A DNA stretch of 64,000 nucleotides from a virus. A program made the position numbers and the translations under genes. The notes under the pieces are model-generated. The model had not been told where the DNA came from and ran no database searches. It worked only from the letters and a program-made list of their open reading frames with translations. Positions 1 through 64,000 of this stretch are shown here, one piece after another. Numbering within the stretch: the first letter of the stretch is position 1; each line of letters opens with the position of its first letter. Location of the stretch: IMG/VR virus record IMGVR_UViG_3300032287_002972, positions 32,001-96,000 of that record; one strand, 5' to 3'.

Positions 1-23
1 GATATATTTATATAATAAAAAAT

Positions 24-1400
24 ATGTCTTATTTTCGTTCGTATTTTAATAAAAATAACACAATACTAAAATTTTCAGCAATAAATACTGCTAAAAATCC
101 AACTACTGAAATATTTTATGGTTCTAGTTTTTCTAAATTTTTATTTAAAGTAGATTTTACTGATATAATCTCAAAAGTTAATAATGGTGATTTAGTTATT
201 GATTCAAATACTAAACATTATTTAAGAATGACAAATACAATATTTGGCGATTCTAAATTAATTGGAGAAAAAAGAAACACGGGAAGACAAAGAACAACAT
301 CATTTGATTTAATTGTTTTTAAAATTTCAGAAAATTGGGATGAGGGTGTTGGATTTGATTATGAAGATGGTGGATATGACTATACTTATGGGAATAATAC
401 CTTTGACATAAGACCATCAAATTGGTATAACAGAACAACATTGAATCAATGGGCAATTCCTGGTGTTTATTCAACTTCACCAGATATAATTGCAACAATT
501 CATTTTGATAATGGTAATGAAGATATAAATCAAGACATTACAGAATATGTTAACGGTATTATTGTTTCAGGTAACACTAATCATGGTTTAGGTTTAGCAT
601 TTGCTCTTTTATATGAAGACATAAATGATGAATATGACCAATCTGTATCGTTTTTTACAAAGTATACACAAACATTTTATGAACCTTTTGTTGAATCTGT
701 TTTTGAAGATTTAATAGAAGACCATAGACAAAATTTTATTGGTGATAGAGAAAATAATCTATATTTATATGTCACAAAGGGTAGTAATTTTTATGACTTA
801 GATGAATTACCTGTTGTTGATATTTTAAACAGTTCAGGATTATCTATTACAGGATTAACTGGACTTACAACAACAAAAATTAAAAAAGGTATCTATAAAG
901 TTACTTTTGGGATAACAGGTGAATTATGTGATGGTAAAAGATTCTTTTATGATAAATGGAAAAATTTAATAATTGATGATGTTACAATATCTGACGTTAC
1001 ACAAAAATTTGTACCTAAACCTTTCTCAAGTTATTATTCATTTGGGTCTAATCCAACAGATTCACAAAATTTTATTATACAATTTTCAGGAATAAAACAA
1101 AATGATAAAATCATAAGAGGTGAATTAAAAAAGATTGTTATTGATTTTAAATCAATTGAAATCTCTAAATCACAAATATTCGAAAATGTTTTTTATAGAA
1201 TATTTATAAAAGAAGGTAAAACCAATGTGATTGTTTATGATTGGACTAAATTAGATATGACAACTAATGAAAATTCATTCTATTTAGATACGTCATTTAT
1301 GATACCTAGAGAGTATTTTATAGAATTTAAAGCATTAACATATACTGAGGAAATTTTTTATCCTAACTATATTAAATTTGAAATAATATCAGAAAAATAA
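24..1400 (+). CDS. probable virion structural protein
   Basis: 458 aa, beta-rich and aromatic/acidic (ENWDEGVGFDY, SNW..W); TATTTATA motif at 5-12 upstream. Confidence 0.4.
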   Translation: MSYFRSYFNKNNTILKFSAINTAKNPTTEIFYGSSFSKFLFKVDFTDIISKVNNGDLVIDSNTKHYLRMTNTIFGDSKLIGEKRNTGRQRTTSFDLIVFKISENWDEGVGFDYEDGGYDYTYGNNTFDIRPSNWYNRTTLNQWAIPGVYSTSPDIIATIHFDNGNEDINQDITEYVNGIIVSGNTNHGLGLAFALLYEDINDEYDQSVSFFTKYTQTFYEPFVESVFEDLIEDHRQNFIGDRENNLYLYVTKGSNFYDLDELPVVDILNSSGLSITGLTGLTTTKIKKGIYKVTFGITGELCDGKRFFYDKWKNLIIDDVTISDVTQKFVPKPFSSYYSFGSNPTDSQNFIIQFSGIKQNDKIIRGELKKIVIDFKSIEISKSQIFENVFYRIFIKEGKTNVIVYDWTKLDMTTNENSFYLDTSFMIPREYFIEFKALTYTEEIFYPNYIKFEIISEK

Positions 1401-1410
1401 ATTTAAAATT

Positions 1411-1893
1411 ATGAAAAATATTAAAACAATTATTAAAAAACAATTAAAAAATATATCCGAATCTGCGTATAGTGAAGAGAATTATATGTTTTTTGAAAAC
1501 ATTTCTCAGATACATAGACAATGTGAGATTTTATTAAAAATGGATGAGAATGAAGTTGATTCAATCTTACAAAATGGTCACGATTGGGCAGATGATCATA
1601 TTTCAGAAGCTAAAACAAATATTGACCAAGTTTTCGATTTTTTAATGAATGAAACTGAAAGTACAGATAAAAAACCTAAAATGGATTCAAGATTAGAACC
1701 AAACATGGATACATTTAGTTTAAATGAAAATGAAGTGATTGATGAGTCTAAAAATAAACCAACTAACCCTAAACTATGGGCAGCGTCTTTAGCTTGGGCT
1801 AAAACTAAATATGATGTTTGTCCAAGTGCATATTGTAATGGTGCCGCTGCTAAAAGATATAAATCAAAAGGTGGTGGATGGAGAAAAAAGTAA
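1411..1893 (+). CDS. hypothetical protein with a basic, Cys-containing C-terminal domain
   Basis: acidic N-terminal half; C-terminal NKPTNPKLW...CPSAYCNG...GGGWRKK module follows IDE. Confidence 0.5.
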   Translation: MKNIKTIIKKQLKNISESAYSEENYMFFENISQIHRQCEILLKMDENEVDSILQNGHDWADDHISEAKTNIDQVFDFLMNETESTDKKPKMDSRLEPNMDTFSLNENEVIDESKNKPTNPKLWAASLAWAKTKYDVCPSAYCNGAAAKRYKSKGGGWRKK

Positions 1894-1909
1894 ATAAAAA
1901 AATAAAAAT

Positions 1910-2875
1910 ATGAAAATATTAGTAACCGAAGAAGATTTAAAATACATAGAGGAATCTATTATGAATGGTCTAATTATTAAAGAAGACCTAAGAAGGTGGT
2001 TCAAGGAAAAATGGGTGGACGTATCTAAAAAGGTAGGTGGTAAACATCCTCCTTGTGGTAGAAAAGAGGCAAAAGATAAAGGGTATCCAAAATGTAGACC
2101 ATCTAAGAAAGTATCAAAAGACACACCAAAAACTGCTGGTTCATATTCAAAGAAAGAAAAAAAATCAATGACTTCTCAAAAAAGAAGTGCCGAAAAAAAA
2201 GACCCAAAAGTAGGTAAAGGTAATTTACCTACAATGACTAGATTTGATGAGAATAGAGTAATAAATTTGAAATTACCTGAAATAAGTGAAAAAAATCTAC
2301 CACCTACATTAAATGTATTAAATGAATCAGAAATAAATCTGAGTGAAGGACTACAATATCATTTAAAAAATGAAAAACAAATCATTGAAAATGTGTACAG
2401 AGTTTATTCAGAAAAATTTTTTAAATTATTTAATGAATCAAGAGAATTGGTAAATAAAAACATATTAAATGTTTTTGGTGATGATAAAGTACTTTTAAAA
2501 ACTGATATAGGTAAAACAGGTATATATGAAGGTATTGAGGTTTATTTAGATATACCATTTGTTTTAGATGAAGAAGAATATTTAGTTGAAGCAAAACATA
2601 GAGGTAAAGAAGTTAAATTAAACAAACCATTTAGAACACCAGGTGGTCCGAAAAAATTTGCGGTTTATGTTAAAAGTCCAAGTGGTAACATTAAAAAAGT
2701 TACTTTTGGTGATCCTAATTTGAAAGTTAGAAATAATAATAAAGTAGCTGCTAAATCATTTAGGGCAAGACACAAATGTGACCAAAAGAAAGATAGGACA
2801 ACCTCTGGATGGTGGAGTTGCAATGTGTCTAGATATAGGAAGGTGCTCGGTATCAAAAGTTCAAATCCTTGGTAG
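1910..2875 (+). CDS. multi-module hypothetical protein (two basic Cys-containing modules, ITE-type leader)
   Basis: MKILVTEEDLK leader; LRRWFKEKWVDV...CGR...YPKCRP and KKFAVYVK...FGD...FRARHKC...WSC modules. Confidence 0.55.
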   Translation: MKILVTEEDLKYIEESIMNGLIIKEDLRRWFKEKWVDVSKKVGGKHPPCGRKEAKDKGYPKCRPSKKVSKDTPKTAGSYSKKEKKSMTSQKRSAEKKDPKVGKGNLPTMTRFDENRVINLKLPEISEKNLPPTLNVLNESEINLSEGLQYHLKNEKQIIENVYRVYSEKFFKLFNESRELVNKNILNVFGDDKVLLKTDIGKTGIYEGIEVYLDIPFVLDEEEYLVEAKHRGKEVKLNKPFRTPGGPKKFAVYVKSPSGNIKKVTFGDPNLKVRNNNKVAAKSFRARHKCDQKKDRTTSGWWSCNVSRYRKVLGIKSSNPW

Positions 2876-2888
2876 TAAATAAAAAAAT

Positions 2889-3155
2889 ATGGAATTACCT
2901 TTTTCTGAAAAAATAAATAATGGGTTTTATATTAGAACATTTTTATCAGATTTAAATGAAAATGAATTGAAATGGCATTTTGATGAAGAAGATAGAATTG
3001 TTATATGTGAAAACGATACTGATTGGTTATTTCAATTTGATAATGAATTACCAATTACCATAAATAAAAATAAACCAATCTTTATCCAAAAAAATATTTA
3101 TCATAGGATAATAAAAGGGACTAATAATTTAAAACTTAAAATTAAAAAACTATGA
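2889..3155 (+). CDS. small cupin-like protein
   Basis: WHFDEEDR and IFIQKNIYHRIIKG resemble cupin motifs 1 and 2. Confidence 0.55.
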   Translation: MELPFSEKINNGFYIRTFLSDLNENELKWHFDEEDRIVICENDTDWLFQFDNELPITINKNKPIFIQKNIYHRIIKGTNNLKLKIKKL

Positions 3156-4204
3156 AACTAATCACTTTATTAGAAAGTAAACAAACTGAAGAACTTGGAA
3201 AAAATATCCTTAAAGGTAAAGGAATATCTGAAAATAATATTGAAAATATTGTAAATGATTTTAAAAATGGAGATACGTCTCAAAATCAAAAAAATATTCC
3301 AATAATGTGTTTTTTTTATAATCCAGATACATCCACTAATCAAATTATTAGTGAGATAAATGATTTTAATCTATTAATGGATAATAGAAAAATCACTACT
3401 GAAAATTTTGGTAAAAAAGGGTTAACAATTAAGTACAAAGGCACTAATGGAGAAGATATTGAAAAAACATATACACCAAATGATTGGTTATCTTTTACCG
3501 AACTTATTCATGGTCAATTACAAATTTTTAATAGATCTAGAGAGAAATCTTCAGAATATGAAACTACTAAATATGATGAAGAAAAATCTGCTAACTTACC
3601 AATATACATGAAAGGAGATAATATTAATGTATATGAAGCTAAAGGTAAAAAAGATTGTATTAATTATACACACAGTTTAACAAATAAAACTTATACTTTT
3701 TGTATTGGTAGAACTGAACCATCACAAAATATGTATAATAGTTATAGAAATACTAGATCAGCTAAATTTTATTATATTGTAGATTTAAATAAAATGGATA
3801 AACCAAATGATCCATTACATATGGTTGTCTTACAAACAAATTTATTACCACAAAAAAGTATTACTTTAACGGATGCAAATAATACTTCTGGTAACATTGC
3901 GGAATATGGATCAGATGTTGATGGATATTTAGAATATTTAAAGTCAAAAGGTATTGATACGGATAAATTTGAATATTCTGAATTAACTGAAACTGAAAAG
4001 TATACAAATAGATTGGTTGGTCACTCAATTAATGAGTTAGAAACTCTTTTAAATTTAGATAACCCATCAAATCCAAACTACAAAAAACCTGATATTGAAA
4101 TTGAATCTGATTTAGAAAATTATTATTTAGGTCAATATATTGACCGTGGTCACACTTTAACCGATAAACAATTTGATTACTTCTTGAGTGTAAGTAAAAA
4201 TTAA
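3152..4204 (+). CDS. hypothetical protein (PcfJ/GNAT-like core, MKLxxLLE leader)
   Basis: FCIG...YNSYR...FYYIVD resembles WCV...RYR...FYFVID of 42910..44547. Confidence 0.4.
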   Translation: MKLITLLESKQTEELGKNILKGKGISENNIENIVNDFKNGDTSQNQKNIPIMCFFYNPDTSTNQIISEINDFNLLMDNRKITTENFGKKGLTIKYKGTNGEDIEKTYTPNDWLSFTELIHGQLQIFNRSREKSSEYETTKYDEEKSANLPIYMKGDNINVYEAKGKKDCINYTHSLTNKTYTFCIGRTEPSQNMYNSYRNTRSAKFYYIVDLNKMDKPNDPLHMVVLQTNLLPQKSITLTDANNTSGNIAEYGSDVDGYLEYLKSKGIDTDKFEYSELTETEKYTNRLVGHSINELETLLNLDNPSNPNYKKPDIEIESDLENYYLGQYIDRGHTLTDKQFDYFLSVSKN

Positions 4205-4218
4205 TTTAAGATAATGTT

Positions 4219-4917
4219 ATGAAACATTCTGAAGTATTAAGTAGATATGTAAATACTGGGTCAAAAATTCCAGAAGAACAATTTAATCAACTAACACCAT
4301 CATTGAAGAAGTCTTATATGAGGATGAGAAGTGTTGCAGGATACTCTGATTGGGAATTCGAATATTTAACTGATGATGAAAGAATAAAATTTATTGCAAA
4401 AAAAGGTAAAGAATTAGATGGTGATGAAATATATTTATTACTTGAATCTTCAAAAGATAAAGACCTTATTATAACAAAAATTATCAAGGTAAAAGATAGT
4501 ACAACATTACATTTCTTTGACATGAGTGTTATTGATAATGGTTTAGGTGCAGTAGAGTTTCTACTTCAATATTCAAATAATAAAGACCTTATTGCCACGA
4601 AAATTATTGAAAAAATAGGTTATGAATTAGATAATTATGAAATATATTTTTTACTTAAATATTCAGTTAATAAAGATGATATTGCGATAAAAATTATTAA
4701 TGAAAAAGATGGTGAGATAATTTTTAATGAATGTAAATATTTACTTTTTTATTCAAAAGATAAAGAATTAATAAAGAAATTATTATTACAAAATGGTGTT
4801 GATTATAAACATATAAATTATGAGATAACAAGGTATAATATAGATACCCCATTAATACCTGATGATTACCAATCAATGTTAAATGAGATAAGAAGGATTA
4901 AAGAAATGATGATATGA
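4219..4917 (+). CDS. MKHSEVL helical-repeat family protein, copy 1
   Basis: conserved N-terminus MKHSEVLSRYVNTG, internal ~35-aa repeats, C-terminus MLNEIRRIKEMMI. Confidence 0.85.
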   Translation: MKHSEVLSRYVNTGSKIPEEQFNQLTPSLKKSYMRMRSVAGYSDWEFEYLTDDERIKFIAKKGKELDGDEIYLLLESSKDKDLIITKIIKVKDSTTLHFFDMSVIDNGLGAVEFLLQYSNNKDLIATKIIEKIGYELDNYEIYFLLKYSVNKDDIAIKIINEKDGEIIFNECKYLLFYSKDKELIKKLLLQNGVDYKHINYEITRYNIDTPLIPDDYQSMLNEIRRIKEMMI

Positions 4918-5684
4918 AACATTCTGAAGTATTAAGTAGATACGTAAATACTGGACAACGAATACCAGAAGAACAATATGACCGTTTAACACCTGTGTTA
5001 AAGAAGTCTTATCTTAGAATGAGAGGTGTTGCGGGTGATTATTTTGAATGGGAATTTAAAGTAATAAGTGATAATGAAAGAATTAAATATATTGAAAAAT
5101 ACGGTGAAAAATTAGATATTAACGACTTACGGTATTTAATTAGTCTCTCAAGTAATAAAGACAATATTATAACAAAAATTATTGATGTAAGAGTTGAAAA
5201 ATTGGATTCTAACGATATATGGGGTTTACTTTATTCTTCAGATAATAAACATGATATTGTGACAAAAATTATTGATGTAAAAGGTAAAAAATTGGATTCA
5301 AGGGAGATAATACCATTAGTTGCTGTTTTAAAAGAAAATAAATATGATACCACACCAAGTATTTTAAAAATTATTGATGTAAAAGGTGATAATTTGGATG
5401 AACATGATACAAACATTTTACTTAAATATTCAGTTAATAAAGATGATATTGCAATAAAAATTATTAATATAAAGGGTGAAAAAATACATTATGATGAAAT
5501 TTATATTTTACTTGAATATTCAAAAGATAAAGAATTAATAAAGAAATTATTATTACAAAATGGTATTGATTATATATTAATAAATGATGTTATAACTAAT
5601 GATGATATAGATACACCATTAATACCAGATGATTACCAATCAATGTTAAATGAGATAAAAAGGATTAAAGAGATAATGAAATAA
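4914..5684 (+). CDS. MKHSEVL helical-repeat family protein, copy 2
   Basis: same termini as copy 1; ATGA overlap with the previous gene. Confidence 0.85.
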   Translation: MKHSEVLSRYVNTGQRIPEEQYDRLTPVLKKSYLRMRGVAGDYFEWEFKVISDNERIKYIEKYGEKLDINDLRYLISLSSNKDNIITKIIDVRVEKLDSNDIWGLLYSSDNKHDIVTKIIDVKGKKLDSREIIPLVAVLKENKYDTTPSILKIIDVKGDNLDEHDTNILLKYSVNKDDIAIKIINIKGEKIHYDEIYILLEYSKDKELIKKLLLQNGIDYILINDVITNDDIDTPLIPDDYQSMLNEIKRIKEIMK

Positions 5685-5690
5685 ATATTT

Positions 5691-6131
5691 TTAATAAAAA
5701 TATACCATAACATTACATTCATTAAATAATTTTATACTTTTTTCTTGAGATTCTTCCCATTTCTCTTTATTCTTTGTTGTACACACTTTTTTACACCAAA
5801 CGATTTGTATCCCCACATTTACAATGGCTCGAGCACAGTCCATACATGGTACTCCAGACGTTAAATAAATCGTTGAGTTTTTTAATGAAACACCAATTCT
5901 AGCTGCATTATAAATAGAATTTCTTTCTGCGTGTTCGATCCAAAAATACTTTTCAGGTCTCTCCTGTCTTTCTTGTTTTGAATCATCTAAACCTCTTGGA
6001 AAAGAATTATAACCTGTAGAAAGAATCTCATTATCTTTACCAACAATTACCGCACCTATTTGTGTCGATTCGTCTTTTGATTTTAATTTTATTTGTTCAG
6101 CAATATTTAAAAAATATTCAGTCCAGTTCAT
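5691..6131 (-). CDS. dCMP deaminase
   Basis: HAERN and PCMDC zinc-binding motifs, TGYN. Confidence 0.92.
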   Translation of the reverse strand: MNWTEYFLNIAEQIKLKSKDESTQIGAVIVGKDNEILSTGYNSFPRGLDDSKQERQERPEKYFWIEHAERNSIYNAARIGVSLKNSTIYLTSGVPCMDCARAIVNVGIQIVWCKKVCTTKNKEKWEESQEKSIKLFNECNVMVYFY

Positions 6132-6325
6132 GATAATTTTTGTTTGGAGATATAATGTACTTTGTTGTTTTGGTATAATCCCATATTTTGGGCAATACCT
6201 TTTTCTACTAATTTACCTATTTCAGTAAAACTTTTGGTGTCATTTAATGAAATTCCAATAATGAATTTTTCATTATCAACTTTTTCATAAGTTACTGGTT
6301 TAATAATTTTACTTTGGTCTTCCAT
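6128..6325 (-). CDS. small hypothetical protein
   Basis: ATGA overlap with the deaminase start. Confidence 0.5.
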   Translation of the reverse strand: MEDQSKIIKPVTYEKVDNEKFIIGISLNDTKSFTEIGKLVEKGIAQNMGLYQNNKVHYISKQKLS

Positions 6326-6412
6326 TTTTTTAAGACAAAAATAGTAATAAAAAAACTTATTAAAAGGGTTTTTTAATAAGTTTTTTTAAAAAATTTTATA
6401 TTTTTTTTAAAA

Positions 6413-7252
6413 TCATAAAATTAATTTACCATTATAGGATTTTGCTTCTGAAAGTATTGATATGGTATTAGTAGAAAATGATATATATCTTTCATACATT
6501 TCTGATAAGAAACCTTGTATTCCACCCACTACATTACCAACACCTTTTGACACGGATTGACCCAATTGACTTGCTGTATTTTGAACTTTCTGAACGGCTG
6601 ATTTAAATGCCCCTTTTGCCCAATTAGATGCGTTTTCCCAAGTAACACCAATTTGATTTTGTATTGATGACCAAGATGTTTTTAAAAAATTACCTAACAT
6701 ACTTGAAAATTCTTTAATACCGGCAGCTGCAATTAAAACTTTTGCAAAAGTTTGTGAACCAAATTGTTTAAATAAGTTTACAGACCATTTAGCAACTGAA
6801 ACAGTTTGGTCACGTAAACTGGCAAATTGTTGTCCAACATATTGCGAACCTTTTTCGATTGCAATACCTGCAAGTTTAAGTGAATCAAGTGTTGCTTGTG
6901 TTGCTTGTGTGTATTGTTTAACTACAGATTTTCCTGTTGCAGATAAAAATTTCAGAATTGCATTTGCCGCTGCTTGTTGAATTTTAAATAAAGTTTTACC
7001 AATTAAAAATACTACAACTGCACCATAAATAATAACTTTAAAACTAAATTTACCGACAGTAATTGTAGTTTCTTTCATACCTTTTGATATTGCAATTGAC
7101 GCCTGATTAACGGCTTGACGTGCTTGTTGTCCTTGAACCATACCCATCTGTTTTCCCTGATTAAATGATGTGGATACTGATTGTTCTTCTATAATTTTTG
7201 AAATCAATTTCCTAAGATCTGATTCAGTTAAGTGGATTATTTTTCTTTTCAT
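6413..7252 (-). CDS. putative head-packaged amphipathic/membrane protein
   Basis: leader IIHLTESDLRKLISKIIEE, hydrophobic segment, Ala/Gln/Ser-rich helices; adjacent to the capsid gene. Confidence 0.5.
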   Translation of the reverse strand: MKRKIIHLTESDLRKLISKIIEEQSVSTSFNQGKQMGMVQGQQARQAVNQASIAISKGMKETTITVGKFSFKVIIYGAVVVFLIGKTLFKIQQAAANAILKFLSATGKSVVKQYTQATQATLDSLKLAGIAIEKGSQYVGQQFASLRDQTVSVAKWSVNLFKQFGSQTFAKVLIAAAGIKEFSSMLGNFLKTSWSSIQNQIGVTWENASNWAKGAFKSAVQKVQNTASQLGQSVSKGVGNVVGGIQGFLSEMYERYISFSTNTISILSEAKSYNGKLIL

Positions 7253-7288
7253 TTTATTAAATTTATATTATATAAATATATGTTAAAT

Positions 7289-7319
7289 AAAAAAACCCCC
7301 GAATGTTCGGGGGTTTTTT
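7289..7319 (-). terminator. intrinsic terminator downstream of the major capsid gene
   Basis: aaaaaacccccgaa-tg-ttcgggggtttttt hairpin with A/T tracts. Confidence 0.8.
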
Positions 7320-7336
7320 ATATATAGATAAAAAAA

Positions 7337-9058
7337 TTATCTTAATGTATCAATTCCAAATGTAGTCAAACCAAATACGTCAATTACACCATAGTAACGG
7401 TTATTAACCATTTTCTTTGCGTAACGAGTCATAATACCCTTAATTGGGGTAAAGTTAAATGGATTGTACATAGTTGGGGTCAACTGTAATGGTACGTAAG
7501 GTGCGTAAATATAACCTGCGTCCAATAATGATTTTCCTTTATGACCAATCATAATTTTACCAGCTGGTAAATATGGGTCACGGAATACTTGGTAACGACC
7601 TGCTAATGAACCAATTTTCTCAATACCCATGTTATATTGGTCTTGTTCAGGATGTGCGTTTGATACGTGGAAATATTCCAAATCATCAAATACCGCAGAT
7701 ACTTCTGAAGATACTACAATCCAGTTAGCACCACCACGAAGAGTTGTCTTATGGATTTGTGCAGAAATTTGGTTAATTTTAGTTACCAATGTTTGGTTCC
7801 AGTCTTTCTGAGTGTAACCTAAATATGGAGTGTTTCCTGTTGCACCATATCTCCATTCGTTATAATCCCACTTACTTCTCCATGCAGCACCCTTACGGAT
7901 ATCACGAAGAATTTCACGGTCAATTTCTGCTGCAATTTGTTCAGACAATAAAGCAGTTAATTCAGCCTCAGCGTCAATGTTATGGAATGCAGAAACGTCT
8001 TGTGCTAGTTCAGGGGACCAGCTTGCTCTTAACTTTCTTTCAGTAACTGATACAGTTACAGACTGAAGGTCAAAAGAAACTTCACCAATTACCTCTTCAA
8101 ATTCAAGAGATGCATATGTGTTATAAGTAATTTTAAAATCACTAATAAGTACAGGGTCAGTTACTGTAAGTGGAGAAAATCCAGCAGTTGTACTATAAGA
8201 TTCTAAATCTACACTTAAATAGATTTTACCTTCTTCATCACAAATATCTTGATATTTCTCTAAGTTAGTACCATTTTTAATTCCGTATTCAACAATACCT
8301 TTTCCGTATTTTTGAGTTACAACGTTAAAGTTTTTAACACCATTTGCGTTTGTACTAGTATTACCTGTAATTTCAACTGATAAAGATGCTAAAAATTCTT
8401 CAGTATCCATAACGTTACCATCAGCACCAATCATTTTACCTTGTCCGGCCTTAGTGAATCCACTAAGTACAAGAATTGTGCTTGAATGTGTTGTTCCGGT
8501 AGCTAACGATGATGTTGATTCTGATGGAACACCCGTATTGAATTGAACAAATGCATATGGGTTAGTTAAAGTGGTAGTTTTAGCTCCCCTTGAATAATCA
8601 AAAAGACCTTGGTCTGCGTCATCACTCTCTTCATAAAAACGGTCATAAAGACTTCTAGAAGAAGTGTAACCAGCAGCAGGGTCACCTTCGTTATTTGGAT
8701 AACCAAAAGGTGCTGATTTCGTGTCTTGAATTTTAGGTATAAAGAAAAATAATTTACCAATAGGTAAATTCATTGCTTGTACAGATACGATATCGTTAGC
8801 TAATAATTTAGAAAACACCCTACGAATAATAGGGAATACAACTGTTTCAAATGAACCACTTGCGTCAGAAACCGCAGCTTCGTTAATTAAATAACTTGCT
8901 TGGTTCTCATATAATTGTGCTACGTTATCTTTTTGATGTCCATCAAGTCCCTCTAGGAAACCTAGGTCATCCCATTTTTTAATGGTATCTTCTTTGATAA
9001 CACGTAGGTGTTTTAAACCAATGTTACCAACAATACCAGATTCTAATAATGCTCCCAT
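7337..9058 (-). CDS. major capsid protein (T4 gp23-like)
   Basis: RKLRASWSPELAQDVSAFHNIDAEAELT, AGYIYAPYVPL, GIMTRYA motifs. Confidence 0.97.
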   Translation of the reverse strand: MGALLESGIVGNIGLKHLRVIKEDTIKKWDDLGFLEGLDGHQKDNVAQLYENQASYLINEAAVSDASGSFETVVFPIIRRVFSKLLANDIVSVQAMNLPIGKLFFFIPKIQDTKSAPFGYPNNEGDPAAGYTSSRSLYDRFYEESDDADQGLFDYSRGAKTTTLTNPYAFVQFNTGVPSESTSSLATGTTHSSTILVLSGFTKAGQGKMIGADGNVMDTEEFLASLSVEITGNTSTNANGVKNFNVVTQKYGKGIVEYGIKNGTNLEKYQDICDEEGKIYLSVDLESYSTTAGFSPLTVTDPVLISDFKITYNTYASLEFEEVIGEVSFDLQSVTVSVTERKLRASWSPELAQDVSAFHNIDAEAELTALLSEQIAAEIDREILRDIRKGAAWRSKWDYNEWRYGATGNTPYLGYTQKDWNQTLVTKINQISAQIHKTTLRGGANWIVVSSEVSAVFDDLEYFHVSNAHPEQDQYNMGIEKIGSLAGRYQVFRDPYLPAGKIMIGHKGKSLLDAGYIYAPYVPLQLTPTMYNPFNFTPIKGIMTRYAKKMVNNRYYGVIDVFGLTTFGIDTLR

Positions 9059-9085
9059 TTTTTAATTTTTTTTAATTTTAATTTT

Positions 9086-10387
9086 TTATTTTAATTTTGA
9101 CATTAAGTCTTTCATTCTCCTAAACTGAGGATTTTCATAAGCTTTTGACTCAGAAAGTACTTGAGTTGAAGAAGAAGTACTAGGACTTGTTCTTAATTTT
9201 TCAACTACAGATTCAGATATTGGTTTTTTATTATCTAAATCATTTTTTAGGTTATTATAAAGATTTTTCGATTCTCTCAATGTTGATACTGAATCAAATT
9301 TCTTTAAAATATCAATTTTTTCTTTTTTAGTTGTGGAATGTTCAGTAAATAAACGAGTTGCATAAGCTAAATTTGCATTAAATACTGCAACTTCATTTAG
9401 TTTATCTTTAAAAAGGATTAATGCTTTTTTATATTCAGCATTTTGTTTTTTTAATTTACTAACTTCTTCATTGATAGCACCTGACGCGAATAATTTTTTA
9501 CTTTTTATTCCTGTTCTATTTGCACCACCTTTGTCTCCGTGTATATTCCATTTAGTTCTTGCTGCTTCATCCACATCACCTTCTGGCGACATCATGTCTT
9601 CGTTATCATCAAGATCTATTTCGTATACTACTTCGTCATCGTTATTAAAATCATCATCCTCATCTATTGGTATATCCATCTCATCATATGAATCGTCATC
9701 TTCGTCTACTGACATATCGTAATCACCGTATGAATCATCATCTTCATCTACTGATAGATCGTATTCACCATATGAATCGTCATCTTCGTCCATATATTCA
9801 TCCATTTCTGATTCGTCTAATTTGATGATATACTCACTATCACCATCTTTAAATTCAATCTGATTGTCGTCTTTTTTCACAATAAACCCATCTTCAGGTT
9901 TCATTGCTTTAAAAATTCTTAAAACTTCTGAAGGACTTGCGTCTGTGGCGTTAAAAACTTCATCATTTGTGTCAGAGTCTCCCATACCCATATCTGGATC
10001 TTCATCATCCACGTCTAGTTCTTCATCATCCATGTCTGGTTCTTCATCATCCATATCGGATTCTTCATCATCCATATCGGATTCTTCATCATCCATATCG
10101 GATTCTTCATCATCCATGTCTGGTTCTTCATCATCCATGTCTGGTTCTTCATCATCCATGTCTTGTTCATCAAGGTCATCATCACCATATGATTCTGGTA
10201 CATCTTTTTTACCTTTCTTAGGAGATTGTTTTAAAACATCCTCCTCTTCTTCCAAAGATTCTTTCAACAAATCATTTAGTTCTTGTTTCATTGTAGAAGC
10301 AAGTATACCTTTTGCGTTTGTTTTTACGGCCTCTTCAAGTGTTTGTATTTGAAGCAATGCTTGTTCTAAAATTGATTTTTCGTTCAT
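9086..10387 (-). CDS. prohead core scaffolding protein (gp22-like)
   Basis: lies between protease and capsid genes; highly acidic with a coiled-coil C-terminal region. Confidence 0.8.
   Translation of the reverse strand: MNEKSILEQALLQIQTLEEAVKTNAKGILASTMKQELNDLLKESLEEEEDVLKQSPKKGKKDVPESYGDDDLDEQDMDDEEPDMDDEEPDMDDEESDMDDEESDMDDEESDMDDEEPDMDDEELDVDDEDPDMGMGDSDTNDEVFNATDASPSEVLRIFKAMKPEDGFIVKKDDNQIEFKDGDSEYIIKLDESEMDEYMDEDDDSYGEYDLSVDEDDDSYGDYDMSVDEDDDSYDEMDIPIDEDDDFNNDDEVVYEIDLDDNEDMMSPEGDVDEAARTKWNIHGDKGGANRTGIKSKKLFASGAINEEVSKLKKQNAEYKKALILFKDKLNEVAVFNANLAYATRLFTEHSTTKKEKIDILKKFDSVSTLRESKNLYNNLKNDLDNKKPISESVVEKLRTSPSTSSSTQVLSESKAYENPQFRRMKDLMSKLK
9992..10159 (-). repeat. 8 x 21-nt coding tandem repeat, (M/V)DDE(E/D)(P/S/L)D
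   Basis: ttcttcatcatccat(g/a)tc units read directly from the sequence. Confidence 0.95.
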
Positions 10388-10466
10388 TTGGAAATTTATT
10401 TCTATATAAATATTGCGTTGTTATAAAAAAATTACTTTTTTAATAACAAAAACCAAAATAAATTAA

Positions 10467-11150
10467 TTATTTATATAAAAAATTGTCTAACTTATTCATT
10501 AAGTTTTTCATTTTATCCACGGACTGTGGTTTTTCCTCAGTTGATTCTTCATAATTATTTCTATCATCCAAATTTTTAAAAATATAAGCACCTGGTGTTG
10601 ATGGAGAAGATACTAAATCAAAACAAACTAATTCAAAATCGTCTTGAACAATATTTTGTCCTTTAATATTTTTTAGAGAACCAACTCCTCTTGATGATAT
10701 ACCTAAAGTTGCACCATTCATTAAAAGCATCGCTGCTTGGTCACCTTTAGTACTAACTATCCCCATTTTTCTCCACCCAGGGGATGTAAATAATTTTATT
10801 TTTCCCATTAAAATTTTCCCATCCCACCATGTTTCAGTTATTGAATGAGATACTCTATCTAAATCGATTAATGAACTTGATGGGTGATTTAATTCATTTA
10901 ACGCACCGCCTTTTCTTATTATGTTTTGATATTTTTCATTTTCTCTTTTTAAAAGAGTTTCTGGATATATCCTACCATTTTTATTCGGTGTGTCAAATTT
11001 TTGTAGTACTGCGTGTAATACCACATCTTCAAAAAAATTACTATCTTTCATTTCAGATATAATTTTTTTATTATCATTTGGTGATATTTGACCCGCATCG
11101 TATTCAATTAAAAGTTTTCTACCGTCCTTGAATGTAAATTCTTTTTCCAT
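10467..11150 (-). CDS. prohead core protease (T4 gp21-like)
   Basis: NKNGRIYP, ELNHP, GISSRGVGS, FDLVSSPS motifs. Confidence 0.95.
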   Translation of the reverse strand: MEKEFTFKDGRKLLIEYDAGQISPNDNKKIISEMKDSNFFEDVVLHAVLQKFDTPNKNGRIYPETLLKRENEKYQNIIRKGGALNELNHPSSSLIDLDRVSHSITETWWDGKILMGKIKLFTSPGWRKMGIVSTKGDQAAMLLMNGATLGISSRGVGSLKNIKGQNIVQDDFELVCFDLVSSPSTPGAYIFKNLDDRNNYEESTEEKPQSVDKMKNLMNKLDNFLYK

Positions 11151-11243
11151 ATTCTAATAAATATTATGTTATATCAATTAAACACATTAATTGATGTTGT
11201 TATTTATATATTTAATTAATAATCTTAATATATAAATATTAAA

Positions 11244-11669
11244 TTATTTCTTTTTATCATGGAAATTAAAAAGAACCTGATTGTTTAGTGTTTCATCGAT
11301 AATAAATTTCGATAAATTAGTAATTATTTCTTTTATTTCTTTGGATTTAAATTCAAATTCTTTATTAACATATAACGTTATTTCTAAGTCCATAAAGGAC
11401 CTTTTATTTGTTTTTATACTACTTGTTTTAATATCCAAATCAACAATAGATTCTTTTTTAAACAATACTGAATTTAAATTAAAAATATGATGTTTTATAT
11501 TTTTACTTATTTTTGAAATAATTTTATTAAATTCATAGTTTTCATTTGTAGGTTGTGTCCAAGAATTTAATTGAATATATATTGTTTTTAAGTTTTTAAA
11601 ATCAACTGTACCATATCCTATTTTTACATTATTATAAGATCCGATTTTTATAAATTTTCCTTTTTTCAT
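11244..11669 (-). CDS. hypothetical protein (start revised to MKKGKF)
   Basis: the longer start overlaps a terminator hairpin at ~11733-11765. Confidence 0.55.
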   Translation of the reverse strand: MKKGKFIKIGSYNNVKIGYGTVDFKNLKTIYIQLNSWTQPTNENYEFNKIISKISKNIKHHIFNLNSVLFKKESIVDLDIKTSSIKTNKRSFMDLEITLYVNKEFEFKSKEIKEIITNLSKFIIDETLNNQVLFNFHDKKK

Positions 11670-11783
11670 TAATAATTTTTTTATATAAAAATATACAAAA
11701 TATCTTGGAATATTCAAAACTTTTACAGCATAAAAAAACCTTGAATATTTACATTCAAGGTTTTTCATAATTAATATTTTTTT

Positions 11784-12536
11784 TTAAAACAATCCGTTTT
11801 TTAATTCTACTAATTTATAGTAAGAATGTCTTGATACTTTTGTTTCATTAACTTGTTTCTTAACATCACTAAGTTTTTCCACTAACGAATTATCATTTGA
11901 TTCATTTAAGATATTTTCTATTTTATTATTTAATTCAAATTTTAAATAACTTGTTTCATTAATTAATGTTTCTTCATCCATTGACATGATTTCCTTAAAT
12001 GTCTTTTTCTGTTCTTCATTTAAAAAGTCTCCGTATTTTATATTAAAATTATTAACCAGTACTTTATTTAATAATGAAAAATTCTCAATTTGTACATCTG
12101 AAGGATTATTTTTAATAATTTCTTTTTCTTTCATTAGAAAGTTAATAAAATTTTCTTTTGATTTAAATTTATCATTAATATTGTTTATAGTATGTTCTTC
12201 AGATAAAATATCTAACCATTCATATAGTTCATTTTTTTCAACAACTACGTCCTTTAAAATTTTATTAATTTTTTTACATTCAGAATTTATTGTTTTCATT
12301 TTTTGAATAAAATGGGGTTCCAAGGATTCAACAAACAATCTAGCATTATCTTTTTGTGGAATATACGTTGTTTCCATGTCTTCATAGAATTTATACACTT
12401 CAACCAAATCTTTATTTGATTTTAATTTTTTAATTAAATCTTTCAATTCTTTCTTATTACCAGAATTATAAGATTCTGTTAATTTAATTAATAGTTTTGT
12501 TTTTAATTCACCAAATTTTATCATATTATTCTTCAT
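11784..12536 (-). CDS. head-module hypothetical protein (possible prohead core component)
   Basis: helical, charged, directly downstream of the portal gene. Confidence 0.5.
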   Translation of the reverse strand: MKNNMIKFGELKTKLLIKLTESYNSGNKKELKDLIKKLKSNKDLVEVYKFYEDMETTYIPQKDNARLFVESLEPHFIQKMKTINSECKKINKILKDVVVEKNELYEWLDILSEEHTINNINDKFKSKENFINFLMKEKEIIKNNPSDVQIENFSLLNKVLVNNFNIKYGDFLNEEQKKTFKEIMSMDEETLINETSYLKFELNNKIENILNESNDNSLVEKLSDVKKQVNETKVSRHSYYKLVELKNGLF

Positions 12537-14343
12537 TTAATATATTTTTTAATTTATTTTCTATTTCATAAATATTCTTTTGTGCTTTATTTATGTCAAA
12601 TAATTTACTTAAATCATCACCATCACCTAACATATTTAATAAATTTCTTTTTTTAGTTGATTCACTTAAAGGTGATGAAGCATCGGATGGTGGTGGTGTT
12701 GACGATGCTGCACCTCCTCCCATATCCATACCACCCATATCACCACCAGCTTCACCTGTTTGTGATTTTTCTAATTTTTCTCTTTCCTCTTCTGGTATAC
12801 CATATTTAGAATCTACATCATCAAACACGCCAGATCTTTTAATGATATTTTGAGTATTAGTTAATTCAAACCCCATTGCTCTTTCGAGTCTTTGTTGTTG
12901 TAAATCTAATAATACTTCACTATCACTCATACCAAGAATATTTTTCTTTGCCCATGTGTGTGAAACCGGCAAAATACCCACTTGTGAGTTATCCGATGTT
13001 GCGTCTTTATATAGTAATATTTTTTCTTTCCATTGTTCTATTCTTAATAAATCAGATTGCGCCGATGGGTTAGTTAATGATAAACTAAAATTATCTAACT
13101 CATCTTCCATTCCAAGAAGATAAAGATGCATTAATGCTATCTTATTTAATTCCTGAACCAATGATTTTTGAATTCTATTTATGGTTCTTGCAAAACGTAT
13201 ATCCATTAAGGCTAATTGTTTTCCATCACCAACAATCTCTTCAAAACCAATAAATGCTTTAGGAATACGAAGTGCCGCTAACATTTTTTTCTGTATATAT
13301 TCAATATCAGCAATTTCACCTAAATTTTGTGCACCTGATAATGTTTCAATTGGACTGGTTTGTGCCGGATCCCTAATTGGAATAAAATAATCTTGGTCTA
13401 CCGCCATTTGATTATATCTCATATCCACTTGACCATTTCTTGAATCAACAATTTGGTCTCTTTTAAATTTATTTGCAACACGTTGTACATATGATTCAAT
13501 ATCTTTATCATCCATATTTCCAACAAATACTTTAAAAACTCTTCTTTCAGGTGCTCTGGTTGTTCTATAAATTAACATAGCATCTTCAGCTAAAAGTAAT
13601 TGTTTCCAAATCCTTCTAATTTTATCCAACATACTGGTACCATAGGGTAATTTTCTATCGTCACCTAGTAATCTAAAATGTGCAATTTCCCATGCTTGAA
13701 ATTCTAATTCTTTATTAGACCATTGAAATCTTAATTCCCTTGTTGGTATTTTATTATCTCTCTGATTCGGTGATTTAGATTCTCTTCCTTCAATTCTTTG
13801 TATTTCAATATTAGGTAATTGTTGACATCCAATAATTCCCTTTTCAGGGTCTATTTTTAGATAAATAAAATTATCCCCATATTTACAAACACCTCTAGCC
13901 CACATTTGTAAATTTGTGTTAATATCTAATCTATTAGTGAATAAATCTTCTAATATTGTTTTCACTCTTGAAGATTCTGAAAATATAGTTAAAATTTCAC
14001 CTTTTTCAGAAAGTGTTGTGGATTCTTCAGCATATATATCTAAAGCTGCTGATATCTCTGGAGTAAACTCCATACTTTCATAATCATAATAAGCCGATAA
14101 TCTATTGGGTTCATAATATACAGATTGATTATATAATGATTGTTCTAATTTTGTCCATTTATCTGCAATATATTGACTTTGTTGTGATTGTAGTAATTTA
14201 TTTTCGTACTCTTCTTTACTATTTGTTTTAAGTATTTCATCTTTTGAAAAATTAAATGACGGAGAATCCTCTGGTTTTAGTTTACCAGAAAATCCAAACA
14301 TTTTAGTTAATCTTTGAAATACTGTTGAATTATTATCTGCCAT
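12526..14343 (-). CDS. portal protein (T4 gp20-like)
   Basis: LAEDAMLIYRTTRAPERRVFKVFVGNM, DYFIP, ALRIPK motifs. Confidence 0.96.
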   Translation of the reverse strand: MADNNSTVFQRLTKMFGFSGKLKPEDSPSFNFSKDEILKTNSKEEYENKLLQSQQSQYIADKWTKLEQSLYNQSVYYEPNRLSAYYDYESMEFTPEISAALDIYAEESTTLSEKGEILTIFSESSRVKTILEDLFTNRLDINTNLQMWARGVCKYGDNFIYLKIDPEKGIIGCQQLPNIEIQRIEGRESKSPNQRDNKIPTRELRFQWSNKELEFQAWEIAHFRLLGDDRKLPYGTSMLDKIRRIWKQLLLAEDAMLIYRTTRAPERRVFKVFVGNMDDKDIESYVQRVANKFKRDQIVDSRNGQVDMRYNQMAVDQDYFIPIRDPAQTSPIETLSGAQNLGEIADIEYIQKKMLAALRIPKAFIGFEEIVGDGKQLALMDIRFARTINRIQKSLVQELNKIALMHLYLLGMEDELDNFSLSLTNPSAQSDLLRIEQWKEKILLYKDATSDNSQVGILPVSHTWAKKNILGMSDSEVLLDLQQQRLERAMGFELTNTQNIIKRSGVFDDVDSKYGIPEEEREKLEKSQTGEAGGDMGGMDMGGGAASSTPPPSDASSPLSESTKKRNLLNMLGDGDDLSKLFDINKAQKNIYEIENKLKNILNEE

Positions 14344-14399
14344 GTATATAAATAGTTTATATTAAAATATAGTTAAATATTTTATGATTATAAAGAAGT

Positions 14400-16172
14400 T
14401 TATCGTTTTATTTTGTTAAACAACCAAGAATATTCTTTATAATGGTCTTTAGTTGGTGTATTTATGAAATAATTATTTTCAGAATTATCTAATTGCATTG
14501 CACCAATTGAATCAAGTGCAGTACCGTAAGAATAAAATGATTTTTTTGTTTCATATGTTCTTTCTGATAATGTCCATGATTCTAACATTGCTCTGTCTGC
14601 GTTTTGATTCTTTTCAAGTTGATTAAAACACATATCTGCAGCATAAAGTGCCATAGACATACTCATAATTGAATCATCATGATAACCTTTCATGTGATCT
14701 GGTCTACCGTTTATATAAACAAATGTGCTTAATTCATTTAAAAGTCTTGAAGATCTAACTATAAAACCTTTTCTTAGTTGTTCTTCAAATGATGCAATTA
14801 TTTGTGTTCTTTTATTGTTGAAATTTAATCCTGGTATTTTTTCTAATGCTTTTTTATTATAGTCCCAAACATTTTGAGTATTAACTCCGTCAATGTATAA
14901 ATTTTTATAATTCATTTCTTGTAACTTTCTAGACGTTGCAATACCCATACCACCTGTTATATCAATTACAATAAATGATTCATATAATATTCCCCATTTA
15001 TAACATATTGTTGCTAAATCATCAGGGGGTATTTTACCAATATACTCCGCAACTTGTTCTCTTTCATCAAAATCTATAATATTAATTGATGAGAAATCTT
15101 CACTATCTCCACGACTAACGTCTACACCCATCAAATATCTATGACCCTGAACAGGTTCTTTCCATTGCCAAAAAGTACCTTGCATATATTTCTCTTTGGG
15201 TTCTCTTATACAATTTTTTGAGATATCTTGTTGTACACTTCCAGGAATAACACCATCACCAGAACCTAAAAAATCGGCTTCAAGTTCCTGTGAAATTTTA
15301 CGTCTATCGTATTTAAATTTTTTAGACATAGATTCAAACCATGAAGAAAATGGTTTATAACCCATTTCAAGATATTCATTATATTTTTCTGGTTCAAAAT
15401 CATATAAAATTATTTCATCATCATTATATTCTTCTCTATTTAACATATAATGACATATATCAACACATTTAATCCATCTTAAATCTTTAGAGTATCTGGG
15501 GTCTTTAAACCACCTTAAATCCGTTATATGAAAATCATTCATTCCACGAACAGATTGGTCATATACACCATGATATATTGGGTCAAATCCGTTTGGTGTT
15601 GAAATTAAAATAATTTTTCCACCTGTTGACAAAGACGCCATAGATGCTGCCCAAAAATCTTCACCAGCCTCAATATATGCAGCCTCGTCAAAAATCAAAA
15701 TTGTTGGGGTATAACCACGTAAAGCATCTGCTGATGTTGCGACCGCTTTAACCTCACAACCATTATTTAATCTAAATCTACTTTCTGAATTTTTATCTAC
15801 AGAAAATCCAACATTAATCCATTCTGGCCATTGGTCAATAAAATGACGAATTTTATTTGCCATTTCTATTGCAGTGTCTCGTTTATTTGCAATAACAAGA
15901 ACTCTTTCCGGATTTTCAGGTTTAGCTATTTGTAATCTTCTTGATATCCAAGCCGCGGTAACTGTTGTTACACCTGCTTGTCTATATTTTCTTGTGATAT
16001 TTTCATTATATGTTTCATAATCTTTTATTAACTGAATTTGATCAGGAAATAAATCTAATGGGACATATTTTTTTTGAGTATTATCGTAAGTTGTTAAATA
16101 TGTTTTTAATGCATACGGTGCGTCTTTAACTATACGTACATATTCTTTTAATTGTATTATTTTTTGATCCAT
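14400..16172 (-). CDS. terminase large subunit (gp17-like)
   Basis: KYRQAGVTT Walker A, LIFDEAA Walker B, ISTPNG, GVDVSRG, HDD nuclease motifs. Confidence 0.96.
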   Translation of the reverse strand: MDQKIIQLKEYVRIVKDAPYALKTYLTTYDNTQKKYVPLDLFPDQIQLIKDYETYNENITRKYRQAGVTTVTAAWISRRLQIAKPENPERVLVIANKRDTAIEMANKIRHFIDQWPEWINVGFSVDKNSESRFRLNNGCEVKAVATSADALRGYTPTILIFDEAAYIEAGEDFWAASMASLSTGGKIILISTPNGFDPIYHGVYDQSVRGMNDFHITDLRWFKDPRYSKDLRWIKCVDICHYMLNREEYNDDEIILYDFEPEKYNEYLEMGYKPFSSWFESMSKKFKYDRRKISQELEADFLGSGDGVIPGSVQQDISKNCIREPKEKYMQGTFWQWKEPVQGHRYLMGVDVSRGDSEDFSSINIIDFDEREQVAEYIGKIPPDDLATICYKWGILYESFIVIDITGGMGIATSRKLQEMNYKNLYIDGVNTQNVWDYNKKALEKIPGLNFNNKRTQIIASFEEQLRKGFIVRSSRLLNELSTFVYINGRPDHMKGYHDDSIMSMSMALYAADMCFNQLEKNQNADRAMLESWTLSERTYETKKSFYSYGTALDSIGAMQLDNSENNYFINTPTKDHYKEYSWLFNKIKR

Positions 16173-16233
16173 ATATATAAATATAAAAAAAGGTGAAATT
16201 AATCACCTTTATATATATGTTCTACAGTTTTTA

Positions 16234-17529
16234 TTAATTTAAACTAATACCTAAATCGTTTAAAAAATCTGTTAAATCATCCTCATCAGTATCTCTTGAT
16301 ATTTCATCTAACTCATCTCTAAATTGATTCATAGATTTTTTATATTCTTCATTATTAAACATTTTATTTACACTATCCATAATTTGGTCCATCATTATTT
16401 TACCTTTATTTGAACCCAATAAAACTTCCTTTGTGAAAACTAAAAATTCTCTTTCTGATAGTTTAAAAATATTATATAGTAGAAAATTTTGTAATTCTTT
16501 TTTATCTTCATCTATGAGAATTTCTTCAGGAAATTCTTTTCTAATTCTTTCCCATATTGAAGGACCTAATCTTATGTCCCATATTTCTTTTTCTAAAGTA
16601 TCTTCACTAGATTCAATATCATCAAAATCATCTGGTCTACCATCCAACGCAAATAATTCCATTGTTCCTTTAATTAATTCATGAACTAATACTGGAAAAT
16701 TAATTCCTCTAGCAATAACTTTACCTGGATCTCCTTCTTCTTTACCGGATTCAGCACTTTCTTTACCCGCCGATGAACCACTTAAACCTTTTATCGTTTG
16801 GTCGCTTAATTGCCAATAATTTAAATCATTTATTGACATCATAACACCGTATAAATTTATAATATCTGGACGACCGGTAATTTCTTCTAATCTTTCTGAA
16901 ACTGTATGAAACATATAATGACCTTTCTTAGACGCTCCTTGAATCATTGCGTTTACTAGTCTTCTTTTTGCTTTTCCTAAATCTAACTTTTCTACATCGT
17001 TTAAAATTTCTATTTCACTTTCAATATTAACTTGTTCAGGATTTTCTTCATTTGGTTTATCTCTATTAAAATCACTCATATCAATTTCATTCATTCCCAC
17101 GATTTTTGCATCATATTCAATAGCACCTTCGGGTATTGCAAATTCTTTCATCGTTAATTCAATAGCTAACTGTTCCAATTCTTTTCTGTGTCTTCTTTCT
17201 ATGTCCATAATAGTATTATGTGCATTAGCTAACATTTGTTGGAGAGGTAAAACACCTGACATACCTCTTTGTAATGGAGATCTATCACCTAAATACCTTC
17301 TTAAATTTGACACAACTTGTCTATATCTATCTGATGCTAAAACTTCTTGAAAGTTTTTATTTGGTTCTTGACCTGTAATAGGGAATGGAACTTTTCTAAG
17401 TGGTGTATCACCTCTTGATAATTTATCTTGTAAACCTTGGTCAGGTCTATCGTCTGTATAAAAATCCATTGCCATTTCTTTAACTGTATTTTCTATTAAA
17501 GATAATAAATTTTTTTTATTTATTTTCAT
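16234..17529 (-). CDS. conserved-looking phage protein, possible internal head protein
   Basis: KKNLLSLIE-type leader; FPVLVHELIKG segment; lies in the head operon. Confidence 0.45.
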   Translation of the reverse strand: MKINKKNLLSLIENTVKEMAMDFYTDDRPDQGLQDKLSRGDTPLRKVPFPITGQEPNKNFQEVLASDRYRQVVSNLRRYLGDRSPLQRGMSGVLPLQQMLANAHNTIMDIERRHRKELEQLAIELTMKEFAIPEGAIEYDAKIVGMNEIDMSDFNRDKPNEENPEQVNIESEIEILNDVEKLDLGKAKRRLVNAMIQGASKKGHYMFHTVSERLEEITGRPDIINLYGVMMSINDLNYWQLSDQTIKGLSGSSAGKESAESGKEEGDPGKVIARGINFPVLVHELIKGTMELFALDGRPDDFDDIESSEDTLEKEIWDIRLGPSIWERIRKEFPEEILIDEDKKELQNFLLYNIFKLSEREFLVFTKEVLLGSNKGKIMMDQIMDSVNKMFNNEEYKKSMNQFRDELDEISRDTDEDDLTDFLNDLGISLN

Positions 17530-17535
17530 AATTTT

Positions 17536-18231
17536 TTATTTTAATCCTTTTGGTGATGATTTCTTTTCCTCACCTGGTTTTTTTGGTGATGGTGAATATG
17601 GGGTAGATGGTTTAACTATTGGTTTTTTTGTACCAGGTTTAGTTTTAATATCTGGCTCATTTTCTTTTAATCCTTTTGGTGATGATTTTTGTCCTGGTTT
17701 AGGTGAATATGGGGTAGATGGTTTAACTATTGGTTTTTGAATACCAGGTTTAGTTTTAATATCTGATTCATTTTCTTTCATATCACTTTTGGTGATGGAA
17801 TCATATGTCATGAATTCAGGAACGCCATTATGACCCGTTTTTACATTTGGACCAGTATTAACTTCATTTAGTTTACTTTTAATTAATTTTACAATATCAC
17901 CTTTTGATGTGAAATTATGGAAGTATTTATTTTCAACTAATTTTCCAACCAATCTAGATGACCTATTTTTTAAACCTCTTTTTCTTCTTGATTCGTAAAC
18001 TTCTTCTTCTTCTTCATAATGGTCTTTTTCTCTTAATTCAACATTAAGACCACTTTTTGTTAAATTTTTAATGTCAGGTATTGGTGTTTTTTTTGATGCT
18101 ATCACACTCCCCACTTGTTCATTAACCATAATCTTATTTAAAGATATAAGTTGTTTGTCATTTAACATTGATAATGTTCTTTCTGTAAAACCTTCTTTTA
18201 AAAGTTTTTTTATAATATCTATTCTTTTCAT
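17536..18231 (-). CDS. basic Pro/Lys-rich protein with a duplicated C-terminal module
   Basis: KENE(S/P)DIKTKPG..KPIVKPSTPYSP...KSSPKGLK occurs twice (~17539-17780). Confidence 0.7.
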   Translation of the reverse strand: MKRIDIIKKLLKEGFTERTLSMLNDKQLISLNKIMVNEQVGSVIASKKTPIPDIKNLTKSGLNVELREKDHYEEEEEVYESRRKRGLKNRSSRLVGKLVENKYFHNFTSKGDIVKLIKSKLNEVNTGPNVKTGHNGVPEFMTYDSITKSDMKENESDIKTKPGIQKPIVKPSTPYSPKPGQKSSPKGLKENEPDIKTKPGTKKPIVKPSTPYSPSPKKPGEEKKSSPKGLK

Positions 18232-18629
18232 AATGTTTCTAATTTTATATTTTTATGTTCTAATGTAAATCCTCTGGATTTTAGTTTTTTTGTTATGGAA
18301 TCAATTGATTCACCAAATCTAAAAAATAATCTATCATTTTCAGAATCTAAATTTAATTTTTCCCAAGCCATTGCGATAATTCCATCGACTGAATCAATTA
18401 CACCAAAGTAATCTGAATTTTGAATCAATTCTAAATTTATATCTGAATCTTTTAATAGACCAACAATATTAATATATTCAACATTAGGTGATTTTATGGA
18501 ACTCGTTGAAGATGCTGGTATATCGAACCATTCTTCCATTTCAATCTCTTCATTTTCACTGAATATAAATTCATATTGTTTTTCACCTTTATAATCCAGT
18601 CCAATTTCATTAACATAAATTAATCTCAT
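18228..18629 (-). CDS. hypothetical protein
   Basis: 133 aa, coupled to both neighbours. Confidence 0.65.
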   Translation of the reverse strand: MRLIYVNEIGLDYKGEKQYEFIFSENEEIEMEEWFDIPASSTSSIKSPNVEYINIVGLLKDSDINLELIQNSDYFGVIDSVDGIIAMAWEKLNLDSENDRLFFRFGESIDSITKKLKSRGFTLEHKNIKLETL

Positions 18630-19714
18630 TATTTAAAATATTTTCCTAAAGTTGAATTGATACTATTATTTATTTCTTTTTTTATTTCATCTAAATCTAA
18701 TTCTTGAATATCTTCATCATTTGAATCATCTTTCATTGGATTTGTCCCAACAAAACCACTATATTTTGGTTTTTCTTGGTATTGATTTGATGATGGTTCA
18801 ACATCCTCCTCACCAAGATCATCGTATGTACTTAAATCAATTTCATCTGTATGAACTGGTGTGTTTATAAATCTATCTAACTTATCCATTACTTCACTTA
18901 AATCCTCATCTTCAGGTTCTTCTTCAGGTAATTCAGGTTCCTCTAATGGAAGTTCTGGTTCCTCCGATGGGAGTTCAGATTCATTATCCTCTTCTCTGTC
19001 GAATTTTTTCCCAATTTCTTCAATATCTTCTTCATCTAATTTTTCTAGATCTACCGCTGATATAATCATGTTTAATACATATTTTATATCATCACTTTCC
19101 ATTTTTGATTTTTGGTCTCTTAATTCTTGACCAAGTTTCCCTGCAAATTTTTGAACTTCAGCCATATAATCAGATGGTTTATTTCCACCTGTTTCTTCAC
19201 TTCCTGGTTCTTCCATAGGTAATTCAGACCCCATATCAGTTGAATCTTCAGGAGATGGTTCTACCGGCATTTCTGCAGACGGTTCTGCTGGTATTTCAGG
19301 TGATGGCATGGGTTCTGATGGCATAGGTGGAACACCTTCACTTGGGTTAGGTGACATTCCTGTTTCATCTGTTGGTTTTTGTTTTAAGACATATTTTGTT
19401 GCTTCTTGTAAATCTTGTCCGCTAAGTAATTTAAGTCTTTTTAATGCCTCGGAATATGATGAAAATCTATTTTTATTTTTCATAAATAAACCTCCAATAT
19501 AATCTAAAGAACTTTCATTAAGACCTTTTTTTACATAATACCCATCTTTTTCTTTTATAATACCATAAACACCATTATATGATTCACTAATATATTCAGA
19601 TTTTTCATAAACTGGTGTTTTAGGTTTATTTCCGTAATAAGTTAATTCAAGGATACGTTTTAATTTATCGTCACCTTGTAATTTTTCACTTCCTAATGGT
19701 TTTAAATCTCCCAT
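18629..19714 (-). CDS. acidic Pro/Glu-rich head-module protein
   Basis: KLKRILEL near the N-terminus; EEPELP repeats; TATTTATA upstream. Confidence 0.6.
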   Translation of the reverse strand: MGDLKPLGSEKLQGDDKLKRILELTYYGNKPKTPVYEKSEYISESYNGVYGIIKEKDGYYVKKGLNESSLDYIGGLFMKNKNRFSSYSEALKRLKLLSGQDLQEATKYVLKQKPTDETGMSPNPSEGVPPMPSEPMPSPEIPAEPSAEMPVEPSPEDSTDMGSELPMEEPGSEETGGNKPSDYMAEVQKFAGKLGQELRDQKSKMESDDIKYVLNMIISAVDLEKLDEEDIEEIGKKFDREEDNESELPSEEPELPLEEPELPEEEPEDEDLSEVMDKLDRFINTPVHTDEIDLSTYDDLGEEDVEPSSNQYQEKPKYSGFVGTNPMKDDSNDEDIQELDLDEIKKEINNSINSTLGKYFK

Positions 19715-19787
19715 GTTTTTTATTATTAATAATTTATTATTCTTAGTATATTATAAATATACATATAAATATAAAAAACAACGTTTT

Positions 19788-20573
19788 TCATTGTTTTATA
19801 GATAATTCTTTATCAATGACTTTTGTTTTTATACCCATTAATTTTTTAATATAACCGTTTCTTCTTAACAGTTTAAAAGTTAAATTTTCATAGGAAAATT
19901 CACCACCACTTTCCAAACCACTTTGTCTAAACTTCTTTAATTTATTTTTTATTAATTCTACTTGTTTTATTTTTTCATCACCACTTTTTGTGTCTTTAAC
20001 TAAATCATCAATTTGTTTTTCAAAATCATTACTTTTCTCTAAAATTTTCTTTTCATCTATATCATGTGGTGTTTTTAATTTATTTGGTTCAATAACCCAT
20101 TCATTATTTAAAACAGAATATATTCCAGAAGATATTGATTTATCATTAATATCTTGAACATATAATTCCACTTCATAATTTTTAATTTTAATATTTGTGG
20201 TTAAACCCCAATTTTTTTTCTTTGTTTCAAAAAATTCTTCAATTATTTTTTTATATACATCATTATTCATATTATTTGGTATGATTTCATTTATATCATA
20301 CATAATATGTAAATCAACATCTGAATATTTTGACCAATTATAATTTGAAAGGGAACCTGTCAAATGAACATCAAAAACAAAAAAATCAATTTTTAGATAT
20401 TCTAAAAAATTATCAGTTATTTTTAATAATTTTTCTCTCACATCTTCTCTTAAAATGTAAGATCCATTTTTTTTTTCAAAAATATCTGATGATAAAGAAT
20501 TTTTTATTTTAAAAGATTTTAATATTCTTTTATCTTTTTCAATATCTTCAATTAATTCGTTTAATATACTCAT
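19788..20573 (-). CDS. nucleotidyltransferase (pol beta superfamily)
   Basis: TGS...SDVDLH motif and a third acidic residue in VELYVQD. Confidence 0.85.
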   Translation of the reverse strand: MSILNELIEDIEKDKRILKSFKIKNSLSSDIFEKKNGSYILREDVREKLLKITDNFLEYLKIDFFVFDVHLTGSLSNYNWSKYSDVDLHIMYDINEIIPNNMNNDVYKKIIEEFFETKKKNWGLTTNIKIKNYEVELYVQDINDKSISSGIYSVLNNEWVIEPNKLKTPHDIDEKKILEKSNDFEKQIDDLVKDTKSGDEKIKQVELIKNKLKKFRQSGLESGGEFSYENLTFKLLRRNGYIKKLMGIKTKVIDKELSIKQ

Positions 20574-20815
20574 TTTATTTTTTCGTACTTATATTTTTTT
20601 GATATGTTTGAGTTAAAATATTTTCCTTGTGATTCTGCCATTCTTAATTTTGTAAACACTTCCCATGGAACTTCATTATATTGATATAATGAATTATTAT
20701 TAAATTCTACCAATAATGTTTTTTCTTCCGTATTATAGGTCGAGGATTTTATATTAGATGATTGAATTTGAACTTGGATTACTTTACCTTCAATCTTTTC
20801 GGATAGTATTGCCAT
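20570..20815 (-). CDS. KTSC domain protein
   Basis: SSNI...Y...LLVEF...YQYNEVP...AESQGKYFN. Confidence 0.9.
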   Translation of the reverse strand: MAILSEKIEGKVIQVQIQSSNIKSSTYNTEEKTLLVEFNNNSLYQYNEVPWEVFTKLRMAESQGKYFNSNISKKYKYEKIK

Positions 20816-20820
20816 ACTTT

Positions 20821-21543
20821 TTATCTTTTAAAACGATTTTTTCTTCTATTTTGTTTTATTTCTCTAAGTACTGAGGATAATGATTCGTTAATATTATTCT
20901 CTTTATTACTACCATCTAGTTTCCATCCACTTGCAATCATTTCTTTTACCAATGATATATTTTCATCAGTTGGTTCAAAACCTAATTCTTTTAAAATCAC
21001 ATATGGATTAATTTCATTTTCTTTCTTTTTAACGTCATATTTTGTTGACTTAATTAGTGTTAGTTTTTTGGGGTCTAAACCTTTTTCTTTTAATGCATTC
21101 TCTCTTTCTCTCTTTTCTTTGTCTCTTAAATCACCTATTTGAACACCTAAAGTTCTTCTTTCGAAATCATTTTTACGGTGTTCGTCACCTGCAAATTCTT
21201 CTATAATATCTTTACATATTTCGGTTAATTCTTTTTCAGTAAAACCATCATATTTTTCAAAAACAATATTTTGCATCTTACTTGGTCTATCTAAACCAGG
21301 TCTTCCTAATAAATGATGAAAATTAGCCGTTTGTTTTAGAAAAGAAGCTTCTGAAGTACCAATAATATCGGCAATTTCTTTTGTATTTACACCTAATTTT
21401 CCTAAATTAAACTTTGCCGAGTAAAATGCTAACAATTGTTCTTCTTCACTCCATTTTTCTTTATATTCTCCTTTTCTACCATATTCGTTTATTTGGTTAT
21501 TAAGAATATTCTTTAATTGATTTTCAGTTATCTGTACTATCAT
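20821..21543 (-). CDS. hypothetical protein with an ITE-type leader (possible HTH)
   Basis: MIVQITENQLKNIL; KEIADIIGTSEAS. Confidence 0.55.
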   Translation of the reverse strand: MIVQITENQLKNILNNQINEYGRKGEYKEKWSEEEQLLAFYSAKFNLGKLGVNTKEIADIIGTSEASFLKQTANFHHLLGRPGLDRPSKMQNIVFEKYDGFTEKELTEICKDIIEEFAGDEHRKNDFERRTLGVQIGDLRDKEKRERENALKEKGLDPKKLTLIKSTKYDVKKKENEINPYVILKELGFEPTDENISLVKEMIASGWKLDGSNKENNINESLSSVLREIKQNRRKNRFKR

Positions 21544-21605
21544 TTTAATTTTTTATTATAAATATCTCAAAAATAAAAAAACCCCACAAATGTGGGGTTT
21601 TATTA

Positions 21606-21974
21606 TTACTCTAAAGAAATTATTCTTTCTTTATTTTTTTCTTTAGATTTTGGTAAAATTATCTCTAAAATACCATTTTTTACATTCGCACTGATATCTT
21701 CTTCCGATATATCATTTGGAATGAAATAAGATTTTTTAAATGAACTAATAAATGAGAGTTTTTCATCTTCATTATTTTCTTTGTCATATTTAATTGTTAT
21801 CAAATCATCTTTTATCGAAATAGATAAATCTTCTTTTGATAACCCAGGTACTGATAAATAAACTAAGTACCTATCTTCCTTCTCATTAAATTTTACAGAG
21901 TTATTTTTTGAGAAGTCTTTGTCAAAAAGTGAATCTAAGACATCTTTCAACGGATCTTTGTAAATTGTTACCAT
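21606..21974 (-). CDS. small heat shock protein (Hsp20)
   Basis: VPGLSKEDL, SFKKSY, ISANVKNGILEIILPK. Confidence 0.93.
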   Translation of the reverse strand: MVTIYKDPLKDVLDSLFDKDFSKNNSVKFNEKEDRYLVYLSVPGLSKEDLSISIKDDLITIKYDKENNEDEKLSFISSFKKSYFIPNDISEEDISANVKNGILEIILPKSKEKNKERIISLE

Positions 21975-22114
21975 ATTTTTATATTTTTACTTTTTTTTTA
22001 TCAAAAAACATTCCTTTAGAAAAAAAAAGACAAAATGTCTTGTTAAACTGAAAAAAAGTCATATATTTGTACTTTATAATTTTTTTTGTATAATAATTTA
22101 AAAAACAAAAACAA

Positions 22115-24121
22115 ATGGCAGTAGATTATTTTGACGAAGGTCAACAAACATCCTTTAAGAGAGGAAGAAAAGGTTCAAAAACACCAATTCTCGACAATTT
22201 TTCAAGAGATTTGAACAAATTGGCTGAAGAAGGAAAAATTGATCCGGTTATTGGTCGAGATTCTGAAGTAAAAAGAATCGCACAAATTATTTCAAGAAAG
22301 AAAAAAAATAATGTTGTGATTGTTGGTGATGCTGGTGTGGGTAAATCTGTATTAGTTGAAAAATTAGCTTTATTAATCGTTAAAGGAGAATGTCCTTCAA
22401 ATCTTTTAGATAAAAGAATATTATCCTTAGATTTAACTTCATTGGTGGCTGGAACAAAATATAGAGGTCAGTTTGAAGAAAGAATTAAAGCAATTTTAAA
22501 TGAGTTACAAAACGAACCAAACATCATTGTTTTTATTGATGAATTACATACAATGGTTGGTGCGGGTAATGCTAGTGGATCAATGGATGTTGCTAATATT
22601 TTAAAACCAGCACTTGCTCGTGGAGAAATTCAATGTATAGGTGCGACAACTTTTGATGAATATAAAAAACATATTGAAAAAGATGCGGCATTAGTTAGGA
22701 GATTTCAAAAGATTCTTTTAAAAGAACCAACAAAAAGTGAAACTATCCTCATTTTAAATAATCTAAAAGATGTTTACCAAAACTTCCATAAAGTCAATTA
22801 TAGTGATGATGTTGTGGAAACTATTGTGAATTTATCGGGACAATATATTACTGATAGACAATTTCCAGATAAGGCAATTGATATTTTAGATGAACTAGGT
22901 TCTAATAAAAAAATAAATATAAAATCACCCGAAGTAATTGAAGAATTAAAAAAAGAGATAGAAAAAATAAAAGAAAGTAAATTACAGGTAGTGAAAAATC
23001 AAAATTATGAACAAGCTGCCAAACTTAGAGACGAAGAAAAGAAACTTTTAGTTAAACTAGATACTGAAAAAACTGATTGGTCTGAAAAACAAAAGAATAA
23101 TTTAATTCCAATTAACGTAGATGATGTATATAATATTGTTTCTGAAATTACCGGAATACCAATTTCTAAGTTAGATAGTAATGAAACCGAAAAACTAATA
23201 AAACTTGAAGAAAAACTTTCTTCAAAAATTATTGGTCAAAATGATGCTATTTCAATTATATCTAAATCCATAAGAAGAAACAGAGTTGGTATCAAAGATA
23301 ATAATAGACCTATTGGTTCATTTATTTTTCTCGGTTCAACAGGTGTTGGTAAGACATACTTAGCGAAAACTATTGCTGAAGTTGTTTTTGGTGATCCAAA
23401 TAAAATGATTCGAGTTGATATGAGTGAATTCATGGAAAAACATAATGTTTCTCGTTTAATTGGTTCACCACCAGGATATATTGGTCATGACGAAGGTGGT
23501 CAATTAACTGAAAAGATAAAAAATAATCCGTTTTCAGTTATTCTTTTTGACGAAATAGAAAAGGCACATAAAGATGTTTATAATATTCTTTTACAAATAA
23601 TGGACGAAGGTCATCTTACCGATTCTTTTGGTAGAAAAGTTAATTTTACTAATACCATTATTATTATGACATCCAATGTTGGTGCCAAAAAAGTTTCAGA
23701 TTTTGGAAATGGTTTAGGGTTTGTTACATCTTCTAGTGAACTACAAAAAGATGAAGTAAAAAAGTCTATTGTAAAACAATCACTAAAACAACAATTCACA
23801 CCTGAATTTTTAAATCGGATTGATGATATTATATTATTTAATTCTTTAAACAATGATGATATTAAAAATATTATTGATATTGAATTAAATAAATTGGTTA
23901 AAAGACTTTCTGAAAAGAATTATACCATATCTTTTGATAAAAGTGTAAATGACCAAATTATTAATTTAAATACAATGGAAGAATATGGAGCAAGACCGAT
24001 TAGAAGAATTATTCAAAATTTATGTGAAGATTTTCTTTCTGACGAAATATTAAAAGGTAATATAAAGGAAAATTTACCAATAAATTTAAAATTCGAAGAA
24101 AATAAGATAATAATTTTTTAA
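22115..24121 (+). CDS. clpC: ClpC-type AAA+ unfoldase lacking the N-terminal Clp repeat domain
   Basis: two NBDs (GDAGVGKS, GSTGVGKT), UVR-type M-domain YEQAAKLRDEE, GLGF ClpP-docking loop, YGARPIRR. Confidence 0.88.
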   Translation: MAVDYFDEGQQTSFKRGRKGSKTPILDNFSRDLNKLAEEGKIDPVIGRDSEVKRIAQIISRKKKNNVVIVGDAGVGKSVLVEKLALLIVKGECPSNLLDKRILSLDLTSLVAGTKYRGQFEERIKAILNELQNEPNIIVFIDELHTMVGAGNASGSMDVANILKPALARGEIQCIGATTFDEYKKHIEKDAALVRRFQKILLKEPTKSETILILNNLKDVYQNFHKVNYSDDVVETIVNLSGQYITDRQFPDKAIDILDELGSNKKINIKSPEVIEELKKEIEKIKESKLQVVKNQNYEQAAKLRDEEKKLLVKLDTEKTDWSEKQKNNLIPINVDDVYNIVSEITGIPISKLDSNETEKLIKLEEKLSSKIIGQNDAISIISKSIRRNRVGIKDNNRPIGSFIFLGSTGVGKTYLAKTIAEVVFGDPNKMIRVDMSEFMEKHNVSRLIGSPPGYIGHDEGGQLTEKIKNNPFSVILFDEIEKAHKDVYNILLQIMDEGHLTDSFGRKVNFTNTIIIMTSNVGAKKVSDFGNGLGFVTSSSELQKDEVKKSIVKQSLKQQFTPEFLNRIDDIILFNSLNNDDIKNIIDIELNKLVKRLSEKNYTISFDKSVNDQIINLNTMEEYGARPIRRIIQNLCEDFLSDEILKGNIKENLPINLKFEENKIIIF

Positions 24122-24159
24122 TTTTTTTGTTCTTTTGAGAAATTGTATATATTTATATT

Positions 24160-24270
24160 CATATATCTTTTATAAATAAGGAATCTTTGCCGATATCCTT
24201 TCGTTTAAGTCGTGGAGTTGAATCCACAAATGACCTGTAAGCCTCGACCCCAAATCGAGGCTTTTTTTTT
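24160..24270 (+). ncRNA. candidate small RNA
   Basis: TATTTATA at ~24150, GC-richer ORF-less stretch with gtgga..tccac hairpin, then gcctcga..tcgaggc-T9 terminator. Confidence 0.4.
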
Positions 24271-24331
24271 ATCAAAATTTTTTTTTATCAAAAATATTTA
24301 TTATATTTGTCTTATTAATTAAAAAAAAAAC

Positions 24332-24646
24332 ATGACAAAAGATACTACAACATTAAAATTAACCATACATGGTAAATACGATAATTATACTGATTTTTAT
24401 GCGATGAATAAGAATATTATATATAATAACATAATTGATTTATTTGAATGTTTTAAAGAAGATGAAAAAAAACGTTTAGTTTTAAAATTGTCTGCTAATA
24501 TTGAAAATATTAAATGGAAAACTGATTTAGAATTTACAAGAGAAGAGATACATATTCTTAAAAGGGATGTGTTACCTTATTTTGAAGAACTTGAAGAATA
24601 CGAAACTTGTGAACGAGTAATTAATTTATGTAAACTTTTAGAATAA
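24332..24646 (+). CDS. hypothetical protein with a C-terminal UVR-like motif
   Basis: EELEEYETCERV; TATATTTG host-type -7 box at ~24302. Confidence 0.55.
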   Translation: MTKDTTTLKLTIHGKYDNYTDFYAMNKNIIYNNIIDLFECFKEDEKKRLVLKLSANIENIKWKTDLEFTREEIHILKRDVLPYFEELEEYETCERVINLCKLLE

Positions 24647-24697
24647 AAAAGGGAAGAATTTAAAACTCTTCCCTTTTAAAATTTAATTAAAGTAATG

Positions 24698-24865
24698 TTA
24701 CCATCCTTTTCCTGATACATTACTGTCTTTAGCAAGAGTAAATCCTACCGCACTTAGTATAGTGCTAATCATTCCAGCTTGGCTAGCGCTAATCCAATCC
24801 ATGTAAGTTGCGAAAGAAACTAGTGCTAGTACTAATCCTGCAACTGTGGTTTTCCAATTTTTCAT
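24698..24865 (-). CDS. 55-aa two-TM holin-like protein (not in the ORF track)
   Basis: translates to MKNWKTTVAGLVLALVSFATYMDWISASQAGMISTILSAVGFTLAKDSNVSGKGW; TATTTATA motif upstream. Confidence 0.7.
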   Translation of the reverse strand: MKNWKTTVAGLVLALVSFATYMDWISASQAGMISTILSAVGFTLAKDSNVSGKGW

Positions 24866-24927
24866 AATTTTTAATTTTTTAAAAAAATTTATTTGTTTAT
24901 AAATATCAATATTTTTTAAAATATGAT

Positions 24928-25191
24928 TTATTCTTCAGATGTTGATTCATTTTTTTCTAAATTTTTTTTGTTTATCCATTTATCTAATGATGCTATTCCA
25001 AATGAACCAAGTGTGATTACTAGAAATCCATCAAAAATAAATTCATTAATTAAAAGTTGTTTTCCCATCCAACCTGTAATTATATCGACAATCATGGTTA
25101 AAACCATCATTATAAAGGATATAAACCCTACTACTGATTTCTCATTAATTGAATTTTTATCATCAATTAATTCTTTTATAAATTTTTTCAT
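24928..25191 (-). CDS. two-TM membrane protein (holin-like)
   Basis: two hydrophobic helices and a charged C-terminal tail. Confidence 0.55.
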   Translation of the reverse strand: MKKFIKELIDDKNSINEKSVVGFISFIMMVLTMIVDIITGWMGKQLLINEFIFDGFLVITLGSFGIASLDKWINKKNLEKNESTSEE

Positions 25192-25269
25192 TTTATTTAT
25201 CTTTGGTTAATTATAAATATCAGTTAAACAACTGATATAATATATTTATATATAAGAAAATTATAACAA

Positions 25270-25872
25270 ATGAAAGAATTTTTTTTAATATTCGTATTAA
25301 TACTGTTTCCGATAATTAAACAGGATAATGATATTAGTTTAAATAAAGTCCCTGTTTTATTTATAGGTGATTCTCATACCTCTAATCATTCATGGGGGTG
25401 GCAGATACTTCTTAGAAATAAAACTAAATTAGAATTACATAATACTTCTGTTGTTGGTAAACATGTATCCACAATGGTTAAAACATCTAAAAAAACGATC
25501 ACACCATATTTTAAGTATTGTTTTATATATGGAGGTGTGAATGATATATATTCAAAACGAAATCCATATTTAGTATACAAAGATATTCAAACTATGGTAA
25601 ATATATGTAATTTAAATAATGTTAAACCTATAGTTATTGTTGGTTTAAACATAAACGAATGTATAAAAACCACAAAAAACCAAGAATATTTTAAACAAAA
25701 CTATATTAAATATCAACAGTTATTAAATGATAGTATTGTTGGTGCTAAAATAATTAATATTAATAATATTAACAGAAATGATTGTTTTGATTGGATTTGT
25801 CATATGAAATATTCTGGACATAAAAAATTATCAGACATAGTAATAAAAGAAATGAATTTTAAATCATATTAA
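25270..25872 (+). CDS. SGNH/GDSL hydrolase with a signal peptide
   Basis: FIGDSHT, GGVND, DWICH...GHKKL. Confidence 0.85.
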   Translation: MKEFFLIFVLILFPIIKQDNDISLNKVPVLFIGDSHTSNHSWGWQILLRNKTKLELHNTSVVGKHVSTMVKTSKKTITPYFKYCFIYGGVNDIYSKRNPYLVYKDIQTMVNICNLNNVKPIVIVGLNINECIKTTKNQEYFKQNYIKYQQLLNDSIVGAKIININNINRNDCFDWICHMKYSGHKKLSDIVIKEMNFKSY

Positions 25873-25922
25873 TTTGGTATTATGATTTTTTTTTTGTATA
25901 TTTATTCAATTAAATATTTTAT

Positions 25923-26609
25923 ATGTCGTATCCTGAAGAAATCATAAGTGTTGTCATTTCAACAAGAAAAATTGATGATTCTAATGTACTAAAACTTAAA
26001 AAAAAGTTTTCACATCCAAGAACAGAAATATTGGTTTATGAAAATAATAATGATTTTTCTCTTTCTAAATTATATAATAAAGGTTTAGAAGAATCATCTA
26101 ACAATATTGTTGTTTTTATGCACGACGATATCGATATTGAAACACCTAACGTTGCTCACATTATAAATCAATTATTTAGTAAATTTCCTGACCATGGTAT
26201 TATTGGTTTGGCCGGTACAGATGAATTAGTAAGTGGTGTGTGGTGGGAAAAAAGAGATAAATTGTATGGTAAAGTAAAACATCAACATAATGGAAAAATT
26301 CATTGTAATCATTACTCAGAAAGTTTAGGATTTAATCTAAAAGATGTTGTTGCCGTTGATGGTTTGTTTTTTGCAGTACATAAGAATAGAATCAAAGAAA
26401 AATTTGACGAGACCTTTGACGGGTTCCATTTTTATGACATACCTTTTTGTGTTTTAAATTATTTACAAGGTGTTAAAATTGGTGTAACAACTAAAATCAT
26501 GGTAGTACACAAATCAATAGGACAAGTAAATGAACAATGGGTAAATAATAAATTAATTTTTGAAAAAAAATATGGTAATCATTTACCATTATTAATAAAA
26601 ACTTTTTAA
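25923..26609 (+). CDS. GT2-like glycosyltransferase
   Basis: YNKGL, FMHDD, VDGLF, FDETFDGFHFYD. Confidence 0.85.
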   Translation: MSYPEEIISVVISTRKIDDSNVLKLKKKFSHPRTEILVYENNNDFSLSKLYNKGLEESSNNIVVFMHDDIDIETPNVAHIINQLFSKFPDHGIIGLAGTDELVSGVWWEKRDKLYGKVKHQHNGKIHCNHYSESLGFNLKDVVAVDGLFFAVHKNRIKEKFDETFDGFHFYDIPFCVLNYLQGVKIGVTTKIMVVHKSIGQVNEQWVNNKLIFEKKYGNHLPLLIKTF

Positions 26610-26646
26610 GTTTAATCCATATATTTATAATTAAAAAAACCGAATT

Positions 26647-26868
26647 ATGAAAAATTTGTTAGAAAACATTAAAACTTTTTTTGGTGTTGGTAAAAATGTT
26701 GAATCAGCAAAAAATGAAACAATTGTTGATGTTAAACCACAAGTAACCGAAAAAAAATCAAGTGTTAAGCAATCGAAACCTAAGAAAAAATCAACGGAGG
26801 AGATTCCTACAATTACACTTGATACTGTAACAATCACCGCAAGTAAAAAAGAATCAGAAGGAAACTAA
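26647..26868 (+). CDS. small basic hypothetical protein
   Basis: 73 aa; TATTTATA upstream. Confidence 0.55.
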   Translation: MKNLLENIKTFFGVGKNVESAKNETIVDVKPQVTEKKSSVKQSKPKKKSTEEIPTITLDTVTITASKKESEGN

Positions 26869-26885
26869 TTTATTTTTTTATTAAT

Positions 26886-27309
26886 GGGGATGACATAGAA
26901 TCGATTGGTGTTAATATTGTGAGTAGGCACGTAGTCGGATTTCATCTACGACTTTAATAAATGGTGGAAAAAATTAGACGGAGACGTTTACAAAAACATG
27001 GAAATTGTTGGTTTACTAGCAACTTCTAACGTGGAAGTAGCCTAAGGGTAAAAACACGAAACGGGTCGGTGGACATATAACCTTGGAACAGAAGTCCCTA
27101 CGGTGTGATACAACCATAAAAGTGTCAAAGGTCTAGTTCAGAGAACTACCTATAAACCCATGAAAATGGTAAAAGTGAACTCGACACAGTTTTCGGTAAC
27201 AATGTCAAAATAGGAACCAAATATTTGTCAGTTGTGAATTAATTGAATAAACGTGTAGTCTATTTATGGTATTGCAAACAAGACCTGGTGGCAGTGACCA
27301 GCATCTCCA
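26886..27309 (+). ncRNA. ssrA: tmRNA
   Basis: 5' GGGGATG pairs with 3' CATCTCC-A and includes the G3.U alanine determinant; T-arm CTGGT-GGCAGTG-ACCAG; tag frame 26980-27045 GDVYKNMEIVGLLATSNVEVA*; terminator follows. Confidence 0.9.
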
Positions 27310-27316
27310 CTTAAAC

Positions 27317-27349
27317 AAAAAAACCCACCAATTGGTGGGTTTTTTTTTT
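27317..27349 (+). terminator. terminator after tmRNA
   Basis: aaaaaacccacc-aatt-ggtgggtttttt. Confidence 0.85.
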
Positions 27350-27449
27350 GTAAAGATTTTCTTAAATGAATGTTTTAAATTAATAATTTAGATTTTTTAA
27401 TAAATATATCATAATAATATATTTTTTTTTTATAAATGTAAACACTATA

Positions 27450-27550
27450 AACAAACAAAGGAGTCAAATTGACTCCTTTGTTGAGATTTTGATACCTCCT
27501 TTCGTTTTTAGTTTATTTATTATCATATAGCGACCAACCATATGAGTCTA
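27450..27550 (-). ncRNA. candidate small RNA (or 25-aa ORF) containing GAAAGGAGGT
   Basis: GATATTTATT promoter-like motif at ~27553-27562; 5' tcatat..atatga hairpin; caaaggagtcaa/ttgactcctttg terminator. Confidence 0.4.
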
Positions 27551-27574
27551 TTAATAAATATCACAAAATTTATT

Positions 27575-28477
27575 TTAGGTATACATTTTAGCTAATGTTT
27601 TTAAAACAGGTAATGATAACATACCCATAAACCCACCCATACCATTAGTTTTTGTTTCTTCTTTATTTGGTGTTAAATCACTCTCATTTGAATTTTGTGC
27701 GATAAATTCACTAAGTTTAGGATTATTAGATATTTCTTCTCTAAAATTTTCGTCTTTTTCTAATCTATCTTCAAAAGAGGTGAAATTTGGTAAACCAAAC
27801 ATTTGTAAAACATTATTTGCCATTATGAATCTTCTAAAAGAATCTCTTCTATCTTGTCTTGATCTAAATTTTAACCACCATTTTTGAATAAAATTACTTG
27901 GTTCCATTCCTCTTTTCGCAATATATTTTGATAATCTTTCACCTTGATAAAATCCTTTAAGACCTGTGCTAAATTTACCTCCTGTTGTTGTACTTTTTAA
28001 TCCTGTTTTAATTGCTGCTAATGGTTTTACTTTTGATAATACATTAGATAAACTACTAAACGCCTCTTTTATTTTACTTCCCCACGATGTATTCACTTTA
28101 CTTATTTGATTAATAGTTTTATTAACTGCTGGATTATTAGTTTTTTCCACAACTTTTTCTAAAGTATTTGTTAATTTTGGGTTTTTAGTTAATGCGTTTA
28201 CTAAATTATCACTATTTTTTAATGATAATTTACTCACACCTTGTAATGATTTAATAAATGGTTTAACTAAAATATCACCTACTGTTGGTATTAAAGCAAT
28301 CAACATTAATGCTGCATATAGTTTTTCACCTTTTTTTAAATAATATAAAATCAATGCAATATCCGCTAGTTCACCTATTACAGGTATGAAACCTGCCGCC
28401 ATTAATATATTTTCTAAAGTAAATAATGCTTCGTTAAGTAACTGTTTTTCCTCTAATAATTGTTGTTTTGTTTTCAT
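27575..28477 (-). CDS. membrane-inserting protein with a pre-toxin TG-like motif
   Basis: AAGFIPVIGELAD...AALMLIALIPTVGD; LLNE leader. Confidence 0.55.
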   Translation of the reverse strand: MKTKQQLLEEKQLLNEALFTLENILMAAGFIPVIGELADIALILYYLKKGEKLYAALMLIALIPTVGDILVKPFIKSLQGVSKLSLKNSDNLVNALTKNPKLTNTLEKVVEKTNNPAVNKTINQISKVNTSWGSKIKEAFSSLSNVLSKVKPLAAIKTGLKSTTTGGKFSTGLKGFYQGERLSKYIAKRGMEPSNFIQKWWLKFRSRQDRRDSFRRFIMANNVLQMFGLPNFTSFEDRLEKDENFREEISNNPKLSEFIAQNSNESDLTPNKEETKTNGMGGFMGMLSLPVLKTLAKMYT

Positions 28478-28478
28478 A

Positions 28479-29066
28479 TTAATGTATCAATTTACAAAAT
28501 TTTTCAGATAATACTTCTGATATATTTGATTGTCTTATAGCTTCACCAAATAAGTTTCCAGTTAATGTTGTTCCTGCAGATTTTAAATTAAGTCCATAAT
28601 CATTACTATCAATACCAGATATTTTCGACCCTAATTTTCTTACAATTACCTCTAATATTGCGTCTATAAGTTTTGGCATTCCATTATTTGACATACATGA
28701 TTCATGATTTTTAAATGGTCTTAAAAGGTCTAATGGACTGTAATCAGCAAGAAATTGAGCAGCAGTTGTTGAAATATCCGAATTTGCTCCAAAAATTTCT
28801 TTTATAACATATTGAATTATATATTCTCTAACACCAGATAATGTAGAGTTAGTTAATACAGATTTCCAATCAACCTTATCTAATTGTGATTTAATATCAA
28901 TTTCATTAATATCGTAACCTTCGTTTATTAATTTTATTGATATTTCTAATAAACGTTGGTTACGATAAGACTCATCACGAATATCTTTCAATTCATTAAA
29001 ATAATTATCTATTCTTAATTTTCTCTCTTCAAGAATTGTTTCTTTTATTTTTTGTTTTAATTCCAT
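28479..29066 (-). CDS. hypothetical protein (KIKETILEE leader)
   Basis: same operon as neighbours. Confidence 0.6.
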   Translation of the reverse strand: MELKQKIKETILEERKLRIDNYFNELKDIRDESYRNQRLLEISIKLINEGYDINEIDIKSQLDKVDWKSVLTNSTLSGVREYIIQYVIKEIFGANSDISTTAAQFLADYSPLDLLRPFKNHESCMSNNGMPKLIDAILEVIVRKLGSKISGIDSNDYGLNLKSAGTTLTGNLFGEAIRQSNISEVLSEKFCKLIH

Positions 29067-29078
29067 AATGTTTTTATT

Positions 29079-31025
29079 CTATTCTTCATCATATGAACCT
29101 GTTCTTTTGAATACGATTTTATCACCACGTTTCCAATCTTTTACTGCTTCATTTGGATTTTTTGGTTCAAATCCCCCTCCTTTAAAATATTTAATCAATA
29201 GTTTTTCTTCTTCAGGAGTTAAATCTGGTCCTTTATAAACCCATTTATTTTTTCTTCTCTGTTCTAAATGACCATTTCTTCCTAAATCTTGAAGTAATTT
29301 TTTAGTAGGGTCTGTTGTATCGGTTTTAGTAGGTGTTTGGGTAGTCCCAGGAACTGGTGTTTGTGTAGGTACAGGAACTGGTGTTTGTGTGGTTCCAGGA
29401 ACAGGTGTTTGTGTAGGAACAGGAACTGATGTTGGTTCTGGACTACTACCACAAATTTTCTTAAAATTTTCTTCAGTGACGGCGAATCGTCCACCACCAC
29501 CAGGGAATCTTTCTTTTAGTTCTATATTATTTTTTGTTCCCCAAGATTCAGCAGTTGATTTAGTATTCGGACCTAATTTTCCATCTGCCCCTGACATACT
29601 TAAACATTTTTGTAATTGTGACACTAACGGACCTTTACATCCAAAATATAATGGGAAATTAGGACAATCCTTATACATATCTTTTTTTACTGGTATAATC
29701 TCTTCTTTATTTTTATCATCCCAAGTTATCTCAATACCATCCAATGGGTCACCTGTACTTGTTTCACCACCACCTGTTTTTCCACTTTTTATTTTTCTTA
29801 GTTTATCATACATTTGATTCTTAGCTTGAACCGAACCAGGATTAAAAGTCGCAATGTAATTTAGTGAAGTTTCCAAAGAAGCATCTGCTAAACCAGAATC
29901 GTTATATAGCTGTAAAAATTGTTTACCTTGTCCATTATCTACATATTTCTGTAATAATTTATTGGCTTGTATTAAATCACTTTCAGTAACAGGAAAATCT
30001 AATAGGTCTATCATTATTTCAACATCACCTGTGATGTTACTTGATGATTGTTCGTCGATTGGTTGTACTTTACCACCTTTACATTTCCACGTACCCTTTT
30101 TCTGACCATTATTTGTTAAAACTTTTCCATCGGCGAAAAATAATACACCTTCAGGATATGTTGTGTTTTTAACTTTAACAACTAAACTACCTGATGATAA
30201 TTTTTCAACCCTACCTTGTTTACTATCAAGTATCTTTTTTAAACATGGTGCCCATTCATTATTTGGGTCAATTGGTGGTGTTGTATCCATATCATCAGGT
30301 ACAATATTATCTTGTTTAAAAAGATACCATAATAATAATGTACTAATACCTGCACCTGCAGCATAAGCTAACGCTTTTTTCCAATTTAAATCCTTTATTT
30401 TTTCCCACCAATCCTTATTTGGTGGTGTTGGTTTTTGTGTCGGGATTGGTTTTTGTGTCGGGATTGGTTTTTTACCTTTATTTGCAAAATGTTTTCTAGC
30501 TAATGATTTTGCCGATTGGTCAGAATATTTTAGAACCCCATTTGCGTCTTTTTCTTTTTTCAAAGTGTTAACTAAATCTACTTCAGTACCTATTGATTTA
30601 TATTTATTTGTCCAAACACTATTTTGAACTAATTGGTCAGTTACTGCGTCAATTAATCTTTTACTAGCTTTGGGTGATTTAAGAATTGAAAGTTCAAAGG
30701 CTTTTCTAATTTCTTTTATTTCTGTTGATACAAAAGTACCTAGTTTTGGGTCAACATATTTAAAATCGTTACCTACTAATTTGGCGAAATCATCAACATT
30801 TTTAACACCTTTTGAAGGTAGAAAATTATTTCCGTATGTAAATCTTATATCGCCTTTAACGGTGTCAAATACTGGTTCGATTTCTTTAGCTGTTAATTTT
30901 AGATTACTAAACCACTTTGATTCAGATATTAAAAAATTATCATTTTCATTTACTAACAATTTAGAATTTAAAGATTCAACAAGGTTAATGTATTTTCTTA
31001 TTTCGATAGAATTATTATTTTCCAT
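29079..31025 (-). CDS. TM protein with a peptidoglycan-binding-like domain and Pro/Thr linkers
   Basis: ALAYAAGAGISTLLLWYLF TM; GCKGPLVSQLQKCL...ADGKLGPNT; PTQTPVP and PTQKP repeats. Confidence 0.6.
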   Translation of the reverse strand: MENNNSIEIRKYINLVESLNSKLLVNENDNFLISESKWFSNLKLTAKEIEPVFDTVKGDIRFTYGNNFLPSKGVKNVDDFAKLVGNDFKYVDPKLGTFVSTEIKEIRKAFELSILKSPKASKRLIDAVTDQLVQNSVWTNKYKSIGTEVDLVNTLKKEKDANGVLKYSDQSAKSLARKHFANKGKKPIPTQKPIPTQKPTPPNKDWWEKIKDLNWKKALAYAAGAGISTLLLWYLFKQDNIVPDDMDTTPPIDPNNEWAPCLKKILDSKQGRVEKLSSGSLVVKVKNTTYPEGVLFFADGKVLTNNGQKKGTWKCKGGKVQPIDEQSSSNITGDVEIMIDLLDFPVTESDLIQANKLLQKYVDNGQGKQFLQLYNDSGLADASLETSLNYIATFNPGSVQAKNQMYDKLRKIKSGKTGGGETSTGDPLDGIEITWDDKNKEEIIPVKKDMYKDCPNFPLYFGCKGPLVSQLQKCLSMSGADGKLGPNTKSTAESWGTKNNIELKERFPGGGGRFAVTEENFKKICGSSPEPTSVPVPTQTPVPGTTQTPVPVPTQTPVPGTTQTPTKTDTTDPTKKLLQDLGRNGHLEQRRKNKWVYKGPDLTPEEEKLLIKYFKGGGFEPKNPNEAVKDWKRGDKIVFKRTGSYDEE

Positions 31026-31054
31026 TTTATTTTATTTTATTTATTTTATTTTTT

Positions 31055-32290
31055 TTATATTTCACTAGGATCATAATCAGGTTGAGTTTCTTTATTACTT
31101 AAAGCACTAATTAAACTATCTTGATATTTTTCTTGTTTATTTTTCCCATAAATACCAAGACCAGCGATTGGTACTACCGTATCTGCCGCCGCGGCTATTT
31201 TTGACCCACCACCAAGTTTTGTAGTTAATTTTCCAGGTGCAGATAAAACATTTAATCCACCTTTAAAAAATGAACTAATTAGATTGATTAGTTTATTTAA
31301 AACCGTTTTTAATCCACCCATAATACCTGATAAAAATTTATAAAACATTGGTGATTTTGTTTTCAAAAAAGACATTGCTTTTTGCATTAATCCAACAACT
31401 TTAGAAGAGGATGATTGTATATTTTTTAAAAACGCAGTTAATTTTTTTGAATTTTTTACTGCTTTAGATAAACCTTCAGATGTTTTACCATACTGATTAA
31501 TTAATCCTGTGATTATATTCTTAGAAACTTTAGCGGATGCACCTGCAATAACCAATCCTAAAATGTCGGTTGCAAAAAATAACAATCTCCATCCTGTTGA
31601 TAATTCTGGATCTTCGTAATCTCCTGTTATAAATTCATATACATCTAATGCAACAACAATTGCCCAAGGTAACATTTTAAAACCAACACCTACACCTGAA
31701 GCTATTAATATTGCGTCAAGTATTATACCAATGGGATGGTATAAAGCACCTCTAATTTTTCTAGCAACATAAAGTGCACCTTTTTTTAATAAATTAACTA
31801 TGTTTTTCCAATCTCCCTCTGAAATTGCTATCCCAAGTTTTTTTAATCCTTCCCAACCTGTTTTTAAAAAATCAGAAACACCTGAAACTGCTGTTGATAT
31901 TGTTTCTTTACCCCAATCTACAATACTTTTACCAATACCTTCTTCTAATATTTCTTTTAAATAAGGTTTTAATACACTCATATTTTGAGTAGATTCAGTA
32001 ATAACAAATGATTTTAAAGAATCTAAAACATTTTCTTTTATTTGTTTTGGTATATTAGTAGAGACTTCAAAAGAATGGGTTAAGAATAATTTAAAATTAT
32101 CAAAATTCTCCCAAATATTACCTATTTTAGTTTTATTTTTAATATCGTATAGTTCATCTAAAAAAATACAATATTTCTCATCTGGTGATAACCAATCAGT
32201 AATAACGATAGTTTCATTTTCATTTTTTACACCATATAATCCTAAAATTCTATTTTTTTCAGATTCTGATATTAAAAATTTATTATACAT
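31055..32290 (-). CDS. multi-TM protein with an ISESEKNRIL leader
   Basis: hydrophobic hairpins and amphipathic helices. Confidence 0.55.
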   Translation of the reverse strand: MYNKFLISESEKNRILGLYGVKNENETIVITDWLSPDEKYCIFLDELYDIKNKTKIGNIWENFDNFKLFLTHSFEVSTNIPKQIKENVLDSLKSFVITESTQNMSVLKPYLKEILEEGIGKSIVDWGKETISTAVSGVSDFLKTGWEGLKKLGIAISEGDWKNIVNLLKKGALYVARKIRGALYHPIGIILDAILIASGVGVGFKMLPWAIVVALDVYEFITGDYEDPELSTGWRLLFFATDILGLVIAGASAKVSKNIITGLINQYGKTSEGLSKAVKNSKKLTAFLKNIQSSSSKVVGLMQKAMSFLKTKSPMFYKFLSGIMGGLKTVLNKLINLISSFFKGGLNVLSAPGKLTTKLGGGSKIAAAADTVVPIAGLGIYGKNKQEKYQDSLISALSNKETQPDYDPSEI

Positions 32291-32294
32291 GATA

Positions 32295-32525
32295 TTATTT
32301 TAATTTATTTGCTTTATCCCTTTTTAATAATGAACCAACAATGTCTGACCATTTTGTTAACCCAATTTGATTTCCGGGTCCTCTAGTCACACCTGATTCC
32401 CATTTACCTACTTCTGGGTATCCTTGCCCACCTGAAGTAGGTGTGGTAGTACCAGCAGTAGCATCTTGTTCATCTATGTTTTTTATTAATCGTTTATATT
32501 GTTTTTCTGAGATTATTATTTTCAT
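32295..32525 (-). CDS. small protein with an ISE-type leader
   Basis: MKIIISEKQYKRLIKNIDE. Confidence 0.6.
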   Translation of the reverse strand: MKIIISEKQYKRLIKNIDEQDATAGTTTPTSGGQGYPEVGKWESGVTRGPGNQIGLTKWSDIVGSLLKRDKANKLK

Positions 32526-32572
32526 GTTTTTATAAATATTTTGAATTTATTAAATGTTTGTTTTATAAATAT

Positions 32573-32941
32573 TTACTCATCATAAATAGTATCATCTATC
32601 TTTGAAAACATTTTAATGTATTGTCCCGATTTGGCGTTTGCCTCATCTTCAATTTCACCACCGATATCTGGTGGTTTAACTTTTAATCTTCCATCTTCAT
32701 ATTGTTTATGGTGAACCATTTCATGTGCAATACTTCTCATGACATCAACCAAGAATCTATTTTTGATATTAATCCTAATTACTTTATTCTTTTTAGAATA
32801 ATCATAATTAGCGGTAGTTTTTAACTCACCTCTACCATTTTGTAAAACAATGGTTGGACATTTTTCCAATCCAAGTTCTTTTTTTACGAATTTTACAAAT
32901 TCGATAATTTTTTCCTTTTTTTTATCTTCCAAGAATTCCAT
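32573..32941 (-). CDS. zincin-like metallopeptidase
   Basis: IAHEMVHHKQ (HExxH) with downstream EDEAN. Confidence 0.75.
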   Translation of the reverse strand: MEFLEDKKKEKIIEFVKFVKKELGLEKCPTIVLQNGRGELKTTANYDYSKKNKVIRINIKNRFLVDVMRSIAHEMVHHKQYEDGRLKVKPPDIGGEIEDEANAKSGQYIKMFSKIDDTIYDE

Positions 32942-33002
32942 ATTATATAAATATATCCATTTAATATATACAACTTAATAACTTTTAATTATAATTATTT
33001 AT

Positions 33003-33329
33003 ATGATGAATTGGTACGATATTCAATATCTTTATTCTAATGCAATGGAATTATTTTCTTCAACAATGTTTCCCAACGTTGGTGTTCCATCTATTTCTGT
33101 GCTTGAATTTTATGATATAAAAAAACTATATAGTTTTTTTGATAAACAAGGAATATATCTCACTATTGAAATGTACACAAAAAATAATTGGAGTTATACT
33201 ATTTCATTAGAAAATGAAAAAATAATAATAACTTCCAAAGAATCTAAAAACGAAAGAGAAGAGATTGAATATGACGGGTTTGAAGAATGTTTTAAATTAT
33301 TAAATAAAAAATTAATAGAAAAAAAATGA
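33003..33329 (+). CDS. hypothetical protein
   Basis: 108-aa ORF. Confidence 0.6.
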   Translation: MMNWYDIQYLYSNAMELFSSTMFPNVGVPSISVLEFYDIKKLYSFFDKQGIYLTIEMYTKNNWSYTISLENEKIIITSKESKNEREEIEYDGFEECFKLLNKKLIEKK

Positions 33330-33448
33330 ATACACTAGAAATGTCTGAAGAAGAAAAAAATAGAATTCTTCAAAAACACAAAAACGCAATTAAAAAAGAA
33401 AATGTAAAAAAAGAAACATTAAATAAAGGTTTACAAAAACCTAAGTAA
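33326..33448 (+). CDS. 40-aa peptide with an SEEEKNRIL motif (not in the ORF track)
   Basis: MNTLEMSEEEKNRILQKHKNAIKKENVKKETLNKGLQKPK; ATGA overlap with the upstream stop. Confidence 0.55.
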   Translation: MNTLEMSEEEKNRILQKHKNAIKKENVKKETLNKGLQKPK

Positions 33449-33462
33449 TGTATTATTTTTTA

Positions 33463-34554
33463 TTACTTATATGAATTAATTTCGTCCTTTACTTTTTTTA
33501 ATGCAGATGCAATTACTTGATGCATGTCATAGTATTTGTATTCTGCTAATCTACCTCCAAAAATTATATTTTTTTCTTTTAACATTAATTTTTTATATTG
33601 GTCGTATTTTAAATTATTACTGACGTTGTTAATTGGGTAATATGGATCACCTTCTGTTCTTGGGTATTCTTTTGTTATTAGGGTATTTTTTTGTGTGCCA
33701 AATTCAAAATGTTTATGTTCAATAATTCTCGTGTATTCTGTTTCAATGTCAGTGAAATTAATAACAGCATTCCCTTGATAATCTTTTAAATCTATTATTT
33801 CAGATTTAAATTCTAAACTTCGATATTCCAACGAACCAAATCTAAAATTATAGAGTCTATCTATAGGCCCAGTGTACACTATTTTATTTGTTTGAGAATC
33901 CCAATATTCTTTATTTTGAAAATAATCGACATTTAATCTAACATCAATACCGTTTAGAAGTTTTTCAAATATTTGTGTATACCCACCAATTGGTATCCCT
34001 TGATACTTATCAAAAAAATAATTGTCATCATAATTTAACCTGATTGGTAACCTTTTTATAATACTAGTTGGTAATAGTTTTGGTTCCATACCCCATTGTT
34101 TTGTTGTATATCCCTTAATGAAAATTTCATATATTTCTTTACCCACTTGTGATAATACCCAATCTTCTAAATTTTTTGGAAACGGTATATCGTATTTTAC
34201 ATTATTTAAAATATCTGTTGCCTTTTCTGGTGTTGTTGTACCATATATTTGATAGAGTGTCATTAAATTAATTGGAAAAGAATAAATCATACCCTTGTAA
34301 TTAACTTTAGGTCTATTAACATAATGATTGAATTTACAATATTTGTTTATATATTCCCAAACACCATTATCAGATGTATGAAATATATGTGCACCGTACT
34401 TATGTGTATTTATATCTTCAATTTTTTCTGTGTAACAGTTACCACCAATATGTGATCTTTTATCTATAACCAAACATTTATATCCGTTATCTGTTAATTC
34501 TCTTGCGAAAATTGAACCAAATAAACCTGAACCTATTATTAGATAATCATACAT
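33463..34554 (-). CDS. glf: UDP-galactopyranose mutase
   Basis: GSGLFG FAD motif, HIGGNC, HKYGAHIFHT, GRLAEYKYYDMHQ. Confidence 0.96.
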   Translation of the reverse strand: MYDYLIIGSGLFGSIFARELTDNGYKCLVIDKRSHIGGNCYTEKIEDINTHKYGAHIFHTSDNGVWEYINKYCKFNHYVNRPKVNYKGMIYSFPINLMTLYQIYGTTTPEKATDILNNVKYDIPFPKNLEDWVLSQVGKEIYEIFIKGYTTKQWGMEPKLLPTSIIKRLPIRLNYDDNYFFDKYQGIPIGGYTQIFEKLLNGIDVRLNVDYFQNKEYWDSQTNKIVYTGPIDRLYNFRFGSLEYRSLEFKSEIIDLKDYQGNAVINFTDIETEYTRIIEHKHFEFGTQKNTLITKEYPRTEGDPYYPINNVSNNLKYDQYKKLMLKEKNIIFGGRLAEYKYYDMHQVIASALKKVKDEINSYK

Positions 34555-35210
34555 TATAATACAATTAACCCTATCCCTAAATAACTTCCAACAACACTAT
34601 TATATTGTTCTGTAAATTCGTAATATTGGTAATTACTTTTTATTTCGTTCCAAAATTGACCTACACCAGGACAAACAACATTAGTAATATCATGAAATAC
34701 AATATATTTTGGATTAAATTGTTTTGCAATTTCTAAATCATTTTTCACGGCATTATATGAATGCTCAGCATCTATTAATATTAAATCAATTTGTTCACGA
34801 ATATTGTTTTTATTTAAATTAGAACTATATTCTTGTATATAATCAAAATCAGAATAATTTTTATATTCATTTAATATATCACAAATAGGAATTAAATCAC
34901 ATGCATATGACTTAATATTCTTGTTTTTTAATTTTAATACTTCGTTAGTAATAATAAAAGTACCACCCCACCTACATCCTATTTCTAAATAGGATTTAAT
35001 ATCATATTTAGAAAGTTGTTTTAGGTATTTACTAAATTGATTTGGATATTGCCAAAATTTAATACCTTTACCATAATATTCTGAAAGTTCTGTGGGCATT
35101 TCATGAAGATTTTCATCATTCATCCCTAAACTAGGTAAAAATATTTCTAAATCATTTTCTGATATTGAATCTATGTTTAATGATCTTATTAATTTTATTT
35201 CTTTTTCCAT
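34554..35210 (-). CDS. class I SAM-dependent methyltransferase
   Basis: YLEIGCRWGGT, IDAEHSY, IVFHD. Confidence 0.85.
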   Translation of the reverse strand: MEKEIKLIRSLNIDSISENDLEIFLPSLGMNDENLHEMPTELSEYYGKGIKFWQYPNQFSKYLKQLSKYDIKSYLEIGCRWGGTFIITNEVLKLKNKNIKSYACDLIPICDILNEYKNYSDFDYIQEYSSNLNKNNIREQIDLILIDAEHSYNAVKNDLEIAKQFNPKYIVFHDITNVVCPGVGQFWNEIKSNYQYYEFTEQYNSVVGSYLGIGLIVL

Positions 35211-35852
35211 TTAAAAATGATTTGTTACAGGTCTAGAATAGACATTAGTAAAGATGTTATCATAACCAATAAAACCTCCGATATTATCACTTACACTATC
35301 TATTTGAGAAACCATTAAGGGATATCCACCTAATTTACTGAATCTTTGTTGGTTAATCCACGCGTCTATTGGTGGGTCTATTTCAGGATTATATTCTAAC
35401 ATTTTATCATATGACCTCGATGGGATAATATATGCATGAACACAGTAACAACCATGTATACGTAATAAATTTTCATCAATTAAATTTAATGGATTTTCAA
35501 ATATGTTAGCATTAACATAATATATGTCCCAATCGGTCCTTTTAAATAAACTTTTTAACGAGTTTTCAAACAAGTGAAATGTATCGTCCTTAAAGAATAT
35601 ATCGTCTTCTAAAATTAGAATATTATCTAAATTTTTGTCTTTAGCATATTGTATTAAATTACGGTGTGATGTACCACTTGCTTTAACACAATTTTCGGGT
35701 GTTCTTTGTTCTGCTTTAACTGCACTATATCTTTGTACAAAATCTTCAATACCATATTTGGATAATTCTTTATCCATATGTTCTTTTCTATCTGTACGAT
35801 CATCTAAATTTATGTACCAAGATTCGCTCACATAATTTTTTAAAAAATTCAT
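35211..35852 (-). CDS. GT25 family glycosyltransferase
   Basis: YINLDDRTDR, SH, LILEDD, HAY. Confidence 0.88.
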   Translation of the reverse strand: MNFLKNYVSESWYINLDDRTDRKEHMDKELSKYGIEDFVQRYSAVKAEQRTPENCVKASGTSHRNLIQYAKDKNLDNILILEDDIFFKDDTFHLFENSLKSLFKRTDWDIYYVNANIFENPLNLIDENLLRIHGCYCVHAYIIPSRSYDKMLEYNPEIDPPIDAWINQQRFSKLGGYPLMVSQIDSVSDNIGGFIGYDNIFTNVYSRPVTNHF

Positions 35853-35856
35853 AATC

Positions 35857-37092
35857 TTAAATTTTAAAATATGATGGTGTTACCCATTCTGATTTATTTG
35901 AAAACGGCCATATCAATAATTGAGTAGGATGTTGTCTATTTTTTGATCTATCAAATTTAAATTTTTTAGAAACTATTTTACCTTCAAATAGGTCTCTATT
36001 TTCATTAAATAAAATATCTTCTCTATGTATTGCAATACCATTTTGGTCTAATACAATCATTGCCCAAAATCTTATATCGTCAACTTTTTCTATTTCGTTA
36101 AAATTCCATGATATAATATCATCGAATGTTATTTGTTCATTATCCCACCCTTCTTCAGAATTTGAACAAGGTGGTTCTTTCCCTATTTCTGTTTCTTTAT
36201 GTACGATACAATTAACAAAATCTATACCTGAATAATTTTTAAAATCTTCTAAAGTTCTTTCACTACCTAGTCCATAAATACCTAAATTGTAGTTATCGTT
36301 TCTTTCAAGTAAACAATCTAATCTATCGTGTGCAATTTTATTATATTTTGACCAATTTTTATCATCATCCCAGTGTTTAATATTTCCTAACCTTTGATAA
36401 AAATGATAAACAATAACTCTATGTGAATTATATATATTATATCCATTTGTAAAATATCTAACGGCCATTGATGTTTCTTCACCTGAAAAATAAAGGTCAG
36501 GGTCATATGGTACTATTTTATTTATTTCGCCCAATCCAAATATAAATCCCGCTGAAATATGGACACCTTTAACCGGTAATTCCTTTAATTCCCAATTTTC
36601 CATATTCATTGGTCTACTTAATGGATATTTATGGTCAAACCTATATACGTTACAAATTTGAGGAACATTATACCACTCAATTTCTGGGGTATCTGGACTA
36701 AAATTTGGGGGATATCCGGTAATTATTGCTTTATCATCTTTTAACGATTCCCATATCTCAATTATCCTTTCATCCCAATTTTTAATAAACCTCATATGAG
36801 AGTCTATTTGAAGAGTAAAATATTCATCAGACCATTCTAATTGAGTCTTGTTTCTAGCCCAACAAGCACCTTTAGATTCTATATAATCTATATCTATAAT
36901 TTTAAATCTTTCATCATTTTTAAATTCATCCAAATTATCCCATTCATCCTCTTTTGAATGTTGCCAACATATCACTAAAACTAAATTTTCAGGATATTTA
37001 GCCTTTTCTAAACAATCTTTTATTGTGGGTATTAATTGAGGATCTCTATATGATGCAATTTGTATAAAAATCTTATTATTATTTATCATCAT
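35857..37092 (-). CDS. GlcNAc-transferase (GT60/Skp1 GlcNAcT-like)
   Basis: IFIQIASYRD, GACWAR, QIDSHMRF...WD, PYDP.LYFSGEE. Confidence 0.85.
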   Translation of the reverse strand: MMINNNKIFIQIASYRDPQLIPTIKDCLEKAKYPENLVLVICWQHSKEDEWDNLDEFKNDERFKIIDIDYIESKGACWARNKTQLEWSDEYFTLQIDSHMRFIKNWDERIIEIWESLKDDKAIITGYPPNFSPDTPEIEWYNVPQICNVYRFDHKYPLSRPMNMENWELKELPVKGVHISAGFIFGLGEINKIVPYDPDLYFSGEETSMAVRYFTNGYNIYNSHRVIVYHFYQRLGNIKHWDDDKNWSKYNKIAHDRLDCLLERNDNYNLGIYGLGSERTLEDFKNYSGIDFVNCIVHKETEIGKEPPCSNSEEGWDNEQITFDDIISWNFNEIEKVDDIRFWAMIVLDQNGIAIHREDILFNENRDLFEGKIVSKKFKFDRSKNRQHPTQLLIWPFSNKSEWVTPSYFKI

Positions 37093-37167
37093 TTTTATCT
37101 AAAAATATTATTTTTAAATTAAATAGTAAAGTTTTATTTTTTTTTCTTATATTGCATAAAAAAAGAC

Positions 37168-37512
37168 ATGAATAAAAATTACCAACCAATTGTTGTAGAT
37201 AATGCAACTAAAATGTTTAAAGTTTTAGAAGAAGAAAACTTTTTTTCTGAATTCCAAATTGAAAATAGAGAATTTGTTTTCGAATATTTTTGTGATTTTT
37301 TCACCGAAAAATTCATTAATGGTGAATATGATAATACTAACATAGACATTTCAAATGATGAAATGGAAAGATGTTTATTAGATATCACAATAAAAGATAC
37401 GTTACATACATTAACCAAAGAAGGTATTGTAGATATGATTGAAGACGAAAATAATGACGAACAATTTTTTTTAACTGATTTAGGAAAAAATATAGTTAAA
37501 AAAATAAATTAA
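37168..37512 (+). CDS. hypothetical protein (winged-helix-like C-terminus)
   Basis: LTKEGIVD...FFLTDLGK; host-type promoter motif upstream. Confidence 0.5.
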   Translation: MNKNYQPIVVDNATKMFKVLEEENFFSEFQIENREFVFEYFCDFFTEKFINGEYDNTNIDISNDEMERCLLDITIKDTLHTLTKEGIVDMIEDENNDEQFFLTDLGKNIVKKIN

Positions 37513-38264
37513 AGTTCAAAAGTTTTATTAAAATCATTTCCTGATTTTTTGTAACTTTCTTTTGATTCATCATTAGAATTTTCAGTGTATTGCCAATTCC
37601 ATGAAAGTTCTTCCTTTAAATCAAACCCAAAAAAAGTTAACACATTTTTTTGAATATCTATAACATTTTTACCATTCCAATTTTGACCTATAGCAATAAT
37701 TCCACATGAAATGTCTTTTAAAAGATTTGACTCGTTTAATGTTGAGTGTCTGTTCTCCAACCATGTTAATCTTTCAATAAGATTTTGATAAATAGCGTTC
37801 ATTTGACCCCATCTTATAGAACCAAAAAATAAAACAGTGTCACTTTCAAATAACACTTTTGTTACTTTCCATAATTCATCATCAGGATTATTGATGTTTC
37901 TCCAACATCTATGATGTCCTGTTGGATTTTTATCTTTATCATCTAATGATGCTTTTTTAAGTCCACATTCATTTCCTTTCATATGTGATACATTAGCCTC
38001 ACAAGTATAGATTTTTAATTCAGGTATTTCTATTAAAGTAACTTTATTTTTACCTAAATATGATTGGATGGCTTTAGCTAATCTTGTCGACTTAGGTTCT
38101 TCTTTTAATTCTTTAGACGCCCAACCACCTCTATTTGAGGTTGTTAAAAATAAAATCTTTTCTTTTTTTTCTAAAAATTTTATTGTTTCAATTAATTTTT
38201 TATAATGAGGGTCATTTTTTTTTAATGTTGGATCAATCTCTTCAAATAAATGTGAAAGTTTCAT
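37509..38264 (-). CDS. flavodoxin-fold NADPH-dependent FMN reductase-like protein
   Basis: TTSNR...KST.LA, CEANVS...C...C, SDTVLFFGSIRWG; MKLSHLFEE leader. Confidence 0.75.
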   Translation of the reverse strand: MKLSHLFEEIDPTLKKNDPHYKKLIETIKFLEKKEKILFLTTSNRGGWASKELKEEPKSTRLAKAIQSYLGKNKVTLIEIPELKIYTCEANVSHMKGNECGLKKASLDDKDKNPTGHHRCWRNINNPDDELWKVTKVLFESDTVLFFGSIRWGQMNAIYQNLIERLTWLENRHSTLNESNLLKDISCGIIAIGQNWNGKNVIDIQKNVLTFFGFDLKEELSWNWQYTENSNDESKESYKKSGNDFNKTFEL

Positions 38265-38593
38265 TATTTTTTATTTTTTTCGTCAATTTGACTTGAACTA
38301 TGTGACATTTTTTTATGTTCTCTAATTTTATTCTTTAATTGTTTAATTAAATTGTGAGTTTTAATTAAATTTTCTGAGATATTTTTAACCCTACCAACAG
38401 ATAAAGTTTTTAACCCTTCGGGCATCGCATCGTCAACTTTCCTAAGTTCTTTTATTGTTTCAACAAGTTGATTTTCGAATTCTTCTATTTTAAACTGTAT
38501 TTTATTATACTCTTCTCTACGAATTTTTTTAGTTTCTTCAAAAAGTATTTCTTTAATTTTATTTCTTACTAATGATTCATCAATATTTTGCAT
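38264..38593 (-). CDS. coiled-coil hypothetical protein
   Basis: KIKEILFEE leader-like N-terminus. Confidence 0.55.
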   Translation of the reverse strand: MQNIDESLVRNKIKEILFEETKKIRREEYNKIQFKIEEFENQLVETIKELRKVDDAMPEGLKTLSVGRVKNISENLIKTHNLIKQLKNKIREHKKMSHSSSQIDEKNKK

Positions 38594-38628
38594 AAAAATA
38601 TAATTTAATATTTTAATTTATTTATAAA

Positions 38629-38859
38629 TTATACAGTAAACAATTTATCTTCTTCTTTAGATAATTCACCATCTCTTTTCATTCCTTCTTTAATATAAGT
38701 CCTGATGAGTTTTGATACGGTCATATTTTTTTGAACAGCAATTTTTTCAATTTCTCTAAAGTATGCTGGCATTACTCTAAATGACAACATTTGAACCAAT
38801 TGTTTAGATTTTGGTGTATTTGGAATGATACTAGTTTCGTTAAAATCTTTTAAATTCAT
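38629..38859 (-). CDS. ribbon-helix-helix (CopG-like) DNA-binding protein (start revised)
   Basis: LSFRV beta strand, then helix, then MTVSKLIR; TATTTATA just upstream of ATG 38859. Confidence 0.7.
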   Translation of the reverse strand: MNLKDFNETSIIPNTPKSKQLVQMLSFRVMPAYFREIEKIAVQKNMTVSKLIRTYIKEGMKRDGELSKEEDKLFTV

Positions 38860-38935
38860 TTTATTAATATTTTTATATAAATATTTGTTAATATACAAAT
38901 ATTTTCGTACTTTTGATATATAAAAAAATATATTT

Positions 38936-39292
38936 ATGTCGAACGAAAATTTAAATGTAAATCCTGTTGAATATTGTGAAAAAAAGTACCCACAAACCAC
39001 CACAGAATTTAAAAAGATAATGGAAGAACAATATGAATTGTTTTGTAAAAAACAAATGAATTATGGACCAGATAATATTTCTGTAGGTACAAAATTAGAA
39101 ACAAAAGAAGAAGTAAAATTATGTCAAACAGGATTATGGTTTAGAATGAATGACAAAATACAAAGATTAAAACAATTGGTGATATTAAACGTTGAAGATA
39201 GTGTGAATGAAAGTATTCAAGACACATATAGTGATTTATCAGTTTATGGTGTTATCGCACAGATTGTTTCAAAAGGTAAATGGGGGAAATAA
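38936..39292 (+). CDS. nucleotide-modification-associated (DUF1599/Nmad-like) protein
   Basis: KKQMNYG, RMNDKIQRL, ESIQDTYSDLSVYGVI. Confidence 0.75.
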   Translation: MSNENLNVNPVEYCEKKYPQTTTEFKKIMEEQYELFCKKQMNYGPDNISVGTKLETKEEVKLCQTGLWFRMNDKIQRLKQLVILNVEDSVNESIQDTYSDLSVYGVIAQIVSKGKWGK

Positions 39293-39331
39293 TACTCTAA
39301 CGAGATATTTATATAAAAACGAAAGGAAATT

Positions 39332-39691
39332 ATGAAAGTTAATTTACAACACCCTACTTTTCTATTATTTTTAGAAACTGTAAGTAATAACATTTTAACA
39401 AATGTTAAAACCGATAATTATTTTTCTCTTACTAAAGAGAAAAAACGAGGTATGCAGTACCTTACTTTGAAAGTAATTTCACAAGTTATTAAAAACAGGG
39501 TTAGGATAACTGATGAAGAATTGTTAGATTTTATAAAAATTCTTTTAAGTAGAAATGAAGAATCTGAACAATTCGAATTGGCAGGTATTTTAAATGACAT
39601 AATTAATGATTTTAAATCATTAAATGACAAAATTGTTGAAATTAAAAAAACAAAACGAATTATTAGAATTGATAAACCTGTAAATGAGTAA
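39332..39691 (+). CDS. hypothetical protein with a UVR-like motif
   Basis: EESEQFELAGIL. Confidence 0.5.
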   Translation: MKVNLQHPTFLLFLETVSNNILTNVKTDNYFSLTKEKKRGMQYLTLKVISQVIKNRVRITDEELLDFIKILLSRNEESEQFELAGILNDIINDFKSLNDKIVEIKKTKRIIRIDKPVNE

Positions 39692-39694
39692 ATT

Positions 39695-39910
39695 TCATTT
39701 AGGTATATGTTCTAAAATTTCAACTATTGGTATTAAAACAAGAAATAAATAATGACTATCACCATTATTATTTTGTTTTAATACCAAATCACATTCTAAA
39801 TAGTTTTTTAGTGAGTCTATTAATTCAGGATTTATCCTACTCTCTTTTATTTTTCTTTTTATAAAATACAAGTTTTCTTGATAGTTAAGAGTTTCTTTAC
39901 AATTTATCAT
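39695..39910 (-). CDS. small hypothetical protein
   Basis: coupled to the upstream nuclease gene. Confidence 0.55.
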   Translation of the reverse strand: MINCKETLNYQENLYFIKRKIKESRINPELIDSLKNYLECDLVLKQNNNGDSHYLFLVLIPIVEILEHIPK

Positions 39911-40491
39911 TATTTACAATTTATTTTATGTTGATACCATTTTAATTTAGGGTTTTCATTTTTGAAATAAAAACACATAAGTTTTTTTGAATTTTCAAAA
40001 TATATCTGTTTTATATATCCTGAAGGAACTGTTGCTCCTGAACTTAATTTTACGCTATTTTCATCAAATAAAACTTCAATAGTAACCGTTAATGGTTCAA
40101 AATTATCCCATATTCTTTCTTGTTCTTCTAATAATCTCCATTCACCTCTATTTAGATATTGATTTTGTAATGAACAATTTAAAAATGAATAGGTTTCTCT
40201 AAGGTTAGATATGTTATCTGAAAAAGAACCGGCAGGTACTAAATGACCTTTATCATATATGTTATTATGGTAATCGGCGTTACTTGAAGTGTGAATACCT
40301 TTTTCCAAATAAAAATTTAAATTTTTATTTCTAACTTTTGATTTTCTATTAATTGACCTATAAATCACTTCTAACGGTTGTTCTAACTTTTGTGAGAATG
40401 TTACAGAATAAATAGATTTATTAACGTGTATGATGTCATTTTGTGTTTGAGACATCATTAATAAACAAATAAATAAAATTAAATACTTCAT
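39910..40491 (-). CDS. DNA/RNA non-specific endonuclease (His-Me finger) with a signal peptide
   Basis: YDKGHLVPA, N..LQ...LNRGEWRLLE, VPSGY. Confidence 0.9.
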   Translation of the reverse strand: MKYLILFICLLMMSQTQNDIIHVNKSIYSVTFSQKLEQPLEVIYRSINRKSKVRNKNLNFYLEKGIHTSSNADYHNNIYDKGHLVPAGSFSDNISNLRETYSFLNCSLQNQYLNRGEWRLLEEQERIWDNFEPLTVTIEVLFDENSVKLSSGATVPSGYIKQIYFENSKKLMCFYFKNENPKLKWYQHKINCK

Positions 40492-41042
40492 AGGTTATTC
40501 TTTTTAATATAATTAAATATCTCTCTACTTGTTTCTGAATGCACTCCAAATTCAATAAAAGGTATATTATTAAATTCTAATTTTTTTCTTATCTGTTTAT
40601 CGATATCTTTCGCTTCGTATATGTTTTGGAATCTACCATTTTCATTGTATGTTTTATCATCTCTTAATAATAATATATTAAGACTATTGTATTTTTTAAA
40701 TAAATTTAAAATAAAAACATCAAAAGAATCGTCATAAAAAGATGATGGATAAGATGGTTCTGTATCATAAAAATCTTTATATACGGTACCTAAAATGATT
40801 GGTGAATCAACAATAATATATTTTACTTTATTATATAATCTACTAATGTTTCTATGTTGATTTGCTGTTATATAAAACTGGTCTTTAATTGCCGAATAAT
40901 TTTCTTCCCATGCCACTATTTTCGGAAATTCAAATGTAAGTTCAACGTCTATATGTTCTTTCTTCATTTTAGTAAATAAACTTGCACTTTGTGTTGATTT
41001 CCCAATACCAGGACCACCAAAAAAATTAATAATTAGACTCAT
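40488..41042 (-). CDS. P-loop nucleotide kinase-like protein (AAA_28/NadR-like)
   Basis: GGPGIGKST, IVDSP, GRFQ. Confidence 0.8.
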   Translation of the reverse strand: MSLIINFFGGPGIGKSTQSASLFTKMKKEHIDVELTFEFPKIVAWEENYSAIKDQFYITANQHRNISRLYNKVKYIIVDSPIILGTVYKDFYDTEPSYPSSFYDDSFDVFILNLFKKYNSLNILLLRDDKTYNENGRFQNIYEAKDIDKQIRKKLEFNNIPFIEFGVHSETSREIFNYIKKNNL

Positions 41043-41149
41043 CTTTTTTATTGTAAAAATACTATTTTTTTTCTAATTTTTAAACATTTTTTGATTAAAA
41101 ATTAATTTAATTTAATCTTTGTAATATTTATAATAGTAATAAATAATAT

Positions 41150-41458
41150 ATGGATAGTAACTCTTTTTACACTGTTTTAATAACAGTAATAACAGTTTTA
41201 GGTTCGGCCAGTGCTTGGAGATATTATGAAAAAAGGGCAATGAGAAAAGAAAGGTCTGAAGATTTCATGAAAGATGACTGTAGAGAAAGAATAATAAAAT
41301 TGGAGTTACTTTTAGAAAAATCATCTTCAGAAAAAGATGATATGAGAAGTTTAATTTTAGATTTAACACGTGAAGTTGCGGAATTAAGAGTTAAGGTTGA
41401 ATTCTTGGAAGATAAGAACAAAGAATTAATTAAAAAAACCGGTGATTTACATTTATAA
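41150..41458 (+). CDS. N-terminal TM plus coiled-coil protein (possible lysis accessory)
   Basis: VLITVITVLGSASAW, then heptad repeats; near the endolysin. Confidence 0.5.
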   Translation: MDSNSFYTVLITVITVLGSASAWRYYEKRAMRKERSEDFMKDDCRERIIKLELLLEKSSSEKDDMRSLILDLTREVAELRVKVEFLEDKNKELIKKTGDLHL

Positions 41459-42022
41459 TTAAAGATTTTTGGTTAATAAATCAAATATTTTAATAATATC
41501 ATTTAAGGAATCGTAGGAAAAACATTCTGAATATCCGTTAAAATTTTCAAGTATAGGTCTAAATTTTTTTACACCTATATTTTTTTTTAATTTATCTTTT
41601 ATTTTTTCTTCTAATTTTTCGGCATCAGGAGTATCGATTCTCCGTAAAATGGTTTCTATTTTATATCCATCATATCCATATTCTTTACTAAATCTACGAA
41701 AAATGAATTTCTTAGAAGTTATACCAACTTTAATAAAAGTATCGCCAGTCTTCTCTTCTTTCATTATAATCAAATATAATGATTTTGGTAAATTTTTTAT
41801 TATTGTTTCTTTTTTCTTCTTATGTTTAGACAGTTTTTTTAAAACATATGATTTAGCGTCATCGATTTTACTAAATTCCTTTACGTCTCTATATTTGTTC
41901 GGAAAATATTTTTTATATTTTTCAGAATAAATTATTTTACCACTATCGACAACAATAATTGTTTTATTTTGTTTTATCTTTTCATAAAAAGAATAAAACC
42001 CAATTTTAAATAATGGCTCCAT
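41459..42022 (-). CDS. GIY-YIG-like (T5orf172-type) nuclease
   Basis: LYLI...FIKVGITS...RRF...AEKLE...GYSECF. Confidence 0.6.
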   Translation of the reverse strand: MEPLFKIGFYSFYEKIKQNKTIIVVDSGKIIYSEKYKKYFPNKYRDVKEFSKIDDAKSYVLKKLSKHKKKKETIIKNLPKSLYLIIMKEEKTGDTFIKVGITSKKFIFRRFSKEYGYDGYKIETILRRIDTPDAEKLEEKIKDKLKKNIGVKKFRPILENFNGYSECFSYDSLNDIIKIFDLLTKNL

Positions 42023-42095
42023 ATTTTTTTATTTTTCTTTTATTTATATAAATACAAATTTATGTAAATAAAAATATTTATTATAAAAACAAGAC

Positions 42096-42899
42096 ATGAT
42101 ACTTAAAATCGGTTCAAAAGGGGAAGAAGTAAAAAAACTTCAATTAAAATTATCTTTAAATCCTGATGGTAACTTTGGTCCCGCGACTGAAACTGCCGTA
42201 AAAAAATGGCAATCAGAAAATGGATTTACATCAAATGGTATTATAACTCAAGTTATGTGGGAAAAAATGTTTAGTGTTATCTCTGAACAAAAAACTTCAT
42301 TAGATTTAGATAAATTAAAAGGACATATACCCATTTCTGTTTTAAAACAAATTCCTGATACAATAAAAAATTTTGGTTTAAATACACCATTACGACTTGC
42401 ACATTTTTTAGCACAATGCGCGCATGAAAGTGGTGGTTTTAATGCTGTTCAAGAAAATTTAAATTATAGTGCAGATGGTCTTATGGATATATTTAAAAGA
42501 TATTTTCCAACAAAACAACTAGCAGAACAGTACCAAAGAAAACCTGTTTTAATTGCATCGAAAGTTTATGGTAATAGAATGGGTAATGGTAATGAATCAA
42601 CAAAAGAAGGGTATAAATTTAGAGGGAGAGGATATATCCAATTAACAGGAAAAGAAAATTATACTGCGTTTGGTAATGTAATAAATGAAGATATTGTTAA
42701 TAACCCTGATAAAGTTGCAACACATTATCCTTTATTGTCTGCTGCATGGTTTTTCACAAAAAATGGTTTACATAAAATAGCAGATAGAGGTGCAACAATA
42801 CAAAACATTACATTAATATCTAAAAGAGTTAATGGGGGTACGATAGGTTTAGAAGATAGAATAAAATACTTTAATAAGTTTTATGGTTTATTAAAATAA
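42096..42899 (+). CDS. endolysin, GH19 with an N-terminal peptidoglycan-binding domain
   Basis: GSKGEEVKKLQ...DGNFGPAT; HFLAQCAHESGGF, FRGRGYIQLTG, VNGG. Confidence 0.93.
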   Translation: MILKIGSKGEEVKKLQLKLSLNPDGNFGPATETAVKKWQSENGFTSNGIITQVMWEKMFSVISEQKTSLDLDKLKGHIPISVLKQIPDTIKNFGLNTPLRLAHFLAQCAHESGGFNAVQENLNYSADGLMDIFKRYFPTKQLAEQYQRKPVLIASKVYGNRMGNGNESTKEGYKFRGRGYIQLTGKENYTAFGNVINEDIVNNPDKVATHYPLLSAAWFFTKNGLHKIADRGATIQNITLISKRVNGGTIGLEDRIKYFNKFYGLLK

Positions 42900-42909
42900 A
42901 AAAAGGAGG

Positions 42910-44547
42910 TTAATACCTCCTTTTAAATTCATTAATATCTGTTTCTGGTTTATTTTTAAGTGTTTTTACATCTGGTTTTGGTTCGTTTCCGTCTTCATAC
43001 ATATTTGGATTATCAGATAATAACTTTAAAAAACCATTTCTTGACATAAAATATGTTTTTTTTGGGTTTCTTTCGATTGCATCATATATTCCATAAAATG
43101 TCCCTTCGTTAATAATTTTATTTATAGTATACTCTTCAACAATATACGTTTTTTTAACATCATTTTCGGTATGGAAATATCTTCTAATTTCTCTACTATT
43201 ATAGATAGGTTCATAAACTATATTATCTTTTTCTAAAAATTCACCTTTTTGATAATCAAAAATCCCATATAGGTCTCTTGATCTACTTTTTATTATTTTT
43301 ATTAATGGATTTTTTATACTTAGTTTACTTACTTCGTATTTTTCCCCTAATAACCTATTCATAATTGCTGTGACACCTTCATTAAAACCTAATTGTGTTA
43401 ATTTAGTATCTAAAAGTTTAAATTGAGGTTTATCCTTACGTATTTCTGATAAAAAATCGAAATTACTAAATTTATCATATACATTATCTCTTGTTGTGAC
43501 ATTAATGTACGCATTTTTTAGTGTAGTATCTAATGATAACCAAGATTCTGGTTTAGTAAGAACATTTCCAAGGTCAATATATGATTTTTTATGTTTTCTT
43601 GACTGTCTTTTAAAATCAAAACGACTTGAACTATTTTCCACCATTTGACCTACTATAGTTTTTACTTCAACTTCCTCTTCTGAGTACTCTCTTTGAACAA
43701 TTAAATCTTTATGTTCAGTTAATTTTGGATAAATTTTACTGATTTCTTCCCACGTAAATGGTGTGTCATTATCATTTTTAACAGATGTTAAACGATAATT
43801 TTTATCAGTATCTTTAGCACTTTGTAATGCACCTAAATAATATTTATTTTTTTCTGGATCTTTTTCTATTTCCGGATTTTTTGATTCATCAATAACGAAA
43901 TAAAAAGTACGATCAGGTCTATATCGTCCCCACATATTGGTTCTATCTCCAGTCCATGTAACACACCATGAATGAGACCCACCTAAATCTTTACCTACTT
44001 TATGAGAATAATAACCAAATCTAATTGAAGTTGCCTGATTAGGTATATCGTAAACTCTAAAATCTCCATCATCAATTATTAAATATTTTTCACCAAACCA
44101 TAATTTTTTTGATGCGTTAACTATCTCATCATTTAGTGTATTTTTTTTTGTTGATATATTATCTTCATCTGGAACATCTAAATCAACATCAGAATATTGT
44201 TCAAGTAAAAAAGTTATTTGATCGTAATCATACTTTTTAATGTCTTTTAAATCATTTTGGTTAAATAATTTATGCCCATGATTACCGTCATATCTATTTA
44301 AAAAAGAAAATACTTGAGGTTGGTTAGCAGCTAAATTACCTTTTACATTATTAAAATCGGTAATGATTTTATCGATGACATTATTTCTTTCTTCGTCAGT
44401 TAAATTAAGAGTTTCATTTTTCCATTTTTCAGATAAAGTTTTAACTAATGCTTTATTTTTTATCTCTTCGGATAATAGATTTCTGATATTAATTTTTTTA
44501 ATCAATTCTTTTAATTGACTTTCATTAATTACAATTTTATTACTCAC
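42910..44547 (-). CDS. hypothetical protein (INESQL leader, PcfJ/GNAT-like WC core)
   Basis: IVINESQLKELI; SWCVT...YRPDRTFYFVID. Confidence 0.5.
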   Translation of the reverse strand: MSNKIVINESQLKELIKKINIRNLLSEEIKNKALVKTLSEKWKNETLNLTDEERNNVIDKIITDFNNVKGNLAANQPQVFSFLNRYDGNHGHKLFNQNDLKDIKKYDYDQITFLLEQYSDVDLDVPDEDNISTKKNTLNDEIVNASKKLWFGEKYLIIDDGDFRVYDIPNQATSIRFGYYSHKVGKDLGGSHSWCVTWTGDRTNMWGRYRPDRTFYFVIDESKNPEIEKDPEKNKYYLGALQSAKDTDKNYRLTSVKNDNDTPFTWEEISKIYPKLTEHKDLIVQREYSEEEVEVKTIVGQMVENSSSRFDFKRQSRKHKKSYIDLGNVLTKPESWLSLDTTLKNAYINVTTRDNVYDKFSNFDFLSEIRKDKPQFKLLDTKLTQLGFNEGVTAIMNRLLGEKYEVSKLSIKNPLIKIIKSRSRDLYGIFDYQKGEFLEKDNIVYEPIYNSREIRRYFHTENDVKKTYIVEEYTINKIINEGTFYGIYDAIERNPKKTYFMSRNGFLKLLSDNPNMYEDGNEPKPDVKTLKNKPETDINEFKRRY

Positions 44548-44589
44548 TTTTCTTTTATTTTATAAATATTTTATTTTTATTCAAAGTTA

Positions 44590-44994
44590 ATGATTTTAAT
44601 CAATACTTATAAATATCCAAAAATTACATTTATGGTCTCATTATTATTGATAATAAAAAATAATCAGTTTCTTTTATTTAAAAGACCGAGTGGTCAATAT
44701 GGTTTATGTGGTGGTCATTCAGAAAATAACGAAACACCTGTTGAAACATTAGTTAGAGAGGTTAAAGAAGAAATTGGTATGGATATTTATAATTTTAAAT
44801 CTCTTAAAAGATATGAAATAGATAAAATCATCAATGTGTTTTATATTGTTGACGATAGATTTAATGAACAAAATATAAAATTAAATGACGAACATACAGA
44901 ATGGAGATACTTTACATATTATGAAATATTGAATAATAGAGATATTATGTCTACAACAAAAGATTTTGTAAATATGTTTTTAAAAACATTATAA
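44590..44994 (+). CDS. NUDIX hydrolase (start may be 44632)
   Basis: Nudix box GGHSENNETPVETLVREVKEEIG. Confidence 0.9.
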   Translation: MILINTYKYPKITFMVSLLLIIKNNQFLLFKRPSGQYGLCGGHSENNETPVETLVREVKEEIGMDIYNFKSLKRYEIDKIINVFYIVDDRFNEQNIKLNDEHTEWRYFTYYEILNNRDIMSTTKDFVNMFLKTL

Positions 44995-45014
44995 TATTTA
45001 TAAATAAAAAGACT

Positions 45015-45425
45015 ATGGTAAATTATAAAATTGAAGTTATCGAAGGAATCGATACTGTTACCACTGAAAAATTAAAAAATATAGGTATTATCACGTTTGA
45101 ATTATTGTTAGAAAATACAAAGACAAAAAATCAAAGGAAAGAATTGTCCGAAAAAACCGAAATTGACGAAAGTTTAATTTTAAGATTTTCTAATATGGTC
45201 GATTTATCTAGAATATGTGGTATTGGTGAAAAATATTCAGAACTTTTGGAATTATCTGGTGTTGACACTATTGTTGAACTATCTCAAAGAGATCCTGATA
45301 ACTTATTTATTAAAATATCAGAAGTTAACGAGGAAAAAGATTTAACTCGAAAACTTCCGACATTATCACAAGTAGAAAAATGGATTTCAGATGCAAAGGT
45401 GTTACCAAGAATGTTAGAATATTAA
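45015..45425 (+). CDS. DUF4332-like helix-hairpin-helix protein
   Basis: IEGID...DLSRICGIGEKYSELLELSGVDT...QVEKWI. Confidence 0.8.
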   Translation: MVNYKIEVIEGIDTVTTEKLKNIGIITFELLLENTKTKNQRKELSEKTEIDESLILRFSNMVDLSRICGIGEKYSELLELSGVDTIVELSQRDPDNLFIKISEVNEEKDLTRKLPTLSQVEKWISDAKVLPRMLEY

Positions 45426-45967
45426 ATTTCTTCATCTTGTTGTACTTCCTGATGTTGTTGTTCAAGTCTTTTAACCATACCTTTTGTTAGTGAATTATAT
45501 ATTTCTTCACCAAACCTTTCCATGATATCATTTTCTTCTCTTAAATCAATAAATTCACCACCTGCTAAAAATCCAAGGACAGTTCCTAAATTGATTGTTT
45601 TCCATGATTGTTGGGTAGCCTTTGATTTTGCACTATCTCTTTCAGCGACTCTAACTCGTAAAGTTTTAAGTGTTTTACGATATAATATCAAATCAATTAC
45701 TCTTACAACATTATTATTTTGTTGTAAATTCATTTGCGCATCTGTTTTAGGTCTTTCACTTGGTACATAAGATTTAAGATGACTTTTAAATGTCAGATGA
45801 CGAACTTCTCCATTTTTTAAAACGTACGCAACACTTACTATTTGATTTCTATCTATTGCGTTTCTCAATTTATCTAATGACCTATACATGTCATATGTGA
45901 ATGGTGATTCTTTTAAGTTGTTTTTTATTAACTTTTTTAATTGTGATTCTGTAATTATAATTTTCAT
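45422..45967 (-). CDS. ITESQL-leader protein with an SH3/WYL-like barrel
   Basis: IVSVAYVLKNGEVRH...VIDL...WKTINL. Confidence 0.5.
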   Translation of the reverse strand: MKIIITESQLKKLIKNNLKESPFTYDMYRSLDKLRNAIDRNQIVSVAYVLKNGEVRHLTFKSHLKSYVPSERPKTDAQMNLQQNNNVVRVIDLILYRKTLKTLRVRVAERDSAKSKATQQSWKTINLGTVLGFLAGGEFIDLREENDIMERFGEEIYNSLTKGMVKRLEQQHQEVQQDEEI

Positions 45968-46902
45968 TTTATTATTTGTTTTATTCTATTTATTTCATTT
46001 AACGTTTTTTGGTAGTTGTCTGGTATTTTTTTTACACCGAAATCATTAAATATTATTACTCTATTTATTAATTCATAATCAATACCCTGTTGTAATAATG
46101 TTTTCTTTAATGATTCTCTATTCTGTGAAAATTTAAATAGAAATACAATATCTTGATATTCTAATTTTTCACCTTTTGATTTAATAATTTTTATTGCTAT
46201 ATTATTTGTTTCTTTTGAAGAAGCGAGTAATAGATATATACCCCAATTATTTAATTCAATACCTTGTGTTTCAATAATTTTTGTTGCAATTTCATCTTTA
46301 ATATAATCATCTTGTGAAATATTAAGTAAATTTTTAATATCCTCAGTATCTAATTTTTTACCTTTTACTTCGATAATTTTTTTTGCAATGTTATACTTAG
46401 TTTTTGTAGAATTAAGTATTATTTCTATGTCATATTTATCTAATTCTTCACGTTTTTTTTCTATATATTTTATTGTAATTTCATCTGAATAAGGAATTAA
46501 TTTATATGTATCATAATCAGTTAATCCATCACCTTTTGCGTTAATAATTTTAGATACAATATCATCTTTATTATCTGAATATTCAAGTAAAAACTCTATA
46601 TCATATTCACCCAATTCTTCATCTATTATATATATGACTTTTGATATATAATAATCTTTATTTTTTGAAAATTGGTACAGATATTCTAAATCATCACTAA
46701 GTAAACCTTCAGTACCATTTGTTTCTATAAATTTTATTTTTTCATCGTCACTTAACATTTTAAATTCCCATCTTTCATATCCTGCAACACCTCTCATTCT
46801 TTTATAAGATTTCTTTAATGATGGAGATAAACGATCATATTGTTTTTCCGGTATTCGTGATCCTGTATTTACATATCTATTTAATACTTCAGAATGTTTC
46901 AT
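45964..46902 (-). CDS. MKHSEVL helical-repeat family protein, copy 3
   Basis: shared termini and internal repeats. Confidence 0.85.
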   Translation of the reverse strand: MKHSEVLNRYVNTGSRIPEKQYDRLSPSLKKSYKRMRGVAGYERWEFKMLSDDEKIKFIETNGTEGLLSDDLEYLYQFSKNKDYYISKVIYIIDEELGEYDIEFLLEYSDNKDDIVSKIINAKGDGLTDYDTYKLIPYSDEITIKYIEKKREELDKYDIEIILNSTKTKYNIAKKIIEVKGKKLDTEDIKNLLNISQDDYIKDEIATKIIETQGIELNNWGIYLLLASSKETNNIAIKIIKSKGEKLEYQDIVFLFKFSQNRESLKKTLLQQGIDYELINRVIIFNDFGVKKIPDNYQKTLNEINRIKQIIK

Positions 46903-47786
46903 CTCATTATTTCTTTTATTCTCCTTATTTCATTTAACATTTCTTGATAATTATCTGGTATTAATGGTGTAAATTGGGTATTTATTTCATTTGAAATATC
47001 AGATATTACTTTATTTATTAATTTATAATCAACACCATTTTGTAATAATAATTTTTTTATTAATTCTTTTTTTTCTGGGTAAAAAGTAAACTGCATAGAA
47101 TTAAATAATGCAAATATATCATCACCATTTAATTCTTTACCTTTTGTATAAATAATTTTTTCGGACATTTCATAACGTTCATTAGATGATAAATATATAA
47201 TTAAATTTTCGATATCTAGACTATTTAATTGTATACCTTTTGTCTCAATAATTTTTCTTGCAATATCAGCTTTATTAACTGAAAACAACATCATAAGTTT
47301 TAATTTTTCACTATCTAATTTTTCACCAAATGTTTCAATAATTTTTATCGCAATATTATCTATATTAAAATATTTTTTAGTCATTAAACTTCTTACCTCA
47401 GAATCATCTAATTTTTCACCTTTTACTTCAATAATTTTTGTTGCGATATCATCTTTATTCTCTGAATAACCAAGTAAATTATATATGTTACCAAATACTA
47501 ATTTTTCACCAAATGTTTCAATAATTTTTGTTGCAATAAGATCTATATCATTTGAATATTTAAATAAATCTTGAATATCGTAATGACTTAATTTTACGCC
47601 TTTTATTTCAATATAGTTAATTCTTTGATTATCACTTATAAATTCATATTCCCAATCTTTAAAACCAGCAACACTTCTTATTCTAATATAAGACTTTTTT
47701 AATACTGGTGTTAAACGATCATATTGTTCTTTTGATAGGTGTTTTCCATTATTTACATACCTACTTAATACTTCTGAATGTTTCAT
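46899..47786 (-). CDS. MKHSEVL helical-repeat family protein, copy 4
   Basis: shared termini and internal repeats. Confidence 0.85.
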   Translation of the reverse strand: MKHSEVLSRYVNNGKHLSKEQYDRLTPVLKKSYIRIRSVAGFKDWEYEFISDNQRINYIEIKGVKLSHYDIQDLFKYSNDIDLIATKIIETFGEKLVFGNIYNLLGYSENKDDIATKIIEVKGEKLDDSEVRSLMTKKYFNIDNIAIKIIETFGEKLDSEKLKLMMLFSVNKADIARKIIETKGIQLNSLDIENLIIYLSSNERYEMSEKIIYTKGKELNGDDIFALFNSMQFTFYPEKKELIKKLLLQNGVDYKLINKVISDISNEINTQFTPLIPDNYQEMLNEIRRIKEIMR

Positions 47787-48739
47787 ATCATTATTTCTTT
47801 AATCCTTCTTATCTCATTTAACATTGATTGGTAATCATCTGGTATTAATGGAATATTTAAATGAAAATTTTTGTTATACCCATTTATAACATCATTTATT
47901 AATATATAATCAACATTATTTTGTAATAATGTTTTCTTTATTAATTCTTTATTTTCTGAACGTTTAAGTAAAATAAAGATTTCCTTTACATCTAATTTTT
48001 GACCTTTTGTTTCTATAATTTTTATTGCAATCTTATCTTTATCCTTTGATTCATTAATTAGGGTTCTTACATCCCTTATATCTAATTTATCACCTTTTGT
48101 TTCAATAATTTTTATTGTAATGTTATCATTTACGTTATCTGAAAAATTAAGTAAACTTTCTATGTCACTAGAGATTAATTTTTCACCTTTTGTTTCAATA
48201 ATTTTTATTGAAATATGGTCATTTACGTTTTCAAAATCTTTTAATATGTATTCTATACTAATGTAATCTAATTTATCACCTTTTGTTTCAATAATTTTTG
48301 TTGCAATATCATCTTTATTAACTGAATATTTTAATAGTAATACTATAATGTAATTATTTAAAGAATCACTTTTTGTTTGAATAATTTTTGTTATAATACC
48401 ATCTTTATTCGTTGAATGATTAATTAAACTATTAATAATTAAATTATTTAAATTATCACCCATCCCGTCAATAATTCTCATTATAATATTATTTTTATTA
48501 TCTGAATATTTAATTAAATTATCAATAAAATAACTGTTTAAATAGATACCTTCTCTCTCAATATAATTAATTCTTTGATTATCATTTATATATTTTAATT
48601 CCCAATGAGAATAATCACCCACAACAGATCTGATTCTAATATAAGATTTCTTTAATGATGGAGATAAACTATCATATTGTTTTTCTGTTATTTCTACGCC
48701 AGTATTTACATATCTACTTAATACTTCTGAATGTTTCAT
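47783..48739 (-). CDS. MKHSEVL helical-repeat family protein, copy 5
   Basis: shared termini and internal repeats. Confidence 0.85.
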   Translation of the reverse strand: MKHSEVLSRYVNTGVEITEKQYDSLSPSLKKSYIRIRSVVGDYSHWELKYINDNQRINYIEREGIYLNSYFIDNLIKYSDNKNNIIMRIIDGMGDNLNNLIINSLINHSTNKDGIITKIIQTKSDSLNNYIIVLLLKYSVNKDDIATKIIETKGDKLDYISIEYILKDFENVNDHISIKIIETKGEKLISSDIESLLNFSDNVNDNITIKIIETKGDKLDIRDVRTLINESKDKDKIAIKIIETKGQKLDVKEIFILLKRSENKELIKKTLLQNNVDYILINDVINGYNKNFHLNIPLIPDDYQSMLNEIRRIKEIMI

Positions 48740-49590
48740 ATCATTATTTGTTTTATTCTCCTTATTTCGTTTAACATTGATTGGTAATTATCTGGTATTA
48801 ATGAGATATCTAAATTATTACGTGTTATAACTTTGTTTATTAACATATAATCAACACCATTTTGTAATAATGTTTTCTTTATTAATTCTTTATCTTTTGA
48901 ATATAAAAGTAAATAATATATGTCATCACTATCCAAATTTTCACCTACTTTTTGAATAATTTTTACGGCGTCATTATCTTTATTTTTTGAATTTAAAAGT
49001 AAAATAGATATCATATCATAGTTTAATTTTATACCTTCTGTTTCAATAATTTTTGTTGATATGTCTTTATTATCTGAAAATTCAAATATTGTATTTATGT
49101 TACTTATTTCCAAGTATTTACCTTTTGCATGAATAATTTTTATTGCTATCTCATCTTTATTATCTGAATTTTTAAGTAGATATTTTATTTCACTATTTCT
49201 TAAATTTTCACCTAATGTTTCGATAATTTTTATTATAACATTATCTTTATTTTTTGAATCTTTAAATTGTGGTAATATTATTTCAAGTATGATATAATCA
49301 TCCAAATTTATACCGAATGTTTCAATAATTTTTGTTGCAATAATAACTTTATTTGGTGAATAGTCAAATATATCTATTATTTGATTATTTGTTAATTCCC
49401 AATTTTTTATTTCAATAAATTTAAGTTTTTCATCTTCACTTAACAGTTTAAATTCCCATTTTTTGTAACCTGAAATACCTCTCATTCTCATATAAGATTT
49501 TTTCAATGATGGTGATAAACGGTCATATTGGTTTTCTGGGATTAGTGAACCTGTATTTACATATCTATTTAATACTTCTGAATGTTTCAT
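48736..49590 (-). CDS. MKHSEVL helical-repeat family protein, copy 6
   Basis: shared termini and internal repeats. Confidence 0.85.
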   Translation of the reverse strand: MKHSEVLNRYVNTGSLIPENQYDRLSPSLKKSYMRMRGISGYKKWEFKLLSEDEKLKFIEIKNWELTNNQIIDIFDYSPNKVIIATKIIETFGINLDDYIILEIILPQFKDSKNKDNVIIKIIETLGENLRNSEIKYLLKNSDNKDEIAIKIIHAKGKYLEISNINTIFEFSDNKDISTKIIETEGIKLNYDMISILLLNSKNKDNDAVKIIQKVGENLDSDDIYYLLLYSKDKELIKKTLLQNGVDYMLINKVITRNNLDISLIPDNYQSMLNEIRRIKQIMI

Positions 49591-50375
49591 ATCATTATTT
49601 CTTTAATCCTTCTTATTTCTTGTAACATTGATTGGTAATTATCAGGTATTAATTCAATATGACTTACACCATCTTTTTCAAAATTATACTGGTTTATTAC
49701 TTTATTTATTAATTCATAATCAATACCTTTTTGTAATAATAATTTCTTTATTAATTCTTTATTTTCCGGATAAATAAATAAGTATTTTATGTTATGTTTA
49801 TTAAAATATTGTTTATCAATTAATTGAATAATTTTTATAGCCATATCATCTGCATTTTGTGAATGTCTAATAAAAAAAATTATTTTTTCTTCGTCCATAT
49901 CTACCATTTTTTTATTATTTTCAATAATTTTAGATATAAGATTTTCTTTATTAATTGAATTAGGAACATAATTAATTAGAGTACTAATCATATCATCATC
50001 TATCTCATCCAACGTTTCAATAATCCTTATTGAGATTTCATATTTATTATTTGAATTATTAAGTAATAAACTAGCTTCATTATAAGTTAAAGTCTTACCT
50101 TTTTTTTCAAATATTTTAGATATCATATCATCTTTATTATCTGAATATTGAAGTGTGTATTTTATTTCATAGAATTCTAAATCCTCACCTTTATTTTCGA
50201 TAAAATTAATTCTTTGATTATCATTTATTACTTGAAATTCCCAACTTTCATATCCTGCAACACCTCTCGTTCTAAGATAGGATTTTTTTAACACAGGTGT
50301 TAACCTGTCATATTGTTCTTTTGGTAATCGTTCTCCGGTATTTACATATCTACTTAATACTTCTGAATGTTTCAT
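49587..50375 (-). CDS. MKHSEVL helical-repeat family protein, copy 7
   Basis: shared termini and internal repeats. Confidence 0.85.
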   Translation of the reverse strand: MKHSEVLSRYVNTGERLPKEQYDRLTPVLKKSYLRTRGVAGYESWEFQVINDNQRINFIENKGEDLEFYEIKYTLQYSDNKDDMISKIFEKKGKTLTYNEASLLLNNSNNKYEISIRIIETLDEIDDDMISTLINYVPNSINKENLISKIIENNKKMVDMDEEKIIFFIRHSQNADDMAIKIIQLIDKQYFNKHNIKYLFIYPENKELIKKLLLQKGIDYELINKVINQYNFEKDGVSHIELIPDNYQSMLQEIRRIKEIMI

Positions 50376-50380
50376 ATATT

Positions 50381-50773
50381 TTAAAAATTTCTCCCCCCTG
50401 TTTTTGGGTTAGTTGGTGTTTTTTCTATTTTTGGTTTATTTTCTGTTGTTCTCGGACTAAAATTTACATTATTTGGAACATCATTAAAACTATTGTTATT
50501 TCTTATTGGATTATAAAATATATCATCATAATGATATAATGTATATGGTATTTCATCAATAAATCTATAACGATACGGAAACCTTCTTGATGTATAATAA
50601 AAATCATCATACATAGATTGATTAACATTATTTGTTGGTCTATAATTTGGTGTGTATTTTAATCGTTTAACCTTTTCATGTTTAACAGTATCGGTAACAA
50701 CATAATAGACATCATCTTGTGATTTTAATGTGGAAACAAAAAAAATTAGGAAAAGAAGAAAAATATTTCTCAT
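50381..50773 (-). CDS. secreted hypothetical protein
   Basis: signal peptide, then SQDDVYY; Tyr-rich. Confidence 0.6.
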   Translation of the reverse strand: MRNIFLLFLIFFVSTLKSQDDVYYVVTDTVKHEKVKRLKYTPNYRPTNNVNQSMYDDFYYTSRRFPYRYRFIDEIPYTLYHYDDIFYNPIRNNNSFNDVPNNVNFSPRTTENKPKIEKTPTNPKTGGRNF

Positions 50774-50828
50774 GGTTTAAACATTTATTATAAATATTTG
50801 TTATTAAGTATTTATCATATAAACCCCA

Positions 50829-51404
50829 ATGAAAAGAACGGTTATTATTAATGAACAACAATTTACAAAACTAATTAAAAAAATTTTAAACGAACAAAAT
50901 AATATGGATAATAACACATTTCCGAAAAATCACAAAGAATTGATTAACATGATGCCTGATTCATTAAAAATTCTTTTTTATACTCAATGGCAAGCAAAAC
51001 AAAACCCGAAGTGGCACATGGAAGGTAATACGTTAAAACATATTATTATTGTTTTAAAAAGAGCGTTTGAACGTTATCCAAACAATCCTGACATCATTCT
51101 TGCGGCGTTATTTCATGACTTGGGAAAGTTAGACACTTACGCAATAAATCCAAAAACAGGACAACCAACGGCATACGGTCACGAAGTTAAATCAGGTGAA
51201 TATTTGGAAAAATATAAAGATTGGGTTAATTCTTTTGATGGAGTAAATTTTGATAAAATCAAATATTTGGTATTAAACCATATGGTTATTAAACCATCAA
51301 CATGGGATAATATGAGGCAACAAAAAAAGGACCCTATTGAACAGAATCCTTCTTTTGAAGATTTAAAAAATTTTACCAACCATTTAGATGGTGGTGGTTA
51401 TTAA
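50829..51404 (+). CDS. HD-domain phosphohydrolase with an INE-type leader
   Basis: WHMEGNTLKH, AALFHDLGK, GHE, NHM. Confidence 0.85.
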   Translation: MKRTVIINEQQFTKLIKKILNEQNNMDNNTFPKNHKELINMMPDSLKILFYTQWQAKQNPKWHMEGNTLKHIIIVLKRAFERYPNNPDIILAALFHDLGKLDTYAINPKTGQPTAYGHEVKSGEYLEKYKDWVNSFDGVNFDKIKYLVLNHMVIKPSTWDNMRQQKKDPIEQNPSFEDLKNFTNHLDGGGY

Positions 51405-51408
51405 TATG

Positions 51409-51612
51409 TTATTTCATAACATTTAATTCGGTACCATGTTTTTTTATGATTGCGTCTCTCGCAATATCATACACAACATTTTTACCTCTTTGACTTGCTG
51501 GTAATTCAACCCATTCTGAACTTTCACGTTTTTTCGTGAAAATATTACCATTTTCATTGGCATACTCGAAAGATTCTTCTTTCGATTCATTTACTAATTC
51601 AAATAATTTCAT
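51409..51612 (-). CDS. small protein with an MKLxxLxE-type leader
   Basis: MKLFELVNES. Confidence 0.55.
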   Translation of the reverse strand: MKLFELVNESKEESFEYANENGNIFTKKRESSEWVELPASQRGKNVVYDIARDAIIKKHGTELNVMK

Positions 51613-51632
51613 ATTGTTTCAATATTTGTTAA

Positions 51633-51938
51633 TTAAAATCCTGTATGATAATCATCATGGCTTTTATAGTCGGGATATCTATCTCCTGGATCATAAGGTT
51701 CTTCATCATCATCATCAAATTTATGACCAATATTATTATCATTATCAAATTCAGGATTTTCATCATCCGAACTAAAACCAAAAAATTTTTTAAAATCATT
51801 TTCCTCTGAATCATCTGGTTCATCCATAATTGGATCATCATAATTTTTTTGTTCGGTTAATGATTTTTTTGTGTTTCTATTCAAAAAAGAAATATTTGCC
51901 TCTTGAATATTTTTTAATTTTGCAAGTCTTTTATTCAT
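51633..51938 (-). CDS. small acidic protein
   Basis: basic N-terminus to SLTE, then Asp-rich. Confidence 0.6.
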   Translation of the reverse strand: MNKRLAKLKNIQEANISFLNRNTKKSLTEQKNYDDPIMDEPDDSEENDFKKFFGFSSDDENPEFDNDNNIGHKFDDDDEEPYDPGDRYPDYKSHDDYHTGF

Positions 51939-51964
51939 ATTTTTAATTTTATTTAATAAATATC

Positions 51965-52411
51965 TTATGATATATTTTCAAAATATAGTGGTTTTCTTGA
52001 AACCACAATTGTTGCCCCTATTTCATTCACATCATCAAGTAGTATTTCACTACCATCACCATATACTTTATATAAATAATCACCATACTTATATTTTGAT
52101 GACTGAAAAGATGATGACATTAATGGTTCATCTGATACAAAGGTAAAACCGAATCCCTCACTCTCAAACACCTCGTTCATCCCATCAATGTTTTCATCTT
52201 CAAGATTCTCATCATAATCAGATATAATGTCCATATAGGCATTTCTAATAACATCAGAATAATCTGATGAATCTAAAATATCCCCTTTATAATAACCATT
52301 TGACATGTCATTCCTTGATGAGTGATAACCTAAAAAGTTTTTATTATCTACATTCTCAATTATAACACCCATTATTTGTTTAATTCTATTAATATTTTCT
52401 TGTAGTTTCAT
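51965..52411 (-). CDS. ADP-ribosyltransferase-like protein (ENINRIKQIM leader)
   Basis: GYHSS...GFTFVSDE...YGDYLYKV. Confidence 0.45.
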   Translation of the reverse strand: MKLQENINRIKQIMGVIIENVDNKNFLGYHSSRNDMSNGYYKGDILDSSDYSDVIRNAYMDIISDYDENLEDENIDGMNEVFESEGFGFTFVSDEPLMSSSFQSSKYKYGDYLYKVYGDGSEILLDDVNEIGATIVVSRKPLYFENIS

Positions 52412-53940
52412 ATTTTTTTATTTAAATTTACAAATAATTCAATGTATCTTTTTTTATGAACGGGACTTAAAAATTTAAATTCATATCCTTGAAGGTCATA
52501 TTTTTGTATTTGAGATTTTATTGAATCTTTTGGAAAATCATTCTTAACGAATTTTTCTAAAACAGATATTTTTCTTTCAAAATACGTTTCTTTTTGAGTA
52601 GATGAAGCGTGTTTAAGTTCTTCTTGGGTCATTGTGTGTTTATTTTTTATGAGTGTATCGATTGCAAATGTCTTTTGCTCGGGAGTTAACATTTCAAATT
52701 CCCAATCAAGTAAAGAATGTCCTTTATTTATTTTAATATTAAAATGTTCTTCTCTTTGTTCAGGAGTTGCCTCTTTTAGTTGGTCTGTCCATATTAATAT
52801 ACCATTTTTTATTTTATAATCAATTATTTCTTTTTTTACTTCTTTTGGTGAGTTATTAAATATGTATTCGTCTTCATACATATTATAGACAGTATACTTA
52901 TTATTTTTTATAAGTAATGAAATATATCTTTTCTTTTGACTTTGTGATGCTAATACATAATATAATAAATCCTGAAGAATATTTCCATTTATTAACATTT
53001 TTTCAATAAGTTGTCTTCTATCCATTATAGGAAGTGATATAAATTCTGGATTTGTTAGTTCTTCACCTTTTTCTATTTTTTTTAGTGCCCTGTTTCTAAT
53101 AGATTTTTTACCCTCAACCGTATCTCTATAACTATCATCATATAAACATCCTAACCTTCTATATGTTCCCGACAATTTTTGTGTTTTTTCCATGTAATCG
53201 TCTATAGTATCTGTAAATTTTTCAGAATCTGGTATATTGCCATATGTTTTTTGGTCTGGATATAAAATAACATCTTTTTCATTTTCTACATTTAGAAATG
53301 GTTTTATTAAAACTCTCCCTAATGGGTTTTCTATATTTGTATCATTTACTTTTGTTAAATAACATATTATAGTTCCCTCTTTCATGTCTCTTTCCACGTA
53401 ATGTTGGTTCCCCCCCATAATAAGGTTCATACAACTACTCCAAGTAGGTAATCTACCAGTCGACATTCCCGCAATATCGTACTTGGCACTGGAAAATATT
53501 ATAACTAAATCATCCTCTTTATCTATTATACCTCTACTCTTTATTGATGCATATCTATCTATTAATTCTTTTGCTTCAGGTTCTTTTTTTGACACAATAT
53601 TCAAGGCTCTATTTAACGCTATTTCCTTATTATTTTTCATATTTATCGCAAGATTATTTCGATAATCTTTTATGATGAATTGGTATGGTTCTAATATGTC
53701 TTTAATCTCATTTTCTGTAGAATCATTCGTATATGGAAACGATATTCTCCATCCTCGTTTATCTATTTGACGTGCGTTAGGTAATGATTTTAAATTCGTG
53801 AATACTTGTTTAATCCTTTCCTCAGCTTCTGGACTTCTTTCTATTTCAAGATATTTTTTTGCTACGGAGTATGCGACCGCTTCGTCAACAGTACTTTTAA
53901 TAATCTTTTTATATTGTGATTCTGTAATTATTATTTTCAT
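52408..53940 (-). CDS. ITESQ-leader protein with a PcfJ/GNAT-like core and C-terminal helical repeats
   Basis: GMSTG..WSSCM...GRVLIK...YG; xTPEQ(K/R) repeats. Confidence 0.5.
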   Translation of the reverse strand: MKIIITESQYKKIIKSTVDEAVAYSVAKKYLEIERSPEAEERIKQVFTNLKSLPNARQIDKRGWRISFPYTNDSTENEIKDILEPYQFIIKDYRNNLAINMKNNKEIALNRALNIVSKKEPEAKELIDRYASIKSRGIIDKEDDLVIIFSSAKYDIAGMSTGRLPTWSSCMNLIMGGNQHYVERDMKEGTIICYLTKVNDTNIENPLGRVLIKPFLNVENEKDVILYPDQKTYGNIPDSEKFTDTIDDYMEKTQKLSGTYRRLGCLYDDSYRDTVEGKKSIRNRALKKIEKGEELTNPEFISLPIMDRRQLIEKMLINGNILQDLLYYVLASQSQKKRYISLLIKNNKYTVYNMYEDEYIFNNSPKEVKKEIIDYKIKNGILIWTDQLKEATPEQREEHFNIKINKGHSLLDWEFEMLTPEQKTFAIDTLIKNKHTMTQEELKHASSTQKETYFERKISVLEKFVKNDFPKDSIKSQIQKYDLQGYEFKFLSPVHKKRYIELFVNLNKKI

Positions 53941-53950
53941 AATTTTTTAT

Positions 53951-54814
53951 TTATAGTTGTTCCAATTGTTTAATCTGTTTTGGCCAAAGAAAGATATGTG
54001 ATTGTCTCCTTAATAACCCTAAAAAATTATCTATATCTCTTCTATATTTTTTACTTAAATATTCTATTTTATCTAATGTTAGATCTTCATTAGGTTTAAA
54101 TAATTTATTACGAAGATTTTCGGGTACTTCTTCAGATTTTAACTCCTTACCATATTTTTTTAAAAATTCTCTTCTTGTATATCTTATCCAAGGACCATCA
54201 GTATTTCGTCTAAAAAATCGACCTTCATGAAACCATACCGTTTTTATTTCATTCGGATCCAAATCACCAATAAATAATGCTTGATGTTCAGGGTCATTAA
54301 ATATACTATTACCTAATTCGGGTCTGTCTGATTTTGATACTCTATTTTTACCATATTTACCTTCAGGGTCATTCTCACCATATTCTTTTCTTTTCCTTAA
54401 TATTTCTTGTTGTCTTTCATCATCATTTTTAAATGATTTTGTCATTTGACCCGGAACAAAATAACTATCTTGACCCGCCCATACAGGTGATTCTAAATTG
54501 GTTACTTTAGTGTCAAATTCAATAATGATTCCAGATGATGCAAATCTTCGTGACACTATATTAAATTCTGTGGACACAAATAATCCTTTTGGGTTATTAC
54601 CACTTTCGTATGAATATATTCTTCGAGCCCTAACACCACCAGATAAACCATGTGTTAAAGAATATAATGCATCTGCTGTACTTGATGAATTAAATCCATG
54701 GTATACTCTTATTTTTTCAGAATCTTTTATTGGTTCAAAATCTTTTAAGTATGACCCAACAACTCTAGTCTCTAAAAGTCTTTTTAGTTGTGATTCTGTA
54801 ATTATTACTTTCAT
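53951..54814 (-). CDS. ADP-ribosyltransferase-like protein (ITESQL leader)
   Basis: RVYHG...GL...GLFVST...GIIIEF...EHQALFIG. Confidence 0.55.
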   Translation of the reverse strand: MKVIITESQLKRLLETRVVGSYLKDFEPIKDSEKIRVYHGFNSSSTADALYSLTHGLSGGVRARRIYSYESGNNPKGLFVSTEFNIVSRRFASSGIIIEFDTKVTNLESPVWAGQDSYFVPGQMTKSFKNDDERQQEILRKRKEYGENDPEGKYGKNRVSKSDRPELGNSIFNDPEHQALFIGDLDPNEIKTVWFHEGRFFRRNTDGPWIRYTRREFLKKYGKELKSEEVPENLRNKLFKPNEDLTLDKIEYLSKKYRRDIDNFLGLLRRQSHIFLWPKQIKQLEQL

Positions 54815-54827
54815 GATTTTTTTATAT

Positions 54828-54854
54828 ATTATAAATATCCCGGCGCCCGAGAAC
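54828..54854 (-). promoter_or_regulatory. GC-extended late-promoter element, copy 1
   Basis: attataaatatcccggcgcccgagaac; 26/27 identical to 55941-55967. Confidence 0.6.
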
Positions 54855-54875
54855 TATTTTTTATTAGGAATGTCT

Positions 54876-55373
54876 TTAATTACGTTCTTTAAAATAGTTG
54901 TTTATTATGTGTCCGCCTTTAAAAAAATTGACCTTATCAAATGGTTTATCCCATTCGGTTTCATTGTCAATTAGTTGTTGTCTAATATCATAACCAATAA
55001 TACCCGCATAACATGAAATGTCGTCAATCTCTAGTGGAGTTACCTCAATTAAAGTGTTATTATCAGAGTCATACGCCCACCAATGTTCAATTGGGTAATA
55101 TGATTCAGTAAATGCATAACCACCCACAGGAAATATATTTTTACCTTCGTCTATTCCATCCATAACATAGTTAAACGAATTTCTTTCACACTTGTTTTTT
55201 TTACCGTATATATAATTTATACGTTTAACATCACCAACTAAAGAAAACACATAATTTGGGTTAGTCTCAGCAAACGTTAAAAAGTTTTCACCTAATCTAT
55301 CATTAATACCTTTTATATGGAATTTAATCAATTCGTCATTATTTATTTCATTTAAAATGGTAATTAATTTCAT
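54876..55373 (-). CDS. transglutaminase/papain-like Cys-His-acid protein
   Basis: CERNS...GGYA...IEHWW...IEVTP; MKLITILNE leader. Confidence 0.5.
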   Translation of the reverse strand: MKLITILNEINNDELIKFHIKGINDRLGENFLTFAETNPNYVFSLVGDVKRINYIYGKKNKCERNSFNYVMDGIDEGKNIFPVGGYAFTESYYPIEHWWAYDSDNNTLIEVTPLEIDDISCYAGIIGYDIRQQLIDNETEWDKPFDKVNFFKGGHIINNYFKERN

Positions 55374-55384
55374 TATAATATTTT

Positions 55385-55927
55385 TTAATTAAATTGTTCT
55401 AAATACTTAACGAGTCTTTCCCCATATAATATATCATATGGTTCTTGTTCTTCCAATGAAAAATAATCACCGTTTTCAATAAAATTAGGTAAAGATTGAA
55501 CATCTATATAATTTACTGTATTGACTTTTTTATTTTTCATATCATAAACATAACCATTAATTCTTCTAAAAATTGTTTCATTCTTTTTAATAATTACCAA
55601 TATTGCCTCATTAATGTTTGGTGTACCACCAAAATTAGAATAACTCCAAGTATCAGGGTTATCACTAAAAAATAAAACTCCTTCAACTCTATCTTCGTTT
55701 TGGTTATAATATTCATCATCCATATACATTTGGTAACTTTCAGTATTTTTAACGGTGTCACCAAAATCAGGTAATAAACCAAATCTTTTTATCGAATCCA
55801 AATTTTTAATATTTGAACCATGATATAAAAAAGATTTATTTGGTTTTGGTACTTTAACTATTTTTTCTTCATTTAAAATATTGTTAACAACCCTTTTAAA
55901 TTGTGATTCTGTGATTATTATTTTCAT
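55385..55927 (-). CDS. ADP-ribosyltransferase-like protein (ITESQF leader)
   Basis: LYHGSNIKNLDSIKRFGLLP...VLFFSD. Confidence 0.65.
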   Translation of the reverse strand: MKIIITESQFKRVVNNILNEEKIVKVPKPNKSFLYHGSNIKNLDSIKRFGLLPDFGDTVKNTESYQMYMDDEYYNQNEDRVEGVLFFSDNPDTWSYSNFGGTPNINEAILVIIKKNETIFRRINGYVYDMKNKKVNTVNYIDVQSLPNFIENGDYFSLEEQEPYDILYGERLVKYLEQFN

Positions 55928-55940
55928 ATTTTTTTTATAA

Positions 55941-55967
55941 ATTATAAATATCCCGGCACCCGAGAAC
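55941..55967 (-). promoter_or_regulatory. GC-extended late-promoter element, copy 2
   Basis: attataaatatcccggcacccgagaac. Confidence 0.6.
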
Positions 55968-55971
55968 CGTT

Positions 55972-56823
55972 TTAACTTAATAATTTCTCCACGGTGTTCA
56001 CCAATTCAGGATTACTTCCGTCTTGTTTTGCTTCATGATATTTTTGGGAAATGAATAGTTCAATATTTGGAACAAGAAGGTCATTAAGTTTTTCTTGTGG
56101 TATCAACATTATTTCTCTCCCATCATCAAAAATAACACCATCAAAACCTGAATGTAAAATTAGGTTATTAAAAGAATCCTCCAAACCAAAAACAGAGTTA
56201 AGTTTATTTAAGTTATTAGTTTCAATAACTCTTAATTCTAATTGTTCCATAAATCTATCAAATCCTAATTTAGGTTCTTCTTTTAATGATTTTTTTAATG
56301 TGTTAACAATATAATCGGTATTTTTATCAAAAACGGAATATCTTTCTTTTAGGTTATTTATTTCATTTGTAATTTCATCATATTCGTTATTGTTACGTAC
56401 ATTAATCAACAAATCCTCTAGTTTATGGATTCTTGAACTTATTTCAGATGGTAATTCTAACATGTAAATTACTTGATTAATGCTCATATTTCCATTTAAT
56501 AAGTCTAAAGAATTTGCGTTCAAATATGTTGACTTTTGTCCGTAATCATAATTTTTAAATGAACTACTAAAATAATATCCTTTACCATATCTTCCTCTCA
56601 TTGAACCTTTTATTTTAGATGAGTCAAAATTGGAAATGACTTGGTCTCCGTTATGTGCAATTAGATTAGTTAAATTTCTTAATGTTACCTCAGTTTGTAT
56701 ATCTTTTAATTTCGGTTTTAATGATTCAGATGTGGATTCTACTGATTCTAAAGATGGGTTAGTTGTTGATTCATTTAATCCCATTATATTTTTAATCCGT
56801 GATATTTGTTCGTTTAGTTCCAT
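55972..56823 (-). CDS. ART-PolyVal-like ADP-ribosyltransferase (MELNEQISRIKNIM leader)
   Basis: H...FDSSK...YGKGYYFS...YG...YLN...GFDGVI...E. Confidence 0.6.
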   Translation of the reverse strand: MELNEQISRIKNIMGLNESTTNPSLESVESTSESLKPKLKDIQTEVTLRNLTNLIAHNGDQVISNFDSSKIKGSMRGRYGKGYYFSSSFKNYDYGQKSTYLNANSLDLLNGNMSINQVIYMLELPSEISSRIHKLEDLLINVRNNNEYDEITNEINNLKERYSVFDKNTDYIVNTLKKSLKEEPKLGFDRFMEQLELRVIETNNLNKLNSVFGLEDSFNNLILHSGFDGVIFDDGREIMLIPQEKLNDLLVPNIELFISQKYHEAKQDGSNPELVNTVEKLLS

Positions 56824-56825
56824 GA

Positions 56826-57581
56826 TTAACAATTTATATTAATATCGAGATTATTTAATCTACTTATCATTTCGTTGGTTTTCTTTTCTGTATCTTTTGA
56901 TAATATACCACCAACTTTATTTGTAATAAAAACTTCCGAGATTTTAATTACGTTTTTTAATGGTATTGGTTCAAAAACTCTAATATACTCATCTTGTAAC
57001 ATATACAAATCCAAGTCTTTTGGTGATATTGCTAATATAACACCTTCACTACTGTTCGGAAGATAATTTCTTGCGGTACTTGGAGTTTGTCCCAAATTGA
57101 TACCTTCAGTTTCCAAGATAGCACCCCTCATATCGCTGTCTATAAAACCTTGTTTTTTTATTCTTTCCCAATCTTTTAACGAAACACCTCTAAATAATAT
57201 TTTATCACCAATTGCTCGATAAATTGGAATTTTACTATCTTTGTCCCATGATCCTGTTGTTGGCAATTCACCAACCTTTTCTCCCATTTTGTATGTGTAG
57301 GAATCACTATAATTTAAATCTTTTAAAAAAATGGTCATTTGGTTTTTGACATCATCCTTATCTGATAAAAAATAACCGTCCTCAAAATACCCACGAATTC
57401 TACGTTGTTCTTGTTTAAGTTCATACCATTTATCATCATAATTTTCATTATCATAATCACTAATCACCTTTTCCAATGTCTGTTGAATACATTTTAATTT
57501 ATTATCTATATTATTTGATGAGACTTGTTCATTTAACCCCATTATATTTTTAATCCGTGATATTTGTTCGTTTAGTTCCAT
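56826..57581 (-). CDS. ADP-ribosyltransferase-like protein (start revised to MELNEQ)
   Basis: LFRGVS...IKKQGFI...ARNY...GVILAI...DEY...PIP; the ORF-track start overlaps the next gene. Confidence 0.6.
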   Translation of the reverse strand: MELNEQISRIKNIMGLNEQVSSNNIDNKLKCIQQTLEKVISDYDNENYDDKWYELKQEQRRIRGYFEDGYFLSDKDDVKNQMTIFLKDLNYSDSYTYKMGEKVGELPTTGSWDKDSKIPIYRAIGDKILFRGVSLKDWERIKKQGFIDSDMRGAILETEGINLGQTPSTARNYLPNSSEGVILAISPKDLDLYMLQDEYIRVFEPIPLKNVIKISEVFITNKVGGILSKDTEKKTNEMISRLNNLDININC

Positions 57582-57594
57582 AATTAATATATTT

Positions 57595-58083
57595 TTAAAA
57601 ATCCCCAATATAGTCGTAATATTCATTAGGGTCTGATGATAACTTATTAATAACAACATATCTTTCATCAAATTCAACATCAGGTATTTTTTTCCAACAA
57701 TATCCACCTCCTGTTTCATAAAGATAAGGTGGTATATCAACATTATATACACCATCTTCTGTTCTTGCCACGACATATACATGTTGTTCTCCAGATACTT
57801 GAGATACTGTTGAACATTCTATTCCATTATTTGATAAGACATCAGCCATTGCATCTGCAATGTCTTGACAAATACCACCTTCACCTAACATATCACAATA
57901 ACCATTTTCGTCTTGTTCCCAATCATCATAAACTTTTTGTGAGGAAAGGGCAAGTTTTGATTTTAAACTAAACAAAATATCTGTGTCTGTTTGTTCATTT
58001 AATGATTTTTTATAACCATGTTTTTTGTGTAATTCGAGAATTTCTCTCTTTTCAGATTCTGTTAAGACAAAGTTCTTATACAT
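57595..58083 (-). CDS. papain/transglutaminase-like Cys-His-Asp protein (LTESEKREIL leader)
   Basis: GGICQDIA...QHVYVV...VDI. Confidence 0.5.
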   Translation of the reverse strand: MYKNFVLTESEKREILELHKKHGYKKSLNEQTDTDILFSLKSKLALSSQKVYDDWEQDENGYCDMLGEGGICQDIADAMADVLSNNGIECSTVSQVSGEQHVYVVARTEDGVYNVDIPPYLYETGGGYCWKKIPDVEFDERYVVINKLSSDPNEYYDYIGDF

Positions 58084-58127
58084 GTATTTTTTTTTTTAAT
58101 ATTTATAATAAAAAAACTGGAAAATTT

Positions 58128-58946
58128 TTATTTATTAAGTCCTTTTGTATTAATATTTATATTTGCAATTTTTGAAATATCTAAATAAACTTTATTATCT
58201 TTAAGAATTGAAAATGTGGCGAATAATGCGGGTATGTCTGAAAATTTTACATTATTTATTCTTAAGACAGAATAAAATGACCATAAATCTGATAGTACAC
58301 CTTTTTCTCCTTCCGGTTTTTGAAAAACCAAAAAATTATTTACTTTTCCTATTCTATAATCACCAAATGTCATTTTTTTTGTCTTTATTGCGTTAATAAA
58401 TTTACTCATAACCATTTGAGGATTATCCACAGGACCAATACCTAAAGTACTTCTTAAATTTTGAATTCTTGCTAACGTTTCTCGTTCGTTAGCGACATAC
58501 GAATCTTGTCCATTTTGAGGTGATGTAAGTGGTGTTGTATTTGTTGTTATTGAATCTTCACCAAGTTTAGTCATTATATTATCTATTAAGTGACCCATTT
58601 CATGTAGAATAGTGTTATACGCCTTAACATTTCCTGTAAATTTCCATGAATTTAAATTTATTAAAAATGGTGAATTAAAATTTACCCAACCATTACTATT
58701 CTGATTAGGACTATCATTTTTATTCCATAATTTAAGTTTAAATCTGGGTATTAAACTTAAAATCTTTTTTATATTATCTTTATTTTTAAATTTCATTATA
58801 GTATCTCTATTACTGTAATGTTTGATGAAATGATTTTTAACGTTTTGTAAATCACCATCATAATTCGTATTATTATTCTGTTCATTAATAATACGACTGA
58901 TTATTTTTTTTAATTGTGATTCGGTTATTTCTATAATCTTACTCAT
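58128..58946 (-). CDS. zincin-like metallopeptidase (ITESQL leader)
   Basis: ILHEMGHLID with downstream Y...ERETLAR. Confidence 0.7.
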   Translation of the reverse strand: MSKIIEITESQLKKIISRIINEQNNNTNYDGDLQNVKNHFIKHYSNRDTIMKFKNKDNIKKILSLIPRFKLKLWNKNDSPNQNSNGWVNFNSPFLINLNSWKFTGNVKAYNTILHEMGHLIDNIMTKLGEDSITTNTTPLTSPQNGQDSYVANERETLARIQNLRSTLGIGPVDNPQMVMSKFINAIKTKKMTFGDYRIGKVNNFLVFQKPEGEKGVLSDLWSFYSVLRINNVKFSDIPALFATFSILKDNKVYLDISKIANININTKGLNK

Positions 58947-59006
58947 TTTAATATTTCTATATAAATAGAAAAAAAACTGGAAAATTTTTTTTCACATTTA
59001 CCCATA

Positions 59007-59153
59007 AAAAGTCGACTTTTAGGATTTTTTCCGGAAAAATTTCTGTTACGGCATTGTCCCCCCTCTGGACACATATAAAAAACCCTTATATAAGGGGGGG
59101 TACGGGAGGGGGGTATGGATAGGGGGGTATGGGGGGAATGGTCATAGAGGGGG
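59007..59153. other. palindrome and G-tract cluster at the transcription strand switch (candidate terminus, pac site or origin)
   Basis: 14-bp palindromes at 59007, 59026 and 59083; G-runs of 7,3,6,6,6,5 at 59094-59153. Confidence 0.55.
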
Positions 59154-59248
59154 TACACTTTGAATCTAAGATAGGTTTGGGTCATTTGTAAGGGTAAACC
59201 CTACATACGGGGGTACGTTCGTCACAATCAATTTATGTACGTTTTAAA

Positions 59249-59352
59249 GGGGTAAAAATTATTTTAAAAATAAATATAAAAAAGTTTGGATTATACAAAA
59301 CTAAATATTATCTTTGTCAAGTCGTTATGACATTCACCACTAAAGATTTTTT
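59249..59352 (+). repeat. ~104-bp promoter/leader module duplicated at 59828-59931
   Basis: one mismatch (gacattc vs gacgttc). Confidence 0.92.
59285..59316 (+). promoter_or_regulatory. Bacteroidota-type primary-sigma promoter
   Basis: TTTG-N20-TATCTTTG with an upstream A/T tract; related copies precede each downstream cassette. Confidence 0.8.
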
Positions 59353-59357
59353 AACAC

Positions 59358-59612
59358 ATGGAAACAACAATCAATTTTTCTTTCATCGTGACAAGAGACA
59401 CGGTTGAAAATTTCAGAGGTACATTACCTTCAAAATTTTCGACACCACAGGAATTGTGGAAACACATTAAGTACCATTCTGAAAACATTGAATCCTTTGA
59501 GTTAGAAAGGTTCGAATTTGACGTTGACTATAACGGTTGGACAAACAAACTAACCATTGACCAAATTGTCAACGACCCTTTAGAAGATGAGTTTGATATT
59601 GAGTTTGAGTAA
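59358..59612 (+). CDS. cassette gene 1, small acidic protein
   Basis: own promoter and terminator (~59627-59656). Confidence 0.75.
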   Translation: METTINFSFIVTRDTVENFRGTLPSKFSTPQELWKHIKYHSENIESFELERFEFDVDYNGWTNKLTIDQIVNDPLEDEFDIEFE

Positions 59613-59680
59613 CCAAACTAAGAATAACCCTACCAATTAGGTGGGGTTATTTTTTTGTCATGTATGTAAACCCTACCAAT

Positions 59681-59748
59681 TAGGTAGGATTAATAAGTTC
59701 TACTGAATAGGTAGGATTAATATGTTCTACTGAATAGGTAGGATTAAT
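59681..59748 (+). repeat. 27-nt tandem repeat x ~2.5
   Basis: taggtaggattaata(a/t)gttctactgaa at 59681 and 59708, partial at 59735. Confidence 0.9.
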
Positions 59749-59764
59749 TTAGGGGAAAATGAAA

Positions 59765-59812
59765 TTAGTGGGGCAACGACCTCACCATTCCATGGGGTAC
59801 TTGCCCCACTAA
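59765..59812. repeat. inter-cassette hairpin 1 (loop A, inverted)
   Basis: TTAGTGGGGCAA-cgacctcaccattccatggggtac-TTGCCCCACTAA. Confidence 0.95.
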
Positions 59813-59935
59813 ATTTTCCGTGGATACGGGGTAAAAATTATTTTAAAAATAAATATAAAAAAGTTTGGATTATACAAAACTAAATATTATCTTTGTCAAG
59901 TCGTTATGACGTTCACCACTAAAGATTTTTTACTT

Positions 59936-60163
59936 ATGAGTTTATTATTGACCGAGTACCTTACGGTACAAAATGTTCTGAATGAGAAATTTGAGAACCT
60001 ACTCGAAGAGTTCACCACAAACGAATTTGTCACCGAAGTTGGGGACAAAATCTTTGAGGAAACGGGAAAGACGTTTGACGACGAAGAAGTCAAAGAGATG
60101 ATTGGGGAAACGTTGTTTTCTCATCTACTTTTAAATGTATCCTTATTGATTAATAACCAATAA
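59936..60163 (+). CDS. cassette gene 2, small acidic protein (start revised)
   Basis: ATG at the same offset from the duplicated leader as in gene 1. Confidence 0.7.
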   Translation: MSLLLTEYLTVQNVLNEKFENLLEEFTTNEFVTEVGDKIFEETGKTFDDEEVKEMIGETLFSHLLLNVSLLINNQ

Positions 60164-60261
60164 GGATACCTTAAAAATACCCTACTGAATAAGTAGGGTA
60201 TTTTTTTGTCATGTATGTAAATCCTATCAAGTAGGTAGGATTAATTTGGGGGAAAATAAAA

Positions 60262-60309
60262 TTAGTGGGGCAAGTACCCTATGGAATGGTGAGGTCGTTG
60301 CCCCACTAA
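60262..60309. repeat. inter-cassette hairpin 2 (loop A)
   Basis: loop gtaccctatggaatggtgaggtcg. Confidence 0.95.
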
Positions 60310-60428
60310 ATTTTCCGTGGATACAGGGGTAAAAATTATTTTAAAAAAAGTATAAAATAAATTTGTTTATATCAAACTAATTTTGTATTTTTACGTTATA
60401 ATTATTTCACCACTTAAAATTTATTACC

Positions 60429-60722
60429 ATGAATAAGGTAGATTGGGACTTGACAGATAGTCTAAACTCGTTGTTACAATTGGAAAAAATACCTTTTAAT
60501 GAGGTGTTTCCTTTTTGGGATAAAAACATTGATAAGGTAAAAAATACCTTTTATCCTGAAAGAAATACTACTCATATCAACGAACATGAGTGGTATGAGA
60601 ATAGGTTGTTTGTGTGGTATAATAACAATGTACGGTATGTATCAAGATATATATGTACACAAGACCCTGACGACGGTCTTATATGTGATATAGGTGAGGG
60701 TGTAATGTTATATCCCGAATAA
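60429..60722 (+). CDS. cassette gene 3, hypothetical protein
   Basis: own promoter; terminator gaccccgaa-tgaaag-ttcggggtt. Confidence 0.75.
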   Translation: MNKVDWDLTDSLNSLLQLEKIPFNEVFPFWDKNIDKVKNTFYPERNTTHINEHEWYENRLFVWYNNNVRYVSRYICTQDPDDGLICDIGEGVMLYPE

Positions 60723-60772
60723 TCAAAAGACCCCGAATGAAAGTTCGGGGTTCTTTATTGGGAAAATTGGAA

Positions 60773-60820
60773 TTAGTGGGGCAAGTACCCTATGGAATGG
60801 TGAGGTCGTTGCCCCACTAA
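60773..60820. repeat. inter-cassette hairpin 3 (loop A)
   Basis: identical to hairpin 2. Confidence 0.95.
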
Positions 60821-60936
60821 ATTTTCCGTCCACGGTGACGTGAAAAATTATTTTAAAAAAAAAGATAAAATAAATTTGGTTATATCAGAATATAGTTTTA
60901 TCTTTGGGTATTGTTAAAATTAAAAAAAAATCAGTC

Positions 60937-61158
60937 ATGAGAATCAAGGAAAAAATTTCAGAAATCTTAGTTGTATGTTTTTGTTTATTTACCCTTACAG
61001 TAGGGTTGAATATCATTATTGAAAACACATTACCTTTAGGGGTAATTATTTTCAGTTTTATGGTATCAATTTTAACCCTATTACTTAGTGTAGTATTAAT
61101 AGGGTCATGGGTAAAGGAATATAGAGAAGAAAAGAAAAGAAGAAATAGGTCTTTTTAA
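60937..61158 (+). CDS. cassette gene 4, two-TM membrane protein (start revised)
   Basis: the TTG at 60904 lies inside the -7 promoter box; MRIKEK start with two TM helices. Confidence 0.7.
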   Translation: MRIKEKISEILVVCFCLFTLTVGLNIIIENTLPLGVIIFSFMVSILTLLLSVVLIGSWVKEYREEKKRRNRSF

Positions 61159-61259
61159 ACCTAAGACATAGTGGTATGTTTTTGTGTCCCCGACTATTAT
61201 AGTTGGGGATTTTTTTTGTCTGTACTTTTGGTTGACGAGAAGACAATAGTTAAATAAAA

Positions 61260-61307
61260 TTAGTGGGGCAAGTACCCTATGGAATGGTGAGGTCGTTGCC
61301 CCACTAA
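61260..61307. repeat. inter-cassette hairpin 4 (loop A)
   Basis: identical to hairpin 2. Confidence 0.95.
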
Positions 61308-61420
61308 TTTTTCCGTGGACGGTGGTGTAATTTTATTTTTAAAATAATATAAAATAAATTTGGTTATATCAAATATTATTATTAGATTTATACTTTAGTT
61401 AATTACAAAAACAAACAACG

Positions 61421-61741
61421 ATGGAAATTACACAAAAAAAGAAATGGAAACAAACTATTGGAATTAAGGGTTATTATAGACCTATCAATTCCATTGGGGG
61501 TATTAAGTTTACTTACACTGATGAGAAAATTCCCACAAAGAAAATGAGGTCTGAATTAAAGAGATTTAAAAAGATTTTAAGACAACATGAAATTTCTTTT
61601 AGAACGGTTTTCTCTGAAAGTAGTTCACCAAATGTAGGTTACTTTTTTATTGTAGTTAGTCCCGAAAACTTAGAGAAAGGTAGTTACCTTTCTTATCTTT
61701 ATGGTAGAGAGAAAGACGTTCGTTTTTTCTTTAGTTATTAA
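61421..61741 (+). CDS. cassette gene 5, basic hypothetical protein
   Basis: own promoter and terminator. Confidence 0.75.
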   Translation: MEITQKKKWKQTIGIKGYYRPINSIGGIKFTYTDEKIPTKKMRSELKRFKKILRQHEISFRTVFSESSSPNVGYFFIVVSPENLEKGSYLSYLYGREKDVRFFFSY

Positions 61742-61790
61742 TGAAAGACCCCGAATGAAAGTTCGGGGTTCCTTATTGGGTAATACAAAA

Positions 61791-61845
61791 TTAGTGGGGC
61801 AACCGTATGACAGTATGGGGGTAGGTATGACACTTGCCCCACTAA
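61791..61845. repeat. inter-cassette hairpin 5 (loop B, 31 nt)
   Basis: loop ccgtatgacagtatgggggtaggtatgacac. Confidence 0.95.
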
Positions 61846-61958
61846 TTCGAGTTTGTTCAGGAGGTAAAAAAATTTTTTTAAAATAATATAAGATAAATTT
61901 GGTTATATCGGAAAATAGATTTATCTTTGGGTATTGTTAATTTTTAAAACTTATTACC

Positions 61959-62249
61959 ATGATTAAATTTAAAAATATTAAGGAATGTAAAGATTATTTA
62001 CGTTCAAATGGATTAAGAAAAGGAATGTTTTTTGTTGAATCTGAAGGATTCGATTCTTTCTACACACTTGAAAAAACAAAAAATTCAAGAGTTCATTCTC
62101 TTACAGGTGAGATAACGAGGTTTAAAATTAATGTTGATTCTAATAAAATAAGATTAGTTCATTCAAAAAAGAACACGTTTTCTAAATCAGATAAGTTGAG
62201 TATGTTTAAAATACCTTCATTAAAGGAAAAGATACAACAACGTCATTAA
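61959..62249 (+). CDS. cassette gene 6, basic hypothetical protein
   Basis: own promoter and terminator. Confidence 0.75.
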   Translation: MIKFKNIKECKDYLRSNGLRKGMFFVESEGFDSFYTLEKTKNSRVHSLTGEITRFKINVDSNKIRLVHSKKNTFSKSDKLSMFKIPSLKEKIQQRH

Positions 62250-62299
62250 CAAAACAACCCTGAACGAAAGTTCGGGGTTTTCTTTTGGGTAATACAAAA

Positions 62300-62374
62300 T
62301 TAGTGGGGCAACCGTATGACAGTATGGGGATAGGTATGACAATATGGGGATAGGTATGACACTTGCCCCACTAA
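62300..62374. repeat. inter-cassette hairpin 6 (loop B with a 20-nt duplication, 51 nt)
   Basis: (g/a)tatggggataggtatgaca occurs twice. Confidence 0.95.
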
Positions 62375-62486
62375 TTTTTCCGTCCACGGTGACGTGAAAA
62401 ATTATTTTTAAAATAATATATAATTTTTTTGTTTATATTAAAACTTATATTATCTTTGTGAATCATTCACATTAAAACAAATAATA

Positions 62487-63341
62487 ATGAAACAGAAAAC
62501 GGAAACGTATGTAAGGGAAAGGAAAAATTTACCTTTACTTATTGGTATGGGGTTGTTTATTTCTTTTTTATTAGGTTATATATATAGACCTATTGAATTT
62601 GAAAATGAACCTGAACCTGAACCTGAACCTGAACCTTATTATGAATCAAAAATCGTTCCTACGGTTAAGGTGGAAACGGTTTTCGTGGAAAAAAAGAAAG
62701 AATTACCAAAAGGTTTAAAAGAGTTTAAACCTATTGTACCGTCTAACTATGAGATAAGAAATTGGGGTTATGTAAACAGAAAAATGAAAATAGGTGAATT
62801 AAGAGAATTTTTAACATTAAGGGGTTTTAGGAATATTGATAAATTAACTTTACATAAATTAAGACGAGTTTATTTAGGGTATAGGTATCAAGATATGTTA
62901 ATGAAAGTACATGAATTAACAGATTTTCCATTATCAATGTTATATTCTTTCTTTATTATTGAATCAACAAAAAATGGTATTGAAACTGACCTTTGGAGGG
63001 TACATTCTAATTCGGGTGGTATTAAATCTATAAAAGGTTATGGAAGTGTTTCTTTTTTAACGAGAGAAGTAATAAGGGGTAGGAATGTTAGATTAAAACA
63101 AAGGTTCTTTAGTGGTAAAAATACTGATGAGGGAATTGAAGTTTGGAGTAAGGTACTTAATTCGGGTAGATATTATGAATGTAAAAAAGTAAACTACAAA
63201 TTACCCAAACCAAAACTATATGAGAAAATATGTAAATGTATCTACGAAAATGGGTATCATACTGACAGGGACTATAAATTTAGGTCATCATTAATGAAAG
63301 AATTTTGGGAAATTAAACGTGACCATTTTCCAAGAACTTAA
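62487..63341 (+). CDS. cassette gene 7, membrane-anchored GH73/FlgJ-like glucosaminidase
   Basis: N-terminal TM, (EP)n linker, IIES...NSGGIK...GYHTDRDY. Confidence 0.65.
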   Translation: MKQKTETYVRERKNLPLLIGMGLFISFLLGYIYRPIEFENEPEPEPEPEPYYESKIVPTVKVETVFVEKKKELPKGLKEFKPIVPSNYEIRNWGYVNRKMKIGELREFLTLRGFRNIDKLTLHKLRRVYLGYRYQDMLMKVHELTDFPLSMLYSFFIIESTKNGIETDLWRVHSNSGGIKSIKGYGSVSFLTREVIRGRNVRLKQRFFSGKNTDEGIEVWSKVLNSGRYYECKKVNYKLPKPKLYEKICKCIYENGYHTDRDYKFRSSLMKEFWEIKRDHFPRT

Positions 63342-63392
63342 AAAGGAAACCTCGAATGAAAATTCGGGGTTTTTTAATGAATCAAAACGAAA

Positions 63393-63438
63393 TTAGTGGG
63401 GCAAAGGTCGATGGATAGATGGGTCGTTGCCCCACTAA
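63393..63438. repeat. inter-cassette hairpin 7 (loop C, 22 nt)
   Basis: loop aggtcgatggatagatgggtcg. Confidence 0.95.
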
Positions 63439-63558
63439 ATTTTCCGTCCACGGTGACGTGAAAAATTATTTTTAAAATAAAATAAAATAAATTTGTTTAT
63501 ATCAAACTAATTTTGTAGATTTACGTCATAATTGTTTAACCACTTAAATATTATTACC

Positions 63559-63975
63559 GTGAGGAACATTTTAAAAGAAGAATGGGAAAAAGGAAATGTT
63601 GTCCCAACTAAATTTGTGTTTGTCTTTAAAGACAATGAATTAATAACCTTTGGTGTTGACCAAAACGGGGTTAATGAATTAACTCCTACTTTAACACACA
63701 ATTTATTTGAAAATTTATTTGAATGTGGAATGTTATCGTTCTTTGATGATATTTCTGAAATGGTTATCCATGTTTCAATACACTTCGTAAAATACGAAGG
63801 TAAAATAAAATTGTGTATTGAAACCAACCACTACAATGTCATTAATAATGACTACGTTAAAATTGATAGGGAATGTGATTGTGTAATACCGATTAGTGAC
63901 TTCTTTGAAACTGATGATGAAATTTGTGAGTTTAACAAACCAATATTCTCTACGTCATTCTTTTCACTAAACTAA
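63559..63975 (+). CDS. cassette gene 8, hypothetical protein (GTG start by homology with the gene 3 leader)
   Basis: ttattacc-GTG mirrors ttattacc-ATG at 60429; terminator truncated by the window end. Confidence 0.7.
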   Translation: MRNILKEEWEKGNVVPTKFVFVFKDNELITFGVDQNGVNELTPTLTHNLFENLFECGMLSFFDDISEMVIHVSIHFVKYEGKIKLCIETNHYNVINNDYVKIDRECDCVIPISDFFETDDEICEFNKPIFSTSFFSLN

Positions 63976-64000
63976 ATAAAGACCCTCGAATGAAAGTTCG

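Follow-up and report, generated by a model that had tools for sequence, protein, structure and literature searches.

An uncultured T4-related phage (168 kb, T4-type head) carries a short helix at the ends of otherwise unrelated proteins, and we consider it likely that this helix acts as a removable prohead-targeting peptide, much like the T4 capsid-targeting sequence (CTS). Its likeness to the tail of the scaffold, the swapping of tagged leaders as cassettes and an adjoining cut site together suggest that it is probably a removable capsid-loading label. All coordinates refer to the window, the whole 64,000 nucleotide stretch of DNA that was analysed.

The head genes of the window are encoded on the minus strand and include a gp23-like major capsid protein (7337..9058; Pfam PF07068, E 7.7e-72), a prohead protease of the gp21/S77 type (10467..11150; PF03420, E 1.1e-21), a T4-like portal (12526..14343; PF07230) and the terminase large subunit (14400..16172; PF03237). 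The gp21-type protease and the T4-type head expected alongside a T4-type CTS were therefore both found (PF03420, PF07068 and PF07230). Residue E60 of the coat protein, a candidate site of maturation cleavage, did not vary in an alignment of 60 homologues. The acidic protein in the gp22 position (9086..10387, minus strand), which contains 12 L/I-x-E sites, was assigned as the scaffold by position and composition; a family search with this protein gave no match. The core of its C-terminal helix was located by sequence at 9101..9124 (minus strand); across 43 tails of the clade, R at 0 and M at +5 do not vary, and an L-x-E site lies 7 residues upstream of the core. A weaker match to the tag, as judged by profile ranks, forms the C-terminal helix core of the protease (10497-10520, minus strand). 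Both proteins carry the segments quoted for them in a preliminary description of the window, with the protease the weakest match.

Seven repeat proteins beginning MKHSEVL were said in that description to end with this helix, and all seven do. Two are on the plus strand at 4219..4917 (tag core 4888-4911, directly after L-N-E) and 4914..5684 (tag core 5655-5678), and five are on the minus strand at 45964..46902 (tag core 45970-45993), 46899..47786 (46905-46928), 47783..48739 (47789-47812), 48736..49590 (48742-48765) and 49587..50375 (49593-49616). These proteins are full-length paralogues and were therefore counted once, as one tag acquisition. Family and fold searches with them gave no lead and no homologues were found in five related genomes. 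Three minus strand genes begin with the N-terminal form of the helix, as had also been reported: 51965..52411 (148 aa; tag core 52370-52393), 55972..56823 (283 aa; tag core 56782-56805) and 56826..57581 (251 aa; tag core 57540-57563). The proposed common spacing, ExIxRIK, fits these N-terminal copies but not the seven C-terminal ones, in which E directly precedes I.

All three N-tagged proteins had been called ART-like, and modelling supports an ART-type fold in one of them, the product of 56826..57581. Its structure model (pLDDT 87.5) has a predicted KptA/Tpt1-like fold over residues 119-215 and aligned to KptA 9ld3_A over 89 residues (Z 9.5, rmsd 2.2), and a Foldseek search with the model returned Tpt1/KptA and CC0527 as the top rows (best E 0.004). 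The true start of this gene is at 57581; the upstream ATG at 57782 is not used. The products of 51965..52411 and 55972..56823 gave no significant Pfam, PHROG, NCBIfam or PDB match and are ART-like by motif only. Myophage ARTs are often packaged in heads (PMC9503650).

A helix pattern drawn up post hoc to cover the known copies matched 16 times in the 277 ORFs of the genome, always within 20 residues of a terminus and never internally, as compared to a mean of 0.49 terminal (maximum 4) and 1.58 internal matches in 300 shuffled controls. The same pattern was then run on genomes outside its design and gave 5 terminal matches in G001 (0.43 by shuffle) and 9 in G004 (0.77 by shuffle). Placement was not strictly N-terminal, as 12 of the 16 matches were C-terminal with the scaffold and protease counted. 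The tagged bodies are mutually unrelated and have this short peptide in common; because the tagged leaders are related in part through copying, these counts do not represent separate events. TATTTAT, the upstream motif of the head genes, was found in the transcription units of 31/32 leader-bearing genes, those other than the tagged genes being chosen by eye, as compared to 13/135 in the early/variable region. These data support a portable signal that the products of late-type genes carry at either terminus.

With profiles built from the cargo tags only, the scaffold tail came 1st of 47,425 scored windows in the LAG-clade model and 21st in the own-clade model; the protease segment ranked 67 and 651. 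The tag and its cognate scaffold tail are near identical in the LAG clade and partially alike in the clade of the window, where the tag departs from its own scaffold tail at 3 of 4 hydrophobic positions. The scaffold tail matched the cargo tag in 11/11 and 13/13 contigs chosen by that tag (24/24), from two clades that are sisters by a quick coat-protein tree, making this covariation a single contrast. Tag and scaffold tail show clade-matched changes at +2 (K vs Q) and +5 (M vs A), the coat N-terminus likewise differs between the two clades, and three scaffolds (L169, L185 and L195) have drifted to the cargo consensus R-I-K-E-M-M. Together these comparisons support the tag and the scaffold tail being, by sequence, members of the same motif family. 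Single scaffold tails, when used with BLOSUM62 to score protein ends, had too little power to distinguish genomes. A predicted complex of the coat protein with an N-terminal tag scored 0.00 against a mark of 0.32, which speaks neither for nor against binding; the model of the coat protein, made from 18 sequences, was poor (pLDDT 49).

The helix is closely accompanied by a potential cut site. Of the distinct bodies with an N-terminal helix, 37/40 and 70/71 had an L/I/V-x-E site within 10 aa downstream of it, as compared to about 6 in control windows; ahead of the C-terminal helices the site was present in 16/19, as compared to 0-1 in controls. The site is on the cargo side of the tag and, from the sequence, corresponds to the cut motif of T4 gp21, which cleaves after L/I-X-E and trims Alt at both ends (PMC9026906, PMC5694885). 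A tag bounded by a gp21-type cut site is probably removed. In the scaffold itself, an adjoining helix of the tag type is lacking at most of the L/I-x-E sites. The preliminary description had overlooked both this flanking site and the interchangeable leaders described below.

Leaders of at least five classes are interchangeable, the tag among them, and three of these classes are unlike the scaffold tail. For all three N-tagged genes there are variants, at least 90% identical, that bear a different leader joined at the L/I/V-x-E site. Another leader ending I-L-N-E was found in 7/14 members of the 51965..52411 cluster, an LTESEK-class leader in 3/8 members of the 55972..56823 cluster, and the leader of 56826..57581 was swapped in P0001 and P0097. 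The leaders replacing the tag on the same bodies gave scaffold-tail ranks of 1195, 2917 and 359, and profiles of the LTESEK, ITESQ and KLxxI classes did not single out the scaffold tail. The earlier proposal that cargo proteins mimic the scaffold docking helix at either end is supported in part, for a portable signal of the scaffold-tail motif family; the coat protein is a putative partner.

The DNA at one of these junctions contains a 12-nt microhomology coding L-N-E-Q (57525..57536, minus strand; common to 57991-58002), and the leader-swap crossover in L493 and L494, from two samples, coincided with it. A gene with an LTESEK-class leader is located at 57595..58083 (minus strand), and in related strains this leader is joined to the bodies of the 57581 or 56823 genes. 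Many different leaders are found on homologues of the 57581 body, whose alignment has the consensus L-N-E just ahead of the body. Four neighbouring genes in 52408..55927 (minus strand) have other leaders, of the ITESQ class (52408, 53951 and 55385) or the KLxxIL class (54876), and are candidate members of the same cargo cluster. An ITESQ-class leader is also found on the gene at 58128..58946 (minus strand), which heads a transcription unit with the TATTTAT motif upstream.

We propose that the tagged proteins would be produced late alongside the head proteins, as the common upstream motif suggests, and that the basic amphipathic helix, at either end, would retain them in the assembling prohead, probably through the same kind of contact as the scaffold's own tail makes. 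By analogy with T4, the gp21 protease would cut L/I-x-E on the cargo side and free the cargo in the head, and the KptA-like ART and such enzymes would accompany the DNA on delivery, in the manner of T4 Alt. A short common DNA stretch codes the cut site, and recombination at this stretch swaps leaders and bodies between neighbours, as observed for three genes. Recombination of this kind would keep the cargo set variable.

The partner of the helix in the prohead may be the coat protein. The tag could be a mimic that binds the scaffold tail's own pocket, a tentative reading suggested by the shared motif family, the clade-matched changes at +2 and +5, the three drifted scaffolds and the differing coat N-terminus. 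There is precedent in SaPI, where CpmB carries a copy of the 80alpha scaffold tail and occupies the coat site that this tail binds (PMC5644958). However, the leaders replacing the tag on the same bodies are unlike the scaffold tail, the clades provide a single phylogenetic contrast, and the T4 tag associates with the core (PMC5694885). Binding to the scaffold or core rather than the shell, by bundling with scaffold tails or with another core protein as for the T4 CTS, would suit the interchangeability of several amphipathic leaders, as expected of a permissive helical partner, and T4 internal proteins do co-purify with gp22 and reach the core via the CTS (PMC9026906). We nevertheless consider this rather unlikely, as core binding alone leaves unexplained why the tag tracks the terminal residues of the scaffold between clades, and the T4 CTS is not common to other T4 core proteins (PMC9958956). 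Tags resembling their own scaffold tails were also not found in T4, P-HM2, GAP32, SCTP-2 (part) or LR756511 (part), so that T4-type heads do not share this feature in general. We tentatively suggest that cargo and scaffold share one docking site through a copied coat-binding helix at either end, with the protease site releasing the cargo and, as DNA, serving as the crossover that reshuffles tags and cargo. T4-type heads would then have a natural loading code that is cleavable and specific to the clade.

It is improbable that the helix marks substrates instead of cargo as a docking site for a protease, chaperone or degradation system, since gp21 works inside the prohead and its substrates must be incorporated anyway (PMC9958956), and most scaffold L/I-x-E sites are without such a helix. 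That the helix always flanks a cut site, that the protease bears a related tail and that T4 propeptides can also recruit chaperonins (PMC10052503) would fit such a role. We regard it as very improbable that the helix has no protein function and arose as a by-product when genes were duplicated and captured, or that it serves as a DNA signal, for instance a ribosome site that overlaps the following start. In line with such an origin, the seven repeat genes are tandem paralogues joined by ATGA overlaps, and two of the three N-terminal tags derive from a recent copying of DNA from one to the other (53/54 nt identical). However, synonymous codon differences between tag copies point to selection acting on the protein, and the tag persists in 4914..5684 where the next gene is convergent and the tag is therefore not its start signal. 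In G001 and G004, unrelated conserved genes have likewise retained the tag at the C-terminus, and all 16 pattern matches are terminal.

The favored reading, a removable prohead-targeting peptide, can be compared with known systems. The T4 CTS of IPI-IPIII and Alt is removed by gp21 (PMC9026906, PMC5694885, PMC9958956), the equivalent T4 peptides bind the core (PMC5694885, PMC9026906), and a reporter was still packaged when the cut-site glutamate of the CTS was changed (PMC9026906). Like the T4 CTS, the tag is a short terminal peptide on unrelated non-structural proteins and is bounded by the L/I-X-E site of a gp21 homologue, and the cargo includes an ART-fold protein, as with T4 Alt, which is cut at both ends. 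Unlike the T4 CTS, the same motif appears in the genome sequences at either end, the tag resembles the scaffold's own tail whereas the T4 CTS is not common to other core proteins, and at least five leader classes are swapped by recombination at the cut site. In SaPI1 CpmB and 80alpha (RIIK helix-and-hook; PMC5644958) a basic amphipathic scaffold C-terminal helix has likewise been copied onto another protein. CpmB, however, is a parasite's competing scaffold that alters capsid size and carries the helix at the C-terminus only (PMC5644958), whereas here the phage's own accessory proteins are tagged, at both ends and with a cut site, and coat binding is putative.

The analogy with encapsulin cargo loading drawn in the preliminary description accommodates the use of either end, but neither cleavage nor the link to the scaffold, and the shell here is a phage gp23 with portal, terminase and protease whose pocket is a putative binding site. 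Encapsulins are not known to have a scaffold or a maturation protease. Their cargo-loading peptides are similarly portable, about 10 residues, N- or C-terminal, found on several cargoes and used with an HK97-fold shell (PMC7355545). The head propeptides of SPN3US and phiKZ, unlike the tag here, are mostly 111-254 residues, and they are not known to have a scaffold-like motif in common (PMC10052503). The way in which proteins come to be placed in T4-type proheads has been described as an unsolved question (PMC9958956), and a literature search of incomplete coverage found no paper describing the helix motif. The tag would allow candidate virion-delivered proteins to be read from the genomes of a large, uncultured and mostly unannotated phage group, and if it can be placed at either end, the options for packaging foreign proteins in the CTS style would be widened. 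Since Flavobacterium phage immuto (NC_055915.1) carries two LAG-type tags, near 25061 and 111675 and with an I-T-E site, the specific binding hypothesis that follows from a motif common to cargo and scaffold tail is testable in a cultured phage.

Within the window (bases 32001-96000), the minus strand of the 167,990-base virus record encodes a T4-type head module consisting of terminase, portal, the gp21/S77 protease, a 433-residue acidic protein and gp23. The acidic protein gave no match in family searches and was assigned as the scaffold by its gp22 position, composition and conservation. The closest annotated phages were distant, with coat protein identity of about 31% (Flavobacterium phage immuto, Rhodothermus RM378, Microcystis phage Mel-JY01 and an uncultured 484-kb phage). 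In the coat protein (7337-9058), residues 160-315 formed an insertion about 150 residues long, for which a low-confidence model predicted a beta-rich structure. The N-terminal 30 residues of this protein were nearly invariant within the clade. In the close relative L001 (2501-8697) the terminase (1027 aa) and portal (1017 aa) were each about 430 residues longer than the window versions, which suggests inteins or similar inserts.

The segments quoted in the preliminary description for the ExIxRIKxIM-like helix were all recovered from the window sequence. A pattern covering them matched 16 times in 277 ORFs, every match lying within 20 residues of a terminus, while shuffled controls gave 0.49 terminal and 1.58 internal matches. 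As this pattern was composed after data inspection, other genomes provided a fairer test, and terminal matches numbered 5 versus 0.43 in G001 and 9 versus 0.77 in G004. Further tagged genes were located beyond the window at 18465, 19908, 144873 and 166087 of the whole record; the C-terminal helix of the first two and the N-terminal helix of the last were conserved in both other genomes. The N-tagged product of the last gene (166087-167520, L490; 477 aa) had weak endolysin, peptidoglycan-binding and glucosaminidase matches, making it a candidate head-packaged cell-wall enzyme.

The seven C-tagged MKHSEVL repeat proteins (4219-4917, 4914-5684 and five within 45964-50375) aligned over their full length with 52-61% identity to the first one and were therefore treated as one acquisition. 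The bodies of the three N-tagged proteins (minus strand, 56826-57581, 55972-56823 and 51965-52411, referred to by their end coordinates) showed no mutual relationship. Two of these three tags were a recent copy, identical at 53/54 nt and ending at the L-N-E codons. Synonymous differences among the tag copies point to a signal that would act at the protein level.

The T4 protease gp21, which cleaves after L/I-X-E, takes short targeting peptides off the N-termini of proteins and shortens Alt from both termini (PMC9026906, PMC5694885). An L/I/V-x-E site, which played no part in tag selection, followed the N-terminal helix within 10 residues in 37/40 distinct bodies of the window's clade and 70/71 of its sister clade, compared to about 6 in control windows. 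The site also preceded 16 of 19 C-terminal tags, a set still holding several paralogues, versus 0-1 in controls. The site thus lay on the cargo side, so that the tag is the part a gp21 cut would remove, and cleavage probably occurs there.

Leaders were also exchanged at this site. In clusters at 90% identity, all three N-tagged proteins had relatives in which the leader was replaced and the body retained. The 57581 body carried its upstream neighbour's leader in homologues P0001 and P0097 (232/233 and 229/233 body residues identical), the 56823 body carried that same neighbour's leader class in 3/8 cluster members, and the 52411 body a third class in 7/14. The swap junction in two independent contigs was a 12-nt stretch coding L-N-E-Q and common to both genes. 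Remoter homologues of the 57581 body began with a wide variety of amphipathic leaders, and L-N-E was the consensus ahead of the body. The tag helix thus forms one of five or more leader classes that can stand in for each other. A commoner second class (I-I-T-E-S-Q, an amphipathic helix, then a second L/I-x-E) began ten unrelated proteins (window 1910, 6413, 20821, 32295, 45422, 50829, 52408, 53951, 55385 and 58128). LTESEK-class leaders were found at 31055 and 57595, a KLxxIL-class leader at 54876 and a KRLAKL-class leader at 51633, the last also on several bodies in contigs L493 and L495. In two homologues of the 57581 body (P0016 and P0032, the only cases found) the leader contained M-G-R-L-D and resembled the gp21 C-terminal helix of many relatives. 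An internal deletion in L493 (1029-1171) left the 56823 gene as a tag with a short out-of-frame tail, so the gene cluster loses cargo by deletion too. In the 484-kb phage (LR756508.1, 151982-193517) about 20 small genes near the head module started with another common leader of the K-L-R-x-I-I/V-R/K-E-E type, beside one L-A-G tag.

TATTTAT stood immediately upstream of the scaffold, protease, portal, terminase and a gene at 199 of the record that, by its sequence, we read as a putative tail sheath gene. Going upstream across contiguous genes, it was reached from 31/32 leader-bearing genes, 13/135 genes of the early/variable region and 61/104 of the remainder, and may be a late promoter.

The scaffold tail, nearly invariant within the window's clade, resembled the tag. 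When profiles were built solely from the N-terminal cargo tags of other contigs, it ranked 21st (own-clade model) and 1st (sister-clade model) among 47,425 scored windows; under the own-clade model 13 windows above it scored at least 14 and were mostly tags. Scaffold tails ended K/R-D-L-M in 11/11 contigs picked by the tag of the window's clade and L-A-G or L-A-F in 13/13 picked by the L-A-G tag; a few of the loci in these sets fit the DNA pattern without a tag visible in the ORF scan. The +2 and +5 residues varied jointly in tag and tail, some columns being preset by the search patterns; +5, unconstrained in cargo of the window's clade, was M in 95%. In the coat-protein tree there were two sister clades, so this covariation counts as one contrast. 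Within the window's clade the likeness was partial, with I, I and I/M in the tag at the positions of F, M and L in the scaffold. The protease tail matched less well (ranks 67 and 651), and helix-like tails also ended other gp21 homologues. Scaffold-tail likeness was sought in three other leader classes and not found, and tail-like tags were absent from T4, P-HM2, GAP32 and SCTP-2.

Having a terminal position, a flanking site, a common upstream motif, exchanged leaders and likeness to the scaffold tail, the helix is probably a removable prohead-targeting peptide. Tagged proteins would be synthesised late and captured in the prohead by the helix, gp21 would remove the tag, and the cargo would be delivered to the host. 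The helix may possibly dock on the coat protein at the scaffold's own site, for which CpmB in phage 80alpha is a precedent (PMC5644958). Binding to the core, as described for the T4 capsid-targeting sequence (PMC5694885, PMC9026906), is somewhat less likely. As a targeting peptide the tag may work in the same way as the T4 sequence; however, that sequence is strictly N-terminal, one of its defining features, whereas the tag occurs at either terminus and adds scaffold-tail likeness and leader exchange at the cut site. A literature search found no paper on the helix motif.

Head packaging of ADP-ribosyltransferases (ARTs) is frequent in myophages (PMC9503650). The three N-tagged proteins had been called ART-like, which held for 57581 by predicted fold, while 52411 and 56823 are ART-like by motif only. 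The 57581 model (pLDDT 87.5, first 21 residues of low confidence) matched KptA/Tpt1, an ART-superfamily fold, at residues 119-215 (Z 9.5, rmsd 2.2, 89 residues), and Foldseek rows agreed, though with E above 0.001. An HD-domain protein with an ITESQ-class leader (50829-51404) had weak CCA-nucleotidyltransferase matches. Searches with the MKHSEVL proteins gave no family or fold lead. The last 25 residues of the 3152-4204 protein resembled the start of the adjoining downstream MKHSEVL proteins, as if the C-terminal portion of a longer gene had given rise to this family. At the position of the window's pair of MKHSEVL genes, L001 (14496-18759) had six in tandem, so this array grows and changes place. 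A long array of Gln/Val-rich mini-genes of 60-100 residues lay at 123237-138885 of the record.

Follow-up and report, generated by a model that had tools for sequence, protein, structure and literature searches.

The DNA analysed here carries part of a PeSL-type (promoter-early stem-loop) modular early region of an uncultured T4-like phage of Bacteroidota-type hosts, in which about 40 small early genes are driven from repeated joints composed of a terminator, a 12-bp inverted repeat and a promoter. Comparison with related phages showed the joints to be dispersed homology at which cassettes have been deleted, inserted and reordered. Three features of the inverted repeat are new. Judged by sequence, its arms represent an intergenic motif found throughout the family (core KKGGCA), in a version particular to this lineage; they are near-invariant without compensated change, which implies recognition of a specific sequence by a putative factor; and they hold the only GpC dinucleotides of a 10.1-kb zone.

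The cassette array and its joints

The window, i.e. the whole stretch of 64,000 nt that was analysed, corresponds to positions 32,001-96,000 of IMGVR_UViG_3300032287_002972, a phage record of 167,990 bp which is about 50% complete; coordinates are those of the window unless marked as record positions. The major head protein matches T4 gp23 (E 1.5e-24), and portal and terminase matches likewise indicate a T4-like phage. A single + strand block of about 57 small genes contains every copy of the repeat, and the proteins of the eight cassettes in the window showed no significant Pfam or PHROG match and are thus ORFans. The first-pass annotation, which had seen an early-gene cassette region of a phage, is borne out in this respect. 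The array is organised as follows.

59040..59250, no strand: array head, divergent non-coding DNA with G5-G7 runs (GGGGTA/GGGGTAC repeats), separating the minus-strand block from the first + strand cassette
59254..59651, + strand: cassette 1; A/T tract, promoter 59285-59316, ORF 59358-59612 (84 aa), terminator 59623-59651
59765..59812, no strand: inverted repeat 1; 24-nt loop, the reverse complement (one mismatch) of loops 2-4
59833..60203, + strand: cassette 2; promoter 59864-59895, ORF 59906-60163 (85 aa), terminator 60175-60203
60262..60309, no strand: inverted repeat 2; 24-nt loop, fold z -5.6
60330..60751, + strand: cassette 3; promoter 60362-60393, ORF 60429-60722 (97 aa), terminator 60730-60751
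60773..60820, no strand: inverted repeat 3; loop same as copy 2
60843..61209, + strand: cassette 4; promoter 60875-60906, ORF 60937-61158 (73 aa, hydrophobic), terminator 61187-61209
61260..61307, no strand: inverted repeat 4; loop same as copy 2
61327..61769, + strand: cassette 5; promoter 61359-61390, ORF 61421-61741 (106 aa), terminator 61748-61769
61791..61845, no strand: inverted repeat 5; 31-nt loop with two GTATGACA motifs, 20 nt apart
61866..62279, + strand: cassette 6; promoter 61898-61929, ORF 61959-62249 (96 aa), terminator 62256-62279
62300..62374, no strand: inverted repeat 6; 51-nt loop, the copy-5 loop plus one extra 20-nt unit (three GTATGACA)
62396..63371, + strand: cassette 7; promoter 62428-62458, ORF 62487-63341 (284 aa), terminator 63348-63371
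63393..63438, no strand: inverted repeat 7; 22-nt loop
63460..64000, + strand: cassette 8; promoter 63492-63523, ORF 63559-63975 (138 aa, GTG start); terminator from near 63981, interrupted by the window edge

The array head contains a block, TTCCGGAAAAATTTCTGTTA...GTCCCCCCT, in common with the relative L105; in another relative, G001, the contig end falls within this region. All eight annotated cassettes are present, but their genes are not fully unrelated as had been assumed, because the first 105 nt of cassettes 1 and 2, comprising promoter and 5' coding sequence, are 99% identical. Cassette 6 has a paralogue at record position 96632, and the protein of cassette 7 carries an N-terminal membrane anchor and gave weak endolysin-like PHROG matches.

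Each joint consists, in this order, of an intrinsic terminator, an inverted repeat of 12-16 bp with a variable loop, a spacer of about 20 nt, a G-rich box, an A/T tract of about 30 nt and a promoter with a -33 TTTG and a -7 TAnnTTTG element (TTTG-N19/20-TAnnTTTG). About 40 such promoters were found, and 30 of the 45 strict matches in the record lie inside the + strand block. The promoters are of Bacteroidota-like type; a search for sigma-70 enrichment revealed none. Every copy of the hairpin is located between terminator and promoter, as first described, with a canonical long-T-run terminator directly upstream in every case, and the right arm ends 50-63 nt upstream of the -33 element with one exception among 21 perfect copies.

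The seven copies of TTAGTGGGGCAA-loop-TTGCCCCACTAA reported for the window, with loops of 22-51 nt, were all recovered at the starts listed above. A count over the whole record yielded 21 perfect copies, or 24 at no more than one mismatch per arm, all of them at record positions 91765-114146 and none elsewhere in the record. The array thus runs past the right window edge as suspected, the next inverted repeat lying only 27 nt beyond it (record position 96027). In a shuffle control, no shuffle contained a hairpin match and none reached 15 arm matches (mean 3.0). The inverted repeat is missing from five of about 30 terminator-promoter joints. Where present, it is perfect over 12-16 bp, free of bulges and extrahelical bases, extended as a palindrome by A-rich and T-rich flanks, and interrupted by a loop of 15-51 nt. 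Of the seven loops in the window, three have one and the same sequence, and a fourth matches its reverse complement except at one position. DNA folding gave -15 to -18 kcal/mol (z -3.3 to -5.6), with -18.1 kcal/mol and z -5.6 for inverted repeat 1.

Cassette exchange among related phages

Cassette order and content were compared among relatives, as the first-pass annotation had proposed, and both differ. Four phages with the same arms (L114, L118, L122 and L124; 70-86% identical) have cassettes absent, added or reordered: cassette 5 is located elsewhere in the array of L122, and in L124 the homologue of cassette 4 is joined directly to that of cassette 7. One junction could be pinned to the left arm; others map to a right arm, a promoter and a terminator held in common. 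L118 contains a novel two-gene cassette with both borders at equal offset, about 20 nt 3' of a right arm. L105 differs from L100-L102 (90-94% identical) by four single-gene indels, the crossovers of which lie within the motif, the promoter or common stretches of 56-72 nt. As crossovers can be placed only within stretches of identity, their mapping to the arms follows in part from the conservation of the arms. The loops at corresponding positions differ between the phage under study and its relatives, and the same loop families recur.

Conservation and possible function of the arms

Forty hairpins from two lineages were compared. Thirty-two are perfect and eight carry one mismatch, none of which is compensated; conservation reaches 93% or more at all arm positions, and the flanks as well as some promoter-core positions vary more than the arms. 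Arms that stay nearly free of substitutions in 40 copies, with no compensated change, imply sequence-specific recognition. The conservation of sequence rather than pairing, and the single phased motifs of sister lineages, are as expected for operator-like sites.

The version of the joint motif differs lineage by lineage. Sister lineages shuffle cassettes although their motif is mostly single-copy, in one orientation and without a hairpin; the gap between the solitary motif and the -33 element is quantised at 6-8, 17-18, 28-29 and 39-40 nt. In the phage under study, a G[GT][GT]TAAA box follows the same ladder, with gaps of 17, 27-30 and 38-39 nt. In the L105 lineage, paired arms consistently differ from one another at a single position, many joints have a single arm, and some read arm-loop-arm-spacer-arm.

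Between record positions 91051 and 101159 (10.1 kb, from window position 59051) GpC occurs in the arms only; the next longest GpC-free stretch in the record measures 1.2 kb. The early genes of this zone are alanine-free. Genome-wide, the observed/expected ratio of GpC is 0.45, AGCT and GCGC being the most depleted contexts. All lineages with GGCA in their joint motif show GpC depletion (0.36-0.54). There is no depletion (0.89-1.15) in L128 and L132, the motifs of which are devoid of GpC, or in the more distant loci L135 and L139, in which no recurring joint motif was found. The array encodes a compact predicted C5 methyltransferase, the best solved relatives of which are the catalytic domains of DNMT3A/3B (E 5e-26).

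We regard it as probable that the arms are paired protein-binding sites upstream of promoters which double as recombination joints in a PeSL-like early region. Composite joints of this kind would build the hyperplastic early region of a T4-like phage that presumably uses the Bacteroidota-type RNA polymerase of its host, with cassettes exchanged by the general recombination machinery of the phage, as proposed for PeSLs. The arms would represent two inverted copies of a lineage-specific cis-element (core KKGGCA), which sister lineages carry singly one to four helical turns upstream of -33; for this reason they are most probably bound as double-stranded DNA by a putative protein that recognises their sequence. 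This could be a transcription factor, of phage or host origin, or a boundary/roadblock protein, and it would co-regulate or insulate the early promoters. Being the longest perfectly conserved stretch of the joint, the arms would also be favoured crossover points. Against this reading, the variable arm spacing of 15-51 nt is ill-suited to a rigid dimeric regulator, the gap between right arm and -33 element (53-66 nt) shows no clear helical phasing, the arms might stay identical through frequent gene conversion between joints with no protein recognising them, and the arms as sole GpC sites in 10 kb are left unexplained.

Other readings account for part of these observations. A purely structural role of the hairpin as a second, possibly bidirectional, terminator or insulator, acting as RNA or DNA and with arm identity resulting from concerted evolution, would agree with the stable folds, the palindrome lengthened by its flanks, the proven termination by PeSL stem-loops and the clearly frequent recombination between joints. 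Yet a canonical terminator already precedes each repeat, only 3-5 T follow the hairpin, and intrinsic termination is poorly served by loops of 15-51 nt; arm mismatches are not compensated, the arms of the L105 lineage are systematically mismatched or single, and the spacer and promoter sequences adjoining the arms are not homogenised, so that this role appears rather unlikely. The first-pass annotation had inferred a capture system with a hairpin recombination site. In a dedicated system of this kind, comparable to integron attC or REP/RAYT, a recombinase or HUH endonuclease would act on the folded hairpin and thereby capture, excise and invert cassettes. Such a system would fit the invariant arms with variable loops in both orientations, the differing but recurring loops among relatives, the at least three junctions that map to an arm and the equal offsets of the L118 cassette, and the constant arm difference of the L105 lineage would then be a conserved stem mismatch. 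The record, searched for the enzymes involved, contained no Phage_integrase (PF00589), Resolvase, Y1_Tnp (PF01797), GIY-YIG or HNH_3 match; at about 50% completeness, a recombinase or nuclease could sit in its missing half. PF00589 was also absent from four relatives, one of them 92% complete, and the only Y1_Tnp match in the relatives was a weak, sub-threshold hit of 15 bits, to an 81-aa ORF of the 92%-complete one with no convincing HUH motif. Since other junctions lie in promoters and terminators, sister lineages shuffle with mostly single, one-orientation motifs, and perfect stems and individual promoters are unlike attC, a dedicated system is quite unlikely.

A selfish miniature palindrome (MITE- or REPIN-like) that spread into terminator-promoter gaps without function for the phage would explain short terminal inverted repeats around a variable interior, copies in both orientations, the joints lacking a repeat and the arm-loop-arm-spacer-arm joints, which look like motif-duplicating insertions. 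We consider this very unlikely: no transposase was found, inspection by eye revealed no consistent target-site duplication at the loop ends, the copies are restricted to a 22-kb region and to one position within the joint, and the retention of the arms where all other GpC was lost argues for selection. The GpC pattern could also mean that the arms are marks for a GpC-directed activity, either of the DNMT3-like phage methyltransferase or of a nicking or cutting enzyme, with the zone purged so that only borders are marked. Besides the purged zone, the genome-wide depletion, its correlation with GGCA-containing motifs and the encoded methyltransferase, a promoter-proximal box reading GGTAAA where relatives have GGCAAA points in this direction. 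However, host restriction might be all that lies behind the avoidance of GpC, as few as one or two independent events may underlie the lineage correlation, and some GpC is found in the spacers of relatives that share the arms; we thus regard such marks as distinctly improbable. In a broader form, which we consider rather unlikely, cassette borders would be defined by an enzyme or binding protein that is lineage-specific, depends on GpC and recognises the arms, whether by methylation, nicking or site-specific exchange, and the first 10 kb of early genes would be purged so that only borders are addressed. If true, T4-like phages of Bacteroidota would possess a cassette system of a new kind, either recombinase-independent or with a cryptic enzyme.

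Relation to known systems and biological meaning

Among the precedents named in the first-pass annotation, PeSLs proved the right one. They were described in the T4-type phages RB49/phi1, T4/PST and KVP40/nt-1 (Arbiol et al. 2010, PMC2839356; Comeau et al. 2014, PMC4122927), and both their definition and their lack of a dedicated recombinase are taken from PMC2839356. The array described here belongs to this type. In experiments on PeSLs, transcription stopped at the stem-loop, the promoter was strong, and mini-circles arose in the course of infection (PMC2839356). In common with PeSLs, the joints are found in a T4-like phage, in a hyperplastic region dense with small, mostly ORFan early genes; they combine terminator hairpins, an A/T-rich upstream tract and a host-type early promoter, here together with the inverted repeat; and they bound the indels, replacements and reordering between related phages, with no dedicated recombinase found. 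In contrast to the sigma-70 -35/-10 promoters of PeSLs, those described here are of the Bacteroidota -33/-7 type, and the terminator is a separate, variable hairpin. The arms of the additional inverted repeat are invariant in sequence and always lie at one place, upstream of the A/T tract, unlike PeSL stem-loops, which differ both in sequence and in where they lie with respect to the promoter. The arms are also a lineage-specific form of a motif that is found singly as well.

The array resembles integron attC cassettes in its one-gene units split by imperfectly conserved palindromic sites with variable centres, and in cassette order and content that differ between relatives. It is not an integron: no IntI was found in the record or the four relatives, the arms form a perfect repeat without R/L boxes or extrahelical bases, each cassette has its own promoter and terminator whereas integron cassettes are promoterless, and junctions are not confined to the palindrome. 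With REP/REPIN elements the repeat shares two inverted short conserved copies around a variable spacer and an extragenic location downstream of terminators. The REP/RAYT precedent was not supported either, as no RAYT (Y1 HUH) was found in the half-complete record, copies are not dispersed but confined to one early region, and a single arm is not itself palindromic.

Stoperators, the sites of L5 gp71, occur singly, are asymmetric, point in the direction of transcription and are scattered over the whole genome of a temperate phage. In cluster A mycobacteriophages, these 13-bp repressor sites are dispersed in short intergenic gaps (PMC12266134). The arms are similar in being a sequence-invariant motif of 12-13 bp in about 25-30 intergenic gaps, presumably with one putative reader protein, but they are paired, inverted and found only in the early region of a phage that is T4-like and of lytic type. 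The sister-lineage motif, positioned 7, 18, 29 or 40 nt upstream of -33, resembles helically phased class I-type activator or UP-element sites, from which the intact copies of the phage under study differ by their location further upstream as inverted pairs with variable spacing.

To our knowledge, almost nothing is known about early-gene control in phages of Bacteroidota. Our results extend the PeSL principle, portable joints for swapping early host-takeover genes, to uncultured freshwater phages with promoters of the Bacteroidota type, which form a large and widespread group. They add to it a sequence-invariant, lineage-specific motif which seems to behave like a protein-binding site. Identification of the factor reading this motif would provide a handle on early-gene control and would show whether cassette exchange is purely homology-driven.

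Structure and extent of the cassette array

The hairpins noticed between the one-gene cassettes are genuine, and the array is bigger than first described. A pattern search for TTAGTGGGGCAA-N15..45-TTGCCCCACTAA gave six matches in the window, and the seventh copy listed in the first-pass annotation, which has a 51-nt loop, was recovered via its arms; in shuffled controls of the window no hairpin was matched and arm matches always stayed below 15. The window covers positions 32001-96000 of a virus record of 167,990 bp (27.5% G+C, about 50% complete). The genome-wide count proposed there yielded 21 perfect hairpins in this record and 24 if one mismatch per arm was allowed. Every hairpin lies within record positions 91765-114146, which confirms that the array runs past the right window edge, and inside a plus-strand block (91358-122497) of about 57 small genes.

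Within the window, every gap shows the same order of elements: ORF, GC-rich stem with T run, palindrome, spacer, A/T tract, TTTG...TAnnTTTG, short leader and ATG. The palindrome occupies 25 of about 30 gaps having a terminator and a promoter, and was never found in the record without both neighbours. The distance from the end of the right arm to the -33 element downstream is 50-63 nt, with one exception. A strict Bacteroidota promoter pattern matched 45 times in the record, 30 of these on the plus strand of the array block, and about 40 promoters have in common an exact 20-nt spacer, the TTTGGTTATAT -33 region and an A/T tract of roughly 30 nt. Terminator-like sites were enriched (11 found, 3.5 expected). 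A scan with the E. coli-type sigma-70 consensus revealed no enrichment, and a sigma-54 reading was dropped owing to unsuitable spacing. The extended promoter word was not enriched in relatives and is useless for locating arrays.

The major head protein resembles T4 gp23 (E 1.5e-24), and the portal and large terminase match the respective PHROGs. Portals with 77-89% identity are encoded on hundreds of IMG/VR contigs, the longest of 288 kb. The exact hairpin pattern had no match in IMG/VR beyond the phage's own record, megablast of the array region against INPHARED phages gave no match, and an Rfam search returned weak chance matches only. Cassette proteins are ORFans, the exceptions being DUF932, GP88-like and DUF3293 proteins together with a C5 methyltransferase at a later position in the array. 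Among solved structures, this methyltransferase is closest to the catalytic domains of eukaryotic DNMT3A/3B (E 5e-26, full length), with M.HaeIII and M.HhaI ranking behind them, and an orthologue is encoded on the related contig L114 (177-1070). For several cassette genes, diverged paralogues occur at other places in the array, which indicates that cassettes were duplicated as well as shuffled.

Genes and non-coding features of the array (L098 and L099 are pieces of the phage's own record)
Record 109574-110464 (L098:19574 to L099:464): compact C5 cytosine methyltransferase, 296 aa, inside the early array
L098:6197-6496 and L098:11478-11810: diverged paralogue pair
Window 61959-62249 and L098:6632-6841: diverged paralogue pair
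Window 63559-63975 and record about 100497: diverged paralogue pair
Window 59040-59250, plus strand: array head with six G5-G7 runs in GGGGTA(C)/GGGGTATGG repeats; its block TTCCGGAAAAATTTCTGTTA...GTCCCCCCT is conserved in the relative L105
Window 59667-59751: three tandem copies of a 27-nt unit that contains a small CCTAC...GTAGG hairpin, between the cassette 1 terminator and the first palindrome
Window 60218: a further 27-nt CCTAC...GTAGG unit
Record 110578-110667 (L099:578-667): solo left arm, then a perfect 33-nt palindrome GTTGTAACAAAT...ATTTGTTACAAC, then a normal hairpin
Record 121996-122275 (L099:11996-12275): distal end of the plus-strand block, 280 nt, non-coding, (AT)n-rich at its core and containing several long palindromes, where the block meets minus-strand genes

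The contig of the relative G001, whose whole record was fetched, stops within the array-head region.

Arms, loops and joint motifs

Conservation of the arms was assessed in a set of 40 hairpins drawn from this phage and from the related contigs L114, L118, L122 and L124. Thirty-two hairpins were perfect and eight carried one mismatch, none of them compensated; conservation reached at least 93% at every arm position, and the palindrome was weakly prolonged to GAAW / WTTC. Conservation was far lower in the neighbouring spacer and at several positions of the promoter. Judged by this pattern, the arms appear to be read as sequence and not merely as a stem. The single-stranded hairpins fold stably (z -3.3 to -5.6), and a role as terminator seems redundant, since a strong terminator always lies upstream and the T tails of the hairpins are short. 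A Chi-like protective site was discarded, as the motif is missing outside the early block.

Among loci found via the GP88-like protein, every lineage showed a recurring joint motif of its own.

Joint motifs of loci found via the GP88-like protein
L134: TGTTTTGGCAGT, six perfect inverted repeats
L108: TAGTTTGGCAA, 14 forward and 1 reverse
L129-L131: AATGTTTGGCY / GCCAATCATT
L133: TGCCAAAGAAT, 12 to 1
L132: ATCCCAGTAA, unrelated to the motifs of other lineages
L128: ATCCGGTCAAC, unrelated to the motifs of other lineages

A KKGGCA core is common to the arms of this phage and most lineage versions. The end of the solitary motif is separated from the -33 TTTG by 6-8, 17-18, 28-29 or 39-40 nt, which corresponds to a helical-turn ladder. 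In this phage, a G[GT][GT]TAAA box stands on the same ladder (17, 27-30 and 38-39 nt) and can be read as a putative positional equivalent of TTGGCAAA with T replacing C. Mainly this helical phasing, typical of a promoter-linked protein site, favours a binding site at the DNA level. Sister-lineage loci found via the DUF932 protein (71% identical) share this architecture but differ in their arms, which read TTG[ATG]TTGGC[GA] on the left and [CT]GCCAA[CA]CAA on the right; their complementarity is imperfect, and many joints carry the left motif only, directly 5' of the A/T tract.

The arms also stand out by their GpC content. Over 10,108 bp (record 91051-101159, window 59051 onward) no GpC occurs outside the arms, and all 32 GpC of this stretch reside in the arms of its 16 hairpins; the next-longest stretch of the record free of non-arm GpC measures 1.2 kb. 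The proteins of this zone contain almost no alanine, and homologous genes of related contigs are also nearly devoid of GpC. The GpC-free zone shows the arms as apparently held under strong selection. Genome-wide, observed/expected GpC is 0.45, with AGCT and GCGC as the most depleted contexts. Across lineages, GpC depletion (0.36-0.54) accompanies GGCA-type motifs, and GpC is not depleted (0.89-1.01) in L128 and L132, the motifs of which lack GpC. This link may be functional or merely co-inherited. In L132 and L128, palindromic 4-mers are avoided instead (GATC, GGCC, CCGG, CTAG; CATG).

The loops belong to few families: GGAATGGTTAGGTCG-like loops, CGTATGACA-containing loops with 1-3 units of 20 nt, and mosaics of both, present in both orientations. 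All 21 record copies of GTATGACA are inside the array, and this motif or its variant GTATTACA adjoins the arm also in lineages with other arms. Its sequence is similar to the end of the leader and the start codon in cassette genes (AAACGTATTACA-ATG; GT-ATG-ACA), and loops may be scraps of cassette starts. The loop end and right arm at record 102548-102586, CGT-ATGACA-TTGCCCCACTAAA, are similar to GTT-ATGACATTCACCACTAAAG at the 5' ends of the first two genes (window 59322-59352), and ACAAAACGTATGACA-type loops have the appearance of a cassette leader with its start codon. Such similarity raises a possible derivation of the palindrome from gene starts, or of gene starts from the palindrome. A conserved mini-ORF in the loops was dismissed because its frame differs between loop types.

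Exchange of cassettes among relatives

In a metagenome scan, the exact hairpin turned up on contigs L114, L118, L122 and L124, all four from a single sample; they match the array at 70-86% identity and share its joint architecture. The comparison of cassette order and content among related phages, which had been suggested as a check on shuffling, revealed differences in both. In L124, homologues of window genes 60937 and 62487 are directly joined and two cassettes are skipped. The window 61421 cassette sits in L122 between two genes whose place in this phage is 3.5 kb downstream, and three other cassettes are missing. L118 has two units swapped, three genes missing and two novel genes, and L114 is a compressed form of the distal array. 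In L122 (3922-4415), two hairpins flank an opposite-strand gene with a signal sequence of lipoprotein type (MKNLILLFSIFLFSC...), possibly an inverted cassette or one of foreign origin.

Three-way alignment placed the L124 junction in the left arm, with the terminator side matching one joint and the loop and promoter side matching another. Other junctions between loci with the same arms fall in a right arm, in a left arm, inside a promoter and inside a terminator common to two joints; both borders of the novel two-gene unit of L118 lie about 20 nt 3' of a right arm. Loops at corresponding positions of this phage and L122 are often unlike, with the same families recurring, which is consistent with frequent exchange within arms. 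Within the sister lineage found via the DUF932 protein, four single-gene indels distinguish L105 from L100-L102 (90-94% identity). Their crossovers map to two near-identical promoters, to about 14 nt surrounding the motif and to shared stretches of 56 nt and 72 nt. In the promoter-early stem-loop (PeSL) cassettes of T4-type phages exchange occurs anywhere within the shared joint, and L105 and L100-L102 show the same pattern.

Further metagenome and MAG matches with the same 12-mer (L115-L117, L119-L121, L123, L125 and L126; GC 39-70%) have no protein in common with the phage and were set aside as unrelated palindromic repeats. L115, L116, L119 and L121, metagenome contigs of about 40% G+C, look non-coding and are packed with TTGCGCATCTGGCGCAC-type repeats and with copies of the 20-mer TTAGTGGGGCAAGTGTGTAA that run in either orientation. 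L117, L120, L123 and L126 (52-70% G+C), the last a Fimbriiglobus MAG, carry a palindromic element whose 26-nt arms start with the same 12-mer; this match is probably due to chance or to a REP-like element of Planctomycetota.

Recombination and the role of the palindrome

The first-pass annotation had named integron cassettes, REP/RAYT hairpins and PeSLs as precedents. The search for Phage_integrase, Resolvase, Y1_Tnp, GIY-YIG and HNH_3 found none in this record of about 50% completeness, nor was an integrase found in a 92%-complete relative. A Y1_Tnp match in relatives, the sole such signal in the 92%-complete one, was dismissed, as it reached only 15 bits in an 81-aa ORF without the full HUH/Tyr architecture, and inspection by eye gave no consistent transposon-like target duplications at loop ends. 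The PeSL precedent fits: exchange is spread over the shared joint and no recombinase was found. The authors of the PeSL study, too, saw no recombinase and suggested that general homologous recombination is at work (PMC2839356). A weak RecA/UvsX-like ORF is present in the 92%-complete relative and was not found in the incomplete record of this phage.

The array is a PeSL-like modular early region, a new form of the PeSL kind, and, judged from the record of about 50% completeness and from its relatives, is neither integron-like nor REP/RAYT-like. We infer that the palindrome most likely represents a pair of candidate protein-binding sites upstream of the promoter; protein would bind at the paired arms, which would double as crossover points.
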